Below are positions 1-64,000 of a stretch of 64,000 nt of DNA, one piece after another; positions within the stretch are counted from its first letter, which is position 1; the number at the start of each line of letters is the position of its first letter. A program made the translations under genes and the position numbers. This DNA is from Psammoneis japonica. Taxonomy: Eukaryota. The DNA lies in the NCBI GenBank assembly GCA_008632985.1, contig QPGO01000040.1, positions 1-64,000 on the forward strand, in the 5' to 3' direction. The notes under the pieces are model-generated. The model made no database searches, was not told the origin of the DNA, and worked only from the letters and a program-made list of their open reading frames with translations.

Positions 1-570
1 TTGTTTTGGACAATCCTGTCCACGACATTCGAGCACAGCATGCACTTTCCTTGCTTGCCTGTCTTCCTCCTTCTCAAGGTGTCCTGAGCATTGTTCTTCT
101 TGCGGTTGAGTTCACTCCTGAACACCTCTTTGCATTCATCCCAGAATGCATCCGGCACAGATGCCATGCTCATTTGACTCCTGCAGAACTGTTTTCATGC
201 ACTCTCCTCCAACCGCGATGCAGCCACACACTTTCATTGATCACCTTTGTCAACATGGACCCTGTCAATTTCTCTCCGACTGCTGGAGCTTGATCCATCA
301 CATGACATCCCTCCATGGGAGTCACTGCAGAACTCGAGTCCCTGCCCGCTTGCTGGAATCGGTTCAATTTCCCGTGCTCGTTGGTTTGGACATTGAACAA
401 TCCCGCCACCGCAGGACTCATGGCAACTGTAAAGCACACCAAAGCGGCAAACTCTAACTCGTTAGTGCAACTGTCTGTTGTTGTTGTGCCATCCCCAACC
501 TGACTTACCGCTTGACGTTGCACTACCACCATCTTGCATTGTTTCTCCTGTGACCTTGTCTCTCTAGCTA
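1..570 (-). mobile_element. Fragment of a repeat/transposon accessory ORF, homologous to ~58340-58790 in opposite orientation; runs off the window edge
   Basis: ORF 170..589(-) GRDSSSAVTPMEGCHVMDQAPAVGEKLTGSMLTKVINESVW aligns with ORF 58362..59219(+) GRDSSSAVTPTEGCHATDQAPVVSKKLTSSMLKKVVNESVW; bases 1-420 lack TpA. Confidence 0.65.
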
Positions 571-740
571 GAGCTTCTATGGCAGCCATACTGTATAACT
601 ATCTTCTCACTATTTGTAAACGATTCGAAACTAGGCACACCCGGTCTCTACTGTTGACTTACTACCTTCTTAGTGTTTGCGACACAACAGAGAGAGCCAT
701 AGAACCGAAGCGAAGTGCCGTAAGGAGAACTATTGTTTCT

Positions 741-3700
741 CTACTTCTCCGAGAAGAACGCTCTAATGCTACTAGATGGCTTCTTGAAATCAGACTGCCT
801 TCTGCTCCTTTTACTGTCCTTGGGGCTTTCCTTGTGCGCTTTGGTGCCTCTTGAAGATGAACTGGAGGAAGAAACTCCTTTTCGCTTGTTACCAGAAGCA
901 AAAGGTTTATCACTGCTTGGCAAAGAAGAGAAAAACGTCCGCATTGTGGTACGCTCTCGCGTTGCCCAAGACATCGTCTTCTCATCGACAGGGGCGTAGT
1001 CCTCATCATAAAAGAGTTCTTCATTTTTTCCTCCAGCACAGCACTTTCTCGCGTCTTCCAGTTGGGCCAATACTGCTTGTAGCTTGTTGATCGGCTCATC
1101 GTTGAGTGGGAACCGGATACCTACCAATCGCTCGCCTGAGTTCGTCAGCTCCGCTCGTGCTACACGAAGCGCCCGGTCTTTCGCAAGCATCTCCCCTGCA
1201 ACCGCCTTTTCTAGTGCGGGCAGCACATGGAGAACGGCTCCAGTGGCAAGCCCAACTCGCGACTTGCGGGAGGCAATCCCAGAACTTGATTCAAAAATGT
1301 CTGAGTCGCGGTACGCCCCATCCCACAACTGCGCAAGCATGGAATACCTAGATCGCGCAAGTGCTGTTTTCGCAGCGACATCGATATTTCCAGTCTTATG
1401 GGATTCCTGTGATTCACTCAGCATTGCACGCAAATCGACAGAGCTAACGACCAAGCTATACTTGAACAGCAGGTCTTTTGACGGCATCTCAGCACCAGCT
1501 GTACCCGTGTTTGGTCGAGTGATGATCATGAGTCGAAGAGGGTCCTGGGAGCTAACGGCGTTGTCTTCGTCATCGACTTCTGGCTCGACCTTTCGTTTTG
1601 CGAATAGTACAAGCTTCCTTCCTGCAAAGAAGCGCTTGCTAACATAGAAACCAGAATCAGCAGCACCATTTTGGATCTGAGAAGTATTTCTCCCGATCGC
1701 GCCGTTTTCACTGATTTCCACGGCCATTTCGAATGAAATCCCTCTGTCTACAACTAAGCGATTCAATTTTGTTTGAGCTCTGCTTCGCACATCTACAGAG
1801 ATAAGGGTCGGCTCCATTTCCAATTCAATGCTTGTTCCATTCACAGCTTCGGCGCATCCCTCGTACTCGCCCTTAGATTTTGCAGCGGCCACGAGATCTT
1901 GAAGAGTCGAGTGAAATAGAGAGAACAACAGGTTTTGCTTAAGGACGGGTAATCCTGCAATTCGATTAAGGAAAACCCTGACGTCCCCATCCTTTGTTGA
2001 CGATTCATCTGAACCAAGTCCTACATCCGAAAATGCGTCTCGTGCAACGAAGAGAGCGTGCATGCGTCGGCCCTGATTATTCTGTTGTTGGTGACTGGGG
2101 TTCTGTCCAGTACCAACCTCGTCGAGAAAATACTTATCAAGAATGGCATTGGACTCTCGCGAAGGAGCTCCAACGTTCTTAGGGTCGCAATCTCGTACAC
2201 AAAGACAAAGGCGGGCAAGGGCCCGTCTACCATAAGCGCTATCAACATCAAACTCGGAAAGATCGGATCCCGTGGCAGCTCGTCTGTCGCCTTTGGTCAA
2301 CGCCCCCAGACTTGCCATGCGTTTGGCAACTGCAGCCCCAAACCTACGCTCTCCGCCCAGTTCGGTAACGCAGTTTTTGTATATGGGTGCACTCACTTGT
2401 CCACTTCTATGAGAACGGCCGAGCTGCTGCGTTGCGCTATCAGCCGCCCACGGAAGCTACGCAAAAAAATGAAAAAGCAGTGTGTGATACAAGTCCGTAA
2501 TGAAACGTCGCAAACCACCGCACTGAGGACGCACGCCGCAAAAACAAAAAAAATCAGCTCACCTCAATGGTAAAATGGACGCGCCGTTTATGTGCTGCTT
2601 TCGAATCGACTGATGCATGCAACGAGATCCCTGTGCTCGCGGCGTCCGAAATCACGGCGATGCTCTTTCTTCCGTCCATAAACTTTTTCTTTTCCACAAT
2701 ATTGAGACGATCACACATTTCATCTTTGCCTGTCGGCATACTGAGACCAAACGTTTTTGAGCTGGAGACAGGATCAGCACGTTTCACATAGTGGTAACGT
2801 GTCCGCTTGTTTGGGTCCTTTTGTGGATATCTTACTATCCGTCCAGATCTCCCCGTAAGCTCCGCAACCTAAGAGACATAAAGGAGAATACGAGCACGAC
2901 GCGTGAGCTAATCTCGACAAGAAGTACAAGGGCCATTTTTTGTCAACCAACGCAAGAAATAAGTGAACGTACCTCATCAACACCACCAAGTCGCTCGATC
3001 AAATCATCTAATGGATTAGGTGGGAGAGGAAGTTGTCTCGCTTGAGCAAGGATTTGACACCTTCTCTCGAGAAGCTCAGGGATTAAAGGTGGCGGTGGCA
3101 ATGACTTGATATGTTCAGCTTCTGCCTGTAGCTTCATGTACACTAGGCGCTCTGTTTCGGTCGCAAAGCCGTTCGGCGGCAGTGGGGGCACATTTGGCGG
3201 CGAAGGCGGCGTGCAAGCTACGGGAAAATGCCTCTTTACAAATCCAATCATGGTGGACCGCGCCGTGGAAAGAAGAGACGGAAGCAAGACATCCGTCGCA
3301 TCGATTGAATTGTCTCTCTCGCAACTTTTCCCATCGCCAACAGTGACGTTGTGTTGTTCACCCCAATCCTCCAGGGCTACTTGTGTACTAGCCTCCCCAG
3401 TGCTTTGAAGTCCAATCACAATGGCATGTCCATTTTCGAGATACTCTTTTGCCTCATTTGCAACGCGTGGTATTTTTGCACATACATTCATTTCACGGAA
3501 GAATCGTAGATGCGCAGCCCAATAGTTCTTCCAGATATTGGTTTGACCTTGTGATTGAGATGATGAGCTGATAATGTTGAGGGCATTCTGAACCTCCTTT
3601 TGCAAATTGACCCACCACTTGACTGCCTCGTCGTAAACGGAACGTTGCTCAAAGGACAAGGGCACCTCTAAGGTTTCAAACTCCGCTCCCTCCCAAGAGA

Positions 3701-5085
3701 GTGTTCGAGCAACAAACATTCCTGCTTGCTTCATTTCACATGCTAGTAGTTCCAATGCCCCCATGGAGCCATTGCCATTACGATTTAGTGCTTGAGAAAA
3801 CGACTCGAACGTAGGATAGAGCGTTCCACTACCTGGTCCCCAAAGCCCCAATCGATTCGCGTAAACAAGATGTGATAGATCTGACACCCCCGTCGCGGAG
3901 CAGTACAAAATTCGAGCCATGGGTAGACGCTCTTGCAGCGCAACCACACGTTGAGCCGTTTGCGTATCGGCAACTTGCAGATTCTTTGCCTTGTGTGCTT
4001 CATCAAAGACAATCACGCCAGAGAAGCTTCTTGCAGCTTCAATGGCATCTTTTTGTTTCAAAGAAGATCCCGTGGCAAGCCATGAAATGATTTCTTCCAT
4101 ACGTTTGCCTTGTCCCGATACCAACAAGGCATATGTCACAAATAAGACACCCCGATTGGACGAGGAAGTCTTGTTTTTCCCCAAAACATCATTTGCTTGA
4201 TGGACAGGACAATTGATGCAACCAACATCGTTCAAATCCCGTTTTGCATCCAAATGCAAGTCCCGACTGGCGGAGATCCATAAATGCCTTGTTCTTCCTC
4301 GAAAGAGAGAATCTGCCAATACAGCTGCAATCTGGCGCCCTTTACCGATGCCTGCACCATCACCCAAAAAGAAACCTGAGCGATAGGATTTGTTGGAATG
4401 ATTGTTTGCTACCGAAGGAGCACAGCGAAAGATGCGTTGGTGCCTAGTAATAGCCAAGGCTGCACCCTCTAATTGTAGCGGAGACAAGACCTATCACAAT
4501 GGCAAACAGAAATTCGTAGTTAACGTAAGCATCAACAAAACAGTACAAGACAAACGAACACAGGAGAGTCCTTATGCGCACCTTGTTCTTTGCCAGCTTT
4601 ATCAGACACTCAGCACTTTCTCCTGAAGCAGTCGGTGCAGCAACACTAGCCAGAAGCGCCGACTCACACGCAGGAAATGTATGAGAAGGGATCTTATCGA
4701 AAATGCTGTTTGTAAGTTCGGGAGTACTAGAGTCGTCCTCCTCAGATTTGCTGCAGAGAGACGCTGCAGTATCTTTCGGAGTAGACGCTGCAGTATCTTT
4801 CGATGGCTCCTCGTCATCGCTGTCCAGAATCTCAATAACCTTATTTTGCATATGATCAGTAGAGGCCGCTGGTTTCTTTGCCTCTTCTACAGTGTCGTCA
4901 CTTATGTCGTCTTTGGTCGCTACGATTGCAGCTAAAAGACTCTGAGGCAACGCAGTGGGCACATACGTTGAAAACGTGTCAATCGCTTCTCCCTCTCCCT
5001 CGACGTCATCCTCCTTTTTCTCTGGAACAACCGGTGGCGTTACAGTAGCCGGCCGCGGTGGTACTATCGGTGTCGTTGACGCCAT
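741..5085 (-). CDS. SBNO: Strawberry notch family (SBNO/FORGETTER1-like) helicase-related protein, about 4 exons (approx. 5085-4581, 4489-2972, 2882-2562, 2457-741)
   Basis: Motifs GFFLGDGAGIGKGRQ, DEAHKAKN, YCSATG, GLQSTGE, NPLDDLIERLGG, IAVISDAASTGISLH, RRVHFTIE, GGERRF..VAKRMASLGALTKGDRRA spread over consecutive minus-strand ORFs separated by GT-AG introns. Confidence 0.92.
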
Positions 5086-5836
5086 GATGTTGATATGCGC
5101 AACAGACTGCGATGCAACACATACAGTACAACAGCGGCGGAAAGTGCGATGCATTTGCGGAAAGTGAATGAGGTGATCGCAGAGACTCAGAGAACCCGCC
5201 GGGGAGCGCGGCAACACGCGCAGCTCGCTGCGCTTCAAAAATGGCGCGCGGCATGGAATGCGAATTCAGAATGGCGCGATCGGCTCTCTGCCGCCCGGTG
5301 GCCTGCTCTGCTCTACAAGCAGCTGCTCTCTGCTCTCTCTCTCTAGAGCTGGAGCAAGAGCAGGGCCCCACAGTGTGTTCGATGTGCACACCAACTGTGA
5401 CAAAGACATTGTGATTGTCATTTGTGAGCATCGTGTGTGCGTGCGGACCTCCAGCTCATGTTTTGTGACACTGCTCGCAAAACCATCCGAAATCCAGATG
5501 TGCCACGATGTTGCTGGTGGAAACTGCTGGCAAAACCAATTCACAACCAATGTGTTGTTGTGACACACCATGGGTGTCAAACTTTTTCTTCTTGAGAACT
5601 TCAACTCAGCAGTGCCCATCTGGTGAGCAGCTCACCCCAAGCAGATTTTTCTGCGTGTTTTGCAGGGCGCACCAAGTTGCCTCAGTTGCAGACAGACATT
5701 TTCTCACTCAAATGATCTGAGAATTTCTGGAACTGCACTTCAGTCTGCAGCTCACCACAAAAATCAAGACTTCCTCCTTGGCGCTCTTGTGGCTGCAGCG
5801 CGCCATCATCAGCCCACTCTGTGCCTCGTTTTGTTG

Positions 5837-6003
5837 ATGCGGCAAAGCACTGTGTCTTGCATTGGCAATCAAGGCAATCATGCAATGGACAGATGTGGCA
5901 AAGCACTGTCTCATTGGCAATCAAGGCAACCATGCAATGGACAGATGTGGCAAAGCACTGTGTCAGCACATTGACAATCAATGCAACCACCACACAATGG
6001 ACA
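5837..6003 (+). repeat. Tandem repeat, 3 x ~55 bp
   Basis: Unit gatgtggcaaagcactgtgtc..cattggcaatcaaggcaa(t/c)catgcaatggaca occurs three times with variation. Confidence 0.85.
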
Positions 6004-7428
6004 CGTGGCCATTGTCAAACAAGAGCTCCAGCACAAGCTTTTGGACAACACAAGCCCCTTGTGTGTGTCAAGGCTGCCCACATTGAGCTGGTGCTGCCCC
6101 ACAACATTGCCAGCAACACTGCTCCCAGTGCTGTGCCCATCAAAAATGAAGCCTCCAGCAAATCTTTTGCAGTGCTCCTGCACCCAACAGCATGAATGAA
6201 CCCAAGCCAGCCGTGGCCCAAGATGTGCTCAAGACATTTTTGGAGATCCAGCCAGAGATCATCCAGCTGGCCTTTTTGTCAGACATGCACAGCATTTTTT
6301 TGTTGGTCAAAGTGGGCAGCCTCACCTCCTGTGCCAAAGATGTGCTGTGGGCCCAACATGCTCAGCCCCCCTTGAAGTGCTTGCACCAACTCCTGACTTT
6401 TGACTGTGCTCCAAATGAACAACAACAAGTGCCTGTCATGGCTGCAGCTCCACATGTGCAAGCCGGCTCAATGCAACCACCACAACATCATGACCGTGCC
6501 GACTGCCAACCGCCCCGTTGTCAGACCACAATGGAGATGGGAAGAAGAAAGAGCAAGATTGTGCCAAAAGACAACCACCACAGGGGTGCTGTGGGGTCAC
6601 ACAAAATGGGAACGTTGCTCATGGCCCATGTTGTGTTTGCAACTGCTGGTTGTCGTCTTGTGTCCAAAATGGGAATGTGTGATTTTGATGTGTCGAGTTG
6701 CCCACAATCCGTCTGCCAGTTGTCGTCGCCATTCTTCGGACCTGCAGTGCAGTTTTGCTGGCAATGTTTGCCTGGATTGTCCCTGCAACTAATTTTGCCA
6801 CTCAACTTGAATGTCTGCAAAGTCAAAAAGGGAAAAATGCAAACTTTCAAGAGTCATGAGGATGTCGGTTTGCCGGAACATGGCACTGTGCCTTGACCCA
6901 TTTCTTTCCTTTCCAACGCTCTCATTGAGCGGCCTCTGTGCTGTGTTCGTGTTGACTTGACACATGCCGTTTTTCCATGGTTCTCTCAACAACTTCTTGG
7001 TGTTCAGTGGCGACAAAGCAAACGGATCTTTGCTTGACTTCTTTCACTGCCGTTGACTTTTCTTTGCTTGGCTCACAGCCAAAAGGCAGCACATGCCCGC
7101 GGCGATTGCATTTTGCACTTTGCTTTTCAAAGACTTGAAATCCACAAGACACAGCTCTTCAAATTCTAGATCAGCTGTGAGCGAACGGAAGTCTGCTGCT
7201 TTCTTGATGATGGTGCTGTTCTTTTGTTTCTTTTTGTGTTGGCTTGGCTCCTTCGATGCTCCAACAACTTCAGCAAAAGCTTCCAAAATGGACATTTGCT
7301 TCTGGGTGCAATTCTTCTCAATTGACTTTTCCATTGGCGTTCTTGTGGAAAATTTGTGAACCATTGGCACCAAACTTTGCAATGGTGACAACGGTCTTCA
7401 ACAGCAGAAGAGTTGGACACTGCCAGGT

Positions 7429-7874
7429 GCAGCATGCATGCAGACAAAAGGTTGTTTTGTCACGCCCTTTGTGACATTTAAAGGCTGTAACACGGCTCGC
7501 CGTGATGCATTGACTCTTGTTAGCAGCTGCACATTGCACTCCTCCCCATGCATCACGCGTCCATGCGGCTCTTTACTAACGTGTGCTGACACTGCACGGT
7601 TTTGGCGGAACAGTGTGGGTGCGTACGAAGGAACATGCAGAACTGCACAGAGTTTTACGCGTTCGACAGTGATCAACGTTGCTGCAGACAACTCCCACTC
7701 GGGTTTCGAACCCCTGGCCTCCTGCCTGGTGGTTGCGATGTGCCACTCCGCTGTGAATTCACAACGCAGCATGCACGCAGACAAAAGGTTATTTTGTCAC
7801 GCCCTTTGTGACATTTAAAGGCTGCAACACGTCGCCGTGATGCATCAACTCTCATTGGCAGCTGCACATTGCAC
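7429..7874. repeat. Pair of ~110-bp direct repeats (7429-7539, 7766-7874) flanking a tRNA-like segment
   Basis: gcagcatgca(t/c)gcagacaaaaggtt(g/a)ttttgtcacgccctttgtgacatttaaaggctg...gcagctgcacattgcac occurs twice. Confidence 0.85.
7692..7756 (-). pseudogene. tRNA-derived sequence (SINE head or tRNA pseudogene)
   Basis: Minus strand reads TCACAGCGGAGTGG (A-box-like) ... GGGGTTCGAAACCC (B-box/T-arm) at tRNA-like spacing; anticodon arm not recognisable. Confidence 0.5.
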
Positions 7875-8089
7875 AGGACCCCGCGAATCCACACAACAAA
7901 TTTTTGCACCAACGTTTCTAGCTGAACAGCTTGGCTGGATCGTGCGTTCCCAAGCTTGGAAAGGTGGTGGAGACGGGCCTCTGCCACTCAAAAATTTTGG
8001 CGCGCTTCCACACGTGCACACAAATTGTCACAGTTGGATGGCTTGCACTCTCATCCTTCTGGGACCTGAGCCGATCATTGTTCTTGCAG

Positions 8090-9115
8090 CAGAGTGCCAT
8101 GCAGAGGCAACCTTCTCCACCACACTGCCAGCAAAAGTGACATTGGCACTTTGTGCAATGCGTGTGATTGCAGCCTTGTTCCCTCTGGATGGGGAAGGAG
8201 CGCCACGGGCATGGCTTGGAATGACCCAGCAGCCAGTTGCACGTGGCGCACTCGGCACCCGCCTCAGCCGAATCAACAGTGTCCCAAAGCTTCTTGTGGG
8301 AGGAGCAACTCATGCCAGGGTGTGATTGATTGGCGCCACAATCAGCGCGCGCCGTTTCTCCACAGCGACACTGTAGAAGATTCCATCCAGGCTGTTCTGT
8401 CAGCTCCATTGAGCTGGTGAGAGGCACTCCACAGTTGGCCGCCCACCAAACTTTCTGCATGCAAGTTCTGTCTTGTTCTTGATGAGTCTCTCAAAGACCA
8501 ATCGGTGCTCGACAGCACCACTTTCCTCATGCAGAACATGGGCAGCGTCGAGCAAATCAGTCGTCGTGAAACAAGAAGGTGGGGGTCAAGGCAGGTTGGC
8601 ACAGTCTGCTGATTTTGCTCTTGTTGCAAGGTGTGTGGACCAGCATTCTCTGCAAACCCTGTGGTTGCATCTCAGGAGAGAGGACACAGAAGTGTCACTG
8701 CTTGCTTGCTCGAAACAAACGATGCAAGCATCTGAATTCCAAGCAGGCATCTCTTCTGCTTCTGTGACTTGAAGGGTCAAGTCTGAGTCCTGTCGATTGA
8801 AACAATTCCTGAAGTGCTGAGATCCCTTGAAGGGGCCCCTGACTTGGACACCGCAGCATTTGAATGACTTGGAAAGCATTGCACTCATCATGTTTTCTGG
8901 TTCACACGAAGCCTTTCATCAATCCAGTTCATTTTGCAGTGCTTTTCTTTCCATTCCTCCATTCGCAACTGCCTCCTTGCAGGTGTCACAAAAGGGTGCA
9001 AATGCTCCAGGTGATGGATGGTTCTGAAGATTTCGCAGAACATGTTTTTGCAAGCTTTCCACAATTTTCCGGGACATGAGAGGCTGTCAGGAACAACCAA
9101 GGATGAGTGGGACAA
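8090..9115 (-). pseudogene. RBR (RING-IBR-RING, Ariadne-like) E3 ubiquitin ligase relic, frameshifted and TpA-edited
   Basis: RING1 CIVCFE...CNHRVCRECWSTHL (ORF 8586..8891); IBR/RING2 HPGMSC...SKPCP...IQREQGCNHTHCTKCQCHFCWQCG (ORF 7918..8460); pieces lie in different frames. Confidence 0.8.
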
Positions 9116-9934
9116 CTGTCACCTTGGAAAGTGAAATCAGTGCGGCCACCATTGTTGTTGGTGATTCAATGAGGACTGCAGCTCAAAGATCAGGTCCAAG
9201 TGTGGAGCGAATGAATGTTCTTGGTGGCAGAGAGTGGAGCAACACAGTTTGAGGAGACAAAAAAATGCTTTCTCCAACAGCAGTTCTTGGACACAAAGAG
9301 CTGTTGTCCTGGCAGAATGATGTCTGAAGAGCATGTAGAAGGGAAAGATGGGGAGGGAAATTTTCTGATTTGGACCGCAAACTGTGGGACAGAGGCCTGG
9401 GAGGCATCGTTGAAATTGACCGTGGTTTCTCGGTCGGGCAAAGAATGGGCAGCTCTGGAAAATCTTCTTTCACGGATGCAGCTGGTGTCTTTTCACTCTT
9501 ACAATGGACCAAGCTGTCCTCAAGAAGAGCGCAGATGTCAACAGTTGGCTCATGACATGCGCCGCTGGGACCATCATTGTCAGCGAGATCGCACTCTTCC
9601 TCCAAGTGCCGATGATCATCCCACAACAACTCCTCCTCCAGTTGGAGCTGTGCCTCCTCTCTTGTCTCTTTTCTGCAAGAATCCTTTGTCTTGAACATCA
9701 TGGCAAGGCAATCTGTTTCTGTCCACTTGTTTTGAAAATTGTGGTCTTCTTGTCCGCACTTGTGGGAAACACTCTCGTTCCCTCGTTTGTTGATGCATGT
9801 CTTGAAAGTGACAAGAGAAACTGCCCATTGCATTTGGAACACATGGTGAGCTGTTGCATTTGGTGTCTGTTGATGTGACCATCCATCCATCCGTCACCTC
9901 ATTTCCTTCCTGGGCATGAAAACTGCCCGCAACT

Positions 9935-10075
9935 GCTTTGTGCGCATGGGGCTCATTGGCATGAACAAACAAGCCTTGGCCCTGTGACAGTTCTACAATG
10001 TTGAAAATGAGGGGCATGAAGATGACAATGTCGCCGGGAAATTGTTCCTTCAATTTCAAGATCAGTTTTTCCACA
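9935..10075 (-). pseudogene. Fragment of type I mannose-6-phosphate isomerase
   Basis: LKEQFPGDIVIFMPLIFNIVELSQGQGLFVHANEPHAH matches the PMI motif YPGDxG.F....LN...L.PG.A.F..ANEPHAY, with the final Y read as H. Confidence 0.7.
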
Positions 10076-10266
10076 TTGCTGTGGTTGGCACAGGCAGCTC
10101 TTCAATGCCATTGACTCAGAGTCAAAGTCAGTTGTCAGCACATGACCCACCAAGTTGGAGGTGTGCATGGTTTGTCACTGTGGTGCATGGGCTTGGTGGG
10201 ATGGCATCATCAAAAGGAGGGATCTCAAAGCCACCATGTGTTGTGTTGCAAGCCTGTCATGCAGTG

Positions 10267-10542
10267 TGACAGAAAATGAAGGTGAATGGCAAGAATTCAA
10301 ACAACAACTCCTTGCTGCTGTCTAAACAGCAGATGAGTCTCCGCTCAGAGACCGTTGCAGGAGCCGAAAGATGTGCAAGTCGGCACAATCGGGCTACTGT
10401 CATTGTTCTTGTGAGCCTTGTGGCTCGAAAGCAAACTACATCGCACGTGAACGCGCGGAACTAAAGCACACAAAACTGTGCACGGTAAACTAAACAGCGC
10501 GCGATGCTTCGCGCGCATCCAAATCCTGTTCAAATCCTGTCA
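10267..10542 (-). repeat. 3' LTR of copy A
   Basis: Reverse complement of tgacaggatttgaacagg...cattttctgtca; preceded on the minus strand by the PPT aactggggag. Confidence 0.95.
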
Positions 10543-13500
10543 CTCCCCAGTTTGCTTGAGGAGCCACAGAAACAGATTCGACTTCGGATGGAATGAAGTT
10601 CCAGAACATGAGGGGTCGGAGAAGGTCCCAGATTTGGGAGCAACCCCAATGCTTGCTGAGAATGTCAGCAGGGTTGCGGGATCCTTCGATGAAGTGGAAC
10701 TCAAGGCAACCAGAGGCAATTGCCTCACGCACACGGTGGAACGACAGTGTGGTGTGTCGCTTGTGTAACTTGGAGTGCGGGATGGTGGCACTGTCTACAA
10801 CCGACTTGTTGTCACCGAACATGCAACTGACATCACGGATCGGGACGCCAAGGCAGCGCAGGGTGATGCGCAGGTCGACAATCTGCTCAACACAATTCCT
10901 TGCGGCAACAAATTCAGATCCGCAGGTTGCAGTCTCCACGGTGGCTTGTTTCTTGGAGAACCAATCAGCCGGGAATTTGTTGAGGAAGTGGAGCATTCCC
11001 ATGACAGAGCGTCCGGTGAGCATGCAATGGCACAAGTTTGCATCGACGCAGTGGGTGGCAGTGACGAACTTGCCAAGGGGCGGTGGAGCGTCCTTCGGGA
11101 TCATCTCTTCTGCTTCACCACACACGGAATGCATCCATTCGTAGGCCGGAGCAGGGAGATCCGAATGGTCGGGCTCTTCCGTGCGAACGCGGAGAGCACC
11201 GTGTCGCATCTTGGAGAGGCACCCACAGACGCATTTGGCACGATCCAAGTGGCCTTGACGGGGCGCAGCTCGGAAGCTAGAGAGTGACATGACGGCCGTG
11301 GAATGTCAATTCGACCAAGGGACACTGCCCATTGGAGTGAACCAACAAGAGACTGGAACTTGTGAATGCCATCGGGTCCCAGCAGTTCGGAAGTGTCCAG
11401 TTCGGGGTGGTCACCCTTCTCTAGAGGTGACAGGGCGTTGGTGGCAGGTTTCTCCCCAAACAGTCGGGCGCAGCTGTCGACCATGCGCTCGATGTACTTG
11501 CGCGGAGACAGGCACAAGGTTCCGTCGGGGTCCCGGGAAAAGTCGCAACCCAGATGGAACTCAATGGGTCCCGCACCCTTGAGCTTGAACTTGCACTTTT
11601 CCGTGAGAGTGTCGATGAAAGATTGAGGGTCCTTCATGGCAATGGCGAGGTCATCCACATAAACGGCAATGTGTTCACAGTGGTCGCCGTTCCTGCGCAT
11701 CCAAATGTCGGGTTCGGCGCGGCAGGGGAAGAAGCCTTCAGCTCGCAGGCAGTCGGCGAAGCGCTCGTGCCAGCGGAGACCGGAGCTGCGGAGTCCATGC
11801 AGTGCCTTGTGGATGACAAGGATGTGTCCTTCGAGTTTGCCAAATTCGGGTCCAGCTACAATGTAAAGCTTCTCCTTGGTGGTGGCTTCAAGGTGGGCAT
11901 TGCCAATGTCGGTGGCCCATGTCTCCAGCTCGTTGAGTTCGGCCAGGAAAATCATCAGCCGAAGGCCACGAAGGGAGACTGCTCCGGAGTGGACACTGTC
12001 GACAGGTACGTCCGTGAGGTGCCCGTCGGCTACGAGTCGTGCCTTGTGGCGACCGTCGTGTTTCACGTCGTGCACCAGGTGCACTCGGATCTTCTTGTGT
12101 CCCGCAGGAGGAGTGGAAGACTTGAAGGGCCCGCAGTCATGGAAGACTTCGTATTTGTCGAGTTGGTCCATCTCGAGATTAGTTGCGTCTCCCCACTTGC
12201 GGTTGCCGTTGCGTTCGTCTGGTGACATGGCGTGTTTGCAGTTCCGGGGAACTTCGCATCCGCACTTGCAGCGAGGTGCAGTGCGGAAGGAGCGAAGCTT
12301 GGCTTGGTTGGCCATGCGAAATAGCTTCTTTTGGCACCTCGCGATGGTGCGGAACCGCTTCCATCCATCCGTGTCGAGGAGTCCGTTCTCTCGTGCACAG
12401 ATGGCACAGGTGACGGGGTCGTCCTTGGCGATGATGGCAAGAGGCTCGGACGTGATCTCCCCACTTTCCCATTCAAGCATGATGTTGTAGCTTGAGCCTT
12501 TCCAGGTTGGGTCGTGAGGCTTCAGAGGGCCTTCGTGTGACACGATGCGTCGAAATTTCCAAACAGTGGTGTCTTCGTCTTCTTGCTCAATGTGATTCAT
12601 GATGTCATTGCAGGCAAGGACTTCCTCGTATTCGTCATTGTTGACAGAGCAGACGAACTCAGTGAGCTCGGGATTGCCGTTCACTTTCCATTCGTGGTCT
12701 TCGACGGCCTTGACGATGCGAGCTCTGTGGCGTTGTCCGTCCTCTTGTGGCTGCATGAGGAAGGTACGTCCAATGATGTCTTGCGGATCGAAAACTGGCA
12801 TCTTGGGTGTCCTGATCTCCCCATCAGGAGAATCGACGGGGTTGTCGTCATGGCGAGATTTGATGATGGGTGCAGGTGGCTCCCCATCAGGAGGATCAAG
12901 ACGCAGGTTTCGAACGGCAGGATCGGGGGTGGCGGAGCGAACGTTGGACCGGCAGGGGATCTTCTGAGTCTCGTCAGATAGAATCTTGAAGGTCATCTGG
13001 TGGCCGACGTGCTCAGCAATGCCAACGAAGCGTCCACGCAACTCACGAGATTTGGACGGCCAATCGGAGTCATCGAGGTGGAAGTGCACTGGTTCCCACC
13101 AGTGAAAGCGAAGCAATGGGCTGATGTCCGGGGTGGATCCAGTGAGAGTCTCGAGGGGCGTGCGCCAGTGGAGACGTGGGGATGCTGTGTGGTTGAGTGT
13201 GAAGCACACGTGCATGAGCGCCAGCAGCCATGTGTGGGCGGGCGAACCAAAGCGGTCCATGACAGTGTTCGCCATGCGCTTCACAGTCTGGCATCGACGC
13301 TCGGCAAAGTTTTGGTGTTGCTGGTGAGGCTCACTTTGCCAGCTGGAGATGAAGAGGGCGCGCAGGATCCCGAGCACTTTGTTGCTGATCTCAACTTGAG
13401 CACGGTCGCTAATGAGTTTGGATGGGGCACCACATTCACGGATCTGATCCTCGAGTGTGTTGACAAACTCTTTGTCCGTCTCAGTGCCGTAGACATCAGT

Positions 13501-16160
13501 GACGGTAGACTCGGTGCCAACAAACAGTTGGGCGCTGGTGCAACCAGAGTCGACGGCCGGGGTGTCGGCACAAATGGTGTCAGTGGCGACAGGCTCGTTG
13601 CGACGGTGCACATTGAGGGCGGGGTTGGGTGATTTGAAGGCCTTGCGAAGGTGTGCACCGGCGGGCATGCGGGCGCACTGCGTGGTGCAGTCAAAAGTAC
13701 GACGGACCGCATCGGCAGGTGGGAAGCCAAAGTGAGGCCGAAGAGACTCGAAGGGGGGGTCCTTGGGCTGCACAGTGCGCTCCGGAGGTGGAACGTCATC
13801 GCCCTTGGGGTCAATCGCATGCAGATGACACTCGTAGAACACGTCGTCGTTTGGAATGAGGTGATCATCGAGGGCGGACGCGTGATCGGCAGACAAGGAA
13901 GCGGACAAGATGGTCTCGTTGACAACGACACGGTGACGGCAGTTGCCGCATTCGTCAAATGGGTTGGCAGTGGGATCGTCCTGCAGGTCAGAGATCGCGT
14001 CGCACCACTGGTCATCGTCAGTGACAGAGTGATCGAGGACGGAAGGGTCCCATGTGTCATCACCGGTGAGGATGACGTGGGGCAGGGTGTCCCATTCGGC
14101 ATCAGTGTAAGGTCGCATGGCAACACAAGGCAGGCCAGCCTTGATGTCAATGGGGATGACACAGCCATCAGGAGTGGCAGTGCGTTGCAAGCCGTTGGGC
14201 ACCTTGACAGAGCGATCGTTGACATCCTGTTTGTGCCATTCGAGCTGGCCGCAGGAATGGATGGTCTTGCCCTTTCCCGTGTGTGCGCAAATGATGGAGG
14301 ATGGCGATGACGGGACCACGCTGGGTCTCAATGACGGCACCAGCGGTGACAATGGGGATGTCCACCAATTGATGATCGTCAATGCCCTGAACGTCGACTT
14401 GGCGAGAGGTGCGTGCGATGACGCGGACGTCGTTTGCCAGCAATGCCGCCGTTGGCCCCACGATCGACTAGAGCGCCAGTGCGTGTGGAGCGATGAGCAG
14501 AGGCAGAGCAAATGACATTGTGGTTGTCAACGCGGCGGCAAGTGCGGCCGTTGAGTTCCATGTCATCTGCAGAAGCTGGCGGGGTAGAGGAAGCGGCGGA
14601 TGGCCCCGGTCGACTGGCATTGGGGGCTTGGTTAGGAGACAACAGACGTTGCAGATCACCGGGTGGCAGTGGCTTGCGCTTGGTGAGGTGCGCCAGGATG
14701 GGATCACCCGAAATGGCGTCCACATGTGCAGCGGAGTCACCATGGTCAGCAGGAGTCGTGTTGGACAAGTTGACATCACTGTCACTCCCAAGGCGTTGGT
14801 CGTGAAGGTTGGCCGTAACAGACTCATGGCAGCCACTGGCTCGCGGGTTGCGGGGAGGTGGACGAGAATGCTCAAGGATGATCGCCTTGGAGGAATCGGG
14901 CAACGAATCCCAGAGCCGTTGGTGGTCGGGAGGGAGACGTCTCCATTGGACACCGGTGAGGCTGGGACCGCGGGTGCAGGCAGCATTGGCCTGAAGGACG
15001 TCAACGTCGCTGTCAATGTCGTAGAACACATCGTCGGACGGTTCCTCGGAGTGGACGTCATGTGCGCATGTGGTGCGTCGGGGAGCTCGAGGTGTCGTCT
15101 TGGGTTGAAACGTGCTGTCGTGCTGAGCTGCCGCAGAGAGGAGCAAGGCACAGCATTGATCGCATGTGAGGCTCTTGCCACTCTGCGTACGATGCTGATC
15201 AGCTTGGTTCTTGACAGCACGGAGTTCCTCGACAGGGTGCACGGCATTCTCGAGCATGACGCGCTTCTGTCCTTCAGAGAAGTGGTCACTGGCCAGGATG
15301 AGTGCCTCGCACTTGCGCAACTGGTCTTGCCAATGAAGGATGAACCCGTGGGTCGGACCTTTCCAAGTGCCATCACCAAGACGCGCGGTGGTCAGGTGCG
15401 TGAGCAGGGTGGAGGACTCGACAGATGCGCAGGTGGAGGCAAGCGCGCACTCAGACAAGGAGCGGCAGACGGTCTGTGCGTCAGAAGACCCCACATTTTC
15501 GTGAATGAGAGCCTTGCCCTTGTCGGTGAGAAGGATGCGTTCGAAGACGGCGAACATGCACTTTTGCTGTTCAGCAAAGAGCAGTTTGTCTTCGAGGCTG
15601 GTCGGTTTGTACGACGAGTCTAGAGTGCACTCGACGTCTTGGGCACGGGCTTGTGCCACAAGTGAGGTGTGCCAAGTGTGCCACTGCTTGTCGGATTTGA
15701 GAGCCGTGAAAGCGGTGGGATCACGCTTGATGCCTCGCTTGAAGTCCCGCACCGGGTCGCGTGCCTTGGTCGGGTTGGTGACATGTGGAGGTGCAAGGGG
15801 TGAGCTGCCGATGGACACAGAAGACATGCAGTCGGGGCTGAGGTGGCAGGCAAGGAACTCGTCATGCGTGAACAAAGAGGAGTCGTTGGCAACGTCAAGA
15901 CCTTTGTGTGCTTTGACAATGTACAGACTGACTGGTGCTGCTAACATGTTCTTACAACCACGGGGCAAAGGGATCACATCAGTGCCGTTGTCGCACTCAA
16001 GCGAGTCGATTTGGGACGGCATGAACGTGAACAGTTCCTGACACGAGTCCGTGCCGTCTTGGGCCAAAGCCAAACGAAGAGGACTCCCAGCACCTTGGGC
16101 AAGCACGGTTCCAACCACGTGCTCGAAACCATCGGTTTGTTGCTGACGAGTGAGAACCAT
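10490..16160 (-). pseudogene. gag-pol polyprotein of copy A, with frameshifts near 14440, 14290 and 11300
   Basis: PR ALVDRGANGG; integrase VATDT/ISDRAQVE/HQNFAERR; RT HKARLVADG, KALHGL, YVDD; RNase H CVDANL, GSEFVAA, GDNKSV, NPADILSK. Confidence 0.93.
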
Positions 16161-17085
16161 GGCAGACAAAAGTGGTGTCAGGACAATCAATTCTGGTTGG
16201 GAAGAGAAGGTGGACTCGAAACTTGGGTGAGAACAGACTTGACTTGAAACAGACTTGACTTGAAATCTTGAACCATCTTAAAATCAGAAGTCGCCGGGCT
16301 TTGTCACCCCGTTCGTTGTCAAGTGCCAAACTTCCCATCCGGTCCGCAGAGTTGTGCCGGCACGTCCGAACCCGCAGCTGGTGGCGCTTTGGGTTGCTCA
16401 CGAGCGGAGCAGCGGGTTGCAAACCCCTGCAGGTGAGCTGACCAGAGGTGGACAAGACCCCCGAACTGTTCTCATTTTATGTCGGTTGGATTTCCCGATC
16501 AGGCTGGCCAGTTGACGCAGGCGCCAGGCACTGTGGACGAACGAACAAACGTGGGAAAGCACCCTCGCCCCAACGCAGGCTGCAGTCACGGCCACTTGCT
16601 CTCACAGTCGTCCTCGTGGACCTAGTAGAACTGTAGAGCACCAGCAGTCCGGGGTAGATCAGGTGCAATGGACTCGGTGTGCTTGTAGAGTGGCAGCAAA
16701 ACCGCAGTCCGAAGAGTGGGTACAGGTTCTTGGCCGTGAAGATGTGTATATATATATATGTCTTCAGCGACGAAGATCCTTGAATGTTCAGGGTTCTTGA
16801 CCGTTAACCGATGAACAGGTATATCAAGGGATGAGGATCAAGGATAGACTTGGGTGTGACCGTTGAATGTATGTCTTCAGCGATCAAAGGTAGTATAATC
16901 GATCCAGATATCCAGCGGTAAGGAGACTTGACGGTGACGTTAACTTCCTGCCGATGCCCTGGTATTGAATGCGCGTAGACTTGCCGATGTATGTAGAACA
17001 TATACGGAGGTCCACGTAGAATTAAAAATAGCGTCGTTGGTAAATCAACGACGACGATGGCGGTTGCTCAATGGGTTGACAATGA

Positions 17086-17100
17086 GCAAGACTGTTAATC
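17086..17100 (-). promoter_or_regulatory. Putative primer-binding site of copy A (also at 18174-18188 and 31005-31019)
   Basis: GATTAACAGTCTTGC directly follows the 5' LTR; its reverse complement GCAAGACTGTTAATC resembles a tRNA-Asn(GUU) anticodon arm. Confidence 0.65.
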
Positions 17101-17376
17101 TGACAGAAAATGAAGGCGAATGGCAAGAATTCAAACAATAACTCCTTACTGCTGTCTAAACAGCAGATGAGTCTCCGCTCAGAGACCGTCACAGGAGCCG
17201 AAAGACGTGCAAGTCGGTATAATCGGGCTACTGTTGTCATTCTTGTGAGCCTTGTGGCTCGAAAGCAAACTACATCGCACGTGAACGCGCGGAACTAAAG
17301 CACACAAAACTGTGCACGGTAAACTAAACAGCGCGCGATGCTTCGCGCGCATCCAAATCCTGTTCAAATCCTGTCA
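17101..17376 (-). repeat. 5' LTR of copy A
   Basis: Same 276-bp unit; retains more TpA than the other LTR copies. Confidence 0.95.
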
Positions 17377-17897
17377 CAGTGCTGCAACTAACACAGGCTG
17401 CCACTGCTGCACCAGCAGGAGCTGACAACAACCCAAACAGGCTTTGTCACAAATGCCAGCCCTCTCTCTTCCAACAACACTCTGCTGGTGCCTGGCACTC
17501 CTTCTCATGCAACAAGTGCTCCTCCTGACATGGCCAATGACAGCCGCATGTGCAGAAGCAGGGTGTGCATGTGAGCGCGCTGTTGGCAGTCCAGCGCAAT
17601 GGCTGGGGCCAAACATTGTCAGAGGGTGTGCTGGGTTTTTTCTCAATTGGAGCTCATTGTGATGATGTTTCTGCCCAGCCATTGCAGCACCATGCTTGCC
17701 ATGATTGCCAAAATGAGTGACCAAGGAAAAAGAGGGAAGCATCTGACAAAAATCACTGGAAACAGCTGAAGTTGCAATTGAAGGCATTTTGTTGCTGGCA
17801 CTTCATTGTTGGATGCAGGGGCGGCAAACTCCAAAGTTTGTTGGCACGACAAGTGGAGGAAATCAGCACAAACACCACCAGCCCTGACCAGCAAAAG

Positions 17898-20800
17898 TGA
17901 CAGGATTTGAACAGGATTCAGGTGCGCGCAAAATGTCGCGCGCTGTTTAGTTTACCGCGCACAGATTTGTGTGCTTCAGTTCCACGCGTTCGCGCGCGAT
18001 GCAGTTTGCTTTCGAGCCACAAGGCTCACAAGAATGACAACAGCAGCCCGGTCATGCCGACTTGCACGTCTTTCGGCTCCTGCAACGGTCTCTGAGCGGA
18101 GACTCATCTGCTGTTTAGACAGCAGCAAGGAGTTGTTGTTTGAATTCTTGCCATTTGCCTTCAATTTCTGTCAGATTAACAGTCTTGCTCATTGTCAACC
18201 CATTGAGCAACCGCCATCGTCGTCGTTGATTTGCCGACGACGCCACCTCAATTCTGCGTGGACCTCCGTGTGTGTTCTACATGCGTCGGCAAGTCTGCGC
18301 GCATTCAACACCAGGCATCGGCAGGAAGTTAACGTTGCCGTCAAAGCCTCCTTGCCGCTGGATGTCTGGATTGATCACACTGCCTTTGATCGCTGAAGAC
18401 ATGCATGAACGGTCATGTCCAAGTCCACCCTTGATCCTCATCCCTTGACACACCCATTCATCGGTTGACGGTCAAGAACCCTGCATGTTCAAGGATCTTC
18501 GTCGCTGAAGACATGCATGTGTGTGCATGTCTTCACGGCCAAGAACTTGCACCCACTCTTCGGACTGCGGTTTTGCTGCCACTCTGCAAGCACACTGAGT
18601 CCATTGCACCTGATCTACCCCGGACCACTGGTGCTCTGCAGTTCTGCTGGGTCCACGAGGACAACTGTGAGAGCAAGTGGCCGTGATTGCAGCCTGCGTT
18701 GGGGCGAGGGTGTTTTCCCGCGTTTGTTCGTTCGTCCACAGCGCCCAACGCCTGCGTCAACTGGCCAGCCTGATCGGGAAATCCAACCGACATAAAATGA
18801 GAATGGTTCGGGGGTCTTGTCCACCTCTGGTCAGCTTGCCTGCAGGGGTTTGCAACCCGCCACTCCGCTCGTAAGCAACCCAAAGCGCCGCTGGCTGCGG
18901 GTTCGGACGTGCCGGCACAACTCTGCGGACCGGACAGGAAGTTTAGCACTTGACAACGAACGGGACAGCACAGCCCGGCGACTTCTGATTTTAAGACAGT
19001 CCAAGATTTCAAGTCAAGTCTAGCTCAAGTCAAGTCTTTTTCAAGCCAAGTTCCAAGTCAAAACTCCGAGTCAAGATCGCGCTCTAGATTGGTTCCTGTC
19101 TTTTGTTTCTACTGCACCGTCCTCCGTCATGGTTCTCACGCGACAGCAACAAACCGAAAGCTTCAAATGCATTCTAGGCACTGTGCTCAATCAAGACAAT
19201 GACAGCCCTCTTCGTTCTGCCCTGTCCATCAACGGGATTGAATCGTGCGAGGAATTGTTCACGTTCTCACCTGCCCAAATTGACGCCCTCACTTACAGAG
19301 ACGGCGCCAATGCAGCGCATTTGCCACAGACCCACAGAAACCTCCTAGCAGCTTTGATCAGCTTCCACTTTGTCAAAGTTTGCAACGGTGATGATGTGAC
19401 CAATGAACCCCAGTTGCTCACACCCGAGGAATTTCGCAACTGCCGCCTTGGTCCGGACCACTTGACCTCTCTAGCCACTGGCGCAGCACCCTCCGCACCT
19501 GTGCCGAGTCCCTTGCCATCCAAACCAGGTGAACCCAGTGCCATTTTGACACCAGCCTTGCACTGTGCCGCCACTCAGGTGTCCCCCAGAAGTGGTGTCA
19601 GTCGCGCCCCGCATGTCTTGACCAACCCGCCTGCAAGCAACCTCGGCCCAGTGCAGGATTGCAGCCCTTGCACAGGCCCGCACTTCAAGACCAGTTGGGA
19701 CACTCCACCCATGGCTTCCAAAGCTGCAGTCTTTGCACCCCGCAAACCACGTGCTGCCAACCTCCACGTGTCGACTGCTGTCACCCTTCACAGTCTTCGT
19801 TTGGGAAGTGATGGAGATGACAACTTGCTTCTCGTATCTCCTGATGGGGAGCCTCCTTTTCCCGTCATTGAATCTGTTCACAACATTTCAACCGGTTCAT
19901 CAGATGGGGAGTTCAGGACATCCAAGCAGCTTTGTTGTCTTCGGATCCTCCAAGCATCGCACCATGAGACTGGGCCTCCTGATTGGATGCCTCAAGTTTC
20001 GTACCTCGAGACCAGGCCTCCTGATTGGATGCCCCAAGTCTCGTACCTCGAGACCAGGCCTCCTGATTGGATGCCCCAAGTCTCGCACCTCGAGACCAGG
20101 TCTCCTGATTGGATGTCCCAAGTCTCGCACCTCGAGACTGGGCCTCCTGATTGGATGCCTCAAGTCTCGTGCCTCGAGACTGGGCCTCCTGATTGGATGC
20201 CCCAAGTGCGCACATCGAGACTGGGCCTCCTGATCGGATGCCCCAAGTCTCGTGCCTTGAGACCAGGCCTCCCAACTGGACTCTCCACGTCTCGTGCCTC
20301 AAGACCGGGCCTCCCAATTGGATCCTCCACGTCTCACACCTCAAGACTCGGCCTCCGGATTGGATCCCTCAAGTCTTGTGCCACGAGACTCGGCCTCCTG
20401 ATTGGATTCCCCAAGTCTCGCACCTCAAGACTTGGCCTCCTGATTGGATCCCCGAAGACTCGTGTCACAAGACTGGCAAGTCCTTTTGGATCCCAGAAGT
20501 CTTGCAGCACGGGACTGGTTGCCCCAATCAGACATCTGCAGCCTTGCACCACAAGATGTCTTGCTCCAATCCGATCCCCGAAGGCTTGCACCTTGAGACT
20601 CGTTTCTCCAATTGGATCAGTCTCTCAGGAGATGCAGCTGAGCTTGCAATCGGATTGGTGGAACACAAGACCACCGCTTGTGCCTTTGAACTCATGCTTG
20701 CTCTGTTCCCTGAGTCGTGCAAACGCCATGCCGCCTGCAATGTTGCCCCGCCGTTCAACATTGTCAACCAGACCAAGCTTTGCTCCTTCCATTGCAAGTG

Positions 20801-22775
20801 CGGATGTGGAATCCCACAAGATCCCAAGTGTGCCTTGAGCTTTGAAAAGCACAACGTTGCATCCATGGGGAGTTCAGGACATCCAAGCAGCTTCGTTGTC
20901 TTCGGATCCTCCAAGCATCGCACCATGAGACTAGGCTTCCTGATTGGATGCCTCAAGTTTCGCACCTCGAGACCAGGCCTCCTGATTGGATGCCCCAAGT
21001 CTCGCACCTCGAGACTGGGCCTCCTGATTGGATGCCCCAAGTCTCGCACCTCGAGACCAGGTCTCCTGATTGGATGTCCCAAGTCTCGCACCTCGAGACT
21101 GGGCCTCCTGATTGGATGCCTCAAGTCTCGTGCCTCGAGACTGGGCCTCCTGATTGGATGCCCCAAGTGCCGCACATCGAGACTGGGCCTCCTGATCGGA
21201 TGCCCCAAGTCTCGTGCCTTGAGACCAGGCCTCCCAACTGGACTCTCCACGTCTCGTGCCTCGAGACCGGGCCTCCCAATTGGATCCTCCATGTCTCATA
21301 CCTCAAGACTCGGCCTCCGGATTGGATCCCTCAAGTCTTGCGCCACGAGACTCGGCCTCCTGATTGGATTCCCCAAGTCTCGCACCTCAAGACTTGGCCT
21401 CCTGATTGGATCCCCGAAGACTCATGTCACAAGACTGGCAAGTCCTTTTGGATCCCAGAAGTCTTGCAGCACGGGACTGGTTGCCCCAATCAGACATCTG
21501 CAGCCTTGCACCACAAGATGTCTTGCTCCAATCCGATCCCCGAAGGCTTGCACCTTGAGACTCGTTTCTCCAATTGGATCAGTCTCTCAGGAGATGCAGC
21601 TGAGCTTGCAATCAGATTGGTGGAACACAAGACCACCGCTTGCGCCTTTGAACTCATGCTTGCTCTGTTCCCCGAGTCGTGCAAACGCCATGCCGCCTGC
21701 AATGTTGCCCCGCCGTTCAACATTGTCAACCAGACCAAGCTTTGCTCCTTCCATTGCAAGTGCAGATGTGGAATCCCACAAGATCCCAAGTGTGCCTTGA
21801 GCTTTGAAAAGCACAACGGCATCTGCAATTGGGGAGACGCAGCTCATCTCAAGATGACCCACTTGGAGAATGCAACGTTGCTCTTGGATCTTGGTCCTTT
21901 CTTGTCTCCTCATGTTTTGGTGCTTTGACTCCAAAGTTCTTTGGTCAATCCGAAGTCAAATCTGTTTCTGTGACTCCTCAAGCAAACTGGGGAGTGACAG
22001 GATTTGAACAGGATTCAGGTGCGCGCAAAATGTCGCGCGCTGTTTAGTTTGCCGTGCACAGATTTGTGTGCTTTAGTTCCGCGCGTTCGCGCTCGATGCA
22101 GTTTGCTTTCGAGCCACAAGGCTCACAAGAATGACAACAGCAGCCCGATTGTGCCGACTTGCACGTCTTTCGGCTCCTGCAACGGTCTCTGAGCAGAGAC
22201 TCATCTGCCATTTAGACAGCAGCAAGGAGTTGTTGTTTGAATTCTTGCCGTTTGCCTTCAATTTCTGTCAATGTGGAATCCCACAAGATCCCAAGTGTGC
22301 CTTGAGCTTTGAAAAGCACAGCGGCATCTGCAGTTGGGGAGACGCAGCTCATCTCAAGATGACCCACTTGGAGAATGCAACGTTGCTCTTGGATCTTGGT
22401 CCTTTCTTGTCTCCTCATGTTTTGGTGCTTTGACTCCAAAGTTCTTCAGTCAATCCAAAGTCGAATCTGTTTCTGTGACTCCTCAAGCAAACTGGGGAGT
22501 GACAGGATTTGAACAGGATTCAGGTGCGCGCAAAATGTCGCACGCTGTTTAGTTTGCCGCGCACAGTTTTGTGTGCTTCAGTTCCGCACGTTCGCGCGCG
22601 ATGCAGTTTGCTTTCGAGCCACAAGGCTCACAAGAATGACAACAGCAGCCCGATTGTGCCAACTCACATGTCTTTCGGCTCCTGTGACAGTCTCTGAGCG
22701 GAGACTCATCTGCCATTTGGACAGCAGCAAGGAGTCATTGTTTGAATTCTTGCCATTTGCCTTCAATTTCTGTCA
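17898..22775 (+). mobile_element. Non-autonomous Copia derivative, copy B, with three LTRs (17898-18173, 21995-22270, 22500-22775)
   Basis: TSD AAAAG at 17893-17897 and 22776-22780; same LTR, PBS, 5'UTR and PPT as copies A and C; diverged truncated gag from 19129; only patches of pol, with no RT or integrase core. Confidence 0.93.
19903..21826 (+). repeat. ~962-bp tandem duplication, each half containing a degenerating 42-bp minisatellite
   Basis: atggggagttcaggacatccaagcagc at ~19904 and ~20865; unit gagaccaggcctcctgattggatgccccaagtctcgcacctc (ETRPPDWMPQVSHL) repeated about 10-12 times per half. Confidence 0.92.
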
Positions 22776-24010
22776 AAAAGCTTGCTGCACCCAAACCCAA
22801 AGCAGAAAAGATGTGCTGCAACAAATGTGGAAAGATTGACCAGCAGAGCAAAAGCAGGCAAAACAACCTGCAAATTGAGTGGAAAAGCAAGCTGGGTTTC
22901 CTGGGCTGCTCCAGCCATGTGAACTTCTCTGTTGTTGGTTTGCAGCAGCTGCAATGGCTGTCATGCAAAGTGCAAGAAGTGCTTCCCCACAAGTTTTTTT
23001 AAAAAAAAGAGTTGTTCAACAATGGCTGTGTTGCAGCGCATGCTTTGTCAACCCTCATCTCATGAGTGGCTTGCAGAAACCCTTGGGTGCCTTCTGTGGT
23101 GCAGGCAGGTTTCAGCTGGGCTGCACATCAACACTCGCTTTGCTCAAGCTGAGAAGCAAATGAAGGCAAGATGCGGGGCTCTTTTGCAAATTGCTTTTTG
23201 CAGGGCATCTGCAAGGTGCACTGTGCAAAAACAACCCGCCCCTGTTTGTTGCGCAAGCTGGCAGGTCCAGACAGACAAGAGCAATTTTTTTGCATGTGAC
23301 AGCCAAGAAAAAAAATTCCTTGCCCTTCATGATGCTGACAAAGATGGGGTGTGCCAGCTTTGGCAAAGTTTTGTTCGGCGCTCTGCACACTGCGCTGTTT
23401 TTGCAACTTTGCTGAGCAGCTCCTACATCTTCGCCATGGCCAGGGCACGTTGGCAAATCAGCTGTGTGCTGTGTCTCTGGTGTCTGCTGTCAAAAGACTT
23501 GCAGTGGCCTGCTCAGCTGAGAGGTGCCCACTGGATTTTGCTGCCTCAATTGAGGAAAAATTCCGGTGGGCTGGACACTGCCACTGAGACTGCCAGAGTA
23601 GAGAGAGAGGGAGAGAGCGCCGGCCTCACAAATAAAACACGTTGCACTGTGATCCAATGGGCCTGCTGTTCTCGCATCCCACCACATGTGCCATGCAAAC
23701 AGCATTATTTAAGCCCCAAATAGACATTGTGGATAGACATTTGAAAGTCATTGGTTATCTATTCTCACGACAGGCGGCATTGTACGACCACAAAAAATAC
23801 CGGTATGACGGACTCGATGCGCAAACAATTCGACGACCGATAAGACATTGACTTCGGTCATTGGAAAAAGAGTCATTCTTCATGGTTTTCTTAAGCCCCT
23901 TCTCCAGATTGAGGAGTCAGTCCTTTGATCATCCAATTGACACAAAAACCTTGGCGCTTCATTTTTCACACACATCGAGTGAAAGTTGCTGTGTGGGCCG
24001 CTTGTTGACA

Positions 24011-26289
24011 ATGAAGCTTAATCTTCTCCATTTGCCATTGGTGCTGACACCGCTTTATGGAGTCAATGGTGGTCTCTTGGACTCATTCCATCGAAGTTTG
24101 CCAGGTGCTGAGCCGCCGCTTCCTTGCACTGTTGAAAACTTGCCAAAGCATCCTCCAGGCGCTGCCCTCCAGACGGTAATGAAGTTCGTTGCCTATGGAG
24201 ACATTCCATATGAAGAAAGTGAGAGGTACTGCATGAATCAGCAGCTTCGTGAAATGGATCTCAATACTCCTGGAGGACCGGGTAAGTTGCGAACGTCGGA
24301 TTTGTCCATTGCTCCCTTTGGTTTGTTTACTTGAGATGCGTTCCTCAATCAAGATTTTGTTGTTGCCTACAGAGTTTGCGATCCATGTTGGCGACATCAA
24401 GTGGGGCCAAGATGAATGCACCGAATTCTCTTACAGCGATGTAGCACAAATCATTGATCACCCAGAGAACAAAAAGAAGTATGATCCTAGGGTGAGATTT
24501 TTTTCGTTTTCAATGTCACCTCTTCCTTGTCGACTTCTAATGCTAGTATTTGTCTTGTAGGATATGTTTTTCGTCGTTGGAGACAACGAATGGGTCGATT
24601 GTAGGGATGACCGTGAATTGGCTTGGGCGCGTTACAACTACTACTTTGGCCCCAATGGTCCTCAGAAGTTTGGCACTGGCTCCCCTTCAAAAGGATTCAG
24701 GATCATGCGACAAGTTACTGACTATCACATGAACATGCCTGCATACAACCGAGGCGAAAACTTTTGTTTTGAAAAGAAGGGAATTCTTTATTGTGGATTC
24801 AATGTTATTGGAGGTAAGAAGTTCTATATTTTTCACTCTATATACTTCGTTTATTCTGAGCACTCTAAGCATTTTACTGCATCTTATATGACCAGGTAAC
24901 AAGTTGTATGGAGATGAGGATGAGCGTCATCCTCAAAATGTTGCGTGGCTCAAGCAAAACATGGAAATGTACGACAAGGACGTGAAAGCACTTGTTATTA
25001 TGGCCCACGCTGACATGAGGTCCGTAAGAAAAAACCCATGGGGTAGGGAAATTCAAGGATACCTGAGAGATTACTACCCTGACGTCCCCGTTTTGTACAT
25101 CCATGGAAACGGGCACGATTTTTGCGTCTACGATGTCAACCCGAAGAACCCAAACTTTTACGCTGTCGAAGTCGAAGCAGGTGCCTTTGCGCCGCCCATG
25201 ATTGTGTCAATTGTTGAAGACACGAATACGGGAAAGTATCTCTTCGAGATTGACCGCCAAGGAGGTCTCTATGACCCGCCAGGATCCTGTCCCGCTATAA
25301 TGGAGAAAACATGGGCAGCTCATACGCCCGTAGTGAACCCCGATGGCTCGATTAGTGGCGGAGCTCTTGCAGACTCCACTCCCGACGTTGCTCCAACTCC
25401 TCCAGAAACGCCTTCGCCCACCAGCGCACCGAAAACGCCGTCGCCCACCAGCGCACCGGAAACGCCGTCGCCCACCAGCGCACCGGAAACGCCGTCGCCC
25501 ACCAGCGCACCGGAAACGCCGTCACCCACCAGCGCACCGCAAACACCGTCGCCCACCAGCGCACCGGAAACGCCGTCGCCCACCAGCACACCGCAAACGC
25601 CTTTGCCCACTACGTCTCCTACAGAACCGCCAACGACTCCTCCCACGTCTCCGCCCACCCTTTCACCAACCGCAGCTAAAGTTAATGCATTGACGAGTAC
25701 TAAAAAGGTCGGAGGAGGACTGATTGCACCGGATACTGGGACTGTCACAAAGACCGGAAGCGAACCTGTTGCTACCAAAACGCCTCCCCCCCCTGCCCCG
25801 GCACCTGCCCCGGCACCGGCACCTGCCCCGGCACCGGCGAATCCACAGCTCCCACCATTTCCGTCTGCCAAAGGAGACTATCAGAGCAAGTACTTCAGCA
25901 GATTGCGGAGATCGGGCATGCGACAGCAATACTATGACAGAATGATGTACTACGTGGAGTTCGTCGAAGAATGTGATACGAAGGAGGGCGCGGAGGGAGG
26001 TATCGAAGTCCTCCAGGATTATTGCAAGGAATTGAAAAGTAATGGCCTCGTCAGCAGCTACCAATACAAGCAAACATATTACATGGTGAAGGATATGAAG
26101 GAGTGGAAAGAAAAATTGGTCAAGGACGCTGAAGAGGAGTGGAAAGATAGAGAAGATACAATCAAGGACGATGCGCAAGAGGAGCTTAAAGACCGGGAAG
26201 AAGCTGCAGTCAAATCATTGAAGTCGGAATTCGATGAGGAAAAAGACGCCATGAAAGACGCAGGTTCTGGATCGGGGTCTAGTCGTTAG
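24011..26289 (+). CDS. Secreted calcineurin-like metallophosphoesterase with Thr/Pro/Ser-rich stalk and acidic coiled-coil tail (3 introns)
   Basis: Signal peptide MKLNLLHLPLVLTPLYGVNG; motifs GDIPY, HVGDIK, VGDNEW, AHAD, HGNGH; GT-AG introns at approx. 24282-24371, 24492-24560 and 24814-24895. Confidence 0.8.
25402..25610 (+). repeat. 27-bp coding tandem repeat (TSAPETPSP x ~7)
   Basis: Repeated unit ccaccagcgcaccggaaacgccgtcgc. Confidence 0.9.
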
Positions 26290-26399
26290 AAGCTTAGAAA
26301 TATCCTAAATGTTGATGGAACGTGTATGTCTTCTCTTAAGTTCAAAACATTACATAGTCAGATTGGCTGTACTGCATTTCTTCTCTCAGCTCGTAATCT

Positions 26400-27591
26400 T
26401 CAAGATGAAGCTTTGAATGTGGACACGTCTTTCTTTTTCTTCTTCTTTTTCAATCCGCCTCCGGCAGCTAGAGCAGCCTCCTTGCTGCCAGCGACTGTCT
26501 TCTTGATGGAAGATGTTGTAGATGCTGGTTTTGATGTTTCTGTAGCTTTAGACGGTTTTGGTTCTGGAGCCTTGGGTGGCTCTGTCTGTGGTGTGGGCGC
26601 TGCGGCAGGTTTGGAGTACGGTCTTGATGCTGCGGCTGACGCAGCACCTCGTCCCCAAGTGCTGCTTGCGGAAGGAGGTTTCTTCGAGGTCGCTTTGAGT
26701 TGAGCCGACTGCTGCTGTTGCTTTTGCTCTTGAATAATTTGATCTGCCGTGCTGAGATCGGGAAACAAATTCTCATCTTGCGTATCCACCTTTCGGTTGG
26801 CGGATGATGTTGATGCGCCCATTCGAACACGGGACAGGGAAGCGGCACCGCCGGCACGCAAATGCGGAGGGACCCACTTGCCTCCAGAGGCAGAATCAGC
26901 AGCCGCTGCGGCTGCAAATCGGGGTTGGCCAGATGCAGATTTACTAGTAGCTCCTTTTTTTGCCTCCTCCTTCTCCTTTTTTAATCGTTCGGCTTCACGT
27001 TCCATTCCTTCTCGCGCAGCAGCAAGAGCGGCCTTGGTTTCCTCCACTCTCATCCGTTCTGCTATGTCGTCTTGTTCATTTCTTTGCTTTTCTAGAGCCT
27101 TCATATCCATGAGTTCTTGTGTACCAGTCGTCTTTACAGCTGCATTAGTCGGCGCATCGATCGGTGCGTCCTCCCATTGTTGGTCGGGCGTTGTTCCCGG
27201 CGCGTTTGATTCGTCTCCCGCCGGTTGCTGTTTGTCTTGACTATCAGTGTTATTGAGTGACGTCGACGCCAAGGTGGAACTCAGTCCAGCAGCAACATCT
27301 CCGTCGGTGGATAGAGCAGGTGCATCACTGTAATTCAGGTTGTTGAACGACAATACAAAGAGAGTTAGTACCTAGTATTTTACTCGAAAGAGTGAATGAG
27401 AAAATCTAGCTTTTGCTTTTCCCTCCTCGATCCACGAATGATTTCAAAGTGTAGTAAACGACAGGCCACGGACACACTTACACATGGACAGTCGATGTGA
27501 CAGTCGACGCATCGATTTTGTTGGCATTGAAACCTTTGAACGCCTTTTTCTTCTTCTTTTTGTTTGCAAAAAATGCAGCAGTGTCCGACAT
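26400..27591 (-). CDS. CDV3-like low-complexity protein (1 intron at approx. 27482-27330)
   Basis: Exon 1 reads MSDTAAFFANKKKKKKAFKGFNANKIDAS; exon 2 contains KWVPPHLR and DENLFPDL, motifs typical of CDV3 homologues. Confidence 0.65.
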
Positions 27592-27954
27592 GGTGAAATG
27601 GTGTAACGAGAGTCAACGAGAACGCTAATCAATAGCGAAAGAAATGCGGTTCACGCTGTCGCGGTCGTCTTGGCGATAAAAAAAGTGGTGGCTGATGGTT
27701 GCACTGGTGGTTACGTAGCTTCTGGTATGCTATGTACGTAGCAAGAAAATTCGCGCGCTTTTTCACGAGAGCCGCACATTTTGCGCACACGTCATCCAAG
27801 TCGAGTCGGACGATTCAAAAGGTGAAATGAAGAGCAAAATCTCCCGCCGCTTTTGGTCGTTGGTCCCTGGTCCACTGACGCAACGGCATGAATCCTTCTC
27901 TTCGATAGCTTTGACACCTCACAATTTTGCGTTCTTTCCATCATCAACACCGCA

Positions 27955-28756
27955 ATGATGTCCATCCGTGCCTTTGTCGTTGCTCTCTTGGCAACCTCTG
28001 CAGTTGCTTTTGTTCCTTCGAGCAACAAGCCGCTGTTTGCTTCCAAGCACAGCAGCACTACGCTCTCCATGTCGATGGAGCGTACTTGTAAGTGATGCGA
28101 TGGTCTTCATATTGCGAAATTGATCAACGCATCTGTTATTTTAGCAATGAACTGACGAATTCGTTTGCTTTTGATTGCTTTTATTATCTTTTACATAGAT
28201 ATTATGATCAAGGTACGAAACCGAGCCGTTTGAACACAAAGATTTGCGATTGATACAGACGAATGTCGTATACAGCATCTGACGGTACATCATTGTAATT
28301 GTTTTGTATTTCTCGTTTTATAAAAAAAAACAGCCCGACGGTGTTCAGCGCGGATTGGTGGGAAACATTGTGAATCGCTTTGAAACCAAAGGATACAAGC
28401 TTGTTGCAATGAAGACGAAACTTGCCAGCAAGGAATTGTTGGAGACGCATTACAAGGATTTGGTGGAAAAGCCCTTTTTCCCCAAGCTGCGGGATTACAT
28501 GCTGAGTGGTCCCGTTGTGTGCATGGTGTGGGAAGGCAAGGAGGCCGTGTCGACGGGTCGAAAAATGTTGGGAGCGACAAATCCTCTTGAATCCAACCCC
28601 GGAACCATTCGTGGTGATTTCTGTATTGAGGTGGGACGCAACATTTGTCATGGGTCGGATTCGGTAGAAAACGCCAACAAAGAAATTGAACTGTGGTTTG
28701 ATGAATCCGAGTTGCTTGATTGGGAATCTCATTCTCATGATTGGATTTACGAGTAG
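27955..28756 (+). CDS. NDK: Nucleoside diphosphate kinase with bipartite plastid-type presequence; exons 27955-28087, 28199-28212, 28334-28756
   Basis: Spliced sequence reads [21 protein letters not shown]...[18 protein letters not shown]...PGTIRGDF...RNICHGSDS. Confidence 0.95.
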
Positions 28757-29609
28757 GAACCGAGTAAGAGAATGTGGGAAGCACCCAAGCTAGCTACTCT
28801 GTAGAGAGAATTATCATCCTGTGTTTCGGTTTATGCTAGAGTATCGCAGCTTTGTCGTCCAAAACGATCCAAATTGCATAGGCCCTCTCTAGACAACAAG
28901 ATTGGCAACACACCTTGACACCCAGGCCAATGAATCCCCTGTATCAACCCATTCAAGGCAACTCGATATGTCATAGTCGACGCTGTCTCACAGATTACAA
29001 CAATGCCACTATCAACGGCAAGCCCACTTCTTCATTCCCCAAAAGAAATAAAGGGGATTGTGCTTGAACACGTCTTTGATTCTGGTGCCGGTATGTGACT
29101 CTGTTTCAGGAAAAAAACACAGCAATGTAATTATCAAGCAGTGTTGAGCGGCTGCACAGGATCCAAGTTATACAATGAGTAAATGGTAGAAAACATGGCT
29201 CAGTGGCATACACTTGCAACATTCTTTTTTACAGCCTCTCTAGAATAGAATAATTCTGGATCCGACTATGGCTTTATCCACCAAGCTAGAGCGTGGTGCC
29301 AAACATATTCACTACTTTTAAAGTCCATAACTGTTTTATTTGTTCCTGGTACTCTACTGTAGTCAGTGATGCTGCAAGGGAGGCAATTTTCTCGTACTTG
29401 TCGTTTCTTCAGAAGACTTACGGCTACTATTCTTTCGGCAACGATGGAAGACTCAGATCGAGCCATGCCATCACAATATCTTCTGCACTGTACCTGTAGT
29501 TCATTTTGCGTAGCGACTTAGGGATCATCACAAAACTTATCCAGGTTCAGAGTCATGAGAGTCCCTGAAACTAACACGTGCAGAAGCATGATAAAACTGA
29601 ATTGGATTA

Positions 29610-29978
29610 TTACTCCTCGTCGTTTGTATCAGCGAGGTAGTAGTGGTGGTTGTTGTATTCAAACGGCAAGTGAGCACCCTCCGGAGCATCAATCCACTTC
29701 TCATCGACTTGCTTGATTCTCGTGACTCTCAACCACTGTTCACCTCCTTCCAGAGTGAGTACTTGTCCCTTGAGCAAGGCATTGTCGTGAGGCCAATCGC
29801 CACGTGAAGTTAATTCCGTGTTGCCCGTGGGATCCTCTCTCCAAAACATACCGGTACACCCTGGGCGTCGCTTTTTCAGAGCATAAGTTCCAATACGACT
29901 CTCCAACGTGTAATTGGTAATGCGAGGCTTGTCGTTTGCACTGGCGTCGACGTTGTCCTTGCTACGGCAACTTCCCAT
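29610..29978 (-). CDS. Small hypothetical protein with N-terminal MGSC (possible dual acylation)
   Basis: Intact 122-aa ORF from MGSCRSK; normal composition including Tyr. Confidence 0.6.
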   Translation of the reverse strand: MGSCRSKDNVDASANDKPRITNYTLESRIGTYALKKRRPGCTGMFWREDPTGNTELTSRGDWPHDNALLKGQVLTLEGGEQWLRVTRIKQVDEKWIDAPEGAHLPFEYNNHHYYLADTNDEE

Positions 29979-30728
29979 GGTGAAGAACCAAGCAAAATAG
30001 ACCACTTTTGTGACCTTTTTTGGATGGACAGCTTGCCGAGTTTCATTTTTGGCATGCCAGTAGAAATTCAATGTGTTTCTACATGCGACAGTTTCTCATA
30101 CATTCGTACGAACATCACGAACTCTGCGAGCTCCAACACGAGAATAACACGAAGCACTAAGAGTTTTTGCGAGAGAGCGAATGGTGTTGCTAACACACTG
30201 TGAATGCAAAGTAAAAATGCCAAAACATTGTTGTTGCATAACATGTGGATGGTTGGTCTATCGACAGACAAAACAAATCGCCTTCAAAGCTGGTCAGAAG
30301 CTTCGACAGACTGCACAGCTCTGTTTGCATGTTGTTGCGTCGCAACAGAGGCCTGCGTCGCCCACTTTGAATCATTCTCAAATGATGACCACAGCCAGCT
30401 CCTCCACCAACATCACTGTTGTCTCCCACATCATGTTGCTGTTCAATTCAATCAATGCTCTCTGCAGCAGGAGAGCAAATGATGAGACTTCTGGCTCGTC
30501 CAACAAGATGACAACGACGCCGGCTCGACAACTCTCCAGCATTTTTGTTTCAGTCACAGATTTGTCATGTGACTGGTTGACATCCACAACCACGAATCTT
30601 TTCGAAAGCATCACTTGTTTGCACCCACAAAGCAGAGCCCTCTAAACTGCTGCTGCTGCATGGAGAGAAGGATGACAAAGCAGCCAGCCACAGCTCCTGG
30701 ATGAGCAACCAACATTTCAGAACAAGTT

Positions 30729-33700
30729 TGACAGGATTTGAACAGGATTTGGATGCGCGCGAAGCATCGCGCGCTGTTTAGTTTACCGTGCACAGTTTTG
30801 TGTGCTTTAGTTCCGCGCGTTCACGCGCGATGTAGTTTGCTTTCGAGCCACAAGGCTCACAAGAATGATGACAGTGGCCCGATCACACCGACTCACACGT
30901 CTTTTGGCTCCTGCAACGGTCTCTGAGCGGAGACTCATCTGCCATTTAGACAGCAGCAAGGAGTTGTTGTTTGAGTTCTTGCCATTTGCCTTCATTTTCT
31001 ATCAGATTGACAGTCTTGCTCATTGTCAACCCATTGAGCAACCGCCATCGTCGTCGTTGATTTACCAACGACGCCACTTCAATTCTGCGTGGACCTCCGC
31101 ACATGTTCTACATGCATCGGCAAGTCTGTGCGCATTCAATGCCAGGGCATCGGCAGGAAGTTAACGTCACCGTCAAGTCTCCTTGCCGCTGGACATCTGG
31201 ATTGATCACACCACCTTTGATCGCTGAAGACAAACATTCAACGGTCATGTCCAAGTCTGTCCTTGATCCTCATCCCTTGATGTGCCTGTTCATCGGTTGA
31301 CGGTCAAGAACCCCACATGTTCAAGGATCTTCGTCGCTGAAGACATGTGCACATGTGCATGTCTTCACGGCCAAGAACCTGCACCCACTCTTCGGACTGC
31401 GGTTTTGCTGCCACTCTACAAGCACACCGAGTCCATTGCACCTGATCTCCCCCAGACCACTGGTGCTCTGCAGTTCCACTGGGTCCACGAGGATGACTGT
31501 GAGAGCAAGCAGCCGTGACTGCAGCCTGCGTTGGGGCGAGGGTGCTTTCCCACGTTTGTTCGTTCGTCCACAGCGCCCAACGCCTGCGTCAACTGGCCAG
31601 CCTGATCGGGAAATCCAACCAACATAAAACAAGAACGGTTCGGGGGTCTTGTCCACCTCCAGTCAGCTTGCCTGCAGGGGTTTGCAACCCGCTGCTCCGC
31701 TCGTGAGCAACCCAAAGCGCCGCCAGCTGCGGGTTTGGACGTGCCGGCACAACTCTGCGGACCGGATGGGAAGTTTAGCACTTGACAACGAACGGGACAG
31801 CACAGCCCGGCGACTTCTGATTTTAAGACAGTTCAAGATTTCAAGTCAAGTCTGTTTCAAGTCAAGTCCATTCTCACCCAAGTTTCGAGTCCACCTTCTC
31901 TTCCCAACCAGAATTGATTGTCCTGACACCACTTTTGTCTGCCATGGTTCTCACTCGTCAGCAACAAACCGATGGTTTCGAGCACGTGGTTGGAACCATG
32001 CTTGCCCAAGGTGCTGGGAGTCCTCTTTGTTTGGCTTTGGCCCAAGACGGCACGGACTCGTGTCAGGAACTGTTCACGTTCATGCCATCCCAAATCGACT
32101 CACTTGAGTGCGACAACGGCACTGATGTGATCCCTTTGCCCCGTGGTTGTAAGAACATGTTAGCAGCACCAGTCAGTCTGTGCATTGTCAAAGCACACAA
32201 AGGTCTTGACGTTGCCAACGACTCCTCTTTGTTCACGCATGACGAGTTCCTTGCCTGCCGCCTCAGCCCCGACTGCATGTCTTCTGTGTCCATCGGCAGC
32301 TCACCCCTTGCACCTCCACATGTCACCAACCCGACCAAGGCACGCGACCCGGTGCGGGACTTCAAGCGAGGCATCAAGCGTGATCCCACCGCTTTCACGG
32401 CTCTCAAATCCGACAAGCAGTGGCACACTTGGCACACCTCACTTGTGGCACAAGCCCGTGCCCAAGACGTCGAGTGCACTCTAGACTCGTCGTACAAACC
32501 GACCAGCCTCGAAGACAAACTGCTCTTTGCTGAACAGCAAAAGTGCATGTTCGCCGTCTTCGAACGCATCCTTCTCACCGACAAGGGCAAGGCTCTCATT
32601 CGCGAAAATGTGGGGTCTTCTGACGCACAGACCGTCTGCCGCTCCTTGTCTGAGTGCGCGCTTGCCTCCACCCGCGCATCTGTCGAGTCCTCCACCCTGC
32701 TCACGCACCTGACCACCGCGCGTCTTGGTGATGGCACTTGGAAAGGTCCGACCCACGGGTTCATCCTTCATTGGCAAGACCAGTTGCGCAAGTGCGAGGC
32801 ACTCATCCCGGCCAGTGACCACTTCTCTGAAGGACAGAAGCGCGTCATGCTCGAGAATGCCGTGCACCCTGTCGAGGAACTCTGTGCTGTCAAGAACCAA
32901 GCTGATCAGCATCGTACGCAGAGTGGCAAGAGCCTCACACACGATCAATGCTGTGGCTTGCTCCTCTCGCGGCAGCTCAGTGTGACAGCACGTTTCAACC
33001 CAAGACGACACCTCGAGCTCCCCGACGCGCCACACACGCACATGACGTCTGCTCCGAGGAACCGTCCGACGATGTGTTCTGCGACATTGACAGCGACGTT
33101 GACGTCCTTCAGGCCAATGCTGCCCACACCCGCGGTCCCAGCCTCACCGGTGTCCAATGGAGACGTCTCCCTCCCGACCACCAACGGCTCTGGGATTCGT
33201 TGCCCGATTCCTCCAAGGCGATCATCCTTGAGCATTCTCGTCCACCTCCCCGCAACCCGCGAGCCAGTGACTGCCATGAGTCTGTTGCGGCCACCCTTCA
33301 CGACCAACGCCTTGGGAGTGACGGTGATGTCAACTTGTCCAACACGACTCCTGCTGACTGTGGTGACTCCGCTGCACATGTGGACGCCATTTCGGACAAT
33401 CCCATCCTGGCGCACCTCACCAAGCGCAAGCCACTGCCACCCGGTGATCTGCAGCGTCTGTTGTCTCCTAACCAAGCCCCCAATGCCAGTCGACCGGGGC
33501 CATCCGCCGCTTCCTCTACCCCGCCAGCTTCTGCAGATGACACAGAACTTGACGGCCGCACTTGCCGCCGCGTCAACAACCACAATGTCATTTGCTCTGC
33601 CTCTGCTCATCGCTCCACACGCACTGGCGCTCTAGTCGATCGTGGGGCCAACGGCGGCATTGCTGGCGACGACGTCCGCGTCATCGCACGCACCTCTCGC

Positions 33701-36700
33701 CAAGTCGACGTTCAGGGCATTGACGATCATCAATTGGTGGACATCCCCATTGTCACCGCTGGTGCCGTCATTGAGACCCAGTGTGGTCCCGTCATCGCCA
33801 TCCTCCATCAGTGCGCACACACGGGAAAGGGCAAGACCATCCATTCCTGCGGCCAGCTCGAATGGTGCAAACAGGATGTCAACGATCGCTCTGTCAAGGT
33901 GCCCAACGGCTTGCAACGTGTTGCCACTCCTGATGGCTGTGTCATCCCCATTGACATCAAGGCTGGCCTGCCTTGTGTTGCCATGTGACCTCACACTGAC
34001 GCCGAATGGGACACCCTGCCCCACGTCATCCTCACCGGTGATGACACATGGGACCCTTCCGTCCTCGATCACTCTGTCACTGACGATGACCAGTGGTGCG
34101 ACGCGATCTCTGACCTGCAGGACGATCCCACTGCCAACCTGTTTGACGAATGTGGCAACTGCCGTCACCGTGTCGTTGTCAACGAGACCATCTTGTCCGC
34201 TTCCTTGTCTGCCGATCACGCGTCCGCCCTCGATGATCACCTCATTCCAAATGACGATGTGTTCTGTGAGTGTCATCTGCATGCGATTGACCCCAAGGGC
34301 GATGACGTTCCACCTCCGGAGCGCACTGCACAGCCCAAGGACCCCCCCTTCGAGTCTCTTCGGCCTCACTTTGGCTTCCTGCCTGCCGATGCGGTCCGTC
34401 GTACTTTTGACTGCACCACGCAGTGCGCCCGCATGCCCGCCGGCACACACCTTCGCAAGGCCTTCAAATCACCCAACCCCGCCCTTAATGTGCACCGTCG
34501 CAACGAGCCTGTCGCCACTGACACCGTTTGTGCCGACACCCCGGCCGTCGACTCTGGTTGCACCAGCGCCCAACTGTTTGTTGGCACCGAGTCTACCGTC
34601 ACTGACGTCTGCGGCACTGAGACGGACAAAGAGTTTGTCAACACACTCGAGGATCAGATCCGTGAACGTGGTGCCCCATCCAAACTCATCAGCGACCGTG
34701 CTCAAGTTGAGATCAGCAACAAAGTGCTCGGGATCCTACGCGCCCTCTTCATCTCCAGCTGGCAAAGTGAGCCTCACCAGCAACACCAAAACTTTGCCGA
34801 GCGTCGACACCAGACTGTGAAGCGCATGGCGAACACTGTCATGGACCGCTTTGGTTTGCCCGCCCACACATGGCTGCTGGCGCTCATGTGCATGTGCTTC
34901 ATGCTCAACCATGCAGCGTCCCCACGTCTCCACTGGCGCACGCCCCTCGAGACTCTCACTGGATCCACCCCGGACATCAGCCCATTGCTTCGCTTTCACT
35001 GGTGGGAACCAGTGTGCTTCCACCTCGATGACTCCGATTGGCCGTCCGAATCTCGTGAGTTGCGTGGACGCTTCGTTGGCATTGCTGAGCACGTCGGCCA
35101 CCAGATGACCTTCAAGATTCTATCTGACGAGACTCAGAAGATCCTCTGCCGGTCCAACGTTCGCTCCGCCACCCCCGATCCTGCCGTTCGAAACCTGCGT
35201 CTTGATCCTCCTGATGGGGAGCCACCTGTGCCCATCATCAAATCTCGCCATGACGACAACCCCGTTGATTCTCCTGATGGGGAGATCAGGACACCCAAGA
35301 TGCCAGTTTTCGATCCGCAAGACATCATTGGACGCACCTTCCTCATGCAGCCACAAGAGGACGGACAACGCCACAGAGCTCGCATCGTCAAGGCCGTCGA
35401 AGACCACGAATGGAAAGTGAACGGCAATCCCGAGCTCACTAAGTTCGTCTGCTCTGTCAACAATGACGAATACGAGGAAGTCCTTGCCTGCAATGACATC
35501 ATGAATCACATTGAGCAAGAAGACGAAGACACCACCATTTGGAAATTTCGATGCATCGTGTCACACGAAGGCCCTCTGAAGCCTCACGACCCAACCTGGA
35601 AAGGCTCAAGCTACAACATCATGCTTGAATGGGAAAGTGGGGAGATCACGTCCGAGCCTCTTGCCATCATCGCCAAGGACGACCCCGTCACCTGTGCCAT
35701 CTATGCACGAGAGAACGGACTCCTCGACACGGATGGATGGAAGCGGTTCCGCACCATCGCGAGGCGCCAAAAGAAGCTATTTCGCATGGCCAACCAAGCC
35801 AAGCTTCGCTCCTTCCGCACTGCACCTCGCTGCAAGTGCGGATGCGAAGTTCCCCGGAACTGCAAACACGCCATGTCACCAGACGAACGCAACGGCAACC
35901 GCAAGTGGGGAGACGCAACTAATCTCGAGATGGACCAACTCGACGAATACGAAGTCTTCCATGACTGCGGGCCCTTCAAGTCTTCCACTCCTCCTGCGGG
36001 ACACAAGAAGATCCGAGTGCACCTGGTGCACGACGTGAAACACGACGGTCGCCACAAGGCACGACTCGTAGCCGACGGGCACCTCACGGACGTACCTGTC
36101 GACAGTGTCTGCTCCGGAGCAGTCTCCCTTCGTGGCCTTCGGCTGATGATTTTCCTGGCCGAACTCAACGAGCTGGAGACATGGGCCACCGACATTGGCA
36201 ATGCCTGCCTTGAAGCCACCACCAAGGAGAAGCTTTACATTGTAGCTGGACCCGAATTTGGCAAACTCGAAGGACACATCCTTGTCATCCACAAGGCACT
36301 GTATGGACTCCGCAGCTCCGGTCTCCACTGGCACGAGCGCTTCGCCGACTGCCTGCGAGCTGAAGGCTTCTTCCCCTGCCGCGCCGAACCCGACATTTGG
36401 ATGCGCAGGAACGGCGACCACTGTGAACACATTGCCGTTTATGTGGATGACCTCGCCATTGCCATGAAGGACCCTCAATCTTTCGTCGACACTCTCACGG
36501 AAAAGCACAAGTTCAAGCTCAAGGGTGCGGGACCCATTGAGTTCCATCTGGGTTGCGACTTTTCCCGGGACCCCGACGGAACCTTGTGCCTGTCTCCGCG
36601 CAAGTACATCGAGCGCATGGTCGACAGCTGCGCCCGACTGTTTGGGGAGAAACCTGCCACCAACGCCCTGTCACCTCTAGAGAAGGGTGACCACCCCGAA

Positions 36701-37835
36701 CTGGACACTTCCGAACTGCTGGGACCCGATGGCATTCACAAGTTCCAGTCTCTTGTTGGTTCACTCCAATGGGCAGTGTCCCTTGGTCGAATTGACATCA
36801 CCACGGCCGTCATGTCACTCTCTAGCTTCCGAGCTGCGCCCCGTCAAGGCCACTTGGATCGTGCCAAACGCGTCTGTGGGCACCTCTCCAAGATGCGACA
36901 CGGTGCTCTCCGCGTTCGCACGGAAGAGCCCGACCATTCGGATCTCCCTGCTCCTGCCTGCGAATGGATGCATTCCGTGTATGGTGAAGCAGAAGAGATG
37001 ATCCCGAAGGACGCTCCACCGCCCCTTGGCAAGTTCGTCACTGCCACCCACTGCGTCGATGCAAACTTGCACCATTGCATGCTCACTGGACGCTCTGTCA
37101 TGGGAATGCTCCACTTCCTCAACAAATTCCCGGCTGATTGGTTCTCCAAGAAACAAGCCACCATAGAGACTGCAACCTGCGGATCTGAATTTGTTGCCGC
37201 AAGGAATTGTGTTGAGCAGATTGTCGACCTGCGCATCACCCTGCGCTGCCTTGGCGTCCCGATCCGTGGTGTCAGTTACATGTTCGGTGACAACAAGTCG
37301 GTTGTAGACAGTGCCACCATCCCGCACTCCAAGTTACACAAGCGACACACCGCACCATCGTTCCACCGTGTGCGTGAGGCAATTGCCTCTGGTTGCCTTG
37401 AGTTCCACTTCATCGAAGGATCCCGCAACCCTGCTGACATTCTCAGCAAGCATTGGGGTCACTCCCAAATCTGGGACCTTCTCCGACCCCTCATGTTCTG
37501 GAACTTCATTCCATCCGAAGTCGAATCTGTTTCTGTGGCTCCTCAAGCAAACTGGGGAGTGACAGGATTTGAACAGGATTTGGATGCGCGCGAAGCATCG
37601 CGCGCTGTTTAGTTTGCCGTGCACAGTTTTGTGTGCTTTAGTTCCGCGCGTTCACGCGCGATGCAGTTTGCTTTCGAGCCACAAGGCTCACAAGAACAAT
37701 GACAGTGGCCCGATTGCACCGACTCACACGTCTTTCGGCTCCTGTGACGGTCTCTGAGCGGAGACTCATCTGCTGTTTAGACAGCAGCAAGGAGTTGTTG
37801 TTTGAATTCTTGCCATTTGCCTTCAATTTCTGTCA
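30729..37835 (+). mobile_element. Ty1/copia (CoDi-like) LTR retrotransposon, copy C; full length (7107 bp), defective
   Basis: LTRs at 30729-31004 and 37560-37835; TSD AAGTT at 30724-30728 and 37836-37840; PBS and PPT present; colinear with copy A. Confidence 0.97.
31944..37612 (+). pseudogene. gag-pol polyprotein of copy C, with a frameshift near 32965 and a CGA->TGA stop at 33986
   Basis: Same PR, IN, RT and RH motifs as copy A in ORFs 31914..33635, 32948..33988 and 34193..37612. Confidence 0.93.
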
Positions 37836-38050
37836 AAGTTTTCCTTGGGATCGGGCTAAATTCACTGTCATGCCACCAATTTAAGCTCTTCTGAGTCATC
37901 CACACTGGTTGCATTTGCCAGAGTTCTGCCAAAGTAACTTCCAATGGGGCCAACGCGTCATTTGCGGTTCTTGCATCCACGGACACATTCAGGGCAAGTC
38001 CTCCTTGGCCTCTCCAGCTGACTCCGCCATCATGCCAACACATTGAGAGC

Positions 38051-38395
38051 TGCTGAGTCTTCCACACTGCATGCTGACGTCATAACACCACCAAAGACAC
38101 TTCAAATAGGGTCAACAAATCGTCGCAATGTCAACACCGACCATTGTGCATCATGTTGGTGGGTCCAACGGCGTCTTTTTGTCGCGAAACAAAACCCCTG
38201 TAACTCGGTCACCACCGGCCATTGCTGAGTCTTCCACACTGAACACTGACGTCATAACACCGCCAAGGACACTTCAAATAGGATCAATGCATCGTCGCAA
38301 CATCAACACCGACCATTGTGCGTCATGTTGATGGGTCCAACGGCATCCTTTCATGGCGAAACAAAACCCCTGTAACCCGGTCATGACCGGCCAAT
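38051..38395 (+). repeat. Tandem duplication, 2 x 172 bp, at the edge of a TpA-depleted block
   Basis: tgctgagtcttccacactg...aaacaaaacccctgtaac.cggtca..accggcca starts at 38051 and 38223. Confidence 0.88.
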
Positions 38396-38874
38396 TTCTT
38401 GAACCAATTGTCAGTTATATTCTAAGACTCCATTGTAAGGGAGATATGATGTGGCAAGGTAGCGTCAGAGTGCAAACAACGCCGTCGTATCATCATCATT
38501 GTGAGTGCGGCATGCACGGGTACATGGGTCGCCGTACAAATTTGAATGAGCTGATGGGTCCAACTGCCATTTCAGTACAAACGTACGTAGAAACTTGTAT
38601 GTACAGATCTACACAACTTTGTACTGGCATACCAAAAATGAACTCGGCAAGCTGTCCATTCTCTTTTTGTCTTTTTGCACGAGTTTTTGCTGTTTTTAAT
38701 TTTTTTGCTTTTTCTGACGAAAGACGGACGACAGTCAACATGAGTTCATATTCAATCTTCATTCATGAATAGGTTTCAATTTTTTAGTCAGTCATCGGAT
38801 CAGCCGCATGACCAACAATAATCTCGTTTCAAAGAAAATGGTGGCAGAGTTGTGAAGCACAACGCCTCGTGTGG

Positions 38875-40229
38875 ATGACACAAGAGCAAGGCACAGGTTG
38901 TTTACACATGAACAATGATGAAGAGGTGCAGGTGGGGCGGGTCATTGGAAGGAACGTGCACCAAGAAGAAGAAGATGCGTCGGATGAAGTTAATCGTCCA
39001 AGCACTGCGGGTGCCTATGCTGTAAATCGAGACGGAGAGGTTCGACGTAGAGGTGACTTTGATGACACCTACACTGCCATATCCGAGTTGCAGACTGTAC
39101 GAACAGTGAGTTCCACACTTCCACAACGGGATGACAGGACTGTCCTTGTGGAGGCAAATGTCGTGAATGAAGACGAAATGGCGCGTCTTCGCGAAGAAAA
39201 CATTCTGCTTCGCCAGTCGCTTCCACTCGCTCAAGCAGAGGTTGCTCAGACGCAAGTCGTCCAAGTTTCTCAAGCTGATCCTGCTTTCAACAGTGACAGA
39301 GCTGAAAAGTCTGATTCACATATCCAGCAGTCTAGAGCAAACAACCGCCACCGGAACTGTTTCATATTTGTAAGCTTGCTCTTGCTCATTGTTGTTGCGG
39401 GAGGCTCTTTCTGGCAGCACGCTTCCTCCCTCCAGCAGTTCTCCTCAAGACATGATGCAGTTGACTCCCATCATGTTGAGCCTCTTGGTGCAAAACAAAA
39501 CTCGACGCATGCTTGAGCAAGCTCTTTATTCAGACGTATTGTACGATATAATTACTGGACACTTGCTTGAACACTACGAAATTTTCTTGCAAGAGCCGGT
39601 TTCTAATTTGGAGCTACAAGTTATGCTAGATGGCCACGAGCAACTGGATGGAACGACATTCCTTCTCAATCACAAGGTCACGGGCTCCGTGTTCTTTGTG
39701 GAGAACATTCCGATGCAGAACGAGCTTGATTCAGAGACAATGACGGCTCTCAAGAGCAATGGCTTCCTACAAAAGATTAAAAGCTCAGAGGATCCTACCT
39801 TGTCCAATGCAAAAGAGGTGTCTGTTGCTCTGGCTGATGATGTGAGTTCCTCGATTAAGTCTCCTACGCAAGTTCCAACAAAGAGTCCAACTACTCCTAC
39901 AGCAACAAACAAACCGACGCGGATGCCAACCAAACGTCCTACATTGCCTCCATCGCGTACAAGTAGTGAGGTTTGCTATGCTGATACTGAGGGTAGCGGT
40001 GCTTTTGACAGGGAATGCGGATTTCCCTTTACATGGAATGGCAGAACCTACGATGCGTGTACCACAGCAAACAATGGGAACACACCGTACGTTGTTGTAT
40101 GTGGATTTGCCTTGTGATTTCAATATCAATTGGAACGATGTGGTATCTCACGTGTTATCTATCGCTTACCATGTGAATCGATCCGGTTGGGGTCACTGCC
40201 AGGATTCTGCGGCATGCCTCAACCCTTGA
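38875..40229 (+). CDS. Single-pass membrane protein with Pro/Thr stalk and C-terminal fibronectin type II-like domain; apparent frameshift near 39400 (possible pseudogene)
   Basis: TM segment CFIFVSLLLLIVVAGG; PTKSPT repeats; CGFPFTWNGRTYDACT...WGHC; split over ORFs in different frames. Confidence 0.55.
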
Positions 40230-40785
40230 AATTAGACCCTGAACCGAATGAATAAACTGTTGGGCGTTTACTCCGATTACGTTTGAAGGGCGTTGTAGCA
40301 AGGAGCTCTGCTGCGCATGCGTTCTCTCGTCGCTTCAAAAACAATGGCGCAACTTCTTGGAACCGTTTATAGTATACTCTACAGAACCCCAATATTTTGG
40401 ATTTGTCGTATTCTTGCGTGCGGACGCAATAACAAAATATTATGGGAACGAATCCGTGATGATCTTTGGAAAGGAGCAACAAACTAGCTGTGAAGGACCA
40501 TTGAAGCTTATCAGAAGCGGTTTGATCTAGTCTATCCTTTGTCCAACCGGACCACGGAAGCGAAAGTGAATGCTCGTAGAAAAGGGCCATGCTACGCCTT
40601 CGCCCAAATGCAAACCATCGTAAATCGTAACTACAATGGTTTTCATATATTTTGACACTGCCGCGATTTCATCCTAGAAACTTTTGTGTCATATGTTATC
40701 TCCTCATTACAAGAGCTATACTATTAGGGCACGCTATTCCACATACTGCACACTGTACGCCTACCGTACGTACATTCTCATAACA

Positions 40786-41742
40786 TTATTTCGACACAAA
40801 TTCAATGTCGGGTCTCTTATTCTGCAACATGGCCAGGTTTTTAGCCGATAGCAGATCACTTCTAAGCCAACGAAGATTGGGTCGTCTTTGAACAAGATTG
40901 ATGATGAACTCTTGAGGCAATGGTCCTTCAAAAGGATCAGGAACAGGAAAACCCGCGGAGCTGAGATCCGTCCTATGCGGACGTGAATACGATGCTCCGG
41001 TGACGCTCAAACGTTCAAGATTGCCGGAGAAATAGCATAAGAAACTCATTTGATCATGATATAGTTGCCCTCATGCACTCTCGAATACAGTACCATTGAA
41101 GCAAAGGTCAATAACGTTCGGCGGAGCAGTGTCCTCTCTGTAAACTATGAAAACGGTTCAATGATCCAAAACGACCCTCCTTGCGCTCAAAAGGGCATAC
41201 GAGTGGGCGCCCCAAAATTCTCGGGATACCTTGATACCATTTAATTCTAAATCAGTTGCATTTGGGCACATCTGAACAAGCGTAGAAAGGGATTCTGCAT
41301 CGTCCCATCGAGATGACGTATTGTTGTTGGGATCTGAAGCGCAAATTACCAACTTTCGAATTTGTTGCAATTGTCCAAAATCATGGCCGCGAATGCGAGA
41401 TTTTTCCACTCCACTGATTGCATGAGTAGTGTAGTTTTCTCCAAAAGCATCGTTCTCGGTTGCTTTCCTAACGACATTACGGAATGAGTGTGAAGTGCTC
41501 TTGTTGGTGAAGAAAATGGTAGCGATTCGTTCTTGATTGAGCGATTCTTTGTTGCGCGCTTCCTTGCACTCCCCCCTGCTACAAATTGACACTGTATTCA
41601 AATCATCCAAGGAAAGATTGGTGAATATCTTTACCTTATAGTCCGTTGGGAGACTATCGAACGTGGCAGCATAAGCGGTATCTTCGTCTTGGGTTTTCGT
41701 CAAGACGCTGGCGCTTGTTGCGCTGGGTTTCGGCCGAATCAT
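40786..41742 (-). pseudogene. F-box-like/LRR-like protein of an expanded diatom family, interrupted
   Basis: N-terminal FDSLPTDYKVKIFTNLSLDDLNTVSICSR; C-terminal LERLSV...LPQE...LRWLRSDL...MLQNKRPDIEFVS in a separate ORF. Confidence 0.6.
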
Positions 41743-42251
41743 CTGGCGGCAACTTATGAGTCGTCATATATCAAGAGACTGGACTATATCGATCGAAATA
41801 TAGGGTAAATGACGCAGCCTCTCTCAAACACTAATGGCAATGTTCAGCTCTCAACTTCTCTCTAGCTAGAGTAGGGGGTATCGCGTATCTCATCATCGTT
41901 AGTTGCACCGCAATGATGGATGAGATGATGCGACATTTGACTCATCCGACCAAAATCGAAGAAACTCAGTGCCAGTGTGTATCAGAAGAGAGTAGTTTGT
42001 GTGTTCAATATATCTATATGTTCGTGAATATTTATATCCTTCACTTTCGTCAAACTGAGAGCAATCGTGGCTAATGAGCATGGTTTAGACACAAGAATAC
42101 AACTATATTCATGGACAGATGTTTTTTAAAAATAGAACGGACGTCAAACCAACACGGATTCTCCTGCTCGATCCACGCTGATCAGACTGATCAGCACACA
42201 AATCGTCTCACTTTCTCTGTTGTTGTGATCGATAGAGCAAGTATTGTCACC

Positions 42252-43166
42252 ATGACTGCTTACCTTCTCTTCGCTATGCTCAAGATCGCCATTATGGCTG
42301 TTCTTGTTGCTTCTATTGGCATGGAAATCCCTCTCGCTTTGTTCTGCGTCTTCGTTTTGACGAAGAGCTTGGCCGTCCTTGTTTTCTTGATTTTCCGACG
42401 CGTCGTTTCGACAATCTCAAAAGTAAAAGCGTTCTTCATGAAGGGTCTATCCATTCGCCTTCCCACCCTTTCTACCGTTCATGCCGTCATCCGAGTTTGG
42501 TTTTTGAAGAAGACTCGTGCGACCATTCACCTTCCCGTCCTTTCTACCGTTTATGCCGTCATCCGAGGTTGGTTTTTGAAAGAGAATCTTACGACCAAGC
42601 TCCAACGTGAACGCAAAATCGAAGTATTGAATCGCCACCTCAAGCTACAGGAGGAACTTTGACAGTATGGCAGCACTTCTCTTCAAGGAATGGTGAATCG
42701 TCTCAAGCTCCAACGTGAACGCAAAATCGAAGTGTTGAATCGCCACCTCAAGCTCCAGGAGGAACTACGACAGTATGGCAGCACTTCTCTTCAAGGAATG
42801 GTGAATCGTCTCAAGCTCCAACGTGAACGCAAAATCGAAGTATTGAATCGCCACCTCAAGCTCCAGGAGGAACTACGACAGTATGGCAGCACTTCTCTTC
42901 AAGGAATGGTGAATCGTCTCAAGCTCCAACGCAAAATCGAAGTATTGAATCGCCACCTCAAGCTCCAGGAGGAACTACGACTGTATGGCAGCACTTCTCT
43001 TCAAGGAATGGCAAATCGTCTCAAGCTCCAACGTGGACTCAGGGAAGTCGCGGCGAAAAAGATTCAGAATGCATTTCGAAACCACGTTCAGGCAAAGGAG
43101 GCCGCTAAGGAAATGGACACCAAAATGCTTGAGCTCGTGCAGAAGATGCAGGCCTTGAAACTGTAA
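42252..43166 (+). pseudogene. Membrane-anchored protein with 4 x 36-aa (108-bp) repeats and an IQ-like motif; in-frame TGA at 42660
   Basis: Repeat LKLQRERKIEVLNRHLKLQEELRQYGSTSLQGMVNR; the first unit has TGA where the others have CGA; AAKKIQNAFRNH near the end. Confidence 0.6.
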
Positions 43167-43928
43167 AGATTTAGGAGAACGTGCGGTCAGCGGGTATCAT
43201 CTGATACCCGACTCGTTGTGGTGGTGCTACTTCTATATGAGTAAGCAAAAAGCCATCGAGTAGCTGATTTGACACGTTGACACCGAAGATTTGCAGGGAC
43301 GAGGGGGCGAAAGACACCTTCCAGAATTATATGTAACGTTAGAAATATGTACAATTAAAAACAAACGATACGTTCCAATTAGAAGTATTTGTGTAGGCAC
43401 AATCGTCCAGATTAACATTGTTTTATCATTGCCGGTTCACTGTAGTATATCCTTCATTGTCCACCCGAACCACGGAAGACCAATTGCTAGTGTAATCAAT
43501 TGTAACTACAATGGTCCTCACAGAAACTTCCGCGATAAAATTCTCGAAATAAACCGATCATGTATCCCAGCGCTGCACCAAATGTAAAGAGTACGAGTTA
43601 ATGATTCCAACAGCTCTGCTCAAAGAGAAAATCCGAGCGTCCCATCACGTGCTGATTCAACTCCGTTGATGCCGGCTGCCGGAAAGTCCGAGTGTTGTGT
43701 TCCAGCCACCAAGGTCACGAGATGAGTGGTCCTCCGACTAGGAATCCTACCGTGGCCCCAATCAATGCACCACCCGCCCAGCCCGATGCTAACAACTTTC
43801 TGCCTCTCTGCTTCTGCCGAATACAGACCCTTTTTACGCCACGACTAAACGACGGGTATCCGCGACTGAGAATCGAAATTTCCAATCTTTTGGCGAATGC
43901 CGAGCAAACTAAACTTGTGCATTCCAAT

Positions 43929-46900
43929 TCATGTTGTGCCCATGGAATGCCACTGAGCCGCGTATATGCCCTTCTGTGGACCAACTTTGAGCAAATCATG
44001 GTGCGCACCAGTCTCCGCAATCGCTCCGTCCTTGATAACAGCGACTTTGTCTGAAAGCCGTCCTGTTGCCCACTTGCGAGACGACAAGATTATCGCAGCA
44101 CCCGTTTGTCGCAGCGCAGCTAGGAATCTGGCCTCTTCTGCTTCCGACATTGATGCTGTAACATCATCGAGAATCAATATAGATCCCAACAAACATTTGT
44201 CAACCGAATTGTGTGATTTTGCTTGGTTGTCATTGTCGTATATCGCCTGAGCTAGAACTTTGGTGAGCAGGACTTTTGACCACTCTGAAGGAGACAATGC
44301 ACTAGCCGGCGGTCGCAGTGCTGATGGCTGTAGCTCATCCTCGTTTGCAGAGACGACCGTCGAGAGTTTTGAAGGAAGCCGCGGCAGTAGCGAAGTCGAA
44401 ACGCCAGTAATCTGAATACGCACACAACAATCGGCGCGATGCTTGAGAATGACCGTGAAATCATCGCATATGGAAACAATACAAATACTAACCTTCATAG
44501 CCAGAGCCATGGCGCTGCGTTCGCGACCTCCTGGGCTGTGAGGTTCGGCCATGCTGCGCCCGTTGTCGAAAGGCTCTAGTATCTCTTCGAGAGTGAGCCC
44601 TGACATTAACTCGGCAAGATCAGCGACAGTGCGGACGTCCGCTAGAGACACTCCAAGGCGCTTCTTCAACTGAGTTCGGTCCCATTTTGCAACGTCGATT
44701 CCGCCGACACTTAACGAGCCTCGGACTTTTGTCGTTGATTGAGATCGCTTCGGAGGTCGGACCATGGCCTCCACCAAGGCCGTCAACAAACGGGTCTTTC
44801 CGGCGCCATCATTTCCGAGCAACACTAATACTTCTCCATTACAACATGAGATGTTGGCGCCGCGTACAGCCCAAGCACGTTTGGCAGTGTGAGCAGCCCA
44901 AATATCGGACGCAGCTATTCCCTTGGTAAGCGATACCATTGCAGCTATCTGCATGTCACCTTTTGCCGACTGTAATTGTGAAATCTCCCCAACAGTATCA
45001 ACAAGAGTCTTGTACAATGCGCTTACTGGAGAGAGGACGACACCTACATGCAACAAGCTCCCTAACGCGTTCCATACAAGAAACCAGCTGAAAAAGAGGA
45101 GAACGGACAGATTTACCAACGTTGAATCGAGTCCGGGTAGAGATGACTGGGACATGCCAAGCGCCATATAAAGTAAAAGCGGGGTCGCAAGTAGCAGTCC
45201 AGCAGAAACTGAGTATCCAGCAAGTTTAAGAAGTGACTTGAGCGAACTAGCTGAGACTCCGACCCCATCAGATCGTTGTTTCAGCAGGTGCCAACGTTCA
45301 AGAGTGCCTTCGATAGTACCAGGCTCGGCTTGGAGAGTCAACCTTGATGCGCTGGAAACACCCAGCTTGTTCATATTCTCGGTGCTGCTGGCTAGCAGCG
45401 ATGCGGCAGCTTCGTCCTCCATTTCATCGTCGTCGGTAGAGTCCATTGCGCTTTCAAACGTTTTCCGTTGTAACACCAAATCAGGAAACCGCGACACTAA
45501 CAACAGAGCAACCACTACTGATATTTGAATTAGAAGTTTCTTCGGGTGCTCTTTCAGAAAGCTACTCGCGTTTTCGATTCCGAAGAAAGGCAAGATTGTA
45601 TCACTCAAGGTTTTGAAAACATGTCTTGTTTCTGACCTCAGGTCTGCCCACGGCACTGGCCATGATCTCCACTGTGGCAAACTCAATACTTCGCCAAAAG
45701 CAGAAACAATTGCCGCCAGTACTGGTTGAACAAACGATACCGTAACAATGCAAAGGCCGACCAGAGCCAAAAAGATAAAGGATGAAAGACGTGAAGACGC
45801 AACCATGGCAATCGCCTGAGCACCGGCGGTCCACCGCGACCACTCCAATACGTTTCGTTGCAATGGCAAGGACGACATTAAACGCAAATACAGTTGGCTG
45901 TATAGCGTCAAGTCCCTTGCCGAGTCGCCAGCTTCGGAAGCCACCCTTTGAATCTGCGGATTCCATTTGATGGAGTTGTTGGCAAATACAAGAAACGCCG
46001 CTGTTAGAGCAAACGGCGCCCATGAATCCGTCAAACCGTCTAAACAGGCGCTCTGCAACGAGCTTAGAAATGATGAACTGCCAAGTTCGCTGAGAGATGG
46101 GAGTTTCACAGTCTGAACAAACGGCGTCATCTCGCGGATACCCAAAAGAATCAGTCCAAGACACACCACATCGGAAAAGGCGCGATGACGCCCGATAGCA
46201 TGACAAGTACGCGCATCTTGTGTGGACAAGAGCGATAGGTTTCCTTCTTTGCCATGCTTGTATAGGCTCAAAGCTTCTTGCAACGGCTCCGTCATTGTTG
46301 TTGATGACTTTTTCGAGTGCCTATGAAGTGCTTTCCAAGGTCGTCGTTTCGGTGTGCTATCCGTACTCGTCTGCTTTCCACTAAATGGAAACAGACGTTC
46401 TCGCCACTTTTCTTTGGTACTACGTGGATCCAATGATGCCAATCTGTCAACTTCATCTCTATCCTTCCAAGCGTCAGCGGCAAGAGAGGAAGACGACCGT
46501 CTCTTGAAGAGACGCATCGGAGACGGAATGGCTCCGACGATTCTTGCAAAGAACTTTGGAGAATCAAAATCGTATGAAAAGGTTCTACGTGAGGTGTCTG
46601 GTGAAGTAGACCAACCATCAATGGCAGAAGAGATCGGTCTACGATCCGGTTGTTTCCGGCTGCCGGGATCATGGGGAAGCGGCTTTGACGGGGTCTGACT
46701 CGAAGGTTTCTGAGCACTTAGGGCGTGCTGCTGCTGCTTGGTTGATCCCGCTATACCCTGAGTTGCGTCCTCGGGTCTCGTAGGCCAGTCGACATGACGC
46801 CGGCCTCCAACGGCCGTCTTACTGGGTTGTTCAGTAGTAGATTGAATACTTGGGTATGGACGTGGCTTGGCTGTTGCGTTTTGATTGAGAGCTGCCGCGG

Positions 46901-48233
46901 TGGGTGGAGAATGTTGATGGCCCGAGGGCGGCGTGGGCGATGCACCAGCCCGAATCACATTCTTTTTACCCGCCATGAGATCATTCCAATTCTTTGTATT
47001 TGGATCTGCAGCAACAGTCGTTGCTTGTGGTGGCTCTTGTTTTTTCTTCGTTTTGTTTATTGCAGCGCTCTTTGAAATCATGGATGACGAAGATGCAAGC
47101 AAGCGTTTTGCATTGTGAGATACGGTATCCTCCAGATTGGCCAATTCATCTAACCCCTGCTCTACACGGTTCCATAATGCTTTCCATCTTGGTTTCCGTT
47201 GTTGGCGACCTTCGAGTTGATGTTGATGTTGATGTTGAACGTATTGACGTTGTTGGTAGCGACGTTGATCCATCTGTTGAGGGTAGCGATGCTGTGGCGG
47301 TTGTCGTTGCTGCGGCATTGGACGAATTTGGGCCTGTAGCTGCTGTGGCGGATATCCCTGTTGTTGTTGTTGTTGCTGCTGCTGCTGCTGCTGCTGTTTG
47401 GGGTATTTCTGTTGTTGATACTGATTCTGCTGCGTCTGCCGTGCTTGCTGCGGCTGAAGGTATGGCCTTTGCGCCGGTTGCTGCTGCGGTGGTACTGGCA
47501 CACTGATAGAAGAGAATATGAATGGTTTCTTGTCTGAAAGGTCTGTTTCCGGCTTTACCAATGTTGCAGGTCGTTGTGGTGGTGGACCGCGGTGTGCTGT
47601 TAACAGCGAGCCGTGAGGCTCTGTCGTTTTGGTCGCGGACGCCGACACGCGAGGAGGAGGTATTCTGCCTTCTTCTTTGACTGCTGGTCTAGAGAATTCG
47701 TTGCCGTGTTCTTTATAACCTTGTTTCTGCTCTTGTTTTAGTAAAGCATCCGTTTCTGACTTGGGGATATCTTTCTTTGGCAAAGCATTGTGCCTCGGCG
47801 GAGGTGGTCTCTCAAACAAGCTAGAAGGAGGTCGCTTAATCGCACTGCTCGAATGCCTTCTTGATGTATCATTTGTGTAGACGCGACTCTCCTCTCCTTT
47901 CGTAACACGCTGATCGGTTTTTACAGTCTCGGTATTCTTTTCTTTCTCATCGTGTATGCCTTCTTTTATTGGATTCAGAGGCGGACGAGGAGGAGGCAGC
48001 GGTGGCTTTTTCGGTACAAAAGTTATTGTTGATGTTGTTGCTTGTTTCTTCGGAACATCTTTACGAGGCGGTGGTGGCAAGATATTTTTGGATCGTTCGA
48101 GCGAGGAAGAAGCACGGACAAAGACGTGTTGTTGTTGCTGCTGTATAACTACCAGACAAAAACACAGCAACACCACACACAAACTGATTTGAAAATCTGG
48201 CGCGTTTCTTGTTCTTGCTTTCATCATATTCAT
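43929..48233 (-). CDS. Large membrane protein with signal peptide, Pro/Gln-rich N-terminus and a degenerate C-terminal ABC ATPase domain (probable in-frame intron at approx. 44492-44411)
   Basis: 1434-aa ORF; Walker A GNDGAGKT; Walker B-like ILILDDVTASM; DKVAVIKDGAIAETGAHHDLL...IYAAQW; several TM segments. Confidence 0.8.
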   Translation of the reverse strand: MNMMKARTRNAPDFQISLCVVLLCFCLVVIQQQQQHVFVRASSSLERSKNILPPPPRKDVPKKQATTSTITFVPKKPPLPPPRPPLNPIKEGIHDEKEKNTETVKTDQRVTKGEESRVYTNDTSRRHSSSAIKRPPSSLFERPPPPRHNALPKKDIPKSETDALLKQEQKQGYKEHGNEFSRPAVKEEGRIPPPRVSASATKTTEPHGSLLTAHRGPPPQRPATLVKPETDLSDKKPFIFSSISVPVPPQQQPAQRPYLQPQQARQTQQNQYQQQKYPKQQQQQQQQQQQQQGYPPQQLQAQIRPMPQQRQPPQHRYPQQMDQRRYQQRQYVQHQHQHQLEGRQQRKPRWKALWNRVEQGLDELANLEDTVSHNAKRLLASSSSMISKSAAINKTKKKQEPPQATTVAADPNTKNWNDLMAGKKNVIRAGASPTPPSGHQHSPPTAAALNQNATAKPRPYPSIQSTTEQPSKTAVGGRRHVDWPTRPEDATQGIAGSTKQQQHALSAQKPSSQTPSKPLPHDPGSRKQPDRRPISSAIDGWSTSPDTSRRTFSYDFDSPKFFARIVGAIPSPMRLFKRRSSSSLAADAWKDRDEVDRLASLDPRSTKEKWRERLFPFSGKQTSTDSTPKRRPWKALHRHSKKSSTTMTEPLQEALSLYKHGKEGNLSLLSTQDARTCHAIGRHRAFSDVVCLGLILLGIREMTPFVQTVKLPSLSELGSSSFLSSLQSACLDGLTDSWAPFALTAAFLVFANNSIKWNPQIQRVASEAGDSARDLTLYSQLYLRLMSSLPLQRNVLEWSRWTAGAQAIAMVASSRLSSFIFLALVGLCIVTVSFVQPVLAAIVSAFGEVLSLPQWRSWPVPWADLRSETRHVFKTLSDTILPFFGIENASSFLKEHPKKLLIQISVVVALLLVSRFPDLVLQRKTFESAMDSTDDDEMEDEAAASLLASSTENMNKLGVSSASRLTLQAEPGTIEGTLERWHLLKQRSDGVGVSASSLKSLLKLAGYSVSAGLLLATPLLLYMALGMSQSSLPGLDSTLVNLSVLLFFSWFLVWNALGSLLHVGVVLSPVSALYKTLVDTVGEISQLQSAKGDMQIAAMVSLTKGIAASDIWAAHTAKRAWAVRGANISCCNGEVLVLLGNDGAGKTRLLTALVEAMVRPPKRSQSTTKVRGSLSVGGIDVAKWDRTQLKKRLGVSLADVRTVADLAELMSGLTLEEILEPFDNGRSMAEPHSPGGRERSAMALAMKVSICIVSICDDFTVILKHRADCCVRIQITGVSTSLLPRLPSKLSTVVSANEDELQPSALRPPASALSPSEWSKVLLTKVLAQAIYDNDNQAKSHNSVDKCLLGSILILDDVTASMSEAEEARFLAALRQTGAAIILSSRKWATGRLSDKVAVIKDGAIAETGAHHDLLKVGPQKGIYAAQWHSMGTT

Positions 48234-48677
48234 ATTTATCGAGTTTGTCTGTCACTTTGGGAAACAGTAGGGTGTTTTGCTCAGGATTCGGTAAGCACTA
48301 ATCAATAGAGGAGCTTGTTGTAATAACCGCAGATCATCGACACTTCACAAACATCATAACGACAGCGCATGCAGAAAAAATAGGCGCCGCGACAACATCA
48401 TGCCGTTTTTGAGCGAACACACCTCGGCGTAGAAAACATACTGGCTTCTACGATGGTTGCCACACACGTGTTGAAAAGCGCGCGCGGGAAGGAAACTGCG
48501 CACCACATTCCGACTCATTTGACTGCAACACTTTATCTCCAACTTTGACTCGAGCCAACGAGCCGGATGGGCTCTAACTCTATGTATGGTAGATGATAGA
48601 TGGCAGTGAGTAGCCTTTCTTTCGAAGCTTTCTTTCTGTAATTGTAATAGTGATACAAGACAAACCAAAATATTACT

Positions 48678-49730
48678 CTAAACAATCCCCAAATCTTCGT
48701 GAGTTATTAGACTTGAATTCAAGTGACCCACAAAATTCTGTAGCAGCAAAGTCGCGTGGCGATCATCCGTTCTATCGTCGCAGTGGTTGTCGCCATTGTC
48801 ATTGTACGATACGACGTCAATATCAACAACCGTAATGGCCGTATTGTAACTTAGAAACTTTCGTTTCTTGACAATGGGAATGGGCAATCCCAACACGGCC
48901 TGTAGGACCATGTCTTTGAAATCTCCATGACACACGAGTGCAATGGTTTTGCTCGTTCGCTCTGTCAAACACGTGGCGGCCATTTGGTAGAAACGATCTG
49001 CAACACGTTGGATTCGTGGAATAGCCATGGCACGTGTTTCCTTGTTGCGATCAACAGGATACCAGCCGTCTTGTGTCACGTCAGGAGGCAACTTGTAATT
49101 GGGAAACAGTTGTGTCATTTTGCTTTTCGATAGCCCGCCTTGTCCGACGCCTTGTCTGTGAATTCCTGAAACTTCATAAATATCCGTCCATACCTCTGGG
49201 TCCATGTTTAGTGCGACGCCAATCGGTTGTGCTGTTCGGAGTGCGCGAAGCATGGGTGACACATAAAGGGCATCAATGTCACCCATGATTGGATTAAAGT
49301 CGGAAAAGGATTCGTGTGCGGCAAGGTACTGACCACAGGCAAGGGCGTGTTGCCTTCCTCGTGGTGATAGATCCGGGTCGTCGAGACGGTTGTTGCGATA
49401 GTAATCAACAGACTTTGCATTCATGACATTATTTTCGGATTCTCCGTGACGGATAAACAAGACACGGAGTCGGTATAGTGGATAGCCATACTCTGATTTT
49501 GTTGGGACAGACTCCTTATCATCGCGGTTTGTTCTTGACGTGGTTGTCGTGCTAAACTTGGAAGACGAAGAGGCGGCCAACACATTTCGCGGTCTCGCCA
49601 ACGACGATATCGTTGAGACAATCGCGATAGTAGCAGCGTTCACAAAACGAGACCTCATAAAAGGAGTTGTGGTAAGCTGTCTTGTCGAGTTGTTGACAGA
49701 GGGAATGCCTCGGGATAACAACAACAACAT
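48678..49730 (-). CDS. Histidine phosphatase (phosphoglycerate mutase-like) family protein
   Basis: Motifs FIRHGESENN, DPDLSPRG, SPMLRALRTA, ALVCHG, NTAIT. Confidence 0.9.
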   Translation of the reverse strand: MLLLLSRGIPSVNNSTRQLTTTPFMRSRFVNAATIAIVSTISSLARPRNVLAASSSSKFSTTTTSRTNRDDKESVPTKSEYGYPLYRLRVLFIRHGESENNVMNAKSVDYYRNNRLDDPDLSPRGRQHALACGQYLAAHESFSDFNPIMGDIDALYVSPMLRALRTAQPIGVALNMDPEVWTDIYEVSGIHRQGVGQGGLSKSKMTQLFPNYKLPPDVTQDGWYPVDRNKETRAMAIPRIQRVADRFYQMAATCLTERTSKTIALVCHGDFKDMVLQAVLGLPIPIVKKRKFLSYNTAITVVDIDVVSYNDNGDNHCDDRTDDRHATLLLQNFVGHLNSSLITHEDLGIV

Positions 49731-49829
49731 CGTTGGCTGTTGCTCGAAGTGGTTTTTAGCAAAGATTCAGATGATGCGACGTCGCGTTACGAGTTGTTGC
49801 GAAATCCAAAATTCCAACAAATGGGGATG

Positions 49830-52180
49830 ACGTCACGGAAATCTGATTTGGGCACACGGGATCGCCATCTCCCGCTCGCTCTCCCCAAGCCCAGCCACCA
49901 CCAGCAGGGACGTTCTGCGACCTTTCCACTCTTCCGCTGCTGAAGGCACTTCCGTGCCTCCTTCTGCTGTTCACTTCCGTTCTCAACAGGCTCTCTAACT
50001 GTGTGCTTGGTTCAATCTTTGCCTGAAGCCAGTCCACCTCTCACAACCAGCGCCACAGCCGACCACGCATCGAAGTGCCGTGCTGGCCCTCGAGATTTCC
50101 TTCCAGCTTCAACACAAGTGACAACTTGTCCCAACATGGATTGAAAAAGCAACTGGGCAGCATTTTCTTGGTGAAATTGACGTGTGCTCATGACACTTCT
50201 TCAGCGTGCTGTGTGCTGCTGGCGCCTCTGCTTTTGGCTTGTTCTTGGAGAGCTGCCATCCTCACATTGCTGCCGAGTGAGGGGCTTGTTGATTCTTGAT
50301 TCCTGTGTGGCACAATGTCTGTTTCATGTGGGTTGCAGCATGTGCGCCATGTTTCATGGAAGGAGAATGCCAGCTGCACCCTTGTGTCAAGAGATTGCCC
50401 AGTGAGTCAGGTCGCTTCCAGGACCTTCAGTTGGCAACAGATCAGAAATCCCAGTCAATGCCTGTGTCATTCACCAGCGCATGGAGCAACCTTTGTAGCT
50501 CCCACCCCATCTGCCACACAAAGCACAAACAATGAGCAAACAATGGCATTCAACCACTGCATGAGAGACCTGCTCAGTGTGCATTCCAGAGGTTCAGCCA
50601 AACAAGTGGTCTGTCACATGGCCCACTCTCGTGGCTGGCATCCTTGATCTTGACTTGTTCCAGACTCATGTGCATGAATGTGCAGTCCAAACTTAAGGTG
50701 CAATTTTCAATGGCCAAAAAACACAATGATCTTCAAATGCATTGTCATGGGCACATGCAGAAAGGTCTCGTGCATGCACTCATGTGTGAGAAACTGAGGA
50801 TGGACCAAGTTGTTGATCGCCAAATTGTGCCTTAAGATGAGAGCTCTTTTTTCCGATGAGTGATTTGCAACTGCTTTTGTGTGTTGACAAACAACACATT
50901 GATTGTTGTTCTTGTGCACCAATGTGCTCTCAAATGCGACATGAATGATGTTTCGTCCACTCATTTGAGTGCAAGTTGATCTCAATGGATTGAACAAAAC
51001 ATGCATTGATTGACAAGTTTCGGAAGACGCGGAAAGAAATGAAGCTCAGCATGTGCAATGGCATCAACTTCAGACCCTTTTTCACTGTTCCATTGGCATG
51101 AACAACTGACACACTTGCACAAGTCCATGTTGTGGAGGAAATGTGCATGAAAATGGAAAAGAAATGTGCTTTCTTGGAGGCAAATTGTGAGTGAATTGAG
51201 GCTCAATTGTTGGTGCTGACAGATTGAATCTTCTTGTGCCATGCTGCAGCCTGCATCAAGCATTTTCATTGTTGTGATGGATGCCACAGACCATGTGAAA
51301 TGCTGTGGTCTTCATCATGACATTCAATTTTCCATGAGGTTGAAAAAAGCGGGCTGTCATGGTTGCTGAAAGCCATGGCCGTTTTGGCTGTTTGTTGGCT
51401 CGAATTTGCTCTGTTTGTTTCACTTAAAATCCATTGATGTGATCATTTAAATAAAATGTCAATGATGTTGAACAAAGCATGAAACATTCATTTTTTGTGC
51501 AAAATCAGGCATGAGCATGCCACCTGAGTCTGGAGCAAGTCTTTTGCCAAAGTGCTGGTGCTGGTCTCCTCGCTCACCCACGATTTTTGACCTCGCACGC
51601 TGCATCCCTCACAAGCAGATGTTTTTACTGCAGTGTTCATTGGCATCACACTCCAGCATGTGCTGACCTTCCCATGCACAGTGGAGAAGGAGCGGTGCAG
51701 TGCCTGTGGACAGGCGGCATCAACAGCGCGGTGTCAATCTTGTTTCTTGTGCTTTCTGCTGCGCAGCTGTGGTGCTGGGCTTGCTCCCCCTCCCCCTGCC
51801 TCTCTCCACTGACAAATCATGTGCTTCAAGAGATGAAGTCCATTTTTTCTTTTTTTTCAGCTCTCAGACTGTTGTTCTGCCTTCCCTCTCCCTGCTGCCT
51901 CTTTCTTTTGAGAGCACTCTGCCGCAAAGGAGCTTTGCACGCATGCATGCAAGCACAGCCAGGTGACCTGTGTGTTTCCACTTGGACAAGAATGTTTGTT
52001 TTTTCATTCACAAGGTGCTGTGTGATGGCCATTCTGGTCCCCGGGTGTGAGCCATCATCCATTCGCTTGGCCAAGAGCGAGAACAGGAAACTTGAGTGAC
52101 ACCTGGAACGATTTGGCACGGTGACTCATTCATGTCTGCCCTAATTGTGAATGACGTGAAGGACATCATGACTCACTTAA
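49830..52180. mobile_element. Unclassified degenerate TpA-depleted repeat, probable transposon relic
   Basis: Sharp compositional block between two normal genes; no intact ORF. Confidence 0.5.
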
Positions 52181-52634
52181 GGGCGTCGTGACGTGTTTCC
52201 GATTCATCATTCTTGAAGGTGCGCTCAATCTTCTTGTGAATGACGTTAGAGAGTGTCCCTATTCTTGCGTAAATAATATCAAGAAAATTGAGTGTATGGT
52301 TAAGCATAAACGATGACACTCTGAGGTCATGATTGGAGTGAAATTCCGTGCACCAAAGTGTCACGCATGAATCCAACCAAATCCAACGCTCGCACCACAT
52401 CCACGTAGAACTCAGTACAAAAGCTACGTAATACTCATGCGGTTGGCGATCCTTTGATCACATTTTTTGCTTTCTCACACCTCAAACTGAGTTGAAACAC
52501 ACGACAACTCAATCTCCAAGCTATTGTATCGAGACAAGTCCTGCTGAGCAATTCATCGAAACTCTCCAGCGACACTTCCACATACAAACTCAAAAGTGGA
52601 GCCTGGAGAAATTTCATAATTCATAGAGACAACC

Positions 52635-54436
52635 ATGTGCAACATGACAGCAACATACCGCTCAGGCGAGAAAGAGCCATTGACGTCACTCTCGCAGGAA
52701 GAAACGGCTTTCTCGGCTTGTGCCAACAACAGAACTACTGCATATTCATTAGAGAATAGGAGAGGAAAAGCGCCATACTTGATTGTTACGTTGGTCCCAG
52801 CCGTGGCATTGAGATTGTGCGACTTTAGTTTCAACTATTCCTGGTCCTTTGGGCTCTACTCATGCTTGTCCCTCGTTGTAGCAGCGCTGACCCACATGAT
52901 TTATCAGCAAAGAGTGTTGACTCGCTCGCTACTTAGCAAGGTTCCATCCTCTGATAATATCAAGACGGCTACAACAGCTACGATCTCCTCAACAATCAAG
53001 AGGATTTCTTCGAATCAGTGCTGGGAGAGCTTACACGGGAAGACAAGCCATTCCAAGAATCAGCACGTCACTACACTCTCCAATAACGATCCATTTGTTT
53101 CTTTGGATGTCATATCGAAGTTAACATTGTCCGATGTCACGCACTCCTTCTATACGCCAAGGACAAGAATAGCCATCGTTGCGAAGGTACGACGACGAGT
53201 GCAGCGTTGGAGCAAGTCATGACCGCGTTGGACACGTCCGCGTCGAAGTCACGTGGTCCGAATGTGATTGAGCGCAATACGTTGTCCTCGGATGCGTTTG
53301 GCGATATGGATGCCTTACGGTTCTGTGCCGCGGTTCGAATCTTTGGCGAATGGCGCGTCGTTCGACAAGTTCCTGATGGATACAAGGGCTATGCCGTCGG
53401 AATGAACTTGGGCAAACGAGACATTGTACAAAACCTTGCCAAGATGGAGCATGCGGTACACAACTGGATTGATCACAATAGAAACCGCGACGAAGTCTTG
53501 AAAAGCCCGAGTTTGCGCGATCTTTTAGTGCACGAAGTCAACACCAACGTTCACCATCGGCTTCCGAAGCTCAAGGAAAAGACGGCAGCCATCGGGCTGG
53601 TCTGGACGTACCGTCAGTTGCAATACCAAACGTGCGTCTACGCCAACATGGTCAATGGAGAATACAACAAAGCTGCGCTGGATGCTTACAAGGAAGTGTA
53701 CGACAAGTATCACGGATGGGCAGTACAAAAGATGTTCAAGTACTCTTTTCAGGGAGCGCCGCCCGAACACGAAATTTATAGGCATATGAACCCTGAGTTG
53801 CTACAACAGGTCACTGACAAAGTGAAGAACGAAAGCACCGTGTTGCTGCGTAGTGCAAGCCTTTCATCGTTACCGGGCTGCAGTTTTGACGACGAGTCGT
53901 TCGTGCTTGATCAAGAGAGTGATAGCGTCGACTGGGAGATTGTCCCCAACGTCACAGAATCTTCGTTTCTATTTGATTCAGATGACGAGGAAGATTCTGT
54001 GGTTAACGACAAAGGGAAAGCCGAATCGAAAAAGAATCCTCTTGAAGAGGCTTTGGATCACATTGTTCGAGAAACCAAAAAGTTTGAAAAGAATATGGAG
54101 CGTGGATGGAATGAATTCGTGTCTTCGATTGTCAGTGTCTTTGATAAAGACCACAAGCAAAAGAGTAGTGGAGCTTCGCATTCTACAAACGAGGAAAGAA
54201 GCGATGACAAAGAAAAATCAGTGGACCAGAGACGCCGAGAGTGTTTTAAGAAGAAGCGTCAAGAACAATCTGTTTCTGAAGATCAAACAGAAGCACTGAA
54301 TAAAATGATATCTACAGAAATGACCAATGGTGCTCACTCGCAAATGAAGCACTATCTCAAAGTCGCTCAGCCTATGATGGATGACTTGCTGAGCATGGTG
54401 AAAGAGCTGAATATGAACGACCCTACGAAAGTATAG
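52635..54436 (+). CDS. Glycolipid transfer protein (GLTP)-domain protein with N-terminal hydrophobic region; apparent frameshift near 53140
   Basis: KRDIVQNLAK, TAAIGLVWTYRQL and AYKEVYDKYHGWAVQKMF...AP match the GLTP fold signature; the upstream ORF 52635..53222 overlaps in another frame. Confidence 0.65.
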
Positions 54437-54993
54437 ATAGAAAGTGATGGATTATGGGTATGTAAATAGTATATATAAACAATAGAATTGCTACGGTTTG
54501 CTCATTCATTCGTCGATGGCCACGTATTTGTCCGTCCTGTTGATGTTGCGTATGCTGAATGTGCTCTATCCTCTCTACGAGTAGAAGTAGAGGTGAGAGG
54601 CAAATAATGTATGTAGACTCTACCGTAGAGTTGATGGTGGTGGCGTTTCCTTTTAGGTCTCTTGCATGGGTGTTAAATAATCCTGAACAATTATGGAGAA
54701 ATTTTCTTTTACTGTTAAGTAAACAGATTCTCGTTTTTCCGTAAATATTGAGAGATAAATGTCGTCAACGCGAACCCCCATGCGTGTTCGGGGTCCGAAT
54801 TTCCCACAAAACAATAAAGGGACGAAAGCATCGCATCACGCCTCCCACAGTATTCTTCTCGACAAATAATTGAAGCTCTCGAAAAGACGGCACATCTGGT
54901 AAGAAGCACGACGTGAGCGGTTTCTCTCTTTCTGTGACTTGCCGCTTCTAACGACTTGGTTTGGCCTGTTCGTGGCTACAGTACCCGATTGTA

Positions 54994-56754
54994 ATGAAAC
55001 GCAGAACTCTAGAATGCACGGCGTTGGGAACCTGCCTACTTTTTGCTTTTATCTGTGAAGGTGCAAACGCAAAAGAAGATGTAGGAGTAATCGAAGAACC
55101 TGATGGTATCGATGGTTTCGCTACTAACCACGCAAAAAGCTTTGACTTTGGAACAACCAATAGCATTGCTGACGACACGATGGAAACCACGATGAAAGAT
55201 ATCGCCCTAGCGAGGGACCTTGTTGATGAATCACTGCCCTCCTGGACAGAGAAATATATGGCTGTTGACATTGGAGAATGGATTCAAATGGGACGGAGTA
55301 TTACCATTGATCCCAAAAAAAGGTTCGAAATGGTGGCAATGTCTAGAGATGGAAATCGTATGGTCATTTCAGAGAGTGGCAGATATGGAAAATTTGGGCG
55401 GATCCGTGCATATCAGTGGAACTCTTTCAAGTCGGACTGGAAGCTAATGGGTCAAATCATCGAGGGAGTATACCACAGTCCTCTAGTCGCCATGTCAGCC
55501 GATGGAAAATTTATTGTTACTGCTGAGGGACAAGAAGCAGTGCGTGTCTTCAAGTGGCAACGTCAAATGTGGAAACAGGTCGGAGAAAGCATTCCAATGT
55601 GGGTGGGTACAAGCTACAATAGAGGATACTTTCAGTCAGTGGCAATATCGGATAATGGGCAAACTATTGCAGCTTCAATGTTGAACTATCGCATTAGAGT
55701 CCCTGGACAGGTCAAAGTATTTGACTGGGGAGGATCAAAGTGGAAAGAGAAGGGACACTTGTCCGGAAGCCTAAACAGCCTAGGGACATATGATTCATTC
55801 GGGGACAGTATCGCAATGTCAGGAGATGGGAATCAATTGGCAATAGGTATTCCCTTTGCTGTAAAATCTGGAAAACGTGTAGGAAAGGCACAAGTCTTGA
55901 AGAGGAGGGAGGGATCATCTTCTTGGGTTCAAAAAGGACAAGACATTTACGGCAAAGGAAAGGACTACGGCTTTGGTAGGTCCATTGCGATATCTCAAAA
56001 TGGAAGCCGCGTAATTATTGGTGAAAAGAGACATCGAGAAAGTGGATACGCACGTGTTGTTGAGTGGAACGAATCCAAAAAGCTTTGGAACATGGTAGGA
56101 AGCGATATCGAAGCGGAGTACAATGACGATTTCGGGGAATCAGTTTCAATATCGAGTGATGGAGGGCGAGTAGTTGCGGGCGCCAGAGACTTTGATGAAA
56201 TGGTTGGCCCCTCAGGAGCCGGGTTTGCTCGGATGTTTCACTTTGATGGAACCTCATGGCTACAGCTGGGAAATGGATTGTATGGGAGGAAAAAATATAG
56301 TGGATTTGGCGCAGGCGGGGTGTCAATGGCAGGCAGTGGAAATCGTGTGGCAATCTTTTCGGGAAATGCCATTAGTGTTTACAATTTCGTTCCACTCGCC
56401 AATGACGCTCTTGTTGTAGAAATCAACATCAAGCCATTCAAGAAGAACCATGACATCAAAATCAGCAGAGCTCGTAAAGAAGAAACTGTAGGCGTTGCCG
56501 TACTTACAACCGACGACTTTGACGCCAAAAAGGTAGACGTACAATCCATTCGATTCGGTCCTGATATGGCACAGCCTGTCAGTTGGCTAAAGAAGGATGT
56601 CAATTTCGACGGTATCAAGGACATTATTCTCGTGTTCAAACTCCACCATACCGGGTTTAGTCCAGGGCGCCAGCAAGCATGCTTGCATGGAGAGCACACA
56701 TCTGGAGTGGAATTCAAGGGTTGTCGAATCGTTCGCGTCACCAAGGCAAAGTAG
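54994..56754 (+). CDS. Secreted beta-propeller (FG-GAP-like repeat) protein with a bacterial-type C-terminal domain, copy 1
   Basis: Signal peptide; repeated W.Q.G..I.G....FG.S.A.S.DG..(V/L)A.G blades; C-terminal INIKP...VAVLTTDDFDA...DVNFDGIKDIILVF; intronless. Confidence 0.85.
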   Translation: MKRRTLECTALGTCLLFAFICEGANAKEDVGVIEEPDGIDGFATNHAKSFDFGTTNSIADDTMETTMKDIALARDLVDESLPSWTEKYMAVDIGEWIQMGRSITIDPKKRFEMVAMSRDGNRMVISESGRYGKFGRIRAYQWNSFKSDWKLMGQIIEGVYHSPLVAMSADGKFIVTAEGQEAVRVFKWQRQMWKQVGESIPMWVGTSYNRGYFQSVAISDNGQTIAASMLNYRIRVPGQVKVFDWGGSKWKEKGHLSGSLNSLGTYDSFGDSIAMSGDGNQLAIGIPFAVKSGKRVGKAQVLKRREGSSSWVQKGQDIYGKGKDYGFGRSIAISQNGSRVIIGEKRHRESGYARVVEWNESKKLWNMVGSDIEAEYNDDFGESVSISSDGGRVVAGARDFDEMVGPSGAGFARMFHFDGTSWLQLGNGLYGRKKYSGFGAGGVSMAGSGNRVAIFSGNAISVYNFVPLANDALVVEINIKPFKKNHDIKISRARKEETVGVAVLTTDDFDAKKVDVQSIRFGPDMAQPVSWLKKDVNFDGIKDIILVFKLHHTGFSPGRQQACLHGEHTSGVEFKGCRIVRVTKAK

Positions 56755-57205
56755 TGAGATATTTCGGATACACAAATACCAGGAAACCTTTTAATATATA
56801 GACAGTACTTACCATTTTTAGGTTGTCGCTGACGAATGCGATGTTGTGCTTCTATATCTTTGAATGTGCCGTGAGCAAGAGTCGAGTTCTTGACTCATTG
56901 TTAGAACTCGTCTCGTTGTGATGTGGAGAGAATAAGTTTACCGCTTTGCGTAACACGTAAACCACACAGAAAGGTGGAACGTAAACGTTTAGAAGCTCTT
57001 CACACACCACAAGATAAAAATAGCGCCGGATTTCATACGGGAGGTCCACGCAAGCATTTTAGTCTTTTGGATGCAACCCAGCATCGCCCAAGTATGGGGA
57101 TCCAAATGCACCCACACGTGCCATGTGTGGATTCTCTTGCATTGCATTTACTTCATTCTCCAACTTGGCAAGCTCCTTGTTGTCGGGGAAAATTTCTTGG
57201 GCTCG

Positions 57206-60200
57206 AAAGCAACGATGGTGAAGGGTCCGCTTTAAAGAAGTTCAGGGCAGTGACATCATCAGCCGGTGCATCGTCGCGGAGGAAACGCCAAGACGAAGCA
57301 ACAGTCACTCCTTTTAACATCAAACCACAAAAAGTCAAAGCCCGAACTGGTTTTAAAGACATTGTTCAGCTGCTGTGTCATGTTCTCACGGTTTGCGATG
57401 GAGACGTGGGAAGCATGACACAACAAACTGGTCCTTTGACGTGGTTTGAGGAATGGTTCCTGTTCTGTGAGTTCATCTGGGGAAGGACTGCGGCAACAAT
57501 GGAAGCAGCAGGTGCCATTTTTGAACTCAGCAAGATGTCAAAAATGATTGATGGAAAGCTTGCATCTGTTCTCAAGAACGGCAGAACTGGCCGACTTGTG
57601 CTGCACATGAGGAAGACTTGAAAATGCATGGTGAGAAATGGAATGACAAGCATGGCAAAGATGAGCAACCAGTGCTTTGGGACGACACTGGCAATGATCT
57701 GCACACGCCATCGGATTCACTCCTGCAGCGAGTGACTTGTTCTGCATGCTGTGGAGGCAACATTGCGAAGGGAGGTGTTTTTGCACAACTTTGTGGTTGG
57801 TTGGGGACCAAGGAGCTACATCCAGGTGCCATGTCTGATTCTGAATGCTTTCAAATGGCTGGTGTTCTTGAAAAACAGAAAAAGTTTCAAGAAGAGGATG
57901 GCAGAATCAAATTCCTTGATGTGGTGTGGCGACAAGACCAATTTGTGTCACAACCTGAGTTTGCACAGAGTGATCAGAAATTCTCTGCTCGGGAAGTGTT
58001 GCACTCTGCAAGCATTGCAGCTGATTGCTCTGGAAATGAACGAGCAGTCCGTGTTTCTAAATTGTCAGCATGTGTCAAGCGCAGAATGCAAACACACAAG
58101 AATCTTGACCATTTGTGCAAGGCATGGCTTGCCTGGAGTTGGCAAGCAAATTTTGTGTTTAAACTGGTTCATCAAAAAGTTGGTTTATTCAGTTTGTTTC
58201 TTGGCAAATCACAAAGCGTGTCCGAAATCAAAATGACAATTCTCTGCATGAAGCACCTCATGAGGATGAGGAGTCAATGGCTCCTGCTCTGCTGCAGGGC
58301 CTGTTGACACAGTGCACCACAGTGCTTGTGATGGAGGCACAGGAAAAAGATTTCATTTGCAGTGCACTTGATGTGTGCCCCAAAATGTTGCAAGCACAGG
58401 TGTCCATTCCAGTCAGAGGGCAGGGACTCAAGTTCAGCAGTGACTCCCACAGAGGGATGTCATGCAACAGATCAGGCTCCAGTTGTCAGCAAGAAATTGA
58501 CAAGTTCAATGTTGAAGAAGGTGGTCAATGAAAGTGTTTGGCCACATTGCAAGTTCACAATCTTCGACAGAGAACTGGCGGTGAGAAGAGAGCACATGAA
58601 AAGAAGACTTCTGCAGGAGTCAAGAAGTGCAGCAGCTGCACCGGAGGCACTCTGGGAAGCATGCAAAGAGGTGTTCAGGAAAAAACTCAACCACAAAAGG
58701 AGCAATGTGCAGGATGATGGAAGGAGGAGGATGACAGGCAAGCCAAAATGTGGACGCATTCAAAAGTCATGGACAGGAATGTCTGACAACAAGAGTGTGA
58801 TTTCCATTGTTTTCATCAATGCAGCTGCTGCTTTAGAGGGGTCACTGGTTGAGTGCAAAGATTTGGTCCAGGACAGAGTGGACAAAAGCACACACACATG
58901 GTTCTTGGAAACTGCAGCGCCAACTGTGTCAGGCCAAGTGCAGTTTGGCAGAAGCATGACCAACTTGCTCCAAGAGTGGCTTGCCATTTCTTTGGAGGCC
59001 TTTGCTCTGCTGGTGTGCTTGAGCTGCCATGACAAGGTGGTCAACACATCAGAGAAATTGGGAAAGGACAACAACATTGCAAGGCAAAGAAAGCTGTGGT
59101 GGTGGAAGACACTGCACCAGCAAAGTGTGCTGCAATGGCAAAGGGAGAAATGGCTGAAAGGAGCCAAGGATGGAGCAAGGATGAGATCAAGAAGTGCAAT
59201 GAACTGCACAAGTGGGTGATGAAAAACCAGGAGGAGAACAAAGGATTCAGTGCATGGCTCAAGGAACAGAGACAAGAGAAGGCAAACTTGCCCAAGGAGG
59301 CAGAGAAGAGCTGCAAAAGGGAGGAGAAGAGGAAGGAGAGAGAGAGGACAGATGGGCAGCATTGATGGGAGAGGACCTGCCATTGCTGGCAGCCACTGGC
59401 TGCAATGGAGTGGAAGCAATTGCAGAAGTGGCAACCAACCAAACTGGTGTGTGAGCTCAATTTGTGGCAAGCAACAAAATCCAGAAAACAGAAAAAACAA
59501 AAAGGCAAGCTGTGGCACAATTGACAGTCGAGAAATGTGGCCATTGCAAAGCTGTTGCACATTTAAAGCAGCAGCGCAAATGCATGAAATGCCAAAGGAT
59601 GATGCAGGCAAGGATGGTGGATCTCAAGTGGCAAAACAGGTGATGAAGAAACAATGAGCAGCAAATGTCAACAAGGGTTGAGAGCAAAATTGTGGGCAAA
59701 CATGTTCGCACTGCAAAGTGGAGTGAAATTCAGGTTTTAGAAGCTCACGAACTCAATCAGTCACATGTTTTTTTTTGTGCACTCGCCTTCTGATTTTTGA
59801 AACAATCAAATTTGAAGGAATTCAATGTGCCAAACTGTGCAGAAAACCAGTCTCACACATGATGGATTGCTCATCACTGGGGCTGGAACATGCGGGAGAC
59901 GGGTTTCAGCCCCAGGTGGGACTCCGTGTGACATTTGCCCCGCAGAATTCTGTGTGCAAGCTCTGCAGTTCATGCTCTGGCCAATGGACACATTTGTCTT
60001 CGACATGAAATGAACGACCAAGTTTGTGGCACACATGTCCCTGTTCCTGCTTGAAGTTTTGGACAGCCCGCCTGCCCCGCGCCATGCTCAAGACATTTGA
60101 GAATGGTGCAGAAGAAAAAAATGTCAAAAGTTGTTGAATGGATCGCCCAATGATTGTGCCGCAAAACAGCGCAAAATGTCACCAAAATCACATGGAAATG

Positions 60201-60656
60201 TGCGTGCGCAACATGCGATGCGATTCAAAAAACTGTCGATGTCACAGTTCAGCAGCACGAGGTCCCACCTGGACCTGGAACATGTCAGGAGGGTTGTGGC
60301 CACAGTGCATGAAGAGCACTCTGCTGACTTGCTCGCAGCGGGCCACACATTGTGGTTGGTTGTGGCAGTGTCAAGAGATGTGACAACCGTGCTGCAAGGA
60401 CAAAACAAGTGCTGCCTGGAGCCCTTGCCCTTGTCTGGAGAGATGATGGCCGATGTTGTGTTTTGACATCATTGTGTGTGGATGACAATGAAGCTTGAGA
60501 TGGCTTGGAAACAGATCAGGAGACAAGGTTTTTTTTATGATGGTGACAACAATGCCCAGCGCGATGATGACACCAAAGACACCGATCTGAAATCACGAGC
60601 TTTTTTTTTAGCAGAATGTGAGCTAAAAAAGTGGGGGATGACCCCCCCCCCCTTAA
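57206..60656 (+). mobile_element. DNA transposon relic with a DDE_Tnp_4-type (PIF/Harbinger-ISL2EU-like) transposase at ~57206-58190 plus further degenerate ORFs
   Basis: PLTWFEEWFLFCEFIWG; WDDT...LQRVTCSACCGGNIAKGGV (ancestrally likely TYS.YY); GAMSDSEC; QPEF...KFS..E...IAAD.SGNERAV. Confidence 0.7.
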
Positions 60657-61063
60657 GCGTCTGATGCGATGTTGGCGTTAAATAATGCAGCATCTTAGTG
60701 AACAATTAAGAGGAAACTTTCTTTGGTGTTAAGTAGACAGATCCTTGCTTTCTCCCATAAATGTTGAGAAATAATTATTAGACCATGTCGTCAACGCGAA
60801 CCCCGAGAATTCTGACATGCGAATCATCTCCCACAAAACCAAAAAAAAGGAAAAACATCGCGTCAACAGAGCAGCACTACACAACCTCGTCAACTGGAAA
60901 TCACAGCGCCATAAAATATTCGTCTCTATACAAATCGAAACTCTCGAAAAGACGGCAAATCTGGTAAGAAGCAGGACGTGAGCGGTTGTCTCTTTCTGTG
61001 GCTTGCCGCTTCTAACGACTTGGTTGGACCTTTTCGTCAATGTGGCTACAGCACCAGATAATA

Positions 61064-62818
61064 ATGACACGCAGTACTCTAGAGTACACGGCGTTAGGAG
61101 CCTTGATACTTTTTGCTTTTATCGGTGTAGGTGTAAACGCAAAAGAAAATGTAGGAGTGGCTGAAGATCCTGTCGTGAGAAATAGTTTCGACAGTTTCGC
61201 TACTAGCCACGCAAAAAGGTTTGACATTGGAACGACCACCAGAATTTCTGACGACACAGTGGACTCCACGAGAAGAAATCTCGGGGACTCTGTTGATGAA
61301 TCACTGCCTTCCTCGACAGAGAAATCTACTGCTGTCGACATTGGAGAATGGATTCAAATGGGACGGAGTATTACTACCACACATCCCAAAAAATGGTTCG
61401 GAATGATGGCAATGTCTAGAGATGGCAATCGTATGGCCATTTCAGAGAGTGTCAAAAATGCAAAAATTGGGCGAATCCGTGCATATCAGTGGAACTCTTT
61501 CAAGTCGGACTGGAAGCTAATGGGTCAAATCATAGAGGGAGAATATAAAAGCCGTCGACCCATGCCTCTACCGGCAGTGGCAATGTCAGCTAATGGAAAA
61601 TATCTTGTTACTGCCGAGGGACTAGAAGTAGTGCGTGTCTTCAAGTGGCAAAGTCAAATGTGGAAACAGGTCGGAGAAAGCATTCCAAGTTGGGTGAGCA
61701 ACCATAGAGATTTCTTCCGGTCAGTAGCAATATCAGATGATGGACAAACTATTGTGGCTTTAATTTCTTTCGACGCCGCTAGAAACCCTGGACAAGTCAA
61801 ATTGTTTGACTGGAGTGGATCCGAATGGAAAGAAAGGGGATCCTTGTTGGAGAGTTTAGACAGCCGCGAGGACATTGGTTTCAGCATCGCAATGTCAGGA
61901 GATGGGAATCAATTGGCAATAGGTATTCCCTTAGCTGTAAAATCTGGAAGAAATGTAGGCAAGGCACAAGTCTTCAAGAGGAGGAAGGGATCATCTTCTT
62001 GGGTTCAGAAAGGACAAGACATTTATGGCAAAGGGAAGGACTACGGCTTTGGTTTATCAATAGCGATATCTCAAAATGGAAGCCGCGTAGTTATTGGTGA
62101 TCTGAGTGGGTACGCACGTGTTGTCGAGTGGAACGAGTCCACGAATCATTGGAACATGGTAGGAAATGGTATCGAAGCGGAGTACAAAGATGAATTCGGA
62201 GGATCTGTTTCTATATCGAGTGATGGAGGGCGAGTGGTTGCGGGCGCCAGTGACTTTTATGGAGTGGTTGGCCCCTCAGGAGCCGGGTTTGCTCGGATGT
62301 TTCACTTTGATGGAACCTCCTGGCTACAGCTGGGAAATGGATTGTACGGGAGGGAAAAATATAGTGGATTTGGCGCAGGCGGGGTGTCAATGGCAGGGAG
62401 TGGAAACCGCGTGGCGATCTTTTCGGGAAATGCCATTAGTGTTTACAATTTTGTTCCACTCGCCAATGACGCTCTTGCTGTAGAAATCAACATCAAGCCA
62501 TTTAAGAAGAACCATGACATCAAAATCAGCAGAGCTCGAAAAGAAGAAACAGTAGGCATTGCCGTACTCACAACCGACAACTTTGACGCCAAAAAAGTAG
62601 ACGTACAATCCATTCGATTCGGCCCTGATATGGCACAGCCTGTCAGTTGGCTAAAGAAGGATGTCAATTTCGACGGTATCAAGGACATTATTCTTGTATT
62701 CAAACTCCATCATACCGGGTTTAGTCCAGGGCGCCAGCAAGCATGCTTGCATGGAGAGCACACATCTGGAGTGCAATTCAGAGGTTGTCGAATCGTTCGC
62801 GTCACCAAGGCAAAGTAG
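61064..62818 (+). CDS. Secreted beta-propeller protein, copy 2 (tandem paralogue of 54994-56754)
   Basis: Highly similar along its length; C-terminal third nearly identical; flanking sequence is also duplicated. Confidence 0.85.
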   Translation: MTRSTLEYTALGALILFAFIGVGVNAKENVGVAEDPVVRNSFDSFATSHAKRFDIGTTTRISDDTVDSTRRNLGDSVDESLPSSTEKSTAVDIGEWIQMGRSITTTHPKKWFGMMAMSRDGNRMAISESVKNAKIGRIRAYQWNSFKSDWKLMGQIIEGEYKSRRPMPLPAVAMSANGKYLVTAEGLEVVRVFKWQSQMWKQVGESIPSWVSNHRDFFRSVAISDDGQTIVALISFDAARNPGQVKLFDWSGSEWKERGSLLESLDSREDIGFSIAMSGDGNQLAIGIPLAVKSGRNVGKAQVFKRRKGSSSWVQKGQDIYGKGKDYGFGLSIAISQNGSRVVIGDLSGYARVVEWNESTNHWNMVGNGIEAEYKDEFGGSVSISSDGGRVVAGASDFYGVVGPSGAGFARMFHFDGTSWLQLGNGLYGREKYSGFGAGGVSMAGSGNRVAIFSGNAISVYNFVPLANDALAVEINIKPFKKNHDIKISRARKEETVGIAVLTTDNFDAKKVDVQSIRFGPDMAQPVSWLKKDVNFDGIKDIILVFKLHHTGFSPGRQQACLHGEHTSGVQFRGCRIVRVTKAK

Positions 62819-63089
62819 TGAGACATTTCGGAAACGAGAATACCAGGAAAACTTTTAATATTATATACAGTACTTACCATTTAGACATGCACCGAGCAGC
62901 AAAGAAAGTTGTCGCTGACGAATGCGATGTTGTGAAAGAGGCGAGTTCTTGACTCTTCGACAGAACTCGTCTCGGTGTGATATGGAGAGAATATACCGCT
63001 TTTCGTAAAACGTTTCAGAAGCTCTTCAAAACTCCTCGAGGTTAAACTTGGGTCGTAGGATTTGATACGTGAGGTCCAAGCAAGCATTT

Positions 63090-63736
63090 TTAGTCTTTTG
63101 GATGCAACCCGGCATCGCCCAAGTATGGGGATCCAAATGCACCCACACGTGCCATGTGAGGATTCTCTTGCATTGCATTCACTTCATTCTCCAACTTGGC
63201 AAGCTCCTTGTTATCGGGGAAAATTTCTTGGGCTCGTTCAAAGGCAGCCCGAGCTGCTTGGCAATCTTCAGCTTGGTACAAGAGCAATGTAATGAGACTG
63301 AGATGCGATGGTAGGTAGGATTCGTCACGATATATGGATACCTCCAACATTCGTGATGCCTTTTCAACACTAGGCACATCACTATCTCCCTGCTTTAAGC
63401 AACCCAAAGCCTCGCTGAGATTGCAAAATTGATTGATTCAATGAAAGAAAGAGTGAGCATGGGATTAAAAAGTACGAGAAAAAAAAGCAAACACAAGTAC
63501 AAACACGAAAATTCGACTTACTCGTGAAGCTGCTCTGCTGATTTTGGATACACAATGTAATAGATTCGTCTACAAAACTCATACAGCACTGTTAGAAACA
63601 GCAAGACCACCACACCCGGCAACAATACCGTTGTGGTGAGTTCCCAAAGAAATTCAGGCAAGTGAGAGATTGCAATTTCCAACTCGGCGGAAAGGTTGCG
63701 CAGTGCGTACACTAGCATTTTCGTTCGACCGCCCAT
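63090..63736 (-). CDS. Membrane protein with TPR-like helices (intron at approx. 63521-63418); a truncated 3' duplicate lies at ~57058-57205
   Basis: TM segment TVLLPGVVVLLFLTVLY; ASRMLEVSI...YLPSHLSL...AARAAFERAQEIFPDNKEL. Confidence 0.55.
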
Positions 63737-64000
63737 GATGATCCTTTGATTTCTACTCTGGATTTTAGAGATGTATATCCGGTCGTTGACCGAGTTGGAT
63801 CTTTCTGAGCCAGTCGATCTTTCTGCAACCTTACTATTTGTACAGTCGTACGTGCGGGACGCTGAGCACACCCAGATGCCCTATGAGTGCCAATTCTATC
63901 AATAGCTTTCCAAAAGAACGGACGCTGCTGCAAACAACAACAAACTGCTTCAGCATGCCAAAGATTGCGCGTTCGTTCGTTCGGTCATGATAGATGCGCG

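Follow-up and report, generated by a model that had tools for sequence, protein, structure and literature searches.

The window analysed here, a stretch of 64,000 nucleotides that probably comes from a diatom (judging from best named hits of only 39-51% identity), contains two Copia elements (copies A and C), a non-autonomous relative of theirs (copy B), several blocks of DNA almost devoid of the dinucleotide TA, and host genes, among them a tandem pair that served as a control. These features are listed below, with the strand where one applies; the figures for TpA, CpG and TpG/CpA are observed/expected ratios.

1..429: depleted block on the edge of the window, without a single TA in 429 bp
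5345..10266: older TA- and CpG-depleted block, TpA 0.05, CpG 0.43, TpG/CpA 1.7; RING match at 8589-8915 and IBR match at 7921-8490, both on the minus strand, in different frames
10267..17377, minus strand: Copia copy A, LTRs 10267-10543 and 17101-17377, target-site duplication CAGTG (5 bp); coding ORF 11101-14526, minus strand, with an RVT_2 match
16478..17377, minus strand: spared patch, 900 bp at the 5' end of copy A, comprising the 5' LTR, the leader and the beginning of the internal region
17378..17897: spacer separating A from B, with a single TA in 520 bp, CpG 0.17
17898..22775, plus strand: copy B, non-autonomous Copia relative with three LTRs (17898-18173, 21995-22270 and 22500-22775, plus strand), an internal 42-nt tandem array (19874-21596, plus strand) and target-site duplication AAAAG
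22776..23598: depleted block to the right of copy B, TpA 0.04, CpG 0.22
30260..30728: depleted block to the left of copy C, TpA 0.03
30729..37835, plus strand: Copia copy C, LTRs 30729-31005 and 37559-37835, target-site duplication AAGTT; coding ORF 33989-37612, plus strand, with an RVT_2 match
49789..52141: depleted block that separates two host genes, TpA 0.05, CpG 0.39
54952..63330, plus strand: tandem host FG-GAP paralogues, used as a control, ORFs 54952-56754 and 61016-62818
57355..60535: depleted block between the FG-GAP paralogues, TpA 0.03, CpG 0.29

The 5-bp target-site duplications are perfect in all three elements, and the LTR of the Copia family occurs seven times in the window, within 28 kb. 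The spacer between A and B is old depleted matrix into which both were inserted. The block to the left of copy A looks like a RING-between-RING E3 ligase pseudogene, judging from its two domain matches, and a weak DDE_Tnp_4 match, below the cutoff, at 57552-58304 (plus strand) suggests that the block lying between the FG-GAP paralogues may be a DNA-transposon relic. The block at the window edge is related to the latter (215-359 is 81% complementary to 58406-58550), and the block between two host genes gave no Pfam match.

A composition scan of the whole window, in which depleted blocks were compared with host segments, gives 151 TpA in 29,007 bp of the former versus 1,174 in 28,300 bp of host sequence, or observed/expected ratios of 0.00-0.15 per block versus 0.56-0.60. 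The ratio is 0.15 both in the body of copy A (10267-16477) and in copy C (CpG 0.90, GC 0.566), and 0.11 in copy B (CpG 0.68); the non-Copia blocks are more strongly depleted than the Copia copies. The ratios of TpG and CpA are 1.3-2.06 in depleted blocks versus 1.14-1.21 in host DNA; the old blocks account for the range 1.6-2.06, the Copia bodies for 1.3-1.5. The depleted blocks have TA-free runs of up to 1,445 bp; the gap from one TA to the next in host DNA has a mean of 24 bp and a maximum of 258 bp. Block borders are sharp, and no gradient was seen in the flanks, where TpA is 0.58 at 0-499 bp from the blocks and 0.60 beyond 3 kb. An earlier note on this DNA had claimed that TA loss covers transposon relics and pseudogene-like blocks and spares host genes; windowed TpA ratios set against the element map bear this out, depletion being restricted, within the window, to transposon and repeat DNA.

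The loss follows a flank hierarchy, ATA/TAT being the most sensitive context and TTAA/CTAG/TTAG the least: the depleted/host ratio of trinucleotides is 0.03 for ATA/TAT, 0.13 for GTA/TAC, 0.18 for CTA/TAG and 0.19 for TAA/TTA, and the TAs that survive are enriched in TTAA, CTAG and TTAG/CTAA. One part of copy A has escaped. The spared patch keeps 45 TA (TpA 0.80, a normal density) and stops at the element edge; its GC content is 0.50, versus 0.57 in the Copia body. It fits uneven activity of a mutator, and we used it as a near-ancestral state to polarise the changes in C and B.

Copies A (minus strand) and C (plus strand) were aligned over 7,112 columns, of which 6,876 are identical. The 230 substitutions comprise 221 transitions and only 9 transversions, and 207 of them fall within 156 sites at which one pyrimidine-purine (YR) dinucleotide (TA, TG, CA or CG) is swapped for another, leaving only 23 outside such sites. 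There are 51 swaps of TG versus CA, 55 of TA versus TG or CA (copy A having the TA at 45 of them and copy C at 10) and 50 of CG versus TG or CA. The first two classes make up 106 of the 156 sites; since 50 of the 156 involve CpG, the signature is not purely TpA. In the last ~6,100 columns only 37 dimorphic and 21 one-sided sites are found, and much of the TA loss is common to both bodies, which indicates that it was inherited from an already mutated source copy. Mutated copies therefore still transpose, and this weakens the idea of a "defence" if by this is meant an effective block. The interpretation given in the earlier note stands in part; some of the TA loss in A and C came with the source copy.

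The direction of change can be read from a three-way alignment of A, C and B (1,100 columns), which contains 82 YR-swap sites versus 23 other variable columns. TA is kept in at least one copy at 40 of the 82, with TA counts of 46 in A, 13 in C and 11 in B. At sites where A has TA, every polarised change is from TA to TG or from TA to CA. Both C and B are mutated at 32 of these sites, 18 times in the same direction and 14 times in opposite directions, a split that is the expectation of independent hits with a near-equal choice of strand. One LTR position even reads, in the seven LTRs, TATA, TGTG, CACA, TGCA, CATG, TGTG and TGTG. Combined with the conserved tyrosine columns described below, these observations uphold the earlier reading of the TG/CA dimorphism, in which an ancestral TA was mutated independently on either of the two strands.

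Among 1,807 codons compared between A and C there are 67 nonsynonymous differences, including 11 Cys/His, 7 Cys/Tyr and 2 His/Tyr, counts that agree with the examples of Cys or His at Tyr positions, differing between the two copies, from which the earlier note had started. We then took as conserved those columns with at least 80% Tyr in 45 of the 66 homologues of 1,800-1,960 aa found among 120 listed. At such columns copy C has Tyr in 7 of 28, Cys in 14, His in 5 and Phe in 2, and copy A has Tyr in 4 of 23, Cys in 8, His in 7, Phe in 2, Ala in 1 and Asn in 1 (22 Cys versus 12 His for the two together). Other conserved residues of copy C are kept in 524 of 570 cases; conserved Arg survives in 44 of 46 columns of C and in 33 of 38 of A, and the Cys and His were therefore not derived from CGY codons. 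TAA and TAG together fall from 32 to 8 per kb, counted in six frames. This is inactivation by missense load, as had been proposed: conserved Tyr gives way to Cys or His, and with TAA and TAG erased and no new stops made, dead elements retain long open frames.

One could argue that these elements were always poor in TA, because of a TA-poor donor or of selection against TA. Only the low TA itself speaks for this. Against it stand the TA sites that copy A retains at positions of TG or CA in C and B, the replacement of catalytically conserved Tyr, and the depletion of unrelated types of element. Tyr makes up 0.83% of residues in C and 0.79% in A, versus 3.03-4.97% in all 120 homologues listed; related Copia proteins with 3.0-5.0% Tyr are hardly what a native TA-poor composition would predict. 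We consider this explanation refuted by the TA sites of A, the loss of conserved Tyr and the Tyr content of homologues, and its probability negligible.

When did the changes occur? The two LTRs of copy A differ at 12 positions, all YR swaps, and those of copy C at 14, of which 12 are YR swaps (24 of 26 in all, with seven TG/CA sites). As the divergence within an LTR pair consists almost entirely of YR swaps, the change follows integration. LTR-pair divergence could in principle also arise during reverse transcription. Polarised TG:CA events number 26:19 in C and 22:15 in B, and runs tests detected no strand-coordinated clusters (21 runs versus 22.95 expected, 25 versus 26.0 and 16 versus 18.8).

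ADAR and APOBEC enzymes have RNA or single-stranded cDNA as their substrate and leave their mark on one strand, APOBEC giving C->T or G->A. They resemble the present case in producing clustered, deaminase-driven transitions in mobile elements, and differ from it in that here both strands are hit, in random order, after integration and in non-retroelements as well. An ADAR-like A-to-I editing of element RNA, or deamination of cDNA, would let copies arrive already mutated. This would agree with the TA-poor body of the common ancestor of A and C, which means that mutated templates were transcribed and copied, and with a slight excess of A->G on the sense strand (the ratios of 26:19 and 22:15, and the 22 Cys versus 12 His). 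RNA editing, however, touches the sense strand only, and sense T->C is nearly as common (19 of 45 and 15 of 37 events); moreover YR swaps account for 24 of the 26 positions at which paired LTRs differ, the DDE_Tnp_4-like relic, the spacers and the untyped blocks are even more depleted, and there are no strand-coordinated runs of the kind left by single-strand cDNA editing. We think that editing before integration is very unlikely. The evidence of the LTR pairs, and the fact that a DNA-transposon-like relic and untyped blocks are also affected, agree with the mutator on integrated, double-stranded DNA proposed earlier.

The best reading, and in our opinion a quite probable one, is that integrated transposon DNA undergoes a local, TpA-specific A:T->G:C hypermutation in situ. 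Each TpA would be changed independently on one strand or the other, to TpG or CpA, until almost none is left; CpG decays more slowly to TpG or CpA in the same DNA, and adjacent genes are untouched. The earlier note knew of no described system like this, and here it has been overtaken. Mettrop et al. (bioRxiv 10.64898/2026.01.13.699255) report, in the main text of their preprint, the same signature in Bigelowiella natans, an alga unrelated to diatoms, where viral DNA that had integrated was hypermutated de novo from TpA to TpG or CpA; we know of no other report of the pattern. Two viral insertions received 231 of 302 new mutations, and 230 of these 231 changed A to G or T to C, without exception at TpA. 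The mutations arise during vegetative propagation, in some mutation-accumulation lines only, and RT and DDE domains are over-represented among TpA-poor coding sequences. The process acting here may be of the same kind, its activity in situ being judged from the LTR pairs and from the analogy with that preprint.

The likeness is close, as far as the preprint's main text goes. In both cases the changes are almost exclusively A->G or T->C, affect TpA and occur on both strands (here 221 of the 230 substitutions between A and C are transitions), they stay within foreign DNA while the surrounding genome is normal, and the long-term trace is one of TpA-poor clusters rich in CpA and TpG, although TpG/CpA in our Copia bodies (1.3-1.5) is slightly under the preprint's second cut-off, the old blocks reaching 1.6-2.06. 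The host here is probably a diatom, theirs a chlorarachniophyte; the targets here are a very abundant Copia family, its non-autonomous derivative and transposon relics, all near saturation, with a rho TpA of 0.03-0.15 versus 0.45 in the B. natans NCLDV region. Our evidence is comparative only, whereas theirs is de novo mutation in mutation-accumulation lines. What the present window adds to the account in the preprint is the flank hierarchy, the lack of strand-coordinated runs and of leakage into the flanks, and a co-occurring CpG decay (the 50 swap sites above), which the preprint does not report in its main text. The same main text makes no mention of diatom, stramenopile, LTR, retrotransposon, trinucleotide or context.

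This CpG decay deserves some attention. CpG observed/expected ratios are 0.17-0.53 in the older blocks, 0.68 in copy B and 0.90 in the bodies of copies A and C. Of the 20 CpG-variable sites of the three-way alignment, parsimony makes CG the ancestral state in at least 13; CpG singletons are seen as derived states. In copy C, none of 62 conserved His, Gln, Cys or Trp columns has changed to Arg and 2 of 46 conserved Arg have become Cys or His, so that CpG has been lost and not gained. Rough estimates of the per-site loss in the Copia copies over the 1,100 columns are about 74% for TA versus about 8% for CpG, a roughly tenfold difference. The decay of 5-methylcytosine removes CpG and not TpA. CpG depletion with an excess of TpG/CpA in the same, putatively methylated blocks is what it would leave, but it cannot remove TpA; the CpG decay is a second, slower process running alongside, which does not explain the TA loss.

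In fungal RIP, C->T changes, mostly at CpA, create TpA and stop codons and lower GC; the trigger is a duplicated sequence of a few hundred bp with about 80% identity or more, and the machinery, a cytosine methyltransferase of the RID/Dim-2 type, acts before meiosis. The process described here is likewise a genome-borne mutator that makes transitions at a preferred dinucleotide in transposons and leaves genes alone. It differs from RIP in removing TpA, in erasing TAA and TAG without making any stops, in raising GC and in the lack of leakage into the flanks.

The trigger could still be homology between repeats, as in RIP, with another base change ("reverse RIP"). Over positions 18001-38000 we used summed contig depth, which is not a copy number: bins that are wholly TA-poor have depths of 1,600-101,000, and the Copia family, at 65,000-101,000 versus about 61 for unique DNA, is very abundant by this measure, which again is not a copy number. 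The bins of 23337-30006, at 59-84, are TA-normal except for their first 262 bp, which lie inside the block at 22776-23598. Depth drops from 12,380 in the bin 22670-23336 to 84 in the bin 23337-24003, and the bin 30007-30673, which holds most of the block at 30260..30728, has 1,617 versus about 61 in the adjoining unique bins. That wholly TA-poor bins of this region are multi-copy by depth, and single-copy ones TA-normal apart from those 262 bp, speaks for homology. Two internal controls speak against it. The FG-GAP paralogues, aligned as 54952-57300 versus 61016-63330, are identical in 1,954 of 2,423 columns (about 81%), with blocks of 88-97%; the signature is absent from this pair, TA being normal and the 287 substitutions having an ordinary spectrum (149 transitions and 138 transversions, 223 of them outside YR swaps, with only 4 TG/CA sites). 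The 5' 900 bp of copy A likewise keeps its 45 TA despite an LTR present seven times within 28 kb. In addition, the main target in B. natans, according to the preprint, is a single-copy viral insertion. The earlier term "repeat-targeted" remains apt for a process confined, with sharp edges, to transposon and repeat DNA, but not for a RIP-like trigger, which we regard as rather improbable. Guidance by chromatin or RNA is a proposition on which we would put even chances: the enzyme would be brought to transposons by silent chromatin or small RNAs and not by repeat pairing.

As for the chemistry, TpA is its own reverse complement, and A->G on one strand is therefore indistinguishable from T->C on the other. 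The "adenine editing" of the earlier note fits all counts, but T->C fits them equally, and it is one of two chemistries. We tentatively put adenine deamination first, with somewhat less than even confidence: adenine would be deaminated enzymatically to hypoxanthine, which is read as G, and the likely agent would be a TadA/ADAT2-like deaminase. The natural tRNA substrate of TadA/ADAT2 is A34 preceded by U33. The same site-specific process might act instead on thymine, a TET/JBP-like oxidation at TpA giving 5-hydroxymethyl- or 5-formyluracil, which mispairs with G and yields T->C. Every swap-site and strand count is as compatible with this as with A->G, the CpG decay seen alongside also changes the 5' pyrimidine of a YpR palindrome, and 5-hydroxymethyluracil in dinoflagellate DNA is found preferentially at TpA. 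On the other side, we know of no oxidised-thymine system that gives near-saturating T->C, and the authors of the B. natans preprint favour adenine deamination and name an ADAT2-like candidate, so that we hold the thymine route to be unlikely. ADAR also prefers a U 5' of the edited A (as cited in bioRxiv 10.64898/2026.01.13.699255). Among the ORFs and domain matches of the window there is no deaminase domain, in agreement with the earlier remark that it offers no candidate enzyme.

Could the pattern be an artefact, of modified bases misread by the platform or of mis-assembled repeats? The sequencing platform is not on record, and the four runs at hand come from one sample that may be the assembly's own source; their contigs, not raw reads, were compared. 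Contigs of one run (X1) cover unique DNA with 1 and 2 differences, and in those of family copies 11 of the listed places show TA against TG or CA in C, with TG<->CA double changes at 5; at 3 most copies have TG or CA where C has CG, the direction being ambiguous. Against an artefact, the variants are fixed differences between copies, TG in one and CA in another at the same site, they recur in separate contigs at high depth, and the target-site duplications are intact. The same change of Tyr to Cys or His is seen in three of the best-listed 150 Copia cluster representatives, from other metagenome assemblies (ENA, JGI), and the preprint obtained the same signature in B. natans from Illumina data. 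An artefact is thus scarcely credible.

Because the window is probably diatom DNA, it looks like a second lineage, besides B. natans, in which TpA hypermutation occurs. It is possible, if doubtful, that both mutators are one inherited system, a chromatin- or RNA-guided adenine (or thymine) editor acting at TpA in double-stranded nuclear DNA and widespread in stramenopile-alveolate-rhizarian lineages, perhaps beyond. If this were true, there would be a natural A:T->G:C editor of double-stranded DNA and a genome defence in which missense load puts mobile elements out of action and their frames stay open; two distant carriers would allow a search for the enzyme through differences in gene content between carriers and non-carriers. 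Copia fragments with zero Tyr, present in unrelated metagenome assemblies, are a hint of further carriers.

The window consists of intron-poor host genes and an island of nested mobile elements, among them two Copia LTR retrotransposons (copies A and C, 96-98% alike) and a non-autonomous relative (copy B), whose internal region is mostly a 42-nt tandem array (19874-21596). The features are as follows.

Host genes: Strawberry-notch helicase, 1,434-aa ABC-like protein, histidine phosphatase, GLTP protein, two tandem FG-GAP paralogues, NDK
10267-17377, minus strand: Copia A, LTRs of 277 bp each, perfect target-site duplication of 5 bp (CAGTG)
17898-22775: copy B, non-autonomous Copia relative with three LTRs within one target-site duplication, AAAAG; RT absent
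30729-37835, plus strand: Copia C, LTRs of 277 bp each, perfect target-site duplication of 5 bp (AAGTT)

Around and between these elements lie older blocks in which recognisable genes are absent, save for RING and IBR matches (7921-8915) and a weak DDE_Tnp_4 match (57552-58304).

The earlier note had claimed that TA is lost from mobile DNA and spared in host genes, and this is borne out by the observed/expected ratio of TpA, which is 0.00-0.15 per block versus 0.56-0.60 in host segments, and by the sharpness of the block edges. The mobile blocks hold 0-8 TpA per 500 bp and most host bins 9-32; the longest TA-free run reaches 1,445 bp, against a mean host gap of 24 bp and a maximum of 258 bp. 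TpG and CpA rise to 1.3-2.06 of expectation in the blocks versus 1.14-1.21 in host DNA. No leakage of the loss into unique flanks was detected when host DNA was pooled by distance from a block (TpA 0.58 within 500 bp, 0.60 beyond 3 kb). The depletion is at least as strong in non-retroelement blocks as in the retroelements, and the older blocks are poor in both TpA (0.00-0.05) and CpG (0.17-0.53).

The substitutions that separate copies A and C are of nearly one kind: 221 of 230 are transitions, and 207 fall within 156 sites at which one pyrimidine-purine dinucleotide (TA, TG, CA or CG) has been exchanged for another (a YR swap). These sites comprise 51 of TG versus CA, 55 of TA versus TG or CA, and 50 of CG versus TG or CA. 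Among codon differences, Cys/His changes number 11, Cys/Tyr 7 and His/Tyr 2, in agreement with the examples in the earlier note. The tandem FG-GAP paralogues, taken as a host control, differ by 287 substitutions (149 transitions and 138 transversions), 223 of them outside YR swap sites, and only 4 TG/CA sites occur.

A TG versus CA dimorphism can be derived from TA or from CG. Three comparisons show that the ancestral state behind it was TA, as the earlier note had supposed. The first makes use of a patch of normal TA content in the first ~900 bp of copy A (16478-17377; 45 TA, observed/expected 0.80): in 1,100 columns of the A/C/B alignment, 32 sites have TA in A and are mutated in both C and B, in the same direction at 18 and in opposite directions at 14, as expected of independent hits. 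The second is a single LTR tetranucleotide that reads TATA, TGTG, CACA, TGCA, CATG, TGTG and TGTG in the seven LTRs. For the third, A and C were set against 45 related Copia polyproteins (60-71% identity). Copy C retains 7 of 28 conserved Tyr (14 are Cys, 5 His and 2 Phe) and 524 of the 570 remaining conserved residues; copy A retains 4 of 23 conserved Tyr. Copy C retains 44 of 46 conserved Arg, and no Arg has arisen at its 62 columns conserved as His, Gln, Cys or Trp. The Tyr content of A and C is 0.8%, and that of all 120 listed homologues is 3.0-5.0%. As for an origin in CG, at CpG-variable sites CG is mostly the majority state and TG or CA are singletons, which indicates that CpG is undergoing loss too, at a rate per site that we estimate, from column counts of the three copies, to be about one tenth of that of TpA.

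The two LTRs of one element are identical at insertion, so that their differences record later events. All 12 differing positions in the LTR pair of A and 12 of 14 in that of C are YR swaps, and at seven sites one LTR has TG and the other LTR of the same element has CA. Most of the divergence after insertion is thus due to this process, at work on integrated DNA. Hits fall on both strands, with TG:CA ratios of 26:19 in C and 22:15 in B, and TG and CA follow one another at random along the elements: runs tests gave 21 runs versus 22.95 expected, 25 versus 26.0 and 16 versus 18.8, with no strand-coordinated clusters detected. The use of both strands in random order counts against editing of a single exposed strand (of RNA, of cDNA or in a transcription bubble).

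The flanks of the TA are not indifferent. Block/host ratios are 0.03 for ATA/TAT, 0.13 for GTA/TAC, 0.18 for CTA/TAG and 0.19 for TAA/TTA; ATAT is missing among the surviving TAs, in which TTAA, CTAG and TTAG/CTAA are over-represented by a factor of two to three. Of three persisting TTTAG motifs, one is present in every LTR and the other two in at least five of the seven. We conclude that mobile DNA here mutates after its integration, specifically at TpA, on either strand and one site at a time, within sharp limits, and that a slower CpG decay accompanies this. RIP, 5mC decay, ADAR editing and APOBEC editing were considered as causes of the TA loss and rejected, each failing one defining feature.

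The stretch occurs, as contigs, in four sequencing runs, all of one sample and one study. Two contigs, of 2,714 and 4,496 nt, cover the unique DNA with 1 and 2 differences; the assembly may derive from this very sample, so the agreement is not an independent confirmation. Over the repeats, one of these runs (X1) has 318 transition places and 49 transversion places. Among the 40 variant rows listed of its 378, Copia C accounts for 33, of which 29 are YR swaps: in 11 rows other copies differ by a single change to TA, 10 rows make up five TG/CA double changes, in 5 nearly all copies have CG and C has TG or CA, and in 3 the reverse holds.

The process also affects coding potential. The combined frequency of TAA and TAG, counted in six frames, drops from 32 to 8 per kb, and that of TGA stays at about 40. 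The TpA change erases TAA and TAG and never makes a stop, so dead copies retain frames of up to 1,207 codons. Mutated elements carry many spurious, long, overlapping frames on both strands; in Copia A, for example, the minus strand has frames of 1,141, 632 and 348 codons and the plus strand one of 383. Gene predictors may call such frames genes. The GC content is 0.50 in the spared patch of A and 0.57 in its body, and false frames together with raised local GC mislead both gene prediction and the dating of transposons by LTR divergence.

In the last ~6,100 columns of the A/C alignment the TA loss is mostly shared, with 37 dimorphic and 21 one-sided sites, and in the first 1,000 columns the ancestor of A and C was TA-rich. 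The source copy was therefore mutated in its coding body and intact in its LTR and leader. In copy A, the 5' 900 bp (5' LTR, leader and internal start) are TA-normal, and hardly any TA is left in the remainder of the element or in the DNA immediately outside it. Copies dead for protein could have been mobilised in trans if their cis-acting ends were intact, and selection among elements would then preserve a clean 5' end; recombination between co-packaged RNAs would fit the mosaic too. Recombination during reverse transcription and protection of a promoter-proximal region are possible further causes of the spared patch. Summed contig depth over Copia C (run X1, 18001-38000), which is not a copy number, is 65,000-101,000 versus 59-84 for unique DNA, roughly a thousand-fold difference, and the family probably makes up a major part of the genome. 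If the signature reflects a defence, it is a leaky one: mutated copies went on spreading and the family is very abundant.

The earlier note knew of no described system of this kind. That statement is outdated in view of a 2026 preprint on hypermutation of integrated viral DNA in the rhizarian alga Bigelowiella natans (bioRxiv 10.64898/2026.01.13.699255). In mutation-accumulation lines of this organism, 231 of 302 new nuclear mutations lay in integrated giant-virus and virophage regions, and 230 of the 231 were A->G or T->C, every one at TpA and spread over 11 of the 15 lines; 124 clusters are TpA-poor and rich in CpA and TpG, and TpA-poor coding sequences are enriched in DDE and reverse-transcriptase domains (bioRxiv 10.64898/2026.01.13.699255). 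The words diatom, stramenopile, LTR, retrotransposon, trinucleotide and context do not occur in its main text, as found by a term search. A literature search over titles and the beginnings of abstracts, with most subscription journals outside its range, returned this preprint alone and nothing in diatoms or other stramenopiles.

The host genes of the window are long frames without interruption. Uninterrupted genes fit the intron densities of diatoms, unlike those of the intron-rich B. natans. The best named match of the Strawberry-notch fragment is from a Thalassiosira species (51% identity; best unnamed match 55%) and that of the histidine phosphatase from Epithemia clementina (39%; best unnamed match 62%); for an ORF without a Pfam match, the first Atlas match is weak (score 0.86) and the commonest phylum of its cluster is Bacillariophyta. 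Among the protein matches to the window genes, neither B. natans names nor identities near 100% occur. On these grounds the host is probably a diatom, and it is not the sequenced B. natans. The present case looks like a second, distant carrier of the B. natans-type signature, and the two cases differ in their main targets; LTR retrotransposons and transposon relics are added here as clear targets. By analogy, we infer that the process here may be the one seen de novo in B. natans. A near-saturated signature in the transposons of a probable diatom suggests that it is not peculiar to one species.

There may be further carriers. In a search with the Copia C protein, four among the 150 best of 48,095 matching representative proteins have less than 2% Tyr. 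Three of these, Copia RT fragments from ENA and JGI metagenome assemblies, have lost conserved Tyr: P0387 retains 0 of 10 (6 His, 2 Cys, 2 Arg), P0359 0 of 14 (9 Cys, 4 His, 1 Phe) and P0307 3 of 12 (5 Cys, 3 His, 1 Phe). In six fragments of the ordinary kind, retention ranges from 11/16 to 13/13. The cluster of P0387 has 4 members on 13 contigs, and its two Arg suggest that a second step, TA->CA/TG->CG, can follow the first. We regard these three proteins as a lead towards the signature in other families or organisms. The fourth, P0377 (Tyr 1.5%), was set aside, the Tyr to Cys/His pattern not being seen. A metagenome scan with the same query gave one locus with 49% identity and a TpA observed/expected of 0.60, which was rejected as a hypermutated relative or outgroup, being normal in TpA and too distant to polarise changes.

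Any enzyme proposed has to act after integration, on both strands site by site, with a preference for ATA/TAT flanks, sparing TTAA, CTAG and TTAG, and with flanking DNA unaffected. In tRNA, TadA/ADAT2 naturally acts on A34, which is preceded by U33. An ADAT2-like protein is the candidate proposed for B. natans (bioRxiv 10.64898/2026.01.13.699255). We tentatively suggest that the chemistry here would be deamination of adenine at TpA in mobile DNA, a proposal in which our confidence is somewhat below even; its main rival is oxidation of thymine at TpA. One-sided events are too few to tell a flank 3' of the adenine from one 5' of the thymine (7 versus 3), and the flank product classes are raised alike (ACA/TGT 1.21, ATG/CAT 1.18).

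As for the trigger, chromatin or small RNA would guide the mutator to mobile DNA. We favour this over pairing between repeats, because the FG-GAP paralogues and the LTR-bearing 5' patch of copy A are both spared, and because the target in B. natans is single-copy (bioRxiv 10.64898/2026.01.13.699255). As the earlier note had stated, no enzyme for the process is found in the window: Pfam detected no deaminase, methyltransferase or polymerase in 98 ORFs of depleted blocks and 60 others (57 host, 3 Copia). The only matches were RING, IBR, NDK and a weak DDE_Tnp_4, besides a few other low-scoring ones that we read as chance.

A change from A:T to G:C at one dinucleotide, in mobile DNA only, runs against the usual GC-to-AT mutation bias, and a natural editor of A to G in double-stranded DNA would be of interest to both genome-defence biology and base-editing technology. 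Comparative genomics of carriers and non-carriers is a practical route to the enzyme.

Some minor observations concern the other contents of the window. At 7921-8915 (minus strand), RING (zf-C3HC4, 23.5 bits) and IBR (27.4 bits) matches lie in separate frames of a block with TpA 0.05 and CpG 0.43, a combination that suggests a RING-between-RING E3 ligase pseudogene or the capture of a gene by an element. Two tandem copies of the FG-GAP gene (54952-57300 and 61016-63330, spacing ~6.07 kb, blocks 80-97% identical) flank a TA-free DDE_Tnp_4-like relic (57355-60535); this element may have mediated the duplication, or invaded it later. At 42596-43033 an in-frame tandem repeat of four copies of 102-108 nt, encoding a repeated, coiled-coil-like peptide, lies in a host ORF, and an in-frame 27-nt repeat of eight copies (25375-25664) lies within a 465-aa host ORF without a Pfam match (24892-26289). 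Finally, the uninterrupted 1,434-aa ORF (43929-48233, minus strand) has a long, Gln/Pro-rich, low-complexity N-terminal half, and its sole Pfam match, a weak ABC_tran close to the C-terminus, falls below the cut-off (E 4e-4); such an architecture is unusual.

Follow-up and report, generated by a model that had tools for sequence, protein, structure and literature searches.

The window analysed here, a stretch of 64,000 nucleotides, holds three copies of a retrotransposon whose leader contains a short tract of YR dinucleotides. In one copy the tract reads largely as TA, whereas in the other two every unit is TG or CA. This raises the question of which process separated the three versions, in which direction it ran, and whether it acted on the element before or after integration.

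The tract in three element copies

The tract is 28 nt long in all copies and has the layout GAAGA-(YR)9-TCTTC in element orientation. It follows the 5′ LTR at a distance of about 335 bp and precedes the region of gag homology. Both its uniform length and its position in the 5′ untranslated leader had been proposed in an earlier sequence-only reading, and the alignment confirms them. The three versions are as follows:

16738-16765, (-) strand: copy A, GAAGACATATATATATATACACATCTTC in element orientation, i.e. GAAGA-CA-(TA)6-CA-CA-TCTTC, largely unmutated; YR units CA TA TA TA TA TA TA CA CA
18507-18534, (+) strand: copy B, GAAGACATGCATGTGTGTGCATGTCTTC, every unit TG or CA, without TA and without CG; YR units CA TG CA TG TG TG TG CA TG
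31339-31366, (+) strand: copy C, GAAGACATGTGCACATGTGCATGTCTTC, every unit TG or CA, without TA and without CG; YR units CA TG TG CA CA TG TG CA TG

CG is absent from the tract in copies A, B and C, and the tracts of C and B differ in three units. The earlier reading held that all eight TA units had become TG or CA in B and C, and never CG. The end states in B and C are indeed restricted to TG and CA; copy A, however, reads (TA)6 followed by CA CA rather than (TA)8. Direct evidence for TA ancestry exists for seven of these eight units, six of them through TA in copy A and one through TG versus CA, whereas the seventh unit is CA in all three copies. The first YR unit of the tract is likewise CA in A, B and C, and some of these states may be inherited. 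Although the tract itself is known from three copies only, its pattern is far beyond chance, being a local sample of an element-wide pattern.

Ty1/copia elements A, B and C

Using self-comparison of the window, Pfam searches and LTR alignment, we identified the three carriers of the tract as Ty1/copia LTR retrotransposons. Reverse transcriptase (RVT_2) was matched with E-values of 6e-27 and 7e-26. The LTRs are 276-277 bp long with the ends TGACAG...CTGTCA, and 5-bp target-site duplications are intact in three of three elements:

10267-17376, (-) strand: Ty1/copia element A; LTRs 10267-10543 (3′) and 17101-17376 (5′); target-site duplication CAGTG at 10262-10266 and 17377-17381; rho_TA 0.25
17898-22775, (+) strand: element B; 5′ LTR 17898-18173, 5′ LTR plus leader up to 19059; 3′ LTR 22500-22775 with a duplicated copy at 21995-22270; target-site duplication AAAAG at 17893-17897 and 22776-22780
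30729-37835, (+) strand: Ty1/copia element C; LTRs 30729-31004 and 37560-37835; target-site duplication AAGTT at 30724-30728 and 37836-37840; rho_TA 0.15

Because the target-site duplications are intact, the three elements A, B and C inserted independently and have not recombined among themselves. Elements A and C are 96.7% identical and lie in inverted orientation 13 kb apart. Element B has kept its 5′ LTR and leader, and its original interior is replaced by tandem repeats. Relatives of the pol protein are found by the hundreds in metagenome collections, with up to 71% identity and full-length forms of about 1850-1900 amino acids. In the Protein Atlas, pol falls into one cluster; only one of its members has a known phylum, and this member is a diatom, which is a hint only.

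Direction of mutation

The alignment of A and C contains 236 differing columns, comprising 221 transitions, 9 transversions and 6 gaps. Adjacent TG/CA doubles account for 49 cases (51 in a second scan, on which the codon assignment below is based). Single changes amount to 51 between TA and TG or CA and to 48 between CG and TG or CA, and about 8 transitions fall into other dinucleotide contexts. Both copies are rich in TG and CA and depleted of TA (rho_TA 0.25 in A and 0.15 in C), while rho_CG is 0.9 and thus near expectation. Since a TG/CA double requires either TA or CG as an intermediate, the direction of change is the key question.

In order to polarise the changes, we aligned 20 pol relatives from metagenomes and placed each codon of A and C in this alignment. 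Columns with Tyr in at least 16 of the 20 relatives were regarded as conserved, which resulted in 44 columns and 88 codons from the two copies. These codons were distributed as TAY 15, TGY 44, CAY 16, CGY 0 and other 13, of which 12 were TTC. Hence 60 of 88 conserved Tyr codons had become TGY or CAY and none CGY, which supports the earlier claim that TA was the starting state. Conserved Arg codons, by comparison, kept CGN in 99 of 118 cases and had turned into TGN or CAY in 9. Conserved His, Cys, Gln or Trp never became CGN (0 of 176 codons). His was intact in 64 of 66 codons and Gln in 47 of 50, none having turned into TAY or TAR. When the 29 TG/CA doubles within aligned codons were assigned individually, the ancestor was TA in 21, weakly CG in 1 and undecided in 7; at Tyr/Arg double sites, the support of the relatives for Tyr reached 20 to 0.

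The idea that the first hit destroys the target is in line with the finding that TA and CG occurred together at 0 of 85 variable YR-set columns of A, B and C. Frequent CG states or transversions had been named as observations that would speak against the proposed process; we found no CG among the 88 Tyr codons and 9 transversions among the 236 differences between A and C. The claim of near saturation also held: about 79% of conserved TAY codons were lost, and of the ancestral TA sites inferred for copy C, at least 146 in number, 50 still read TA. Together, the codon data indicate a flow from TA to TG or CA that ends there, accompanied by a slower decay of CG to TG or CA.

Timing and rate of the changes

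Both LTRs of an insertion derive from a single template and are therefore identical at landing. Element A shows 9 differences between its LTRs, element C 10 and element B 15; 9, 8 and 13 of them, respectively, belonged to the YR set, leaving 0 to 2 non-YR differences per pair. TG/CA doubles contributed 3, 4 and 5 of these differences; in total, 12 doubles and 9 TA singles were counted in the three pairs. One alignment column differs between the 5′ and 3′ LTR in each of the three elements. Because the LTR pairs differ almost exclusively at YR sites despite intact target-site duplications, the changes were made in the DNA after integration. Gene conversion between copies could have produced some of the differences within elements.

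Mutations per target in the three LTR pairs amounted to 33 of 108 at TA (0.31), 9 of 138 at CG (0.065) and 4 of 1164 elsewhere (0.0034). This corresponds to about 90-fold over background at TA, a minimum given that parallel changes to the same state are uncounted, and about 19-fold at CG. The dinucleotide specificity postulated for the tract is thus evident in the LTRs as well. Every change considered here was deduced by comparing copies.

Strand use, independence of copies and patchiness

At the 146 ancestral TA sites inferred from A against C, the ratio of TG to CA was 37:24 in A and 48:48 in C, confirming that either strand is struck. The same sites were examined for same-strand processivity, which had been suggested as a property of the process. 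We found no excess of same-strand runs, with 27 runs versus 30.0 expected in A (P 0.24) and 49 versus 49.0 in C (P 0.54), and the data therefore do not bear out processivity.

Where A and C were both mutated at Tyr columns, they had the same state in 18 of 27 cases compared to 16.2 expected, which is slightly above expectation and not significant (P 0.30). Within the 1.16 kb common to A, B and C, sites that are still TA in copy A and mutated in both others showed agreement between B and C at 18 and disagreement at 14 (counted by eye). Along with the 12 TG/CA doubles in the LTR pairs, these numbers favour changes acquired independently by each copy over inherited TG/CA patterns, as the earlier reading had proposed.

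Mutated and unmutated sites were clustered along the elements (P 0.05 in A, 0.01 in C). The least affected portion of element A is its 5′ part, which contains the following patch:

16651-17250, no strand assigned: spared patch in element A, leader plus inner 5′ LTR; 37 TA in 600 bp; rho_TA 0.87; holds the intact tract

The survival of the tract in copy A is explained by its location in this spared patch, which could itself originate from gene conversion between copies. Counted by opportunity, a pyrimidine 3′ of the changed A is favoured (0.32 versus 0.20, P 0.0018), whereas competition within sites does not confirm this preference (P 0.58).

TA-free islands and host DNA

Loss of TA extends beyond the copia elements. 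About 32 of the 64 kb lie in islands with rho_TA of 0.06-0.20 and CA+TG of 1.35-1.77 (5101-16650, 17251-23700, 30151-37900, 49701-52250 and 57101-60650). The parts outside the copia elements are:

5101-10266, no strand assigned: TA-free island adjoining element A; rho_TA 0.07, CA+TG 1.64-1.77, CG 0.48-0.49
49701-52250, no strand assigned: TA-free island; rho_TA 0.08, CA+TG 1.72, CG 0.46
57101-60650, no strand assigned: TA-free island; rho_TA 0.06, CA+TG 1.76, CG 0.34

Among 26 open reading frames of these non-copia islands, Pfam gave two notable matches. One is a weak match to DDE_Tnp_4 (57552-58304, E 0.0014) below Pfam's cutoff, and the island at 57101-60650 may represent a decayed DNA transposon. 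The second match, IBR_1, is at the cutoff and may be a by-product of surplus Cys and His codons.

Outside the islands, rho_TA is 0.53-0.63, non-coding stretches included. The genes located there comprise a Strawberry-notch, a histidine phosphatase and a GLTP-domain gene. For the Strawberry-notch domain, the best named matches are all from diatoms, with 51-54% identity in Thalassiosira, Skeletonema, Cyclostephanos and Stephanodiscus and 43-48% in pennate diatoms, compared to only 35-41% in plants and a pelagophyte. An FG-GAP/PFU host gene has a best match of 59% identity. In the Protein Atlas, the host gene gave a mixture of taxa. The proteins of the window and their paralogues were absent from the annotated collections. 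The host is thus placed among the diatoms or their close relatives, at some distance from species with sequenced genomes, and differs from Bigelowiella natans.

As a control, we used two duplicate host genes (54851-56958 and 60917-63013; 2.1 kb, 85% identical, rho_TA 0.6). The copies differ by 131 transitions, 110 transversions and 3 TG/CA doubles. This ordinary spectrum argues that duplication alone is not the trigger and that our method is not the source of the pattern; at 85% identity today, the pair is perhaps too diverged for a fair test of duplication. Overall, the composition of the window indicates that TA loss is confined to islands of mobile or unassigned DNA, three of the islands carrying no identification as mobile DNA, and that host genes are spared.

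Copies and relatives beyond the window

We compared positions 16000-17400 with contigs of one public run of the same organism (run X1), excluding the repeat at 16737-16764 and hence the tract itself. At a likeness of at least 80%, 4668 pieces were recovered. Of the 82 variable places, 76 were transitions; among the 40 that were listed, 36 fell in the YR set. The stretch of copy A was matched at 99% or more by 897 of the 4668 pieces, and 69% of sampled words of 9001-19000 were present in the run. Run X1 may be the assembly's own source, and these numbers are not an independent confirmation.

The TpA signature was absent from all 68 related elements on metagenome contigs: TAY codons were kept, TGY and CAY together reached at most 2 per locus, and rho_TA was 0.45-1.04. 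One of the two search patterns that yielded this sample held a Tyr, which biases it against mutated copies. Several of these relatives instead displayed classical CpG decay, with Arg changed to TGN or CAN and Tyr intact. As the relatives lack the signature, it belongs to this genome rather than to the element lineage.

Proposed mechanism and alternative explanations

We interpret the tract as a readout of host-applied, DNA-level, TpA-specific hypermutation of integrated mobile DNA and assign this reading a probability of about 0.82. According to this model, a retrotransposon copy would insert, and the A of 5′-TpA-3′ would afterwards be replaced by G on either of the two strands. A change on the sense strand would produce TpG and a change on the antisense strand CpA. 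Because TpA is its own complement, either change would abolish the target on both strands, so that a site would end as TG or CA and never as CG. Chemically, the most likely route would be enzymatic: a polynucleotide adenosine deaminase, drawn to silenced or foreign chromatin, would turn adenine into hypoxanthine, and hypoxanthine is read as G. Alternatively, thymine at TpA might carry a modification that mispairs with G. Since TpA is self-complementary, both routes leave the same scar and are inseparable by sequence.

The codon data bear most directly on two explanations based on C-to-T changes. Ordinary CpG decay would imply that the units were ancestrally CG, that deamination of 5-methylcytosine gave TG or CA, and that a second C-to-T round produced the TA of copy A. 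TG/CA doubles are a classic outcome of this process too, a CG to TG/CA component does exist here (9 of 118 Arg codons, 9 of 138 LTR CG targets), and the non-copia islands have rho_CG of 0.34-0.49. However, the relatives show Tyr and not Arg at TG/CA sites, by up to 20 to 0; conserved Arg is intact in 99 of 118 codons, with rho_CG of 0.9 in the copia copies; the third state at double sites is TA and never CG; and the metagenome relatives with real CpG decay look different, having lost Arg codons and kept Tyr. CpG decay as the source of the tract and the doubles is therefore highly improbable and was rejected, leaving it the role of a minor parallel process. In a RIP-like scenario, CpA would have been converted to TpA, with copy A as the mutated version and B and C nearer to the original. 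Fungal RIP makes TpA from CpA and TpG, and copy A does carry TA at sites that are TG or CA in the other two copies. Yet His (64 of 66) and Gln (47 of 50) are intact and none became TAY or TAR, the elements are TA-poor (rho_TA 0.15-0.25) instead of TA-rich, and the sites with TG in one and CA in the other of B and C are unreachable by C-to-T change from a common TG or CA ancestor. Codon polarisation thus refutes this scenario, the least probable of those considered, and the polarity of the Tyr and Arg codons rules out both C-to-T processes as the source of the tract.

The remaining alternatives concern where, when or whether the change took place. An untargeted, genome-wide TpA bias, in which the islands would be old unconstrained DNA and selection would maintain TA elsewhere, agrees with the moderately low TA content of the host-like parts of the window (rho_TA 0.53-0.63). 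Against it, the insertions are near-saturated at TA and otherwise young (0 to 2 non-YR differences per LTR pair), TA is kept in non-coding host-like stretches, a 600-bp patch within element A is spared (rho_TA 0.87), and the host gene duplicates, 85% identical, have an ordinary spectrum; we consider such a bias unlikely, if somewhat less so than the other alternatives. Editing before integration, by an ADAR-like activity on retrotransposon RNA or by cDNA editing, would be fixed by retrotransposition and give each insertion its pattern from birth. The changes are of the A-to-G type with a 5′ T, the upstream U is usually favoured by ADARs according to the preprint text (10.64898/2026.01.13.699255), and A and C, being inverted and 13 kb apart, could form double-stranded RNA. 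But 12 TG/CA doubles and 9 TA singles separate the LTRs within elements that have intact target-site duplications, sense RNA would yield TA to TG only whereas CA is about as common (37:24, 48:48), and the same TA loss is seen in islands without retroelement features, which makes this explanation very unlikely. Equally improbable is a sequencing or assembly artefact, in which modified TpA in silenced DNA would be miscalled as G or C by a long-read basecaller. Modified motifs do cause systematic long-read errors, and no sequencing platform is recorded for either the assembly or run X1. The 897 of 4668 run X1 pieces that are at least 99% like the copy A stretch and the 69% of sampled 9001-19000 words present in that run argue against it, and the choice of TG or CA is random per site and copy rather than systematic. 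In addition, the corresponding signature in the chlorarachniophyte Bigelowiella natans came from Illumina data, as stated in the preprint text (10.64898/2026.01.13.699255).

Going beyond the host-applied hypermutation proposed for this window, diatoms and chlorarachniophytes might share a dedicated "reverse RIP" defence. A chromatin or small-RNA cue would direct the change of A to G at TpA in double-stranded DNA, on either strand and site by site, until no TA is left. Such a defence would rely on a kind of enzyme uncharacterised in eukaryotes, either a deaminase of adenine in DNA or a TpA-directed modifier of thymine, and (TA)n leader tracts would act as dosimeters. If this were true, a finished element would be without TAA or TAG stops and almost without Tyr codons. 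We regard this generalisation as possible rather than probable.

Implications

The process probably extends beyond one lineage or viral insertions and may be a widespread, unnoticed defence in one of the major groups of marine primary producers. By showing action on integrated DNA, on both strands and site by site, the LTR pairs narrow the range of chemistries to be considered. LTR-divergence dating would badly overestimate insertion ages in such genomes, and gene finders would report long false open reading frames in TA-free islands. Conversely, scans for islands of low rho_TA could map silenced mobile DNA. For base-editing work, too, an enzyme that acts on double-stranded DNA and converts A to G at TpA would be of interest.

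Comparison with known systems

A literature search for TpA, TpG or CpA in genome defence returned fungal RIP papers only. Like RIP, the process seen here would be a dinucleotide-specific transition mutator acting on integrated DNA, with stop and missense codons and diagnostic dinucleotide indices as its consequences. There are two differences. RIP creates TpA through C-to-T changes, whereas TpA is consumed here (rho_TA 0.15-0.25); and RIP is triggered by duplication, whereas the duplicated host gene pair is untouched here and a single-copy region is affected in B. natans.

Decay of methylated CpG shares with the present process the TpG and CpA end states and the TG/CA doubles from independent changes; it is minor here and strong in some metagenome relatives. 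The ancestor is CG (Arg codons) in that case and TA (Tyr codons) here, where CG is largely intact in the copia copies. APOBEC and ADAR systems resemble the present process in being deaminase-driven retroelement hypermutation with a preferred neighbouring base, ADARs changing A to G usually next to a 5′ U. They act before integration on RNA or single-stranded cDNA, are strand-asymmetric and leave the LTRs alike, in contrast to the roughly equal use of both strands and the differing LTRs observed here.

In the diatom literature, we found no report of a TpA signature, most subscription journals being outside the coverage of the search. One diatom mutation-accumulation paper describes a GC-to-AT bias with CG as the most mutable dinucleotide. 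The only precedent found is the B. natans preprint, a study of mutation-accumulation lines by Mettrop et al. (bioRxiv 10.64898/2026.01.13.699255). According to the preprint text, two integrated viral regions yielded 231 single-nucleotide mutations; 230 of these were A to G or T to C, and every one of the 230 was on TpA. Mutations arose there at about 6e-7 per site and generation, exceeding background about 1000-fold, and hypermutation was restricted to some lines and regions. Reverse transcriptase and DDE endonuclease domains were over-represented among genes with low TpA, and the authors propose an ADAT2-like deaminase (10.64898/2026.01.13.699255).

Both systems have in common the change of TpA to TpG or CpA, its confinement to foreign or mobile DNA, a rate far above background, patchiness, and long-term clusters of low TpA with high CpA and TpG. 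The present window displays the A to G or T to C change at TpA, specificity for TpA (apart from a separate CG class at 0.065), localisation to mobile or unassigned DNA and a rate increase of about 90-fold. The hosts differ, being a chlorarachniophyte (Rhizaria) there and, here, an organism whose host gene has its best named matches in diatoms (43-54%). The targets there are single-copy giant-virus and virophage insertions, whereas here they are multi-copy LTR retrotransposons, which do not appear in the preprint text. New mutations were observed directly in B. natans; our evidence stems from copy comparison, and what it contributes in addition is the timing from LTR pairs, the independence of the strands and the lack of CG. 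The degree of depletion also differs, with rho_TpA of 0.45 in the viral region given in the preprint text and 0.06-0.2 in the islands of this window. TpA hypermutation is thus a process of a known kind, already described in the B. natans preprint of 2026, and not a new one. The comparison indicates that the same kind of process acts in a second lineage and on a new class of targets, LTR retrotransposons.

Dinucleotide content and open reading frames of the TA-free islands

We found a rho_TA of 0.06-0.08 together with a rho_CG of 0.34-0.49 in the three TA-free islands outside the Ty1/copia elements (5101-10266, 49701-52250, and 57101-60650). Both self-complementary YR dinucleotides are depleted in these islands, whereas TA is depleted and CG is kept (0.9) in the copia copies. 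This contrast is consistent with TA being lost more quickly than CpG decays and with the anonymous islands being older.

Long ORFs are numerous in TA-free islands (10267-17376, 30729-37835, and other islands), where both strands and several reading frames are occupied; each copia copy, for example, holds 12-14 ORFs of at least 150 aa. TAA and TAG stops are absent from the islands because TA has been lost. Gene over-calling by gene finders is to be expected here.

Features in the window
741-5238, minus strand: Strawberry-notch-type helicase gene with AAA_34, Helicase_C_4, and SBNO domains
7921-8490, minus strand, island at 5.1-10.3 kb: IBR_1 match at the Pfam cutoff
19060-22776: tandem repeats in place of the interior of element B
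57552-58304, plus strand, island at 57.1-60.65 kb: weak DDE_Tnp_4 match that falls below the Pfam cutoff (E 0.0014)

Its sub-cutoff DDE_Tnp_4 match makes the 57.1-60.65 kb island a candidate for a decayed PIF/Harbinger-type transposon. The IBR_1 match may be spurious, since Cys and His codons are enriched by Tyr-to-Cys/His decay.

Element B and the leader motif

The repeat region of element B, a copia copy, has a rho_TA of 0.065 and contains a 592-aa frame without stops. Its repeats show 42-bp offsets spanning 19943-21468 and include a 962-bp unit (19895-20856 and 20856-21818, 97.9% identity). A tandem duplication also affects the element's 3' end (21766-22271 and 22271-22776, 95.3% identity).

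The motif TCGCTGAAGACA is present twice in the leader at a spacing of ~110 bp (18393-18405 and 18500-18513), with matching places in elements A and C. Its second copy leads into the 28-nt YR tract, and a short YR run, which likewise differs among element copies, comes after the first.

Host genes

At least three ORFs make up the split Strawberry-notch-type gene, the splitting being presumably due to introns. Among its named relatives, diatom proteins rank best (43-54% identity). FG-GAP/PFU-domain genes of 597 and 592 aa lie on a tandem segmental duplication (54851-57205 and 60917-63236, 85-90% identity), between the two copies of which sits a TA-free island. Separately, 53-359 is similar to 58406-58743 in inverted orientation (78-82%).

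Comparison with CpG-decayed relatives

Several related copia elements of other organisms, fetched from metagenome contigs, show strong classical CpG decay (L011, L067, L033, L064, and L012), with a rho_CG of 0.07-0.21 except in L033 (0.56). Conserved Arg codons have become TGN or CAN at 20 positions in L033 and 21 in L067, and Tyr codons are intact in all five loci. Classical CpG decay in these relatives, in sparing Tyr codons, provides a useful contrast to the signature of the window, the mutation of TpA to TpG or CpA.

Follow-up and report, generated by a model that had tools for sequence, protein, structure and literature searches.

In five repeat blocks of the window, the whole stretch of 64,000 nucleotides analysed here, TA dinucleotides have been lost through mutation that took place at the DNA level, on both strands and after integration. 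Comparisons of copies and of block edges reveal in which direction the change runs, that both strands are affected alike, that it followed integration and stays within repeats, and that certain flanking bases are preferred. These properties are most probably explained by a localised hypermutation of integrated DNA, in which TpA would be turned into TpG or CpA (A:T to G:C at either pair of the step) nearly to saturation and only as far as the repeat edge, the underlying chemistry presumably being adenine deamination. Ty1/copia retrotransposons, the remnant of a probable PIF/Harbinger DNA transposon and unnamed blocks would have been its targets. The features concerned are the following (o/e, observed-to-expected ratio).

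1..430, minus strand: TA-free fragment related to the element at 57206-60656, with the first TA not before 430; 9-359 resembles 58783-58406 at 71.6% identity.
5128..10266, no strand: TA-depleted block, TA o/e 0.02-0.17; a high-copy repeat occupies about 7001-8334, and part of the block has single-copy depth.
10267..17376, minus strand: Ty1/copia LTR retrotransposon, copy A, with LTRs at 10267-10543 and 17101-17377; RVT_2 match, E = 6.7e-26.
16623..17895, no strand: TA-normal patch, which takes in copy A's 5' LTR and leader as well as a unique spacer of 520 bases.
17896..19284, plus strand: partial copia copy C, placed head to head with A and consisting of an LTR and about 1.1 kb; self-BLAST identity 90.5% to B and 85% to A.
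19285..24018, no strand: TA-depleted block with a tandem duplication (19904-20863/20865-21823) and solo LTRs at 21994-22270 and 22499-22775.
30729..37835, plus strand: Ty1/copia LTR retrotransposon, copy B, with LTRs at 30729-31004 and 37560-37835; RVT_2 match, E = 6.5e-27.
49789..52141, no strand: TA- and CpG-depleted block with 8 TA in 2353 bases, 5 of them YTAR; TA o/e 0.04-0.06, CG o/e 0.31-0.33.
54684..57205, plus strand: host gene whose 600-aa ORF (54952-56754) encodes an FG-GAP-repeat protein, a tandem paralogue with normal TA content that serves as control.
57206..60656, no strand: TA- and CpG-depleted, TG/CA-rich remnant of probable PIF/Harbinger type, exactly between the tandem host-gene paralogues, with 14 TA; in 1-kb windows TA o/e 0.03-0.15, CG o/e 0.17-0.56 and TG/CA o/e 1.5-2.0.
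57208..58172, plus strand: decayed DDE_Tnp_4 (PIF/Harbinger) transposase remnant in two frames, with a switch near 57555-57576 and the N-terminal part absent.
60699..63236, plus strand: second tandem paralogue (600-aa ORF at 61016-62818), with a normal TA o/e of 0.60-0.65.

The block at 57206-60656, one of the five TA-poor and TG/CA-rich repeat blocks, contains exactly 14 TA in 3451 bases, where 231 would be expected from base composition and about 139 from the background o/e of 0.6. Eleven of them are YTAR (TTAA 6, TTAG 3, CTAA 2), three are YTAY (CTAC 1, TTAT 2) and none is RTA. This full count is identical to the approximate hand count given in the first-pass annotation. Outside the TA-poor blocks, 213 of 1306 TA are YTAR, and on that basis the probability of finding at least 11 YTAR among 14 is 4.9e-7. 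The annotation had also reported the same bias near 49830-52180, which was recovered in the block at 49789-52141, and had proposed a count of TA by tetranucleotide context. Such a count, made over the five pooled blocks (31,751 bases, 179 TA) and the background (32,249 bases), shows that TA survival is uneven: YTAR, YTAY plus RTAR, and RTAY number 76, 77 and 26 in the blocks and 213, 670 and 423 in the background (chi-square P = 8e-17). ATAT is absent from the blocks and occurs 122 times in the background, while the corresponding numbers for TTAA are 23 and 47.

Across the blocks, TA o/e ranges from 0.02 to 0.2 and TG/CA o/e from 1.5 to 2.0, and in the older blocks CG o/e lies between 0.17 and 0.56. 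The edges are sharp. At 57206-60656, TA per 500 bases changes from 26 outside to 3 inside on the left, where the edge coincides with the end of paralogue homology at 57205, and from 4 inside to 29 outside on the right. At most block edges 19-34 TA per 500 bases outside are set against 0-3 inside, the right edges of two blocks being softer. Depth within the block at 5128..10266 is 61-124 at 5000-7000 and 8335-9668, compared with about 25,000-29,000 at 7001-8334. Pfam searches with ORFs of the other TA-poor blocks returned nothing credible for 5128..10266 and no match for 49789..52141. An IBR_1 match at 7921-8490 was set aside, being probably an artefact of Cys enrichment.

Judged by its homology, the block at 57206-60656 holds a clear, though decayed, transposase remnant of PIF/Harbinger type. 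A phmmer search yielded 488 relatives (best E = 4e-45), DDE_Tnp_4 was above the Pfam cut-off in 7 of the 8 relatives scanned, and the tblastn matches fall on 57208-58172, with the N-terminal part missing; the Pfam match of the block itself (E = 1.4e-3) is below the cut-off. A transposon of this type would be expected to have terminal inverted repeats and a 3-base target duplication in addition to the DDE_Tnp_4 transposase. No convincing terminal inverted repeats were found among 34 pairs. At seven columns in which Tyr is the majority residue, the remnant reads Cys four times and His, Phe and Gly once each, but never Tyr, and the translation of 57555-58172 contains 0% Tyr and 5.3% Cys.

The direction of mutation can be observed in the two copia copies, which are 96.7% identical over 7.1 kb. 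Their 230 differences consist of 221 transitions and 9 transversions and are nearly all interchanges among TA, CG, CA and TG, amounting to 168 difference events. Single changes of TA or CG to TG or CA make up 98 of these, and in a further 44 CA in one copy is opposed to TG in the other. A CA-versus-TG pair implies an ancestral TA that was mutated independently in each copy; such sites did not arise from CpG, because CG is kept in both copies at 474 sites. Only about 16 substitutions of other kinds are found over the 7.1 kb, and most ancestral TA have changed in each copy. The LTR pair of copy A differs by 12 transitions and no transversions, all within the TA/CG/CA/TG classes, that of copy B by 13 transitions and 1 transversion, again at TA/CG/CA/TG sites, and the tandem pair 19904-20863/20865-21823 by 16 transitions and no transversions. 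The spectrum between the control paralogues (54684..57205 and 60699..63236) is an ordinary one: 138 transitions stand beside 121 transversions, and 200 differences fall outside the TA/CG/CA/TG classes.

The patch at 16623..17895 is almost free of mutation and was used as an internal reference. In coding orientation, the initial three bins (250 bases each) contain 42 TA in copy A against 10 in copy B, and the 500 bases that follow 16622 hold 34 TA. In the three-way alignment, B and C have mutated independently where A keeps TA. The reading that the elements were poor in TA from birth, because their composition was biased or TA was selected against, and underwent no change after insertion, draws some support from the background, which is itself moderately TA-poor (o/e 0.5-0.7). 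It is at odds, however, with this TA-rich patch, with the differences between LTRs of one element and with the CA-versus-TG discordance between copies, and the protein evidence also contradicts it. At positions where 80% or more of 60 intact homologues have Tyr, including those in catalytic domains, the sequence reads Cys in 44 cells, His in 16, Tyr in 15 and another residue in 9 (n = 84); other conserved residues are mostly retained (Ile 56/68, Asn 42/46). The ORFs of copy B contain 0.2-0.8% Tyr and 3.2-3.7% Cys, whereas all 120 of the homologues listed have normal contents (Tyr 2.9-5.0%, Cys 0.7-1.5%), with no Tyr-poor copia homologue among them. A TA-poor origin is thus scarcely credible.

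Strand symmetry and timing bear on a second alternative, namely that transposon RNA was edited by an ADAR-like enzyme and the edits were fixed by reverse transcription. ADARs favour a 5' U (motif 5'UAG, according to the available part of the source), and the two copia copies are inverted and could form double-stranded RNA. In symmetric contexts, however, both strands are affected equally, the TG and CA products numbering 30 and 25 at RTAY and 6 and 4 at YTAR (36 and 29 in sum). The LTRs of one element start out identical when it integrates, yet they differ at TA sites. The changes also extend to a DNA transposon remnant and to blocks at single-copy depth, and G at +1, with a rate of 0.67 relative to +1 A, is favoured least, the opposite of 5'UAG. 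The chance that RNA editing produced the pattern appears negligible.

An error of sequencing or assembly, by which modified bases at the TpA steps of repeats were misread as G or C, is also very improbable. Modified motifs can lead to systematic base-calling errors on some platforms. Contigs of a sequencing run, which may be the assembly's own data, nevertheless depart from the TA-poor single-copy stretches at no more than 0-1 positions over 908, 1521 and 2470 bases, and misreading explains neither the different random choices of CA or TG at the same site in different copies nor the sparing of YTAR. In these contigs 40 of the 346 variable places were viewed, too few for context statistics.

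A second process is superimposed on the loss of TA. Between copies A and B there are 51 sites with CG in one and TG or CA in the other, and the run contigs include sites where copy A alone has TG or CA and the rest of the copia family has CG. Ordinary CpG decay of the 5-methylcytosine type thus appears, by these sequence comparisons, to act in the same blocks, and with both processes at work CG and TA alike would drain into TG/CA.

Hypermutation of integrated DNA can be characterised further by the bases that flank the TpA step. Survivor contexts are insufficient for this purpose, because YTAR is also the sole context in which both adenines are without a purine at -2. The question of the motif is settled by the product at polarised sites, since it shows which strand was mutated. 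In the asymmetric contexts YTAY and RTAR, the A preceding a pyrimidine was mutated 41 times and the other 14 times (P = 3.6e-4). A polarity-only logistic model in R/Y coding confounds the effect of +1 with that of -2, and was replaced by a competing-risk model that uses TA retention. This model, based on about 100 ancestral sites in one element family, gave a rate ratio of 3.66 for Y over R at +1 (likelihood-ratio P = 2e-9; about 3.3-3.7 over the range of fits) and 1.4 for R over Y at -2, which is not significant; the P values for flanking bases are too small, as each TA/TA pair entered the count in either direction and copies B and C may have a common ancestry. By single base at +1, the relative rates are A 1, G 0.67, C 2.83 and T 3.6, and in the four-level fit A at -2 is favoured about 3-fold (3.1 relative to T). 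With a pyrimidine at +1 and A at -2 favoured, ATAY is the hottest context and YTAR the coldest. The baseline-free fraction mutated, given that TA is kept in the other copy, follows the same order, with 0.19 for YTAR, 0.37 for mixed contexts and 0.52 for RTAY (P = 0.02).

Similar behaviour can be observed in the seven LTRs, where the first-pass annotation had found tttag to be mostly spared: TA is kept in 18 of 21 TTAG cells (three sites) and in 2 of 14 TTAT cells. The products at CTAT are TG 6 and CA 0, at GTAA CA 6 and TG 0, and at GTAG CA 7 and TG 2. Polarity at RTAR is supported by this LTR set, the copies of which are not independent; RTAR alone is balanced in coding orientation (4 vs 4). 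Two composition tests of polarity were uninformative and were dropped, the background being a poor baseline for products. The comparison of RCAR plus YTGY with RTGR plus YCAY gave an odds ratio of 1.05 (P = 0.35), and the excesses of tetranucleotides mainly reflected the higher GC content of repeat DNA. The T-A-Y motif proposed in the annotation therefore holds as a preference of about 3-4-fold for A before a pyrimidine, as in the 41-to-14 split, but not as a strict motif, since YTAR is lost too, only more slowly. The flanking bases set the rate, and the TpA core is required.

This requirement also bears on error-prone repair synthesis in heterochromatin by polymerase eta, which makes A to G errors at WA and had been put forward as a candidate on first inspection. 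A rise of AA to AG would be expected from such an enzyme, but none was found: A/G differences follow a 5' A at 4 of 1504 positions (0.27%), which is the rate after a 5' G (6 of 1943, 0.31%), and a 5' T at 54 of 1245 (4.3%), a class that excludes about 100 further positions in CA-versus-TG pairs. The 2.4% seen after a 5' C is a CpG-type change and belongs to the separate process. The polymerase is contradicted by these values, and the probability left to it is minimal. The formation of 6mA with subsequent deamination, also among the candidates of the annotation, finds no support in the present data.

Under adenine deamination, the base pair mutated would be the one whose A precedes a pyrimidine, with ATAY lost first and TTAA, TTAG, CTAA and CTAG lasting longest. 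Adenine would be converted to hypoxanthine and read as G by a TadA/ADAT-like deaminase, a plausible agent by analogy, which may be recruited to silenced, CpG-methylated repeat chromatin. Such an enzyme would be expected to carry the HxE-PCxxC motif and to act on DNA in a T-A-Y context, with which the flanking preference is compatible. Adenine and thymine chemistry are indistinguishable by sequence, since A in T-A-Y pairs with T in R-T-A on the opposite strand. The T of 5'-R-T-A-3' could instead be modified, for instance oxidised by an enzyme of TET/JBP type to 5-hydroxymethyl- or 5-formyl-uracil, and then mispair with G and so give T to C. The sequence data are equally compatible with this route, and 5-hydroxymethyluracil in dinoflagellate DNA has a TpA preference. 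It has no direct support here, however, and the sole study of the signature, in its available part, proposes adenine deamination, albeit without demonstration. A thymine-directed chemistry is considered unlikely.

Among known systems, adenine deamination may be compared first with that of TadA and ADAT2-3, in which A is converted to I and read as G. The tRNA base before A34 is U33. In the bacterial substrate A34 is followed by C (5'ACG), as far as the available source describes it; U33 before and C after A34 fit the required 5' T and the favoured 3' pyrimidine. These are, however, enzymes of tRNA, and in the accessible accounts their activity on DNA is either engineered or restricted to amphioxus ADAT2, the one ADAT2 there shown to edit DNA adenine, in a 5'GAA context and not T-A-Y. 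ADAR hyper-editing likewise changes A to G with a 5' U preference and is aimed at repeats, but its target is RNA at 5'UAG in the part of the literature available, whereas here both DNA strands are changed after integration and +1 G is least favoured.

Repeat-induced point mutation (RIP), a genome defence of ascomycete fungi, resembles the present process in that a single transition class in a dinucleotide context affects repeats on both strands, within sharp limits, and destroys coding capacity. In RIP, C:G is changed to T:A, mostly at CpA, so that TpA is created (PMC2621366, as far as its available text states). In the present blocks TpA is destroyed and CpA/TpG created, so that the process, as read from sequence composition and copy comparison, is the reverse of fungal RIP in direction, and the blocks do not classify as RIP. 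A dependence on duplication is not evident here, as blocks at single-copy depth are also affected.

In the literature searched, which included few subscription journals, the TpA signature was found only in a preprint on the chlorarachniophyte Bigelowiella natans (Mettrop et al., bioRxiv 10.64898/2026.01.13.699255); a SPLASH paper containing the words diatom and hypermutation proved unrelated to it. According to the accessible part of the preprint, TpA is hypermutated to TpG/CpA in integrated viral DNA, 231 of 302 new mutations in mutation-accumulation lines fell in two integrated viral regions, the GC-biased ones there were all on TpA, and the rate of new mutations was about 1000 times background (10.64898/2026.01.13.699255). 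There, as here, nearly all changes turn A:T into G:C at TpA, so that TpG arises on one strand and CpA on the other, and they are confined to foreign or mobile DNA in an otherwise normal genome. Clusters that are TpA-poor and rich in CpA and TpG are also shared, the enriched Pfam families in B. natans including DDE endonuclease and reverse transcriptase. A:T to G:C transitions, confinement to TpA and limitation to mobile DNA were thus each found in the present window, and the process may be of the same kind as that producing the new mutations in B. natans.

Several differences can be noted within the same portion of that source. The targets observed directly in B. natans are an insert of giant-virus DNA, present in single copy, and one of virophage DNA, in which TpA still makes up 3.3% and 9.2% of dinucleotides, whereas here they are transposons near saturation. 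New mutations were observed there, while the process is deduced here from comparisons of copies. The words trinucleotide, flanking and context are absent from the main text of the preprint, and the T-A-Y/ATAY preference is not described in it. CpG decay in the same blocks, seen here, is a further difference. Moreover, the organism-named relatives of a host ORF here are all diatoms. A metagenome scan for hypermutated relatives retrieved a single locus (L001), with 49% identity and a TA o/e of 0.6.

Hypermutation of A:T to G:C specific to TpA, reported before in only one 2026 preprint on a rhizarian alga, is now seen in what is most likely a diatom. The targets here are ordinary transposons, one of them at roughly thousand-fold depth, an indication that a broader eukaryotic defence is at work and not a peculiarity of one species. 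The flanking fingerprint (T-A-pyrimidine about 3-4-fold, A at -2 about 3-fold, +1 G least) allows candidate enzymes to be scored and argues against ADAR-like enzymes and polymerase eta. It is possible, though this is put forward tentatively, that a dedicated genome-defence enzyme is common to diatoms and chlorarachniophytes, namely a natural DNA adenine deaminase that is recruited to silenced mobile DNA, leaves an ATAY-over-YTAR footprint, acts in the reverse direction of RIP and may be widespread among marine protists. If so, no natural A-to-G editor of DNA whose motif is defined would have been known before it, and a natural enzyme of such a kind would be of interest for base editing. As TAA and TAG stops are erased and Tyr is replaced by Cys or His, the process gives rise to long false ORFs and spurious matches to Cys-rich domains; it also conceals repeats in similarity searches and shifts their DNA towards a higher GC content. 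A shared deaminase, if real, would explain the stop-poor, Cys/His-rich, orphan-gene look of many protist repeats.

A full count found only 14 TA dinucleotides in the 3451 bases of 57206-60656, against 231 expected from base composition, a figure that drops to about 139 once the local background ratio is applied. Their contexts (TTAA 6, TTAG 3, CTAA 2, CTAC 1, TTAT 2, and no RTA) match exactly the hand tally of the first-pass annotation. In 1-kb windows the TA observed/expected ratio is 0.03-0.15 here, compared with 0.47-0.76 in ordinary DNA, with TG and CA enriched to 1.5-2.0 and CG reduced to 0.17-0.56. Gaps between TA sites delimit five such blocks and one TA-free stretch.

Features of the window
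1-430: TA-free stretch
5128-16622, 17390-24018, 30260-38082, 49789-52141 and 57206-60656: TA-poor blocks
10267-17376, minus strand: Ty1/copia copy A (self-BLAST; RVT_2 found)
30729-37835, plus strand: Ty1/copia copy B (self-BLAST; RVT_2 found)
54684-57205 and 60699-63236: paralogues of an FG-GAP-repeat protein, 600 aa, 83.5% identity
57208-58172, within block 57206-60656: decayed DDE_Tnp_4 transposase (phmmer, Pfam, tblastn)

The block boundaries are mostly sharp; at 57206-60656 the TA count per 500 bases changes from 26 outside to 3 inside at the left edge and from 4 inside to 29 outside at the right. The uneven survival of TA by flanking context, claimed from this block, is also found when the five blocks are pooled: their 179 TA (YTAR 76, YTAY 42, RTAR 35, RTAY 26; Y, pyrimidine; R, purine) differ from the 1306 in the remainder of the window (213, 322, 348 and 423, respectively; chi-square P = 8e-17). 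ATAT occurs 0 times in the blocks versus 122 outside, and TTAA 23 versus 47. The TA scarcity and context bias of 57206-60656 are thus confirmed.

Copies A and B are 96.7% identical across 7.1 kb, with LTRs of 277 bases, and self-BLAST also detected a partial copia copy C, solo LTRs and tandem duplications. In contigs of a public run the summed depth of the copia element is about 50,000-110,000, whereas unique DNA has about 60, and 17,883 contig pieces were placed at 80% likeness or more, which makes the element extremely abundant. Most conserved Tyr codons are destroyed in both local copies despite this abundance. For the transposase in 57206-60656, phmmer found 488 relatives (best E = 4e-45), DDE_Tnp_4 lay above the Pfam cut-off in 7 of the 8 relatives scanned, and tblastn placed the remnant. 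The block is therefore probably the remnant of a PIF/Harbinger-type DNA transposon; it lacks the N-terminal part of the transposase, and no recognisable terminal repeats were found. It sits exactly between the tandem FG-GAP paralogues, where the element may have inserted or may have helped to cause the duplication. Pfam searches on ORFs gave no credible family match for the remaining TA-poor blocks. One of these contains a roughly 960-base tandem duplication (19904-21823; 98% identical), whose halves are 16 transitions and 0 transversions apart and which shows a weaker internal period of about 170-210 bases.

Alignment of copies A and B shows 230 differing positions, of which 221 are transitions. 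The differences fall into 168 events, including 98 single TA-to-TG/CA or CG-to-TG/CA changes and 44 with CA in one copy opposite TG in the other. As the copies still share 474 intact CG sites, the latter must derive from ancestral TA struck independently in each copy. An element integrates with two identical LTRs; 12 transitions and 0 transversions now separate those of copy A, and 13 and 1 those of copy B, in the same dinucleotide classes. The control, the flanking FG-GAP paralogues, shows 138 transitions and 121 transversions, with 200 differences outside the TA, CG, CA and TG classes. Copy A retains 42 TA in its first 750 bases (16623-17377), and at these sites B and C carry differing mixtures of TG and CA.

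The proteins record the same change. From 120 copia polyprotein homologues fetched (56-67% identity), 60 full-length sequences were aligned; at columns with Tyr conserved in at least 80%, the 84 cells of A and B hold Cys 44, His 16, Tyr 15, Phe 6, Trp 2 and Leu 1, and other conserved residues are largely retained. All 120 homologues contain 2.9-5.0% Tyr and 0.7-1.5% Cys, compared with 0.2-0.8% and 3.2-3.7% in the copia ORFs of the window. Seven Tyr-majority columns of the DDE_Tnp_4 remnant hold Cys 4, His 1, Phe 1, Gly 1 and Tyr 0. Together, the copy comparisons, LTRs, paralogue control and Tyr columns show a one-way TA-to-TG/CA process on DNA that acted after integration, on both strands and within repeats only.

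YTAR alone has neither a +1 pyrimidine nor a -2 purine on either strand, so the survivors cannot tell which adenine of the TA step is preferred. Sites were therefore polarised, using copies retaining TA and homologue-conserved Tyr, and the same product in two copies was counted once. Since about 100 ancestral sites of one family were used, some of its copies share ancestry and TA/TA pairs were counted both ways, the following P values are too small and the folds rough: in asymmetric contexts, products from the A before a pyrimidine outnumber the others 41:14 (P = 3.6e-4), and 213 observations fitted with a competing-risk model yield a +1 Y/R ratio of 3.66 (likelihood-ratio P = 2e-9) and a -2 purine/pyrimidine ratio of 1.4 (P = 0.12). 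Polarised YTAY gave TG 37 and CA 10, and RTAR gave 4 of each; in the symmetric contexts neither strand is favoured (RTAY, TG 30 and CA 25; YTAR, 6 and 4). Relative to A at +1 (set to 1), the fitted rates are G 0.67, C 2.83 and T 3.6. When -2 is given four levels, A reaches 3.1 relative to T (3 degrees of freedom, P = 0.0016) and the +1 Y/R ratio is 3.32. A baseline-free measure, the fraction mutated where the other copy has TA, is 0.19 for YTAR, 0.37 for mixed contexts and 0.52 for RTAY (P = 0.02). Across seven LTR copies, TA is kept in 18 of 21 TTAG cells, in agreement with the first-pass annotation, and in 2 of 14 TTAT cells; the LTR products (CTAT, TG 6/CA 0; GTAA, CA 6/TG 0; GTAG, CA 7/TG 2; TTAC, TG 3/CA 0) conform to the flanking rule. 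The proposed T-A-Y motif is supported as a 3-4-fold preference by the polarity and the fits, and A at -2 adds a further effect.

Polymerase eta errors at WA, one mechanism suggested earlier, are contradicted: A/G differences are not raised after 5' A (4/1504) or 5' G (6/1943), compared with 54/1245 after 5' T. RNA editing made permanent through reverse transcription is likewise contradicted, as the LTRs of one element differ, the changes are strand-symmetric and a DNA transposon is also affected. A review table gives 5'UAG as the motif of ADAR and 5'ACG as that of TadA/ADAT2; here G is the least and pyrimidines are the most favoured at +1, which brings the footprint closer to TadA than to ADAR. 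Amphioxus ADAT2, the cited precedent for DNA editing, prefers adenine in 5'GAA, so no enzyme described in these sources matches the footprint. Thymine-directed chemistry would yield the same change, as the A in T-A-Y is paired with the T in R-T-A, but is considered improbable. Judging by the CpG decay in the TA-poor blocks, the targets would be methylated, silenced chromatin.

The region 16623-17895, comprising the 5' LTR and leader of copy A and the adjoining 520-base unique spacer, has normal TA density, whereas the rest of copy A and the corresponding stretch in B and C are depleted. This pattern suggests that editing is applied patch by patch or domain by domain; alternatively, the spared patch may derive from recombination with an unmutated copy or from chimeric assembly. 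At 11141, 14077, 16901 and 18285, drawn from 40 variable places listed, copy A has CG and nearly all other family contigs have CA, which could reflect low-rate A to G change at CpA or subfamily structure.

The ORFs of the window are long, and three introns bridged by one spliced contig measure 69-91 bases. A host helicase exon has a Thalassiosira protein (51% identity) as its best organism-named relative, and every organism-named relative of a large ABC-like ORF comes from a diatom. These features make it improbable that the window comes from Bigelowiella natans, the alga discussed below. The spliced contig, from run X2, lies at 23962-24999 and omits about 24281-24371, 24491-24559 and 24812-24893, each with GT..AG ends after a 1-2 base shift; X2 thus probably represents transcripts, and a plus-strand host gene with short introns probably lies here. 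With TAA and TAG erased, TGA is the sole stop, and long ORFs therefore arise in all six frames of the TA-poor blocks; 30 ORFs of at least 80 aa overlap 56500-61200. Cys enrichment can produce false domain matches, and the IBR_1 match at 7921-8490 is probably one of them. Orphan genes would probably be predicted by gene callers in such blocks.

Literature searches for the TpA signature returned one description, a 2026 preprint on Bigelowiella natans (bioRxiv 10.64898/2026.01.13.699255). According to its main text, which contains no flanking-base analysis, 231 of 302 new mutations in mutation-accumulation lines fell in integrated giant-virus and virophage regions, nearly all A to G or T to C on TpA, and TpA-poor, CpA+TpG-rich clusters were enriched in DDE endonuclease and reverse transcriptase domains. 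A single-copy viral insert was affected there. Similarly, parts of 5128-10266 are at single-copy depth in the public-run contigs: 5128-7000 and 8335-9668 have TA observed/expected ratios of 0.02-0.05 in places, yet depths of about 61-124, so the process may not need present-day repetition. Fungal RIP is a functional analogue with the opposite direction of change. The B. natans process, as described in the preprint, was seen in viral inserts, whereas the process in this window, a new instance of that very recently described kind, acts on transposons in a different lineage.
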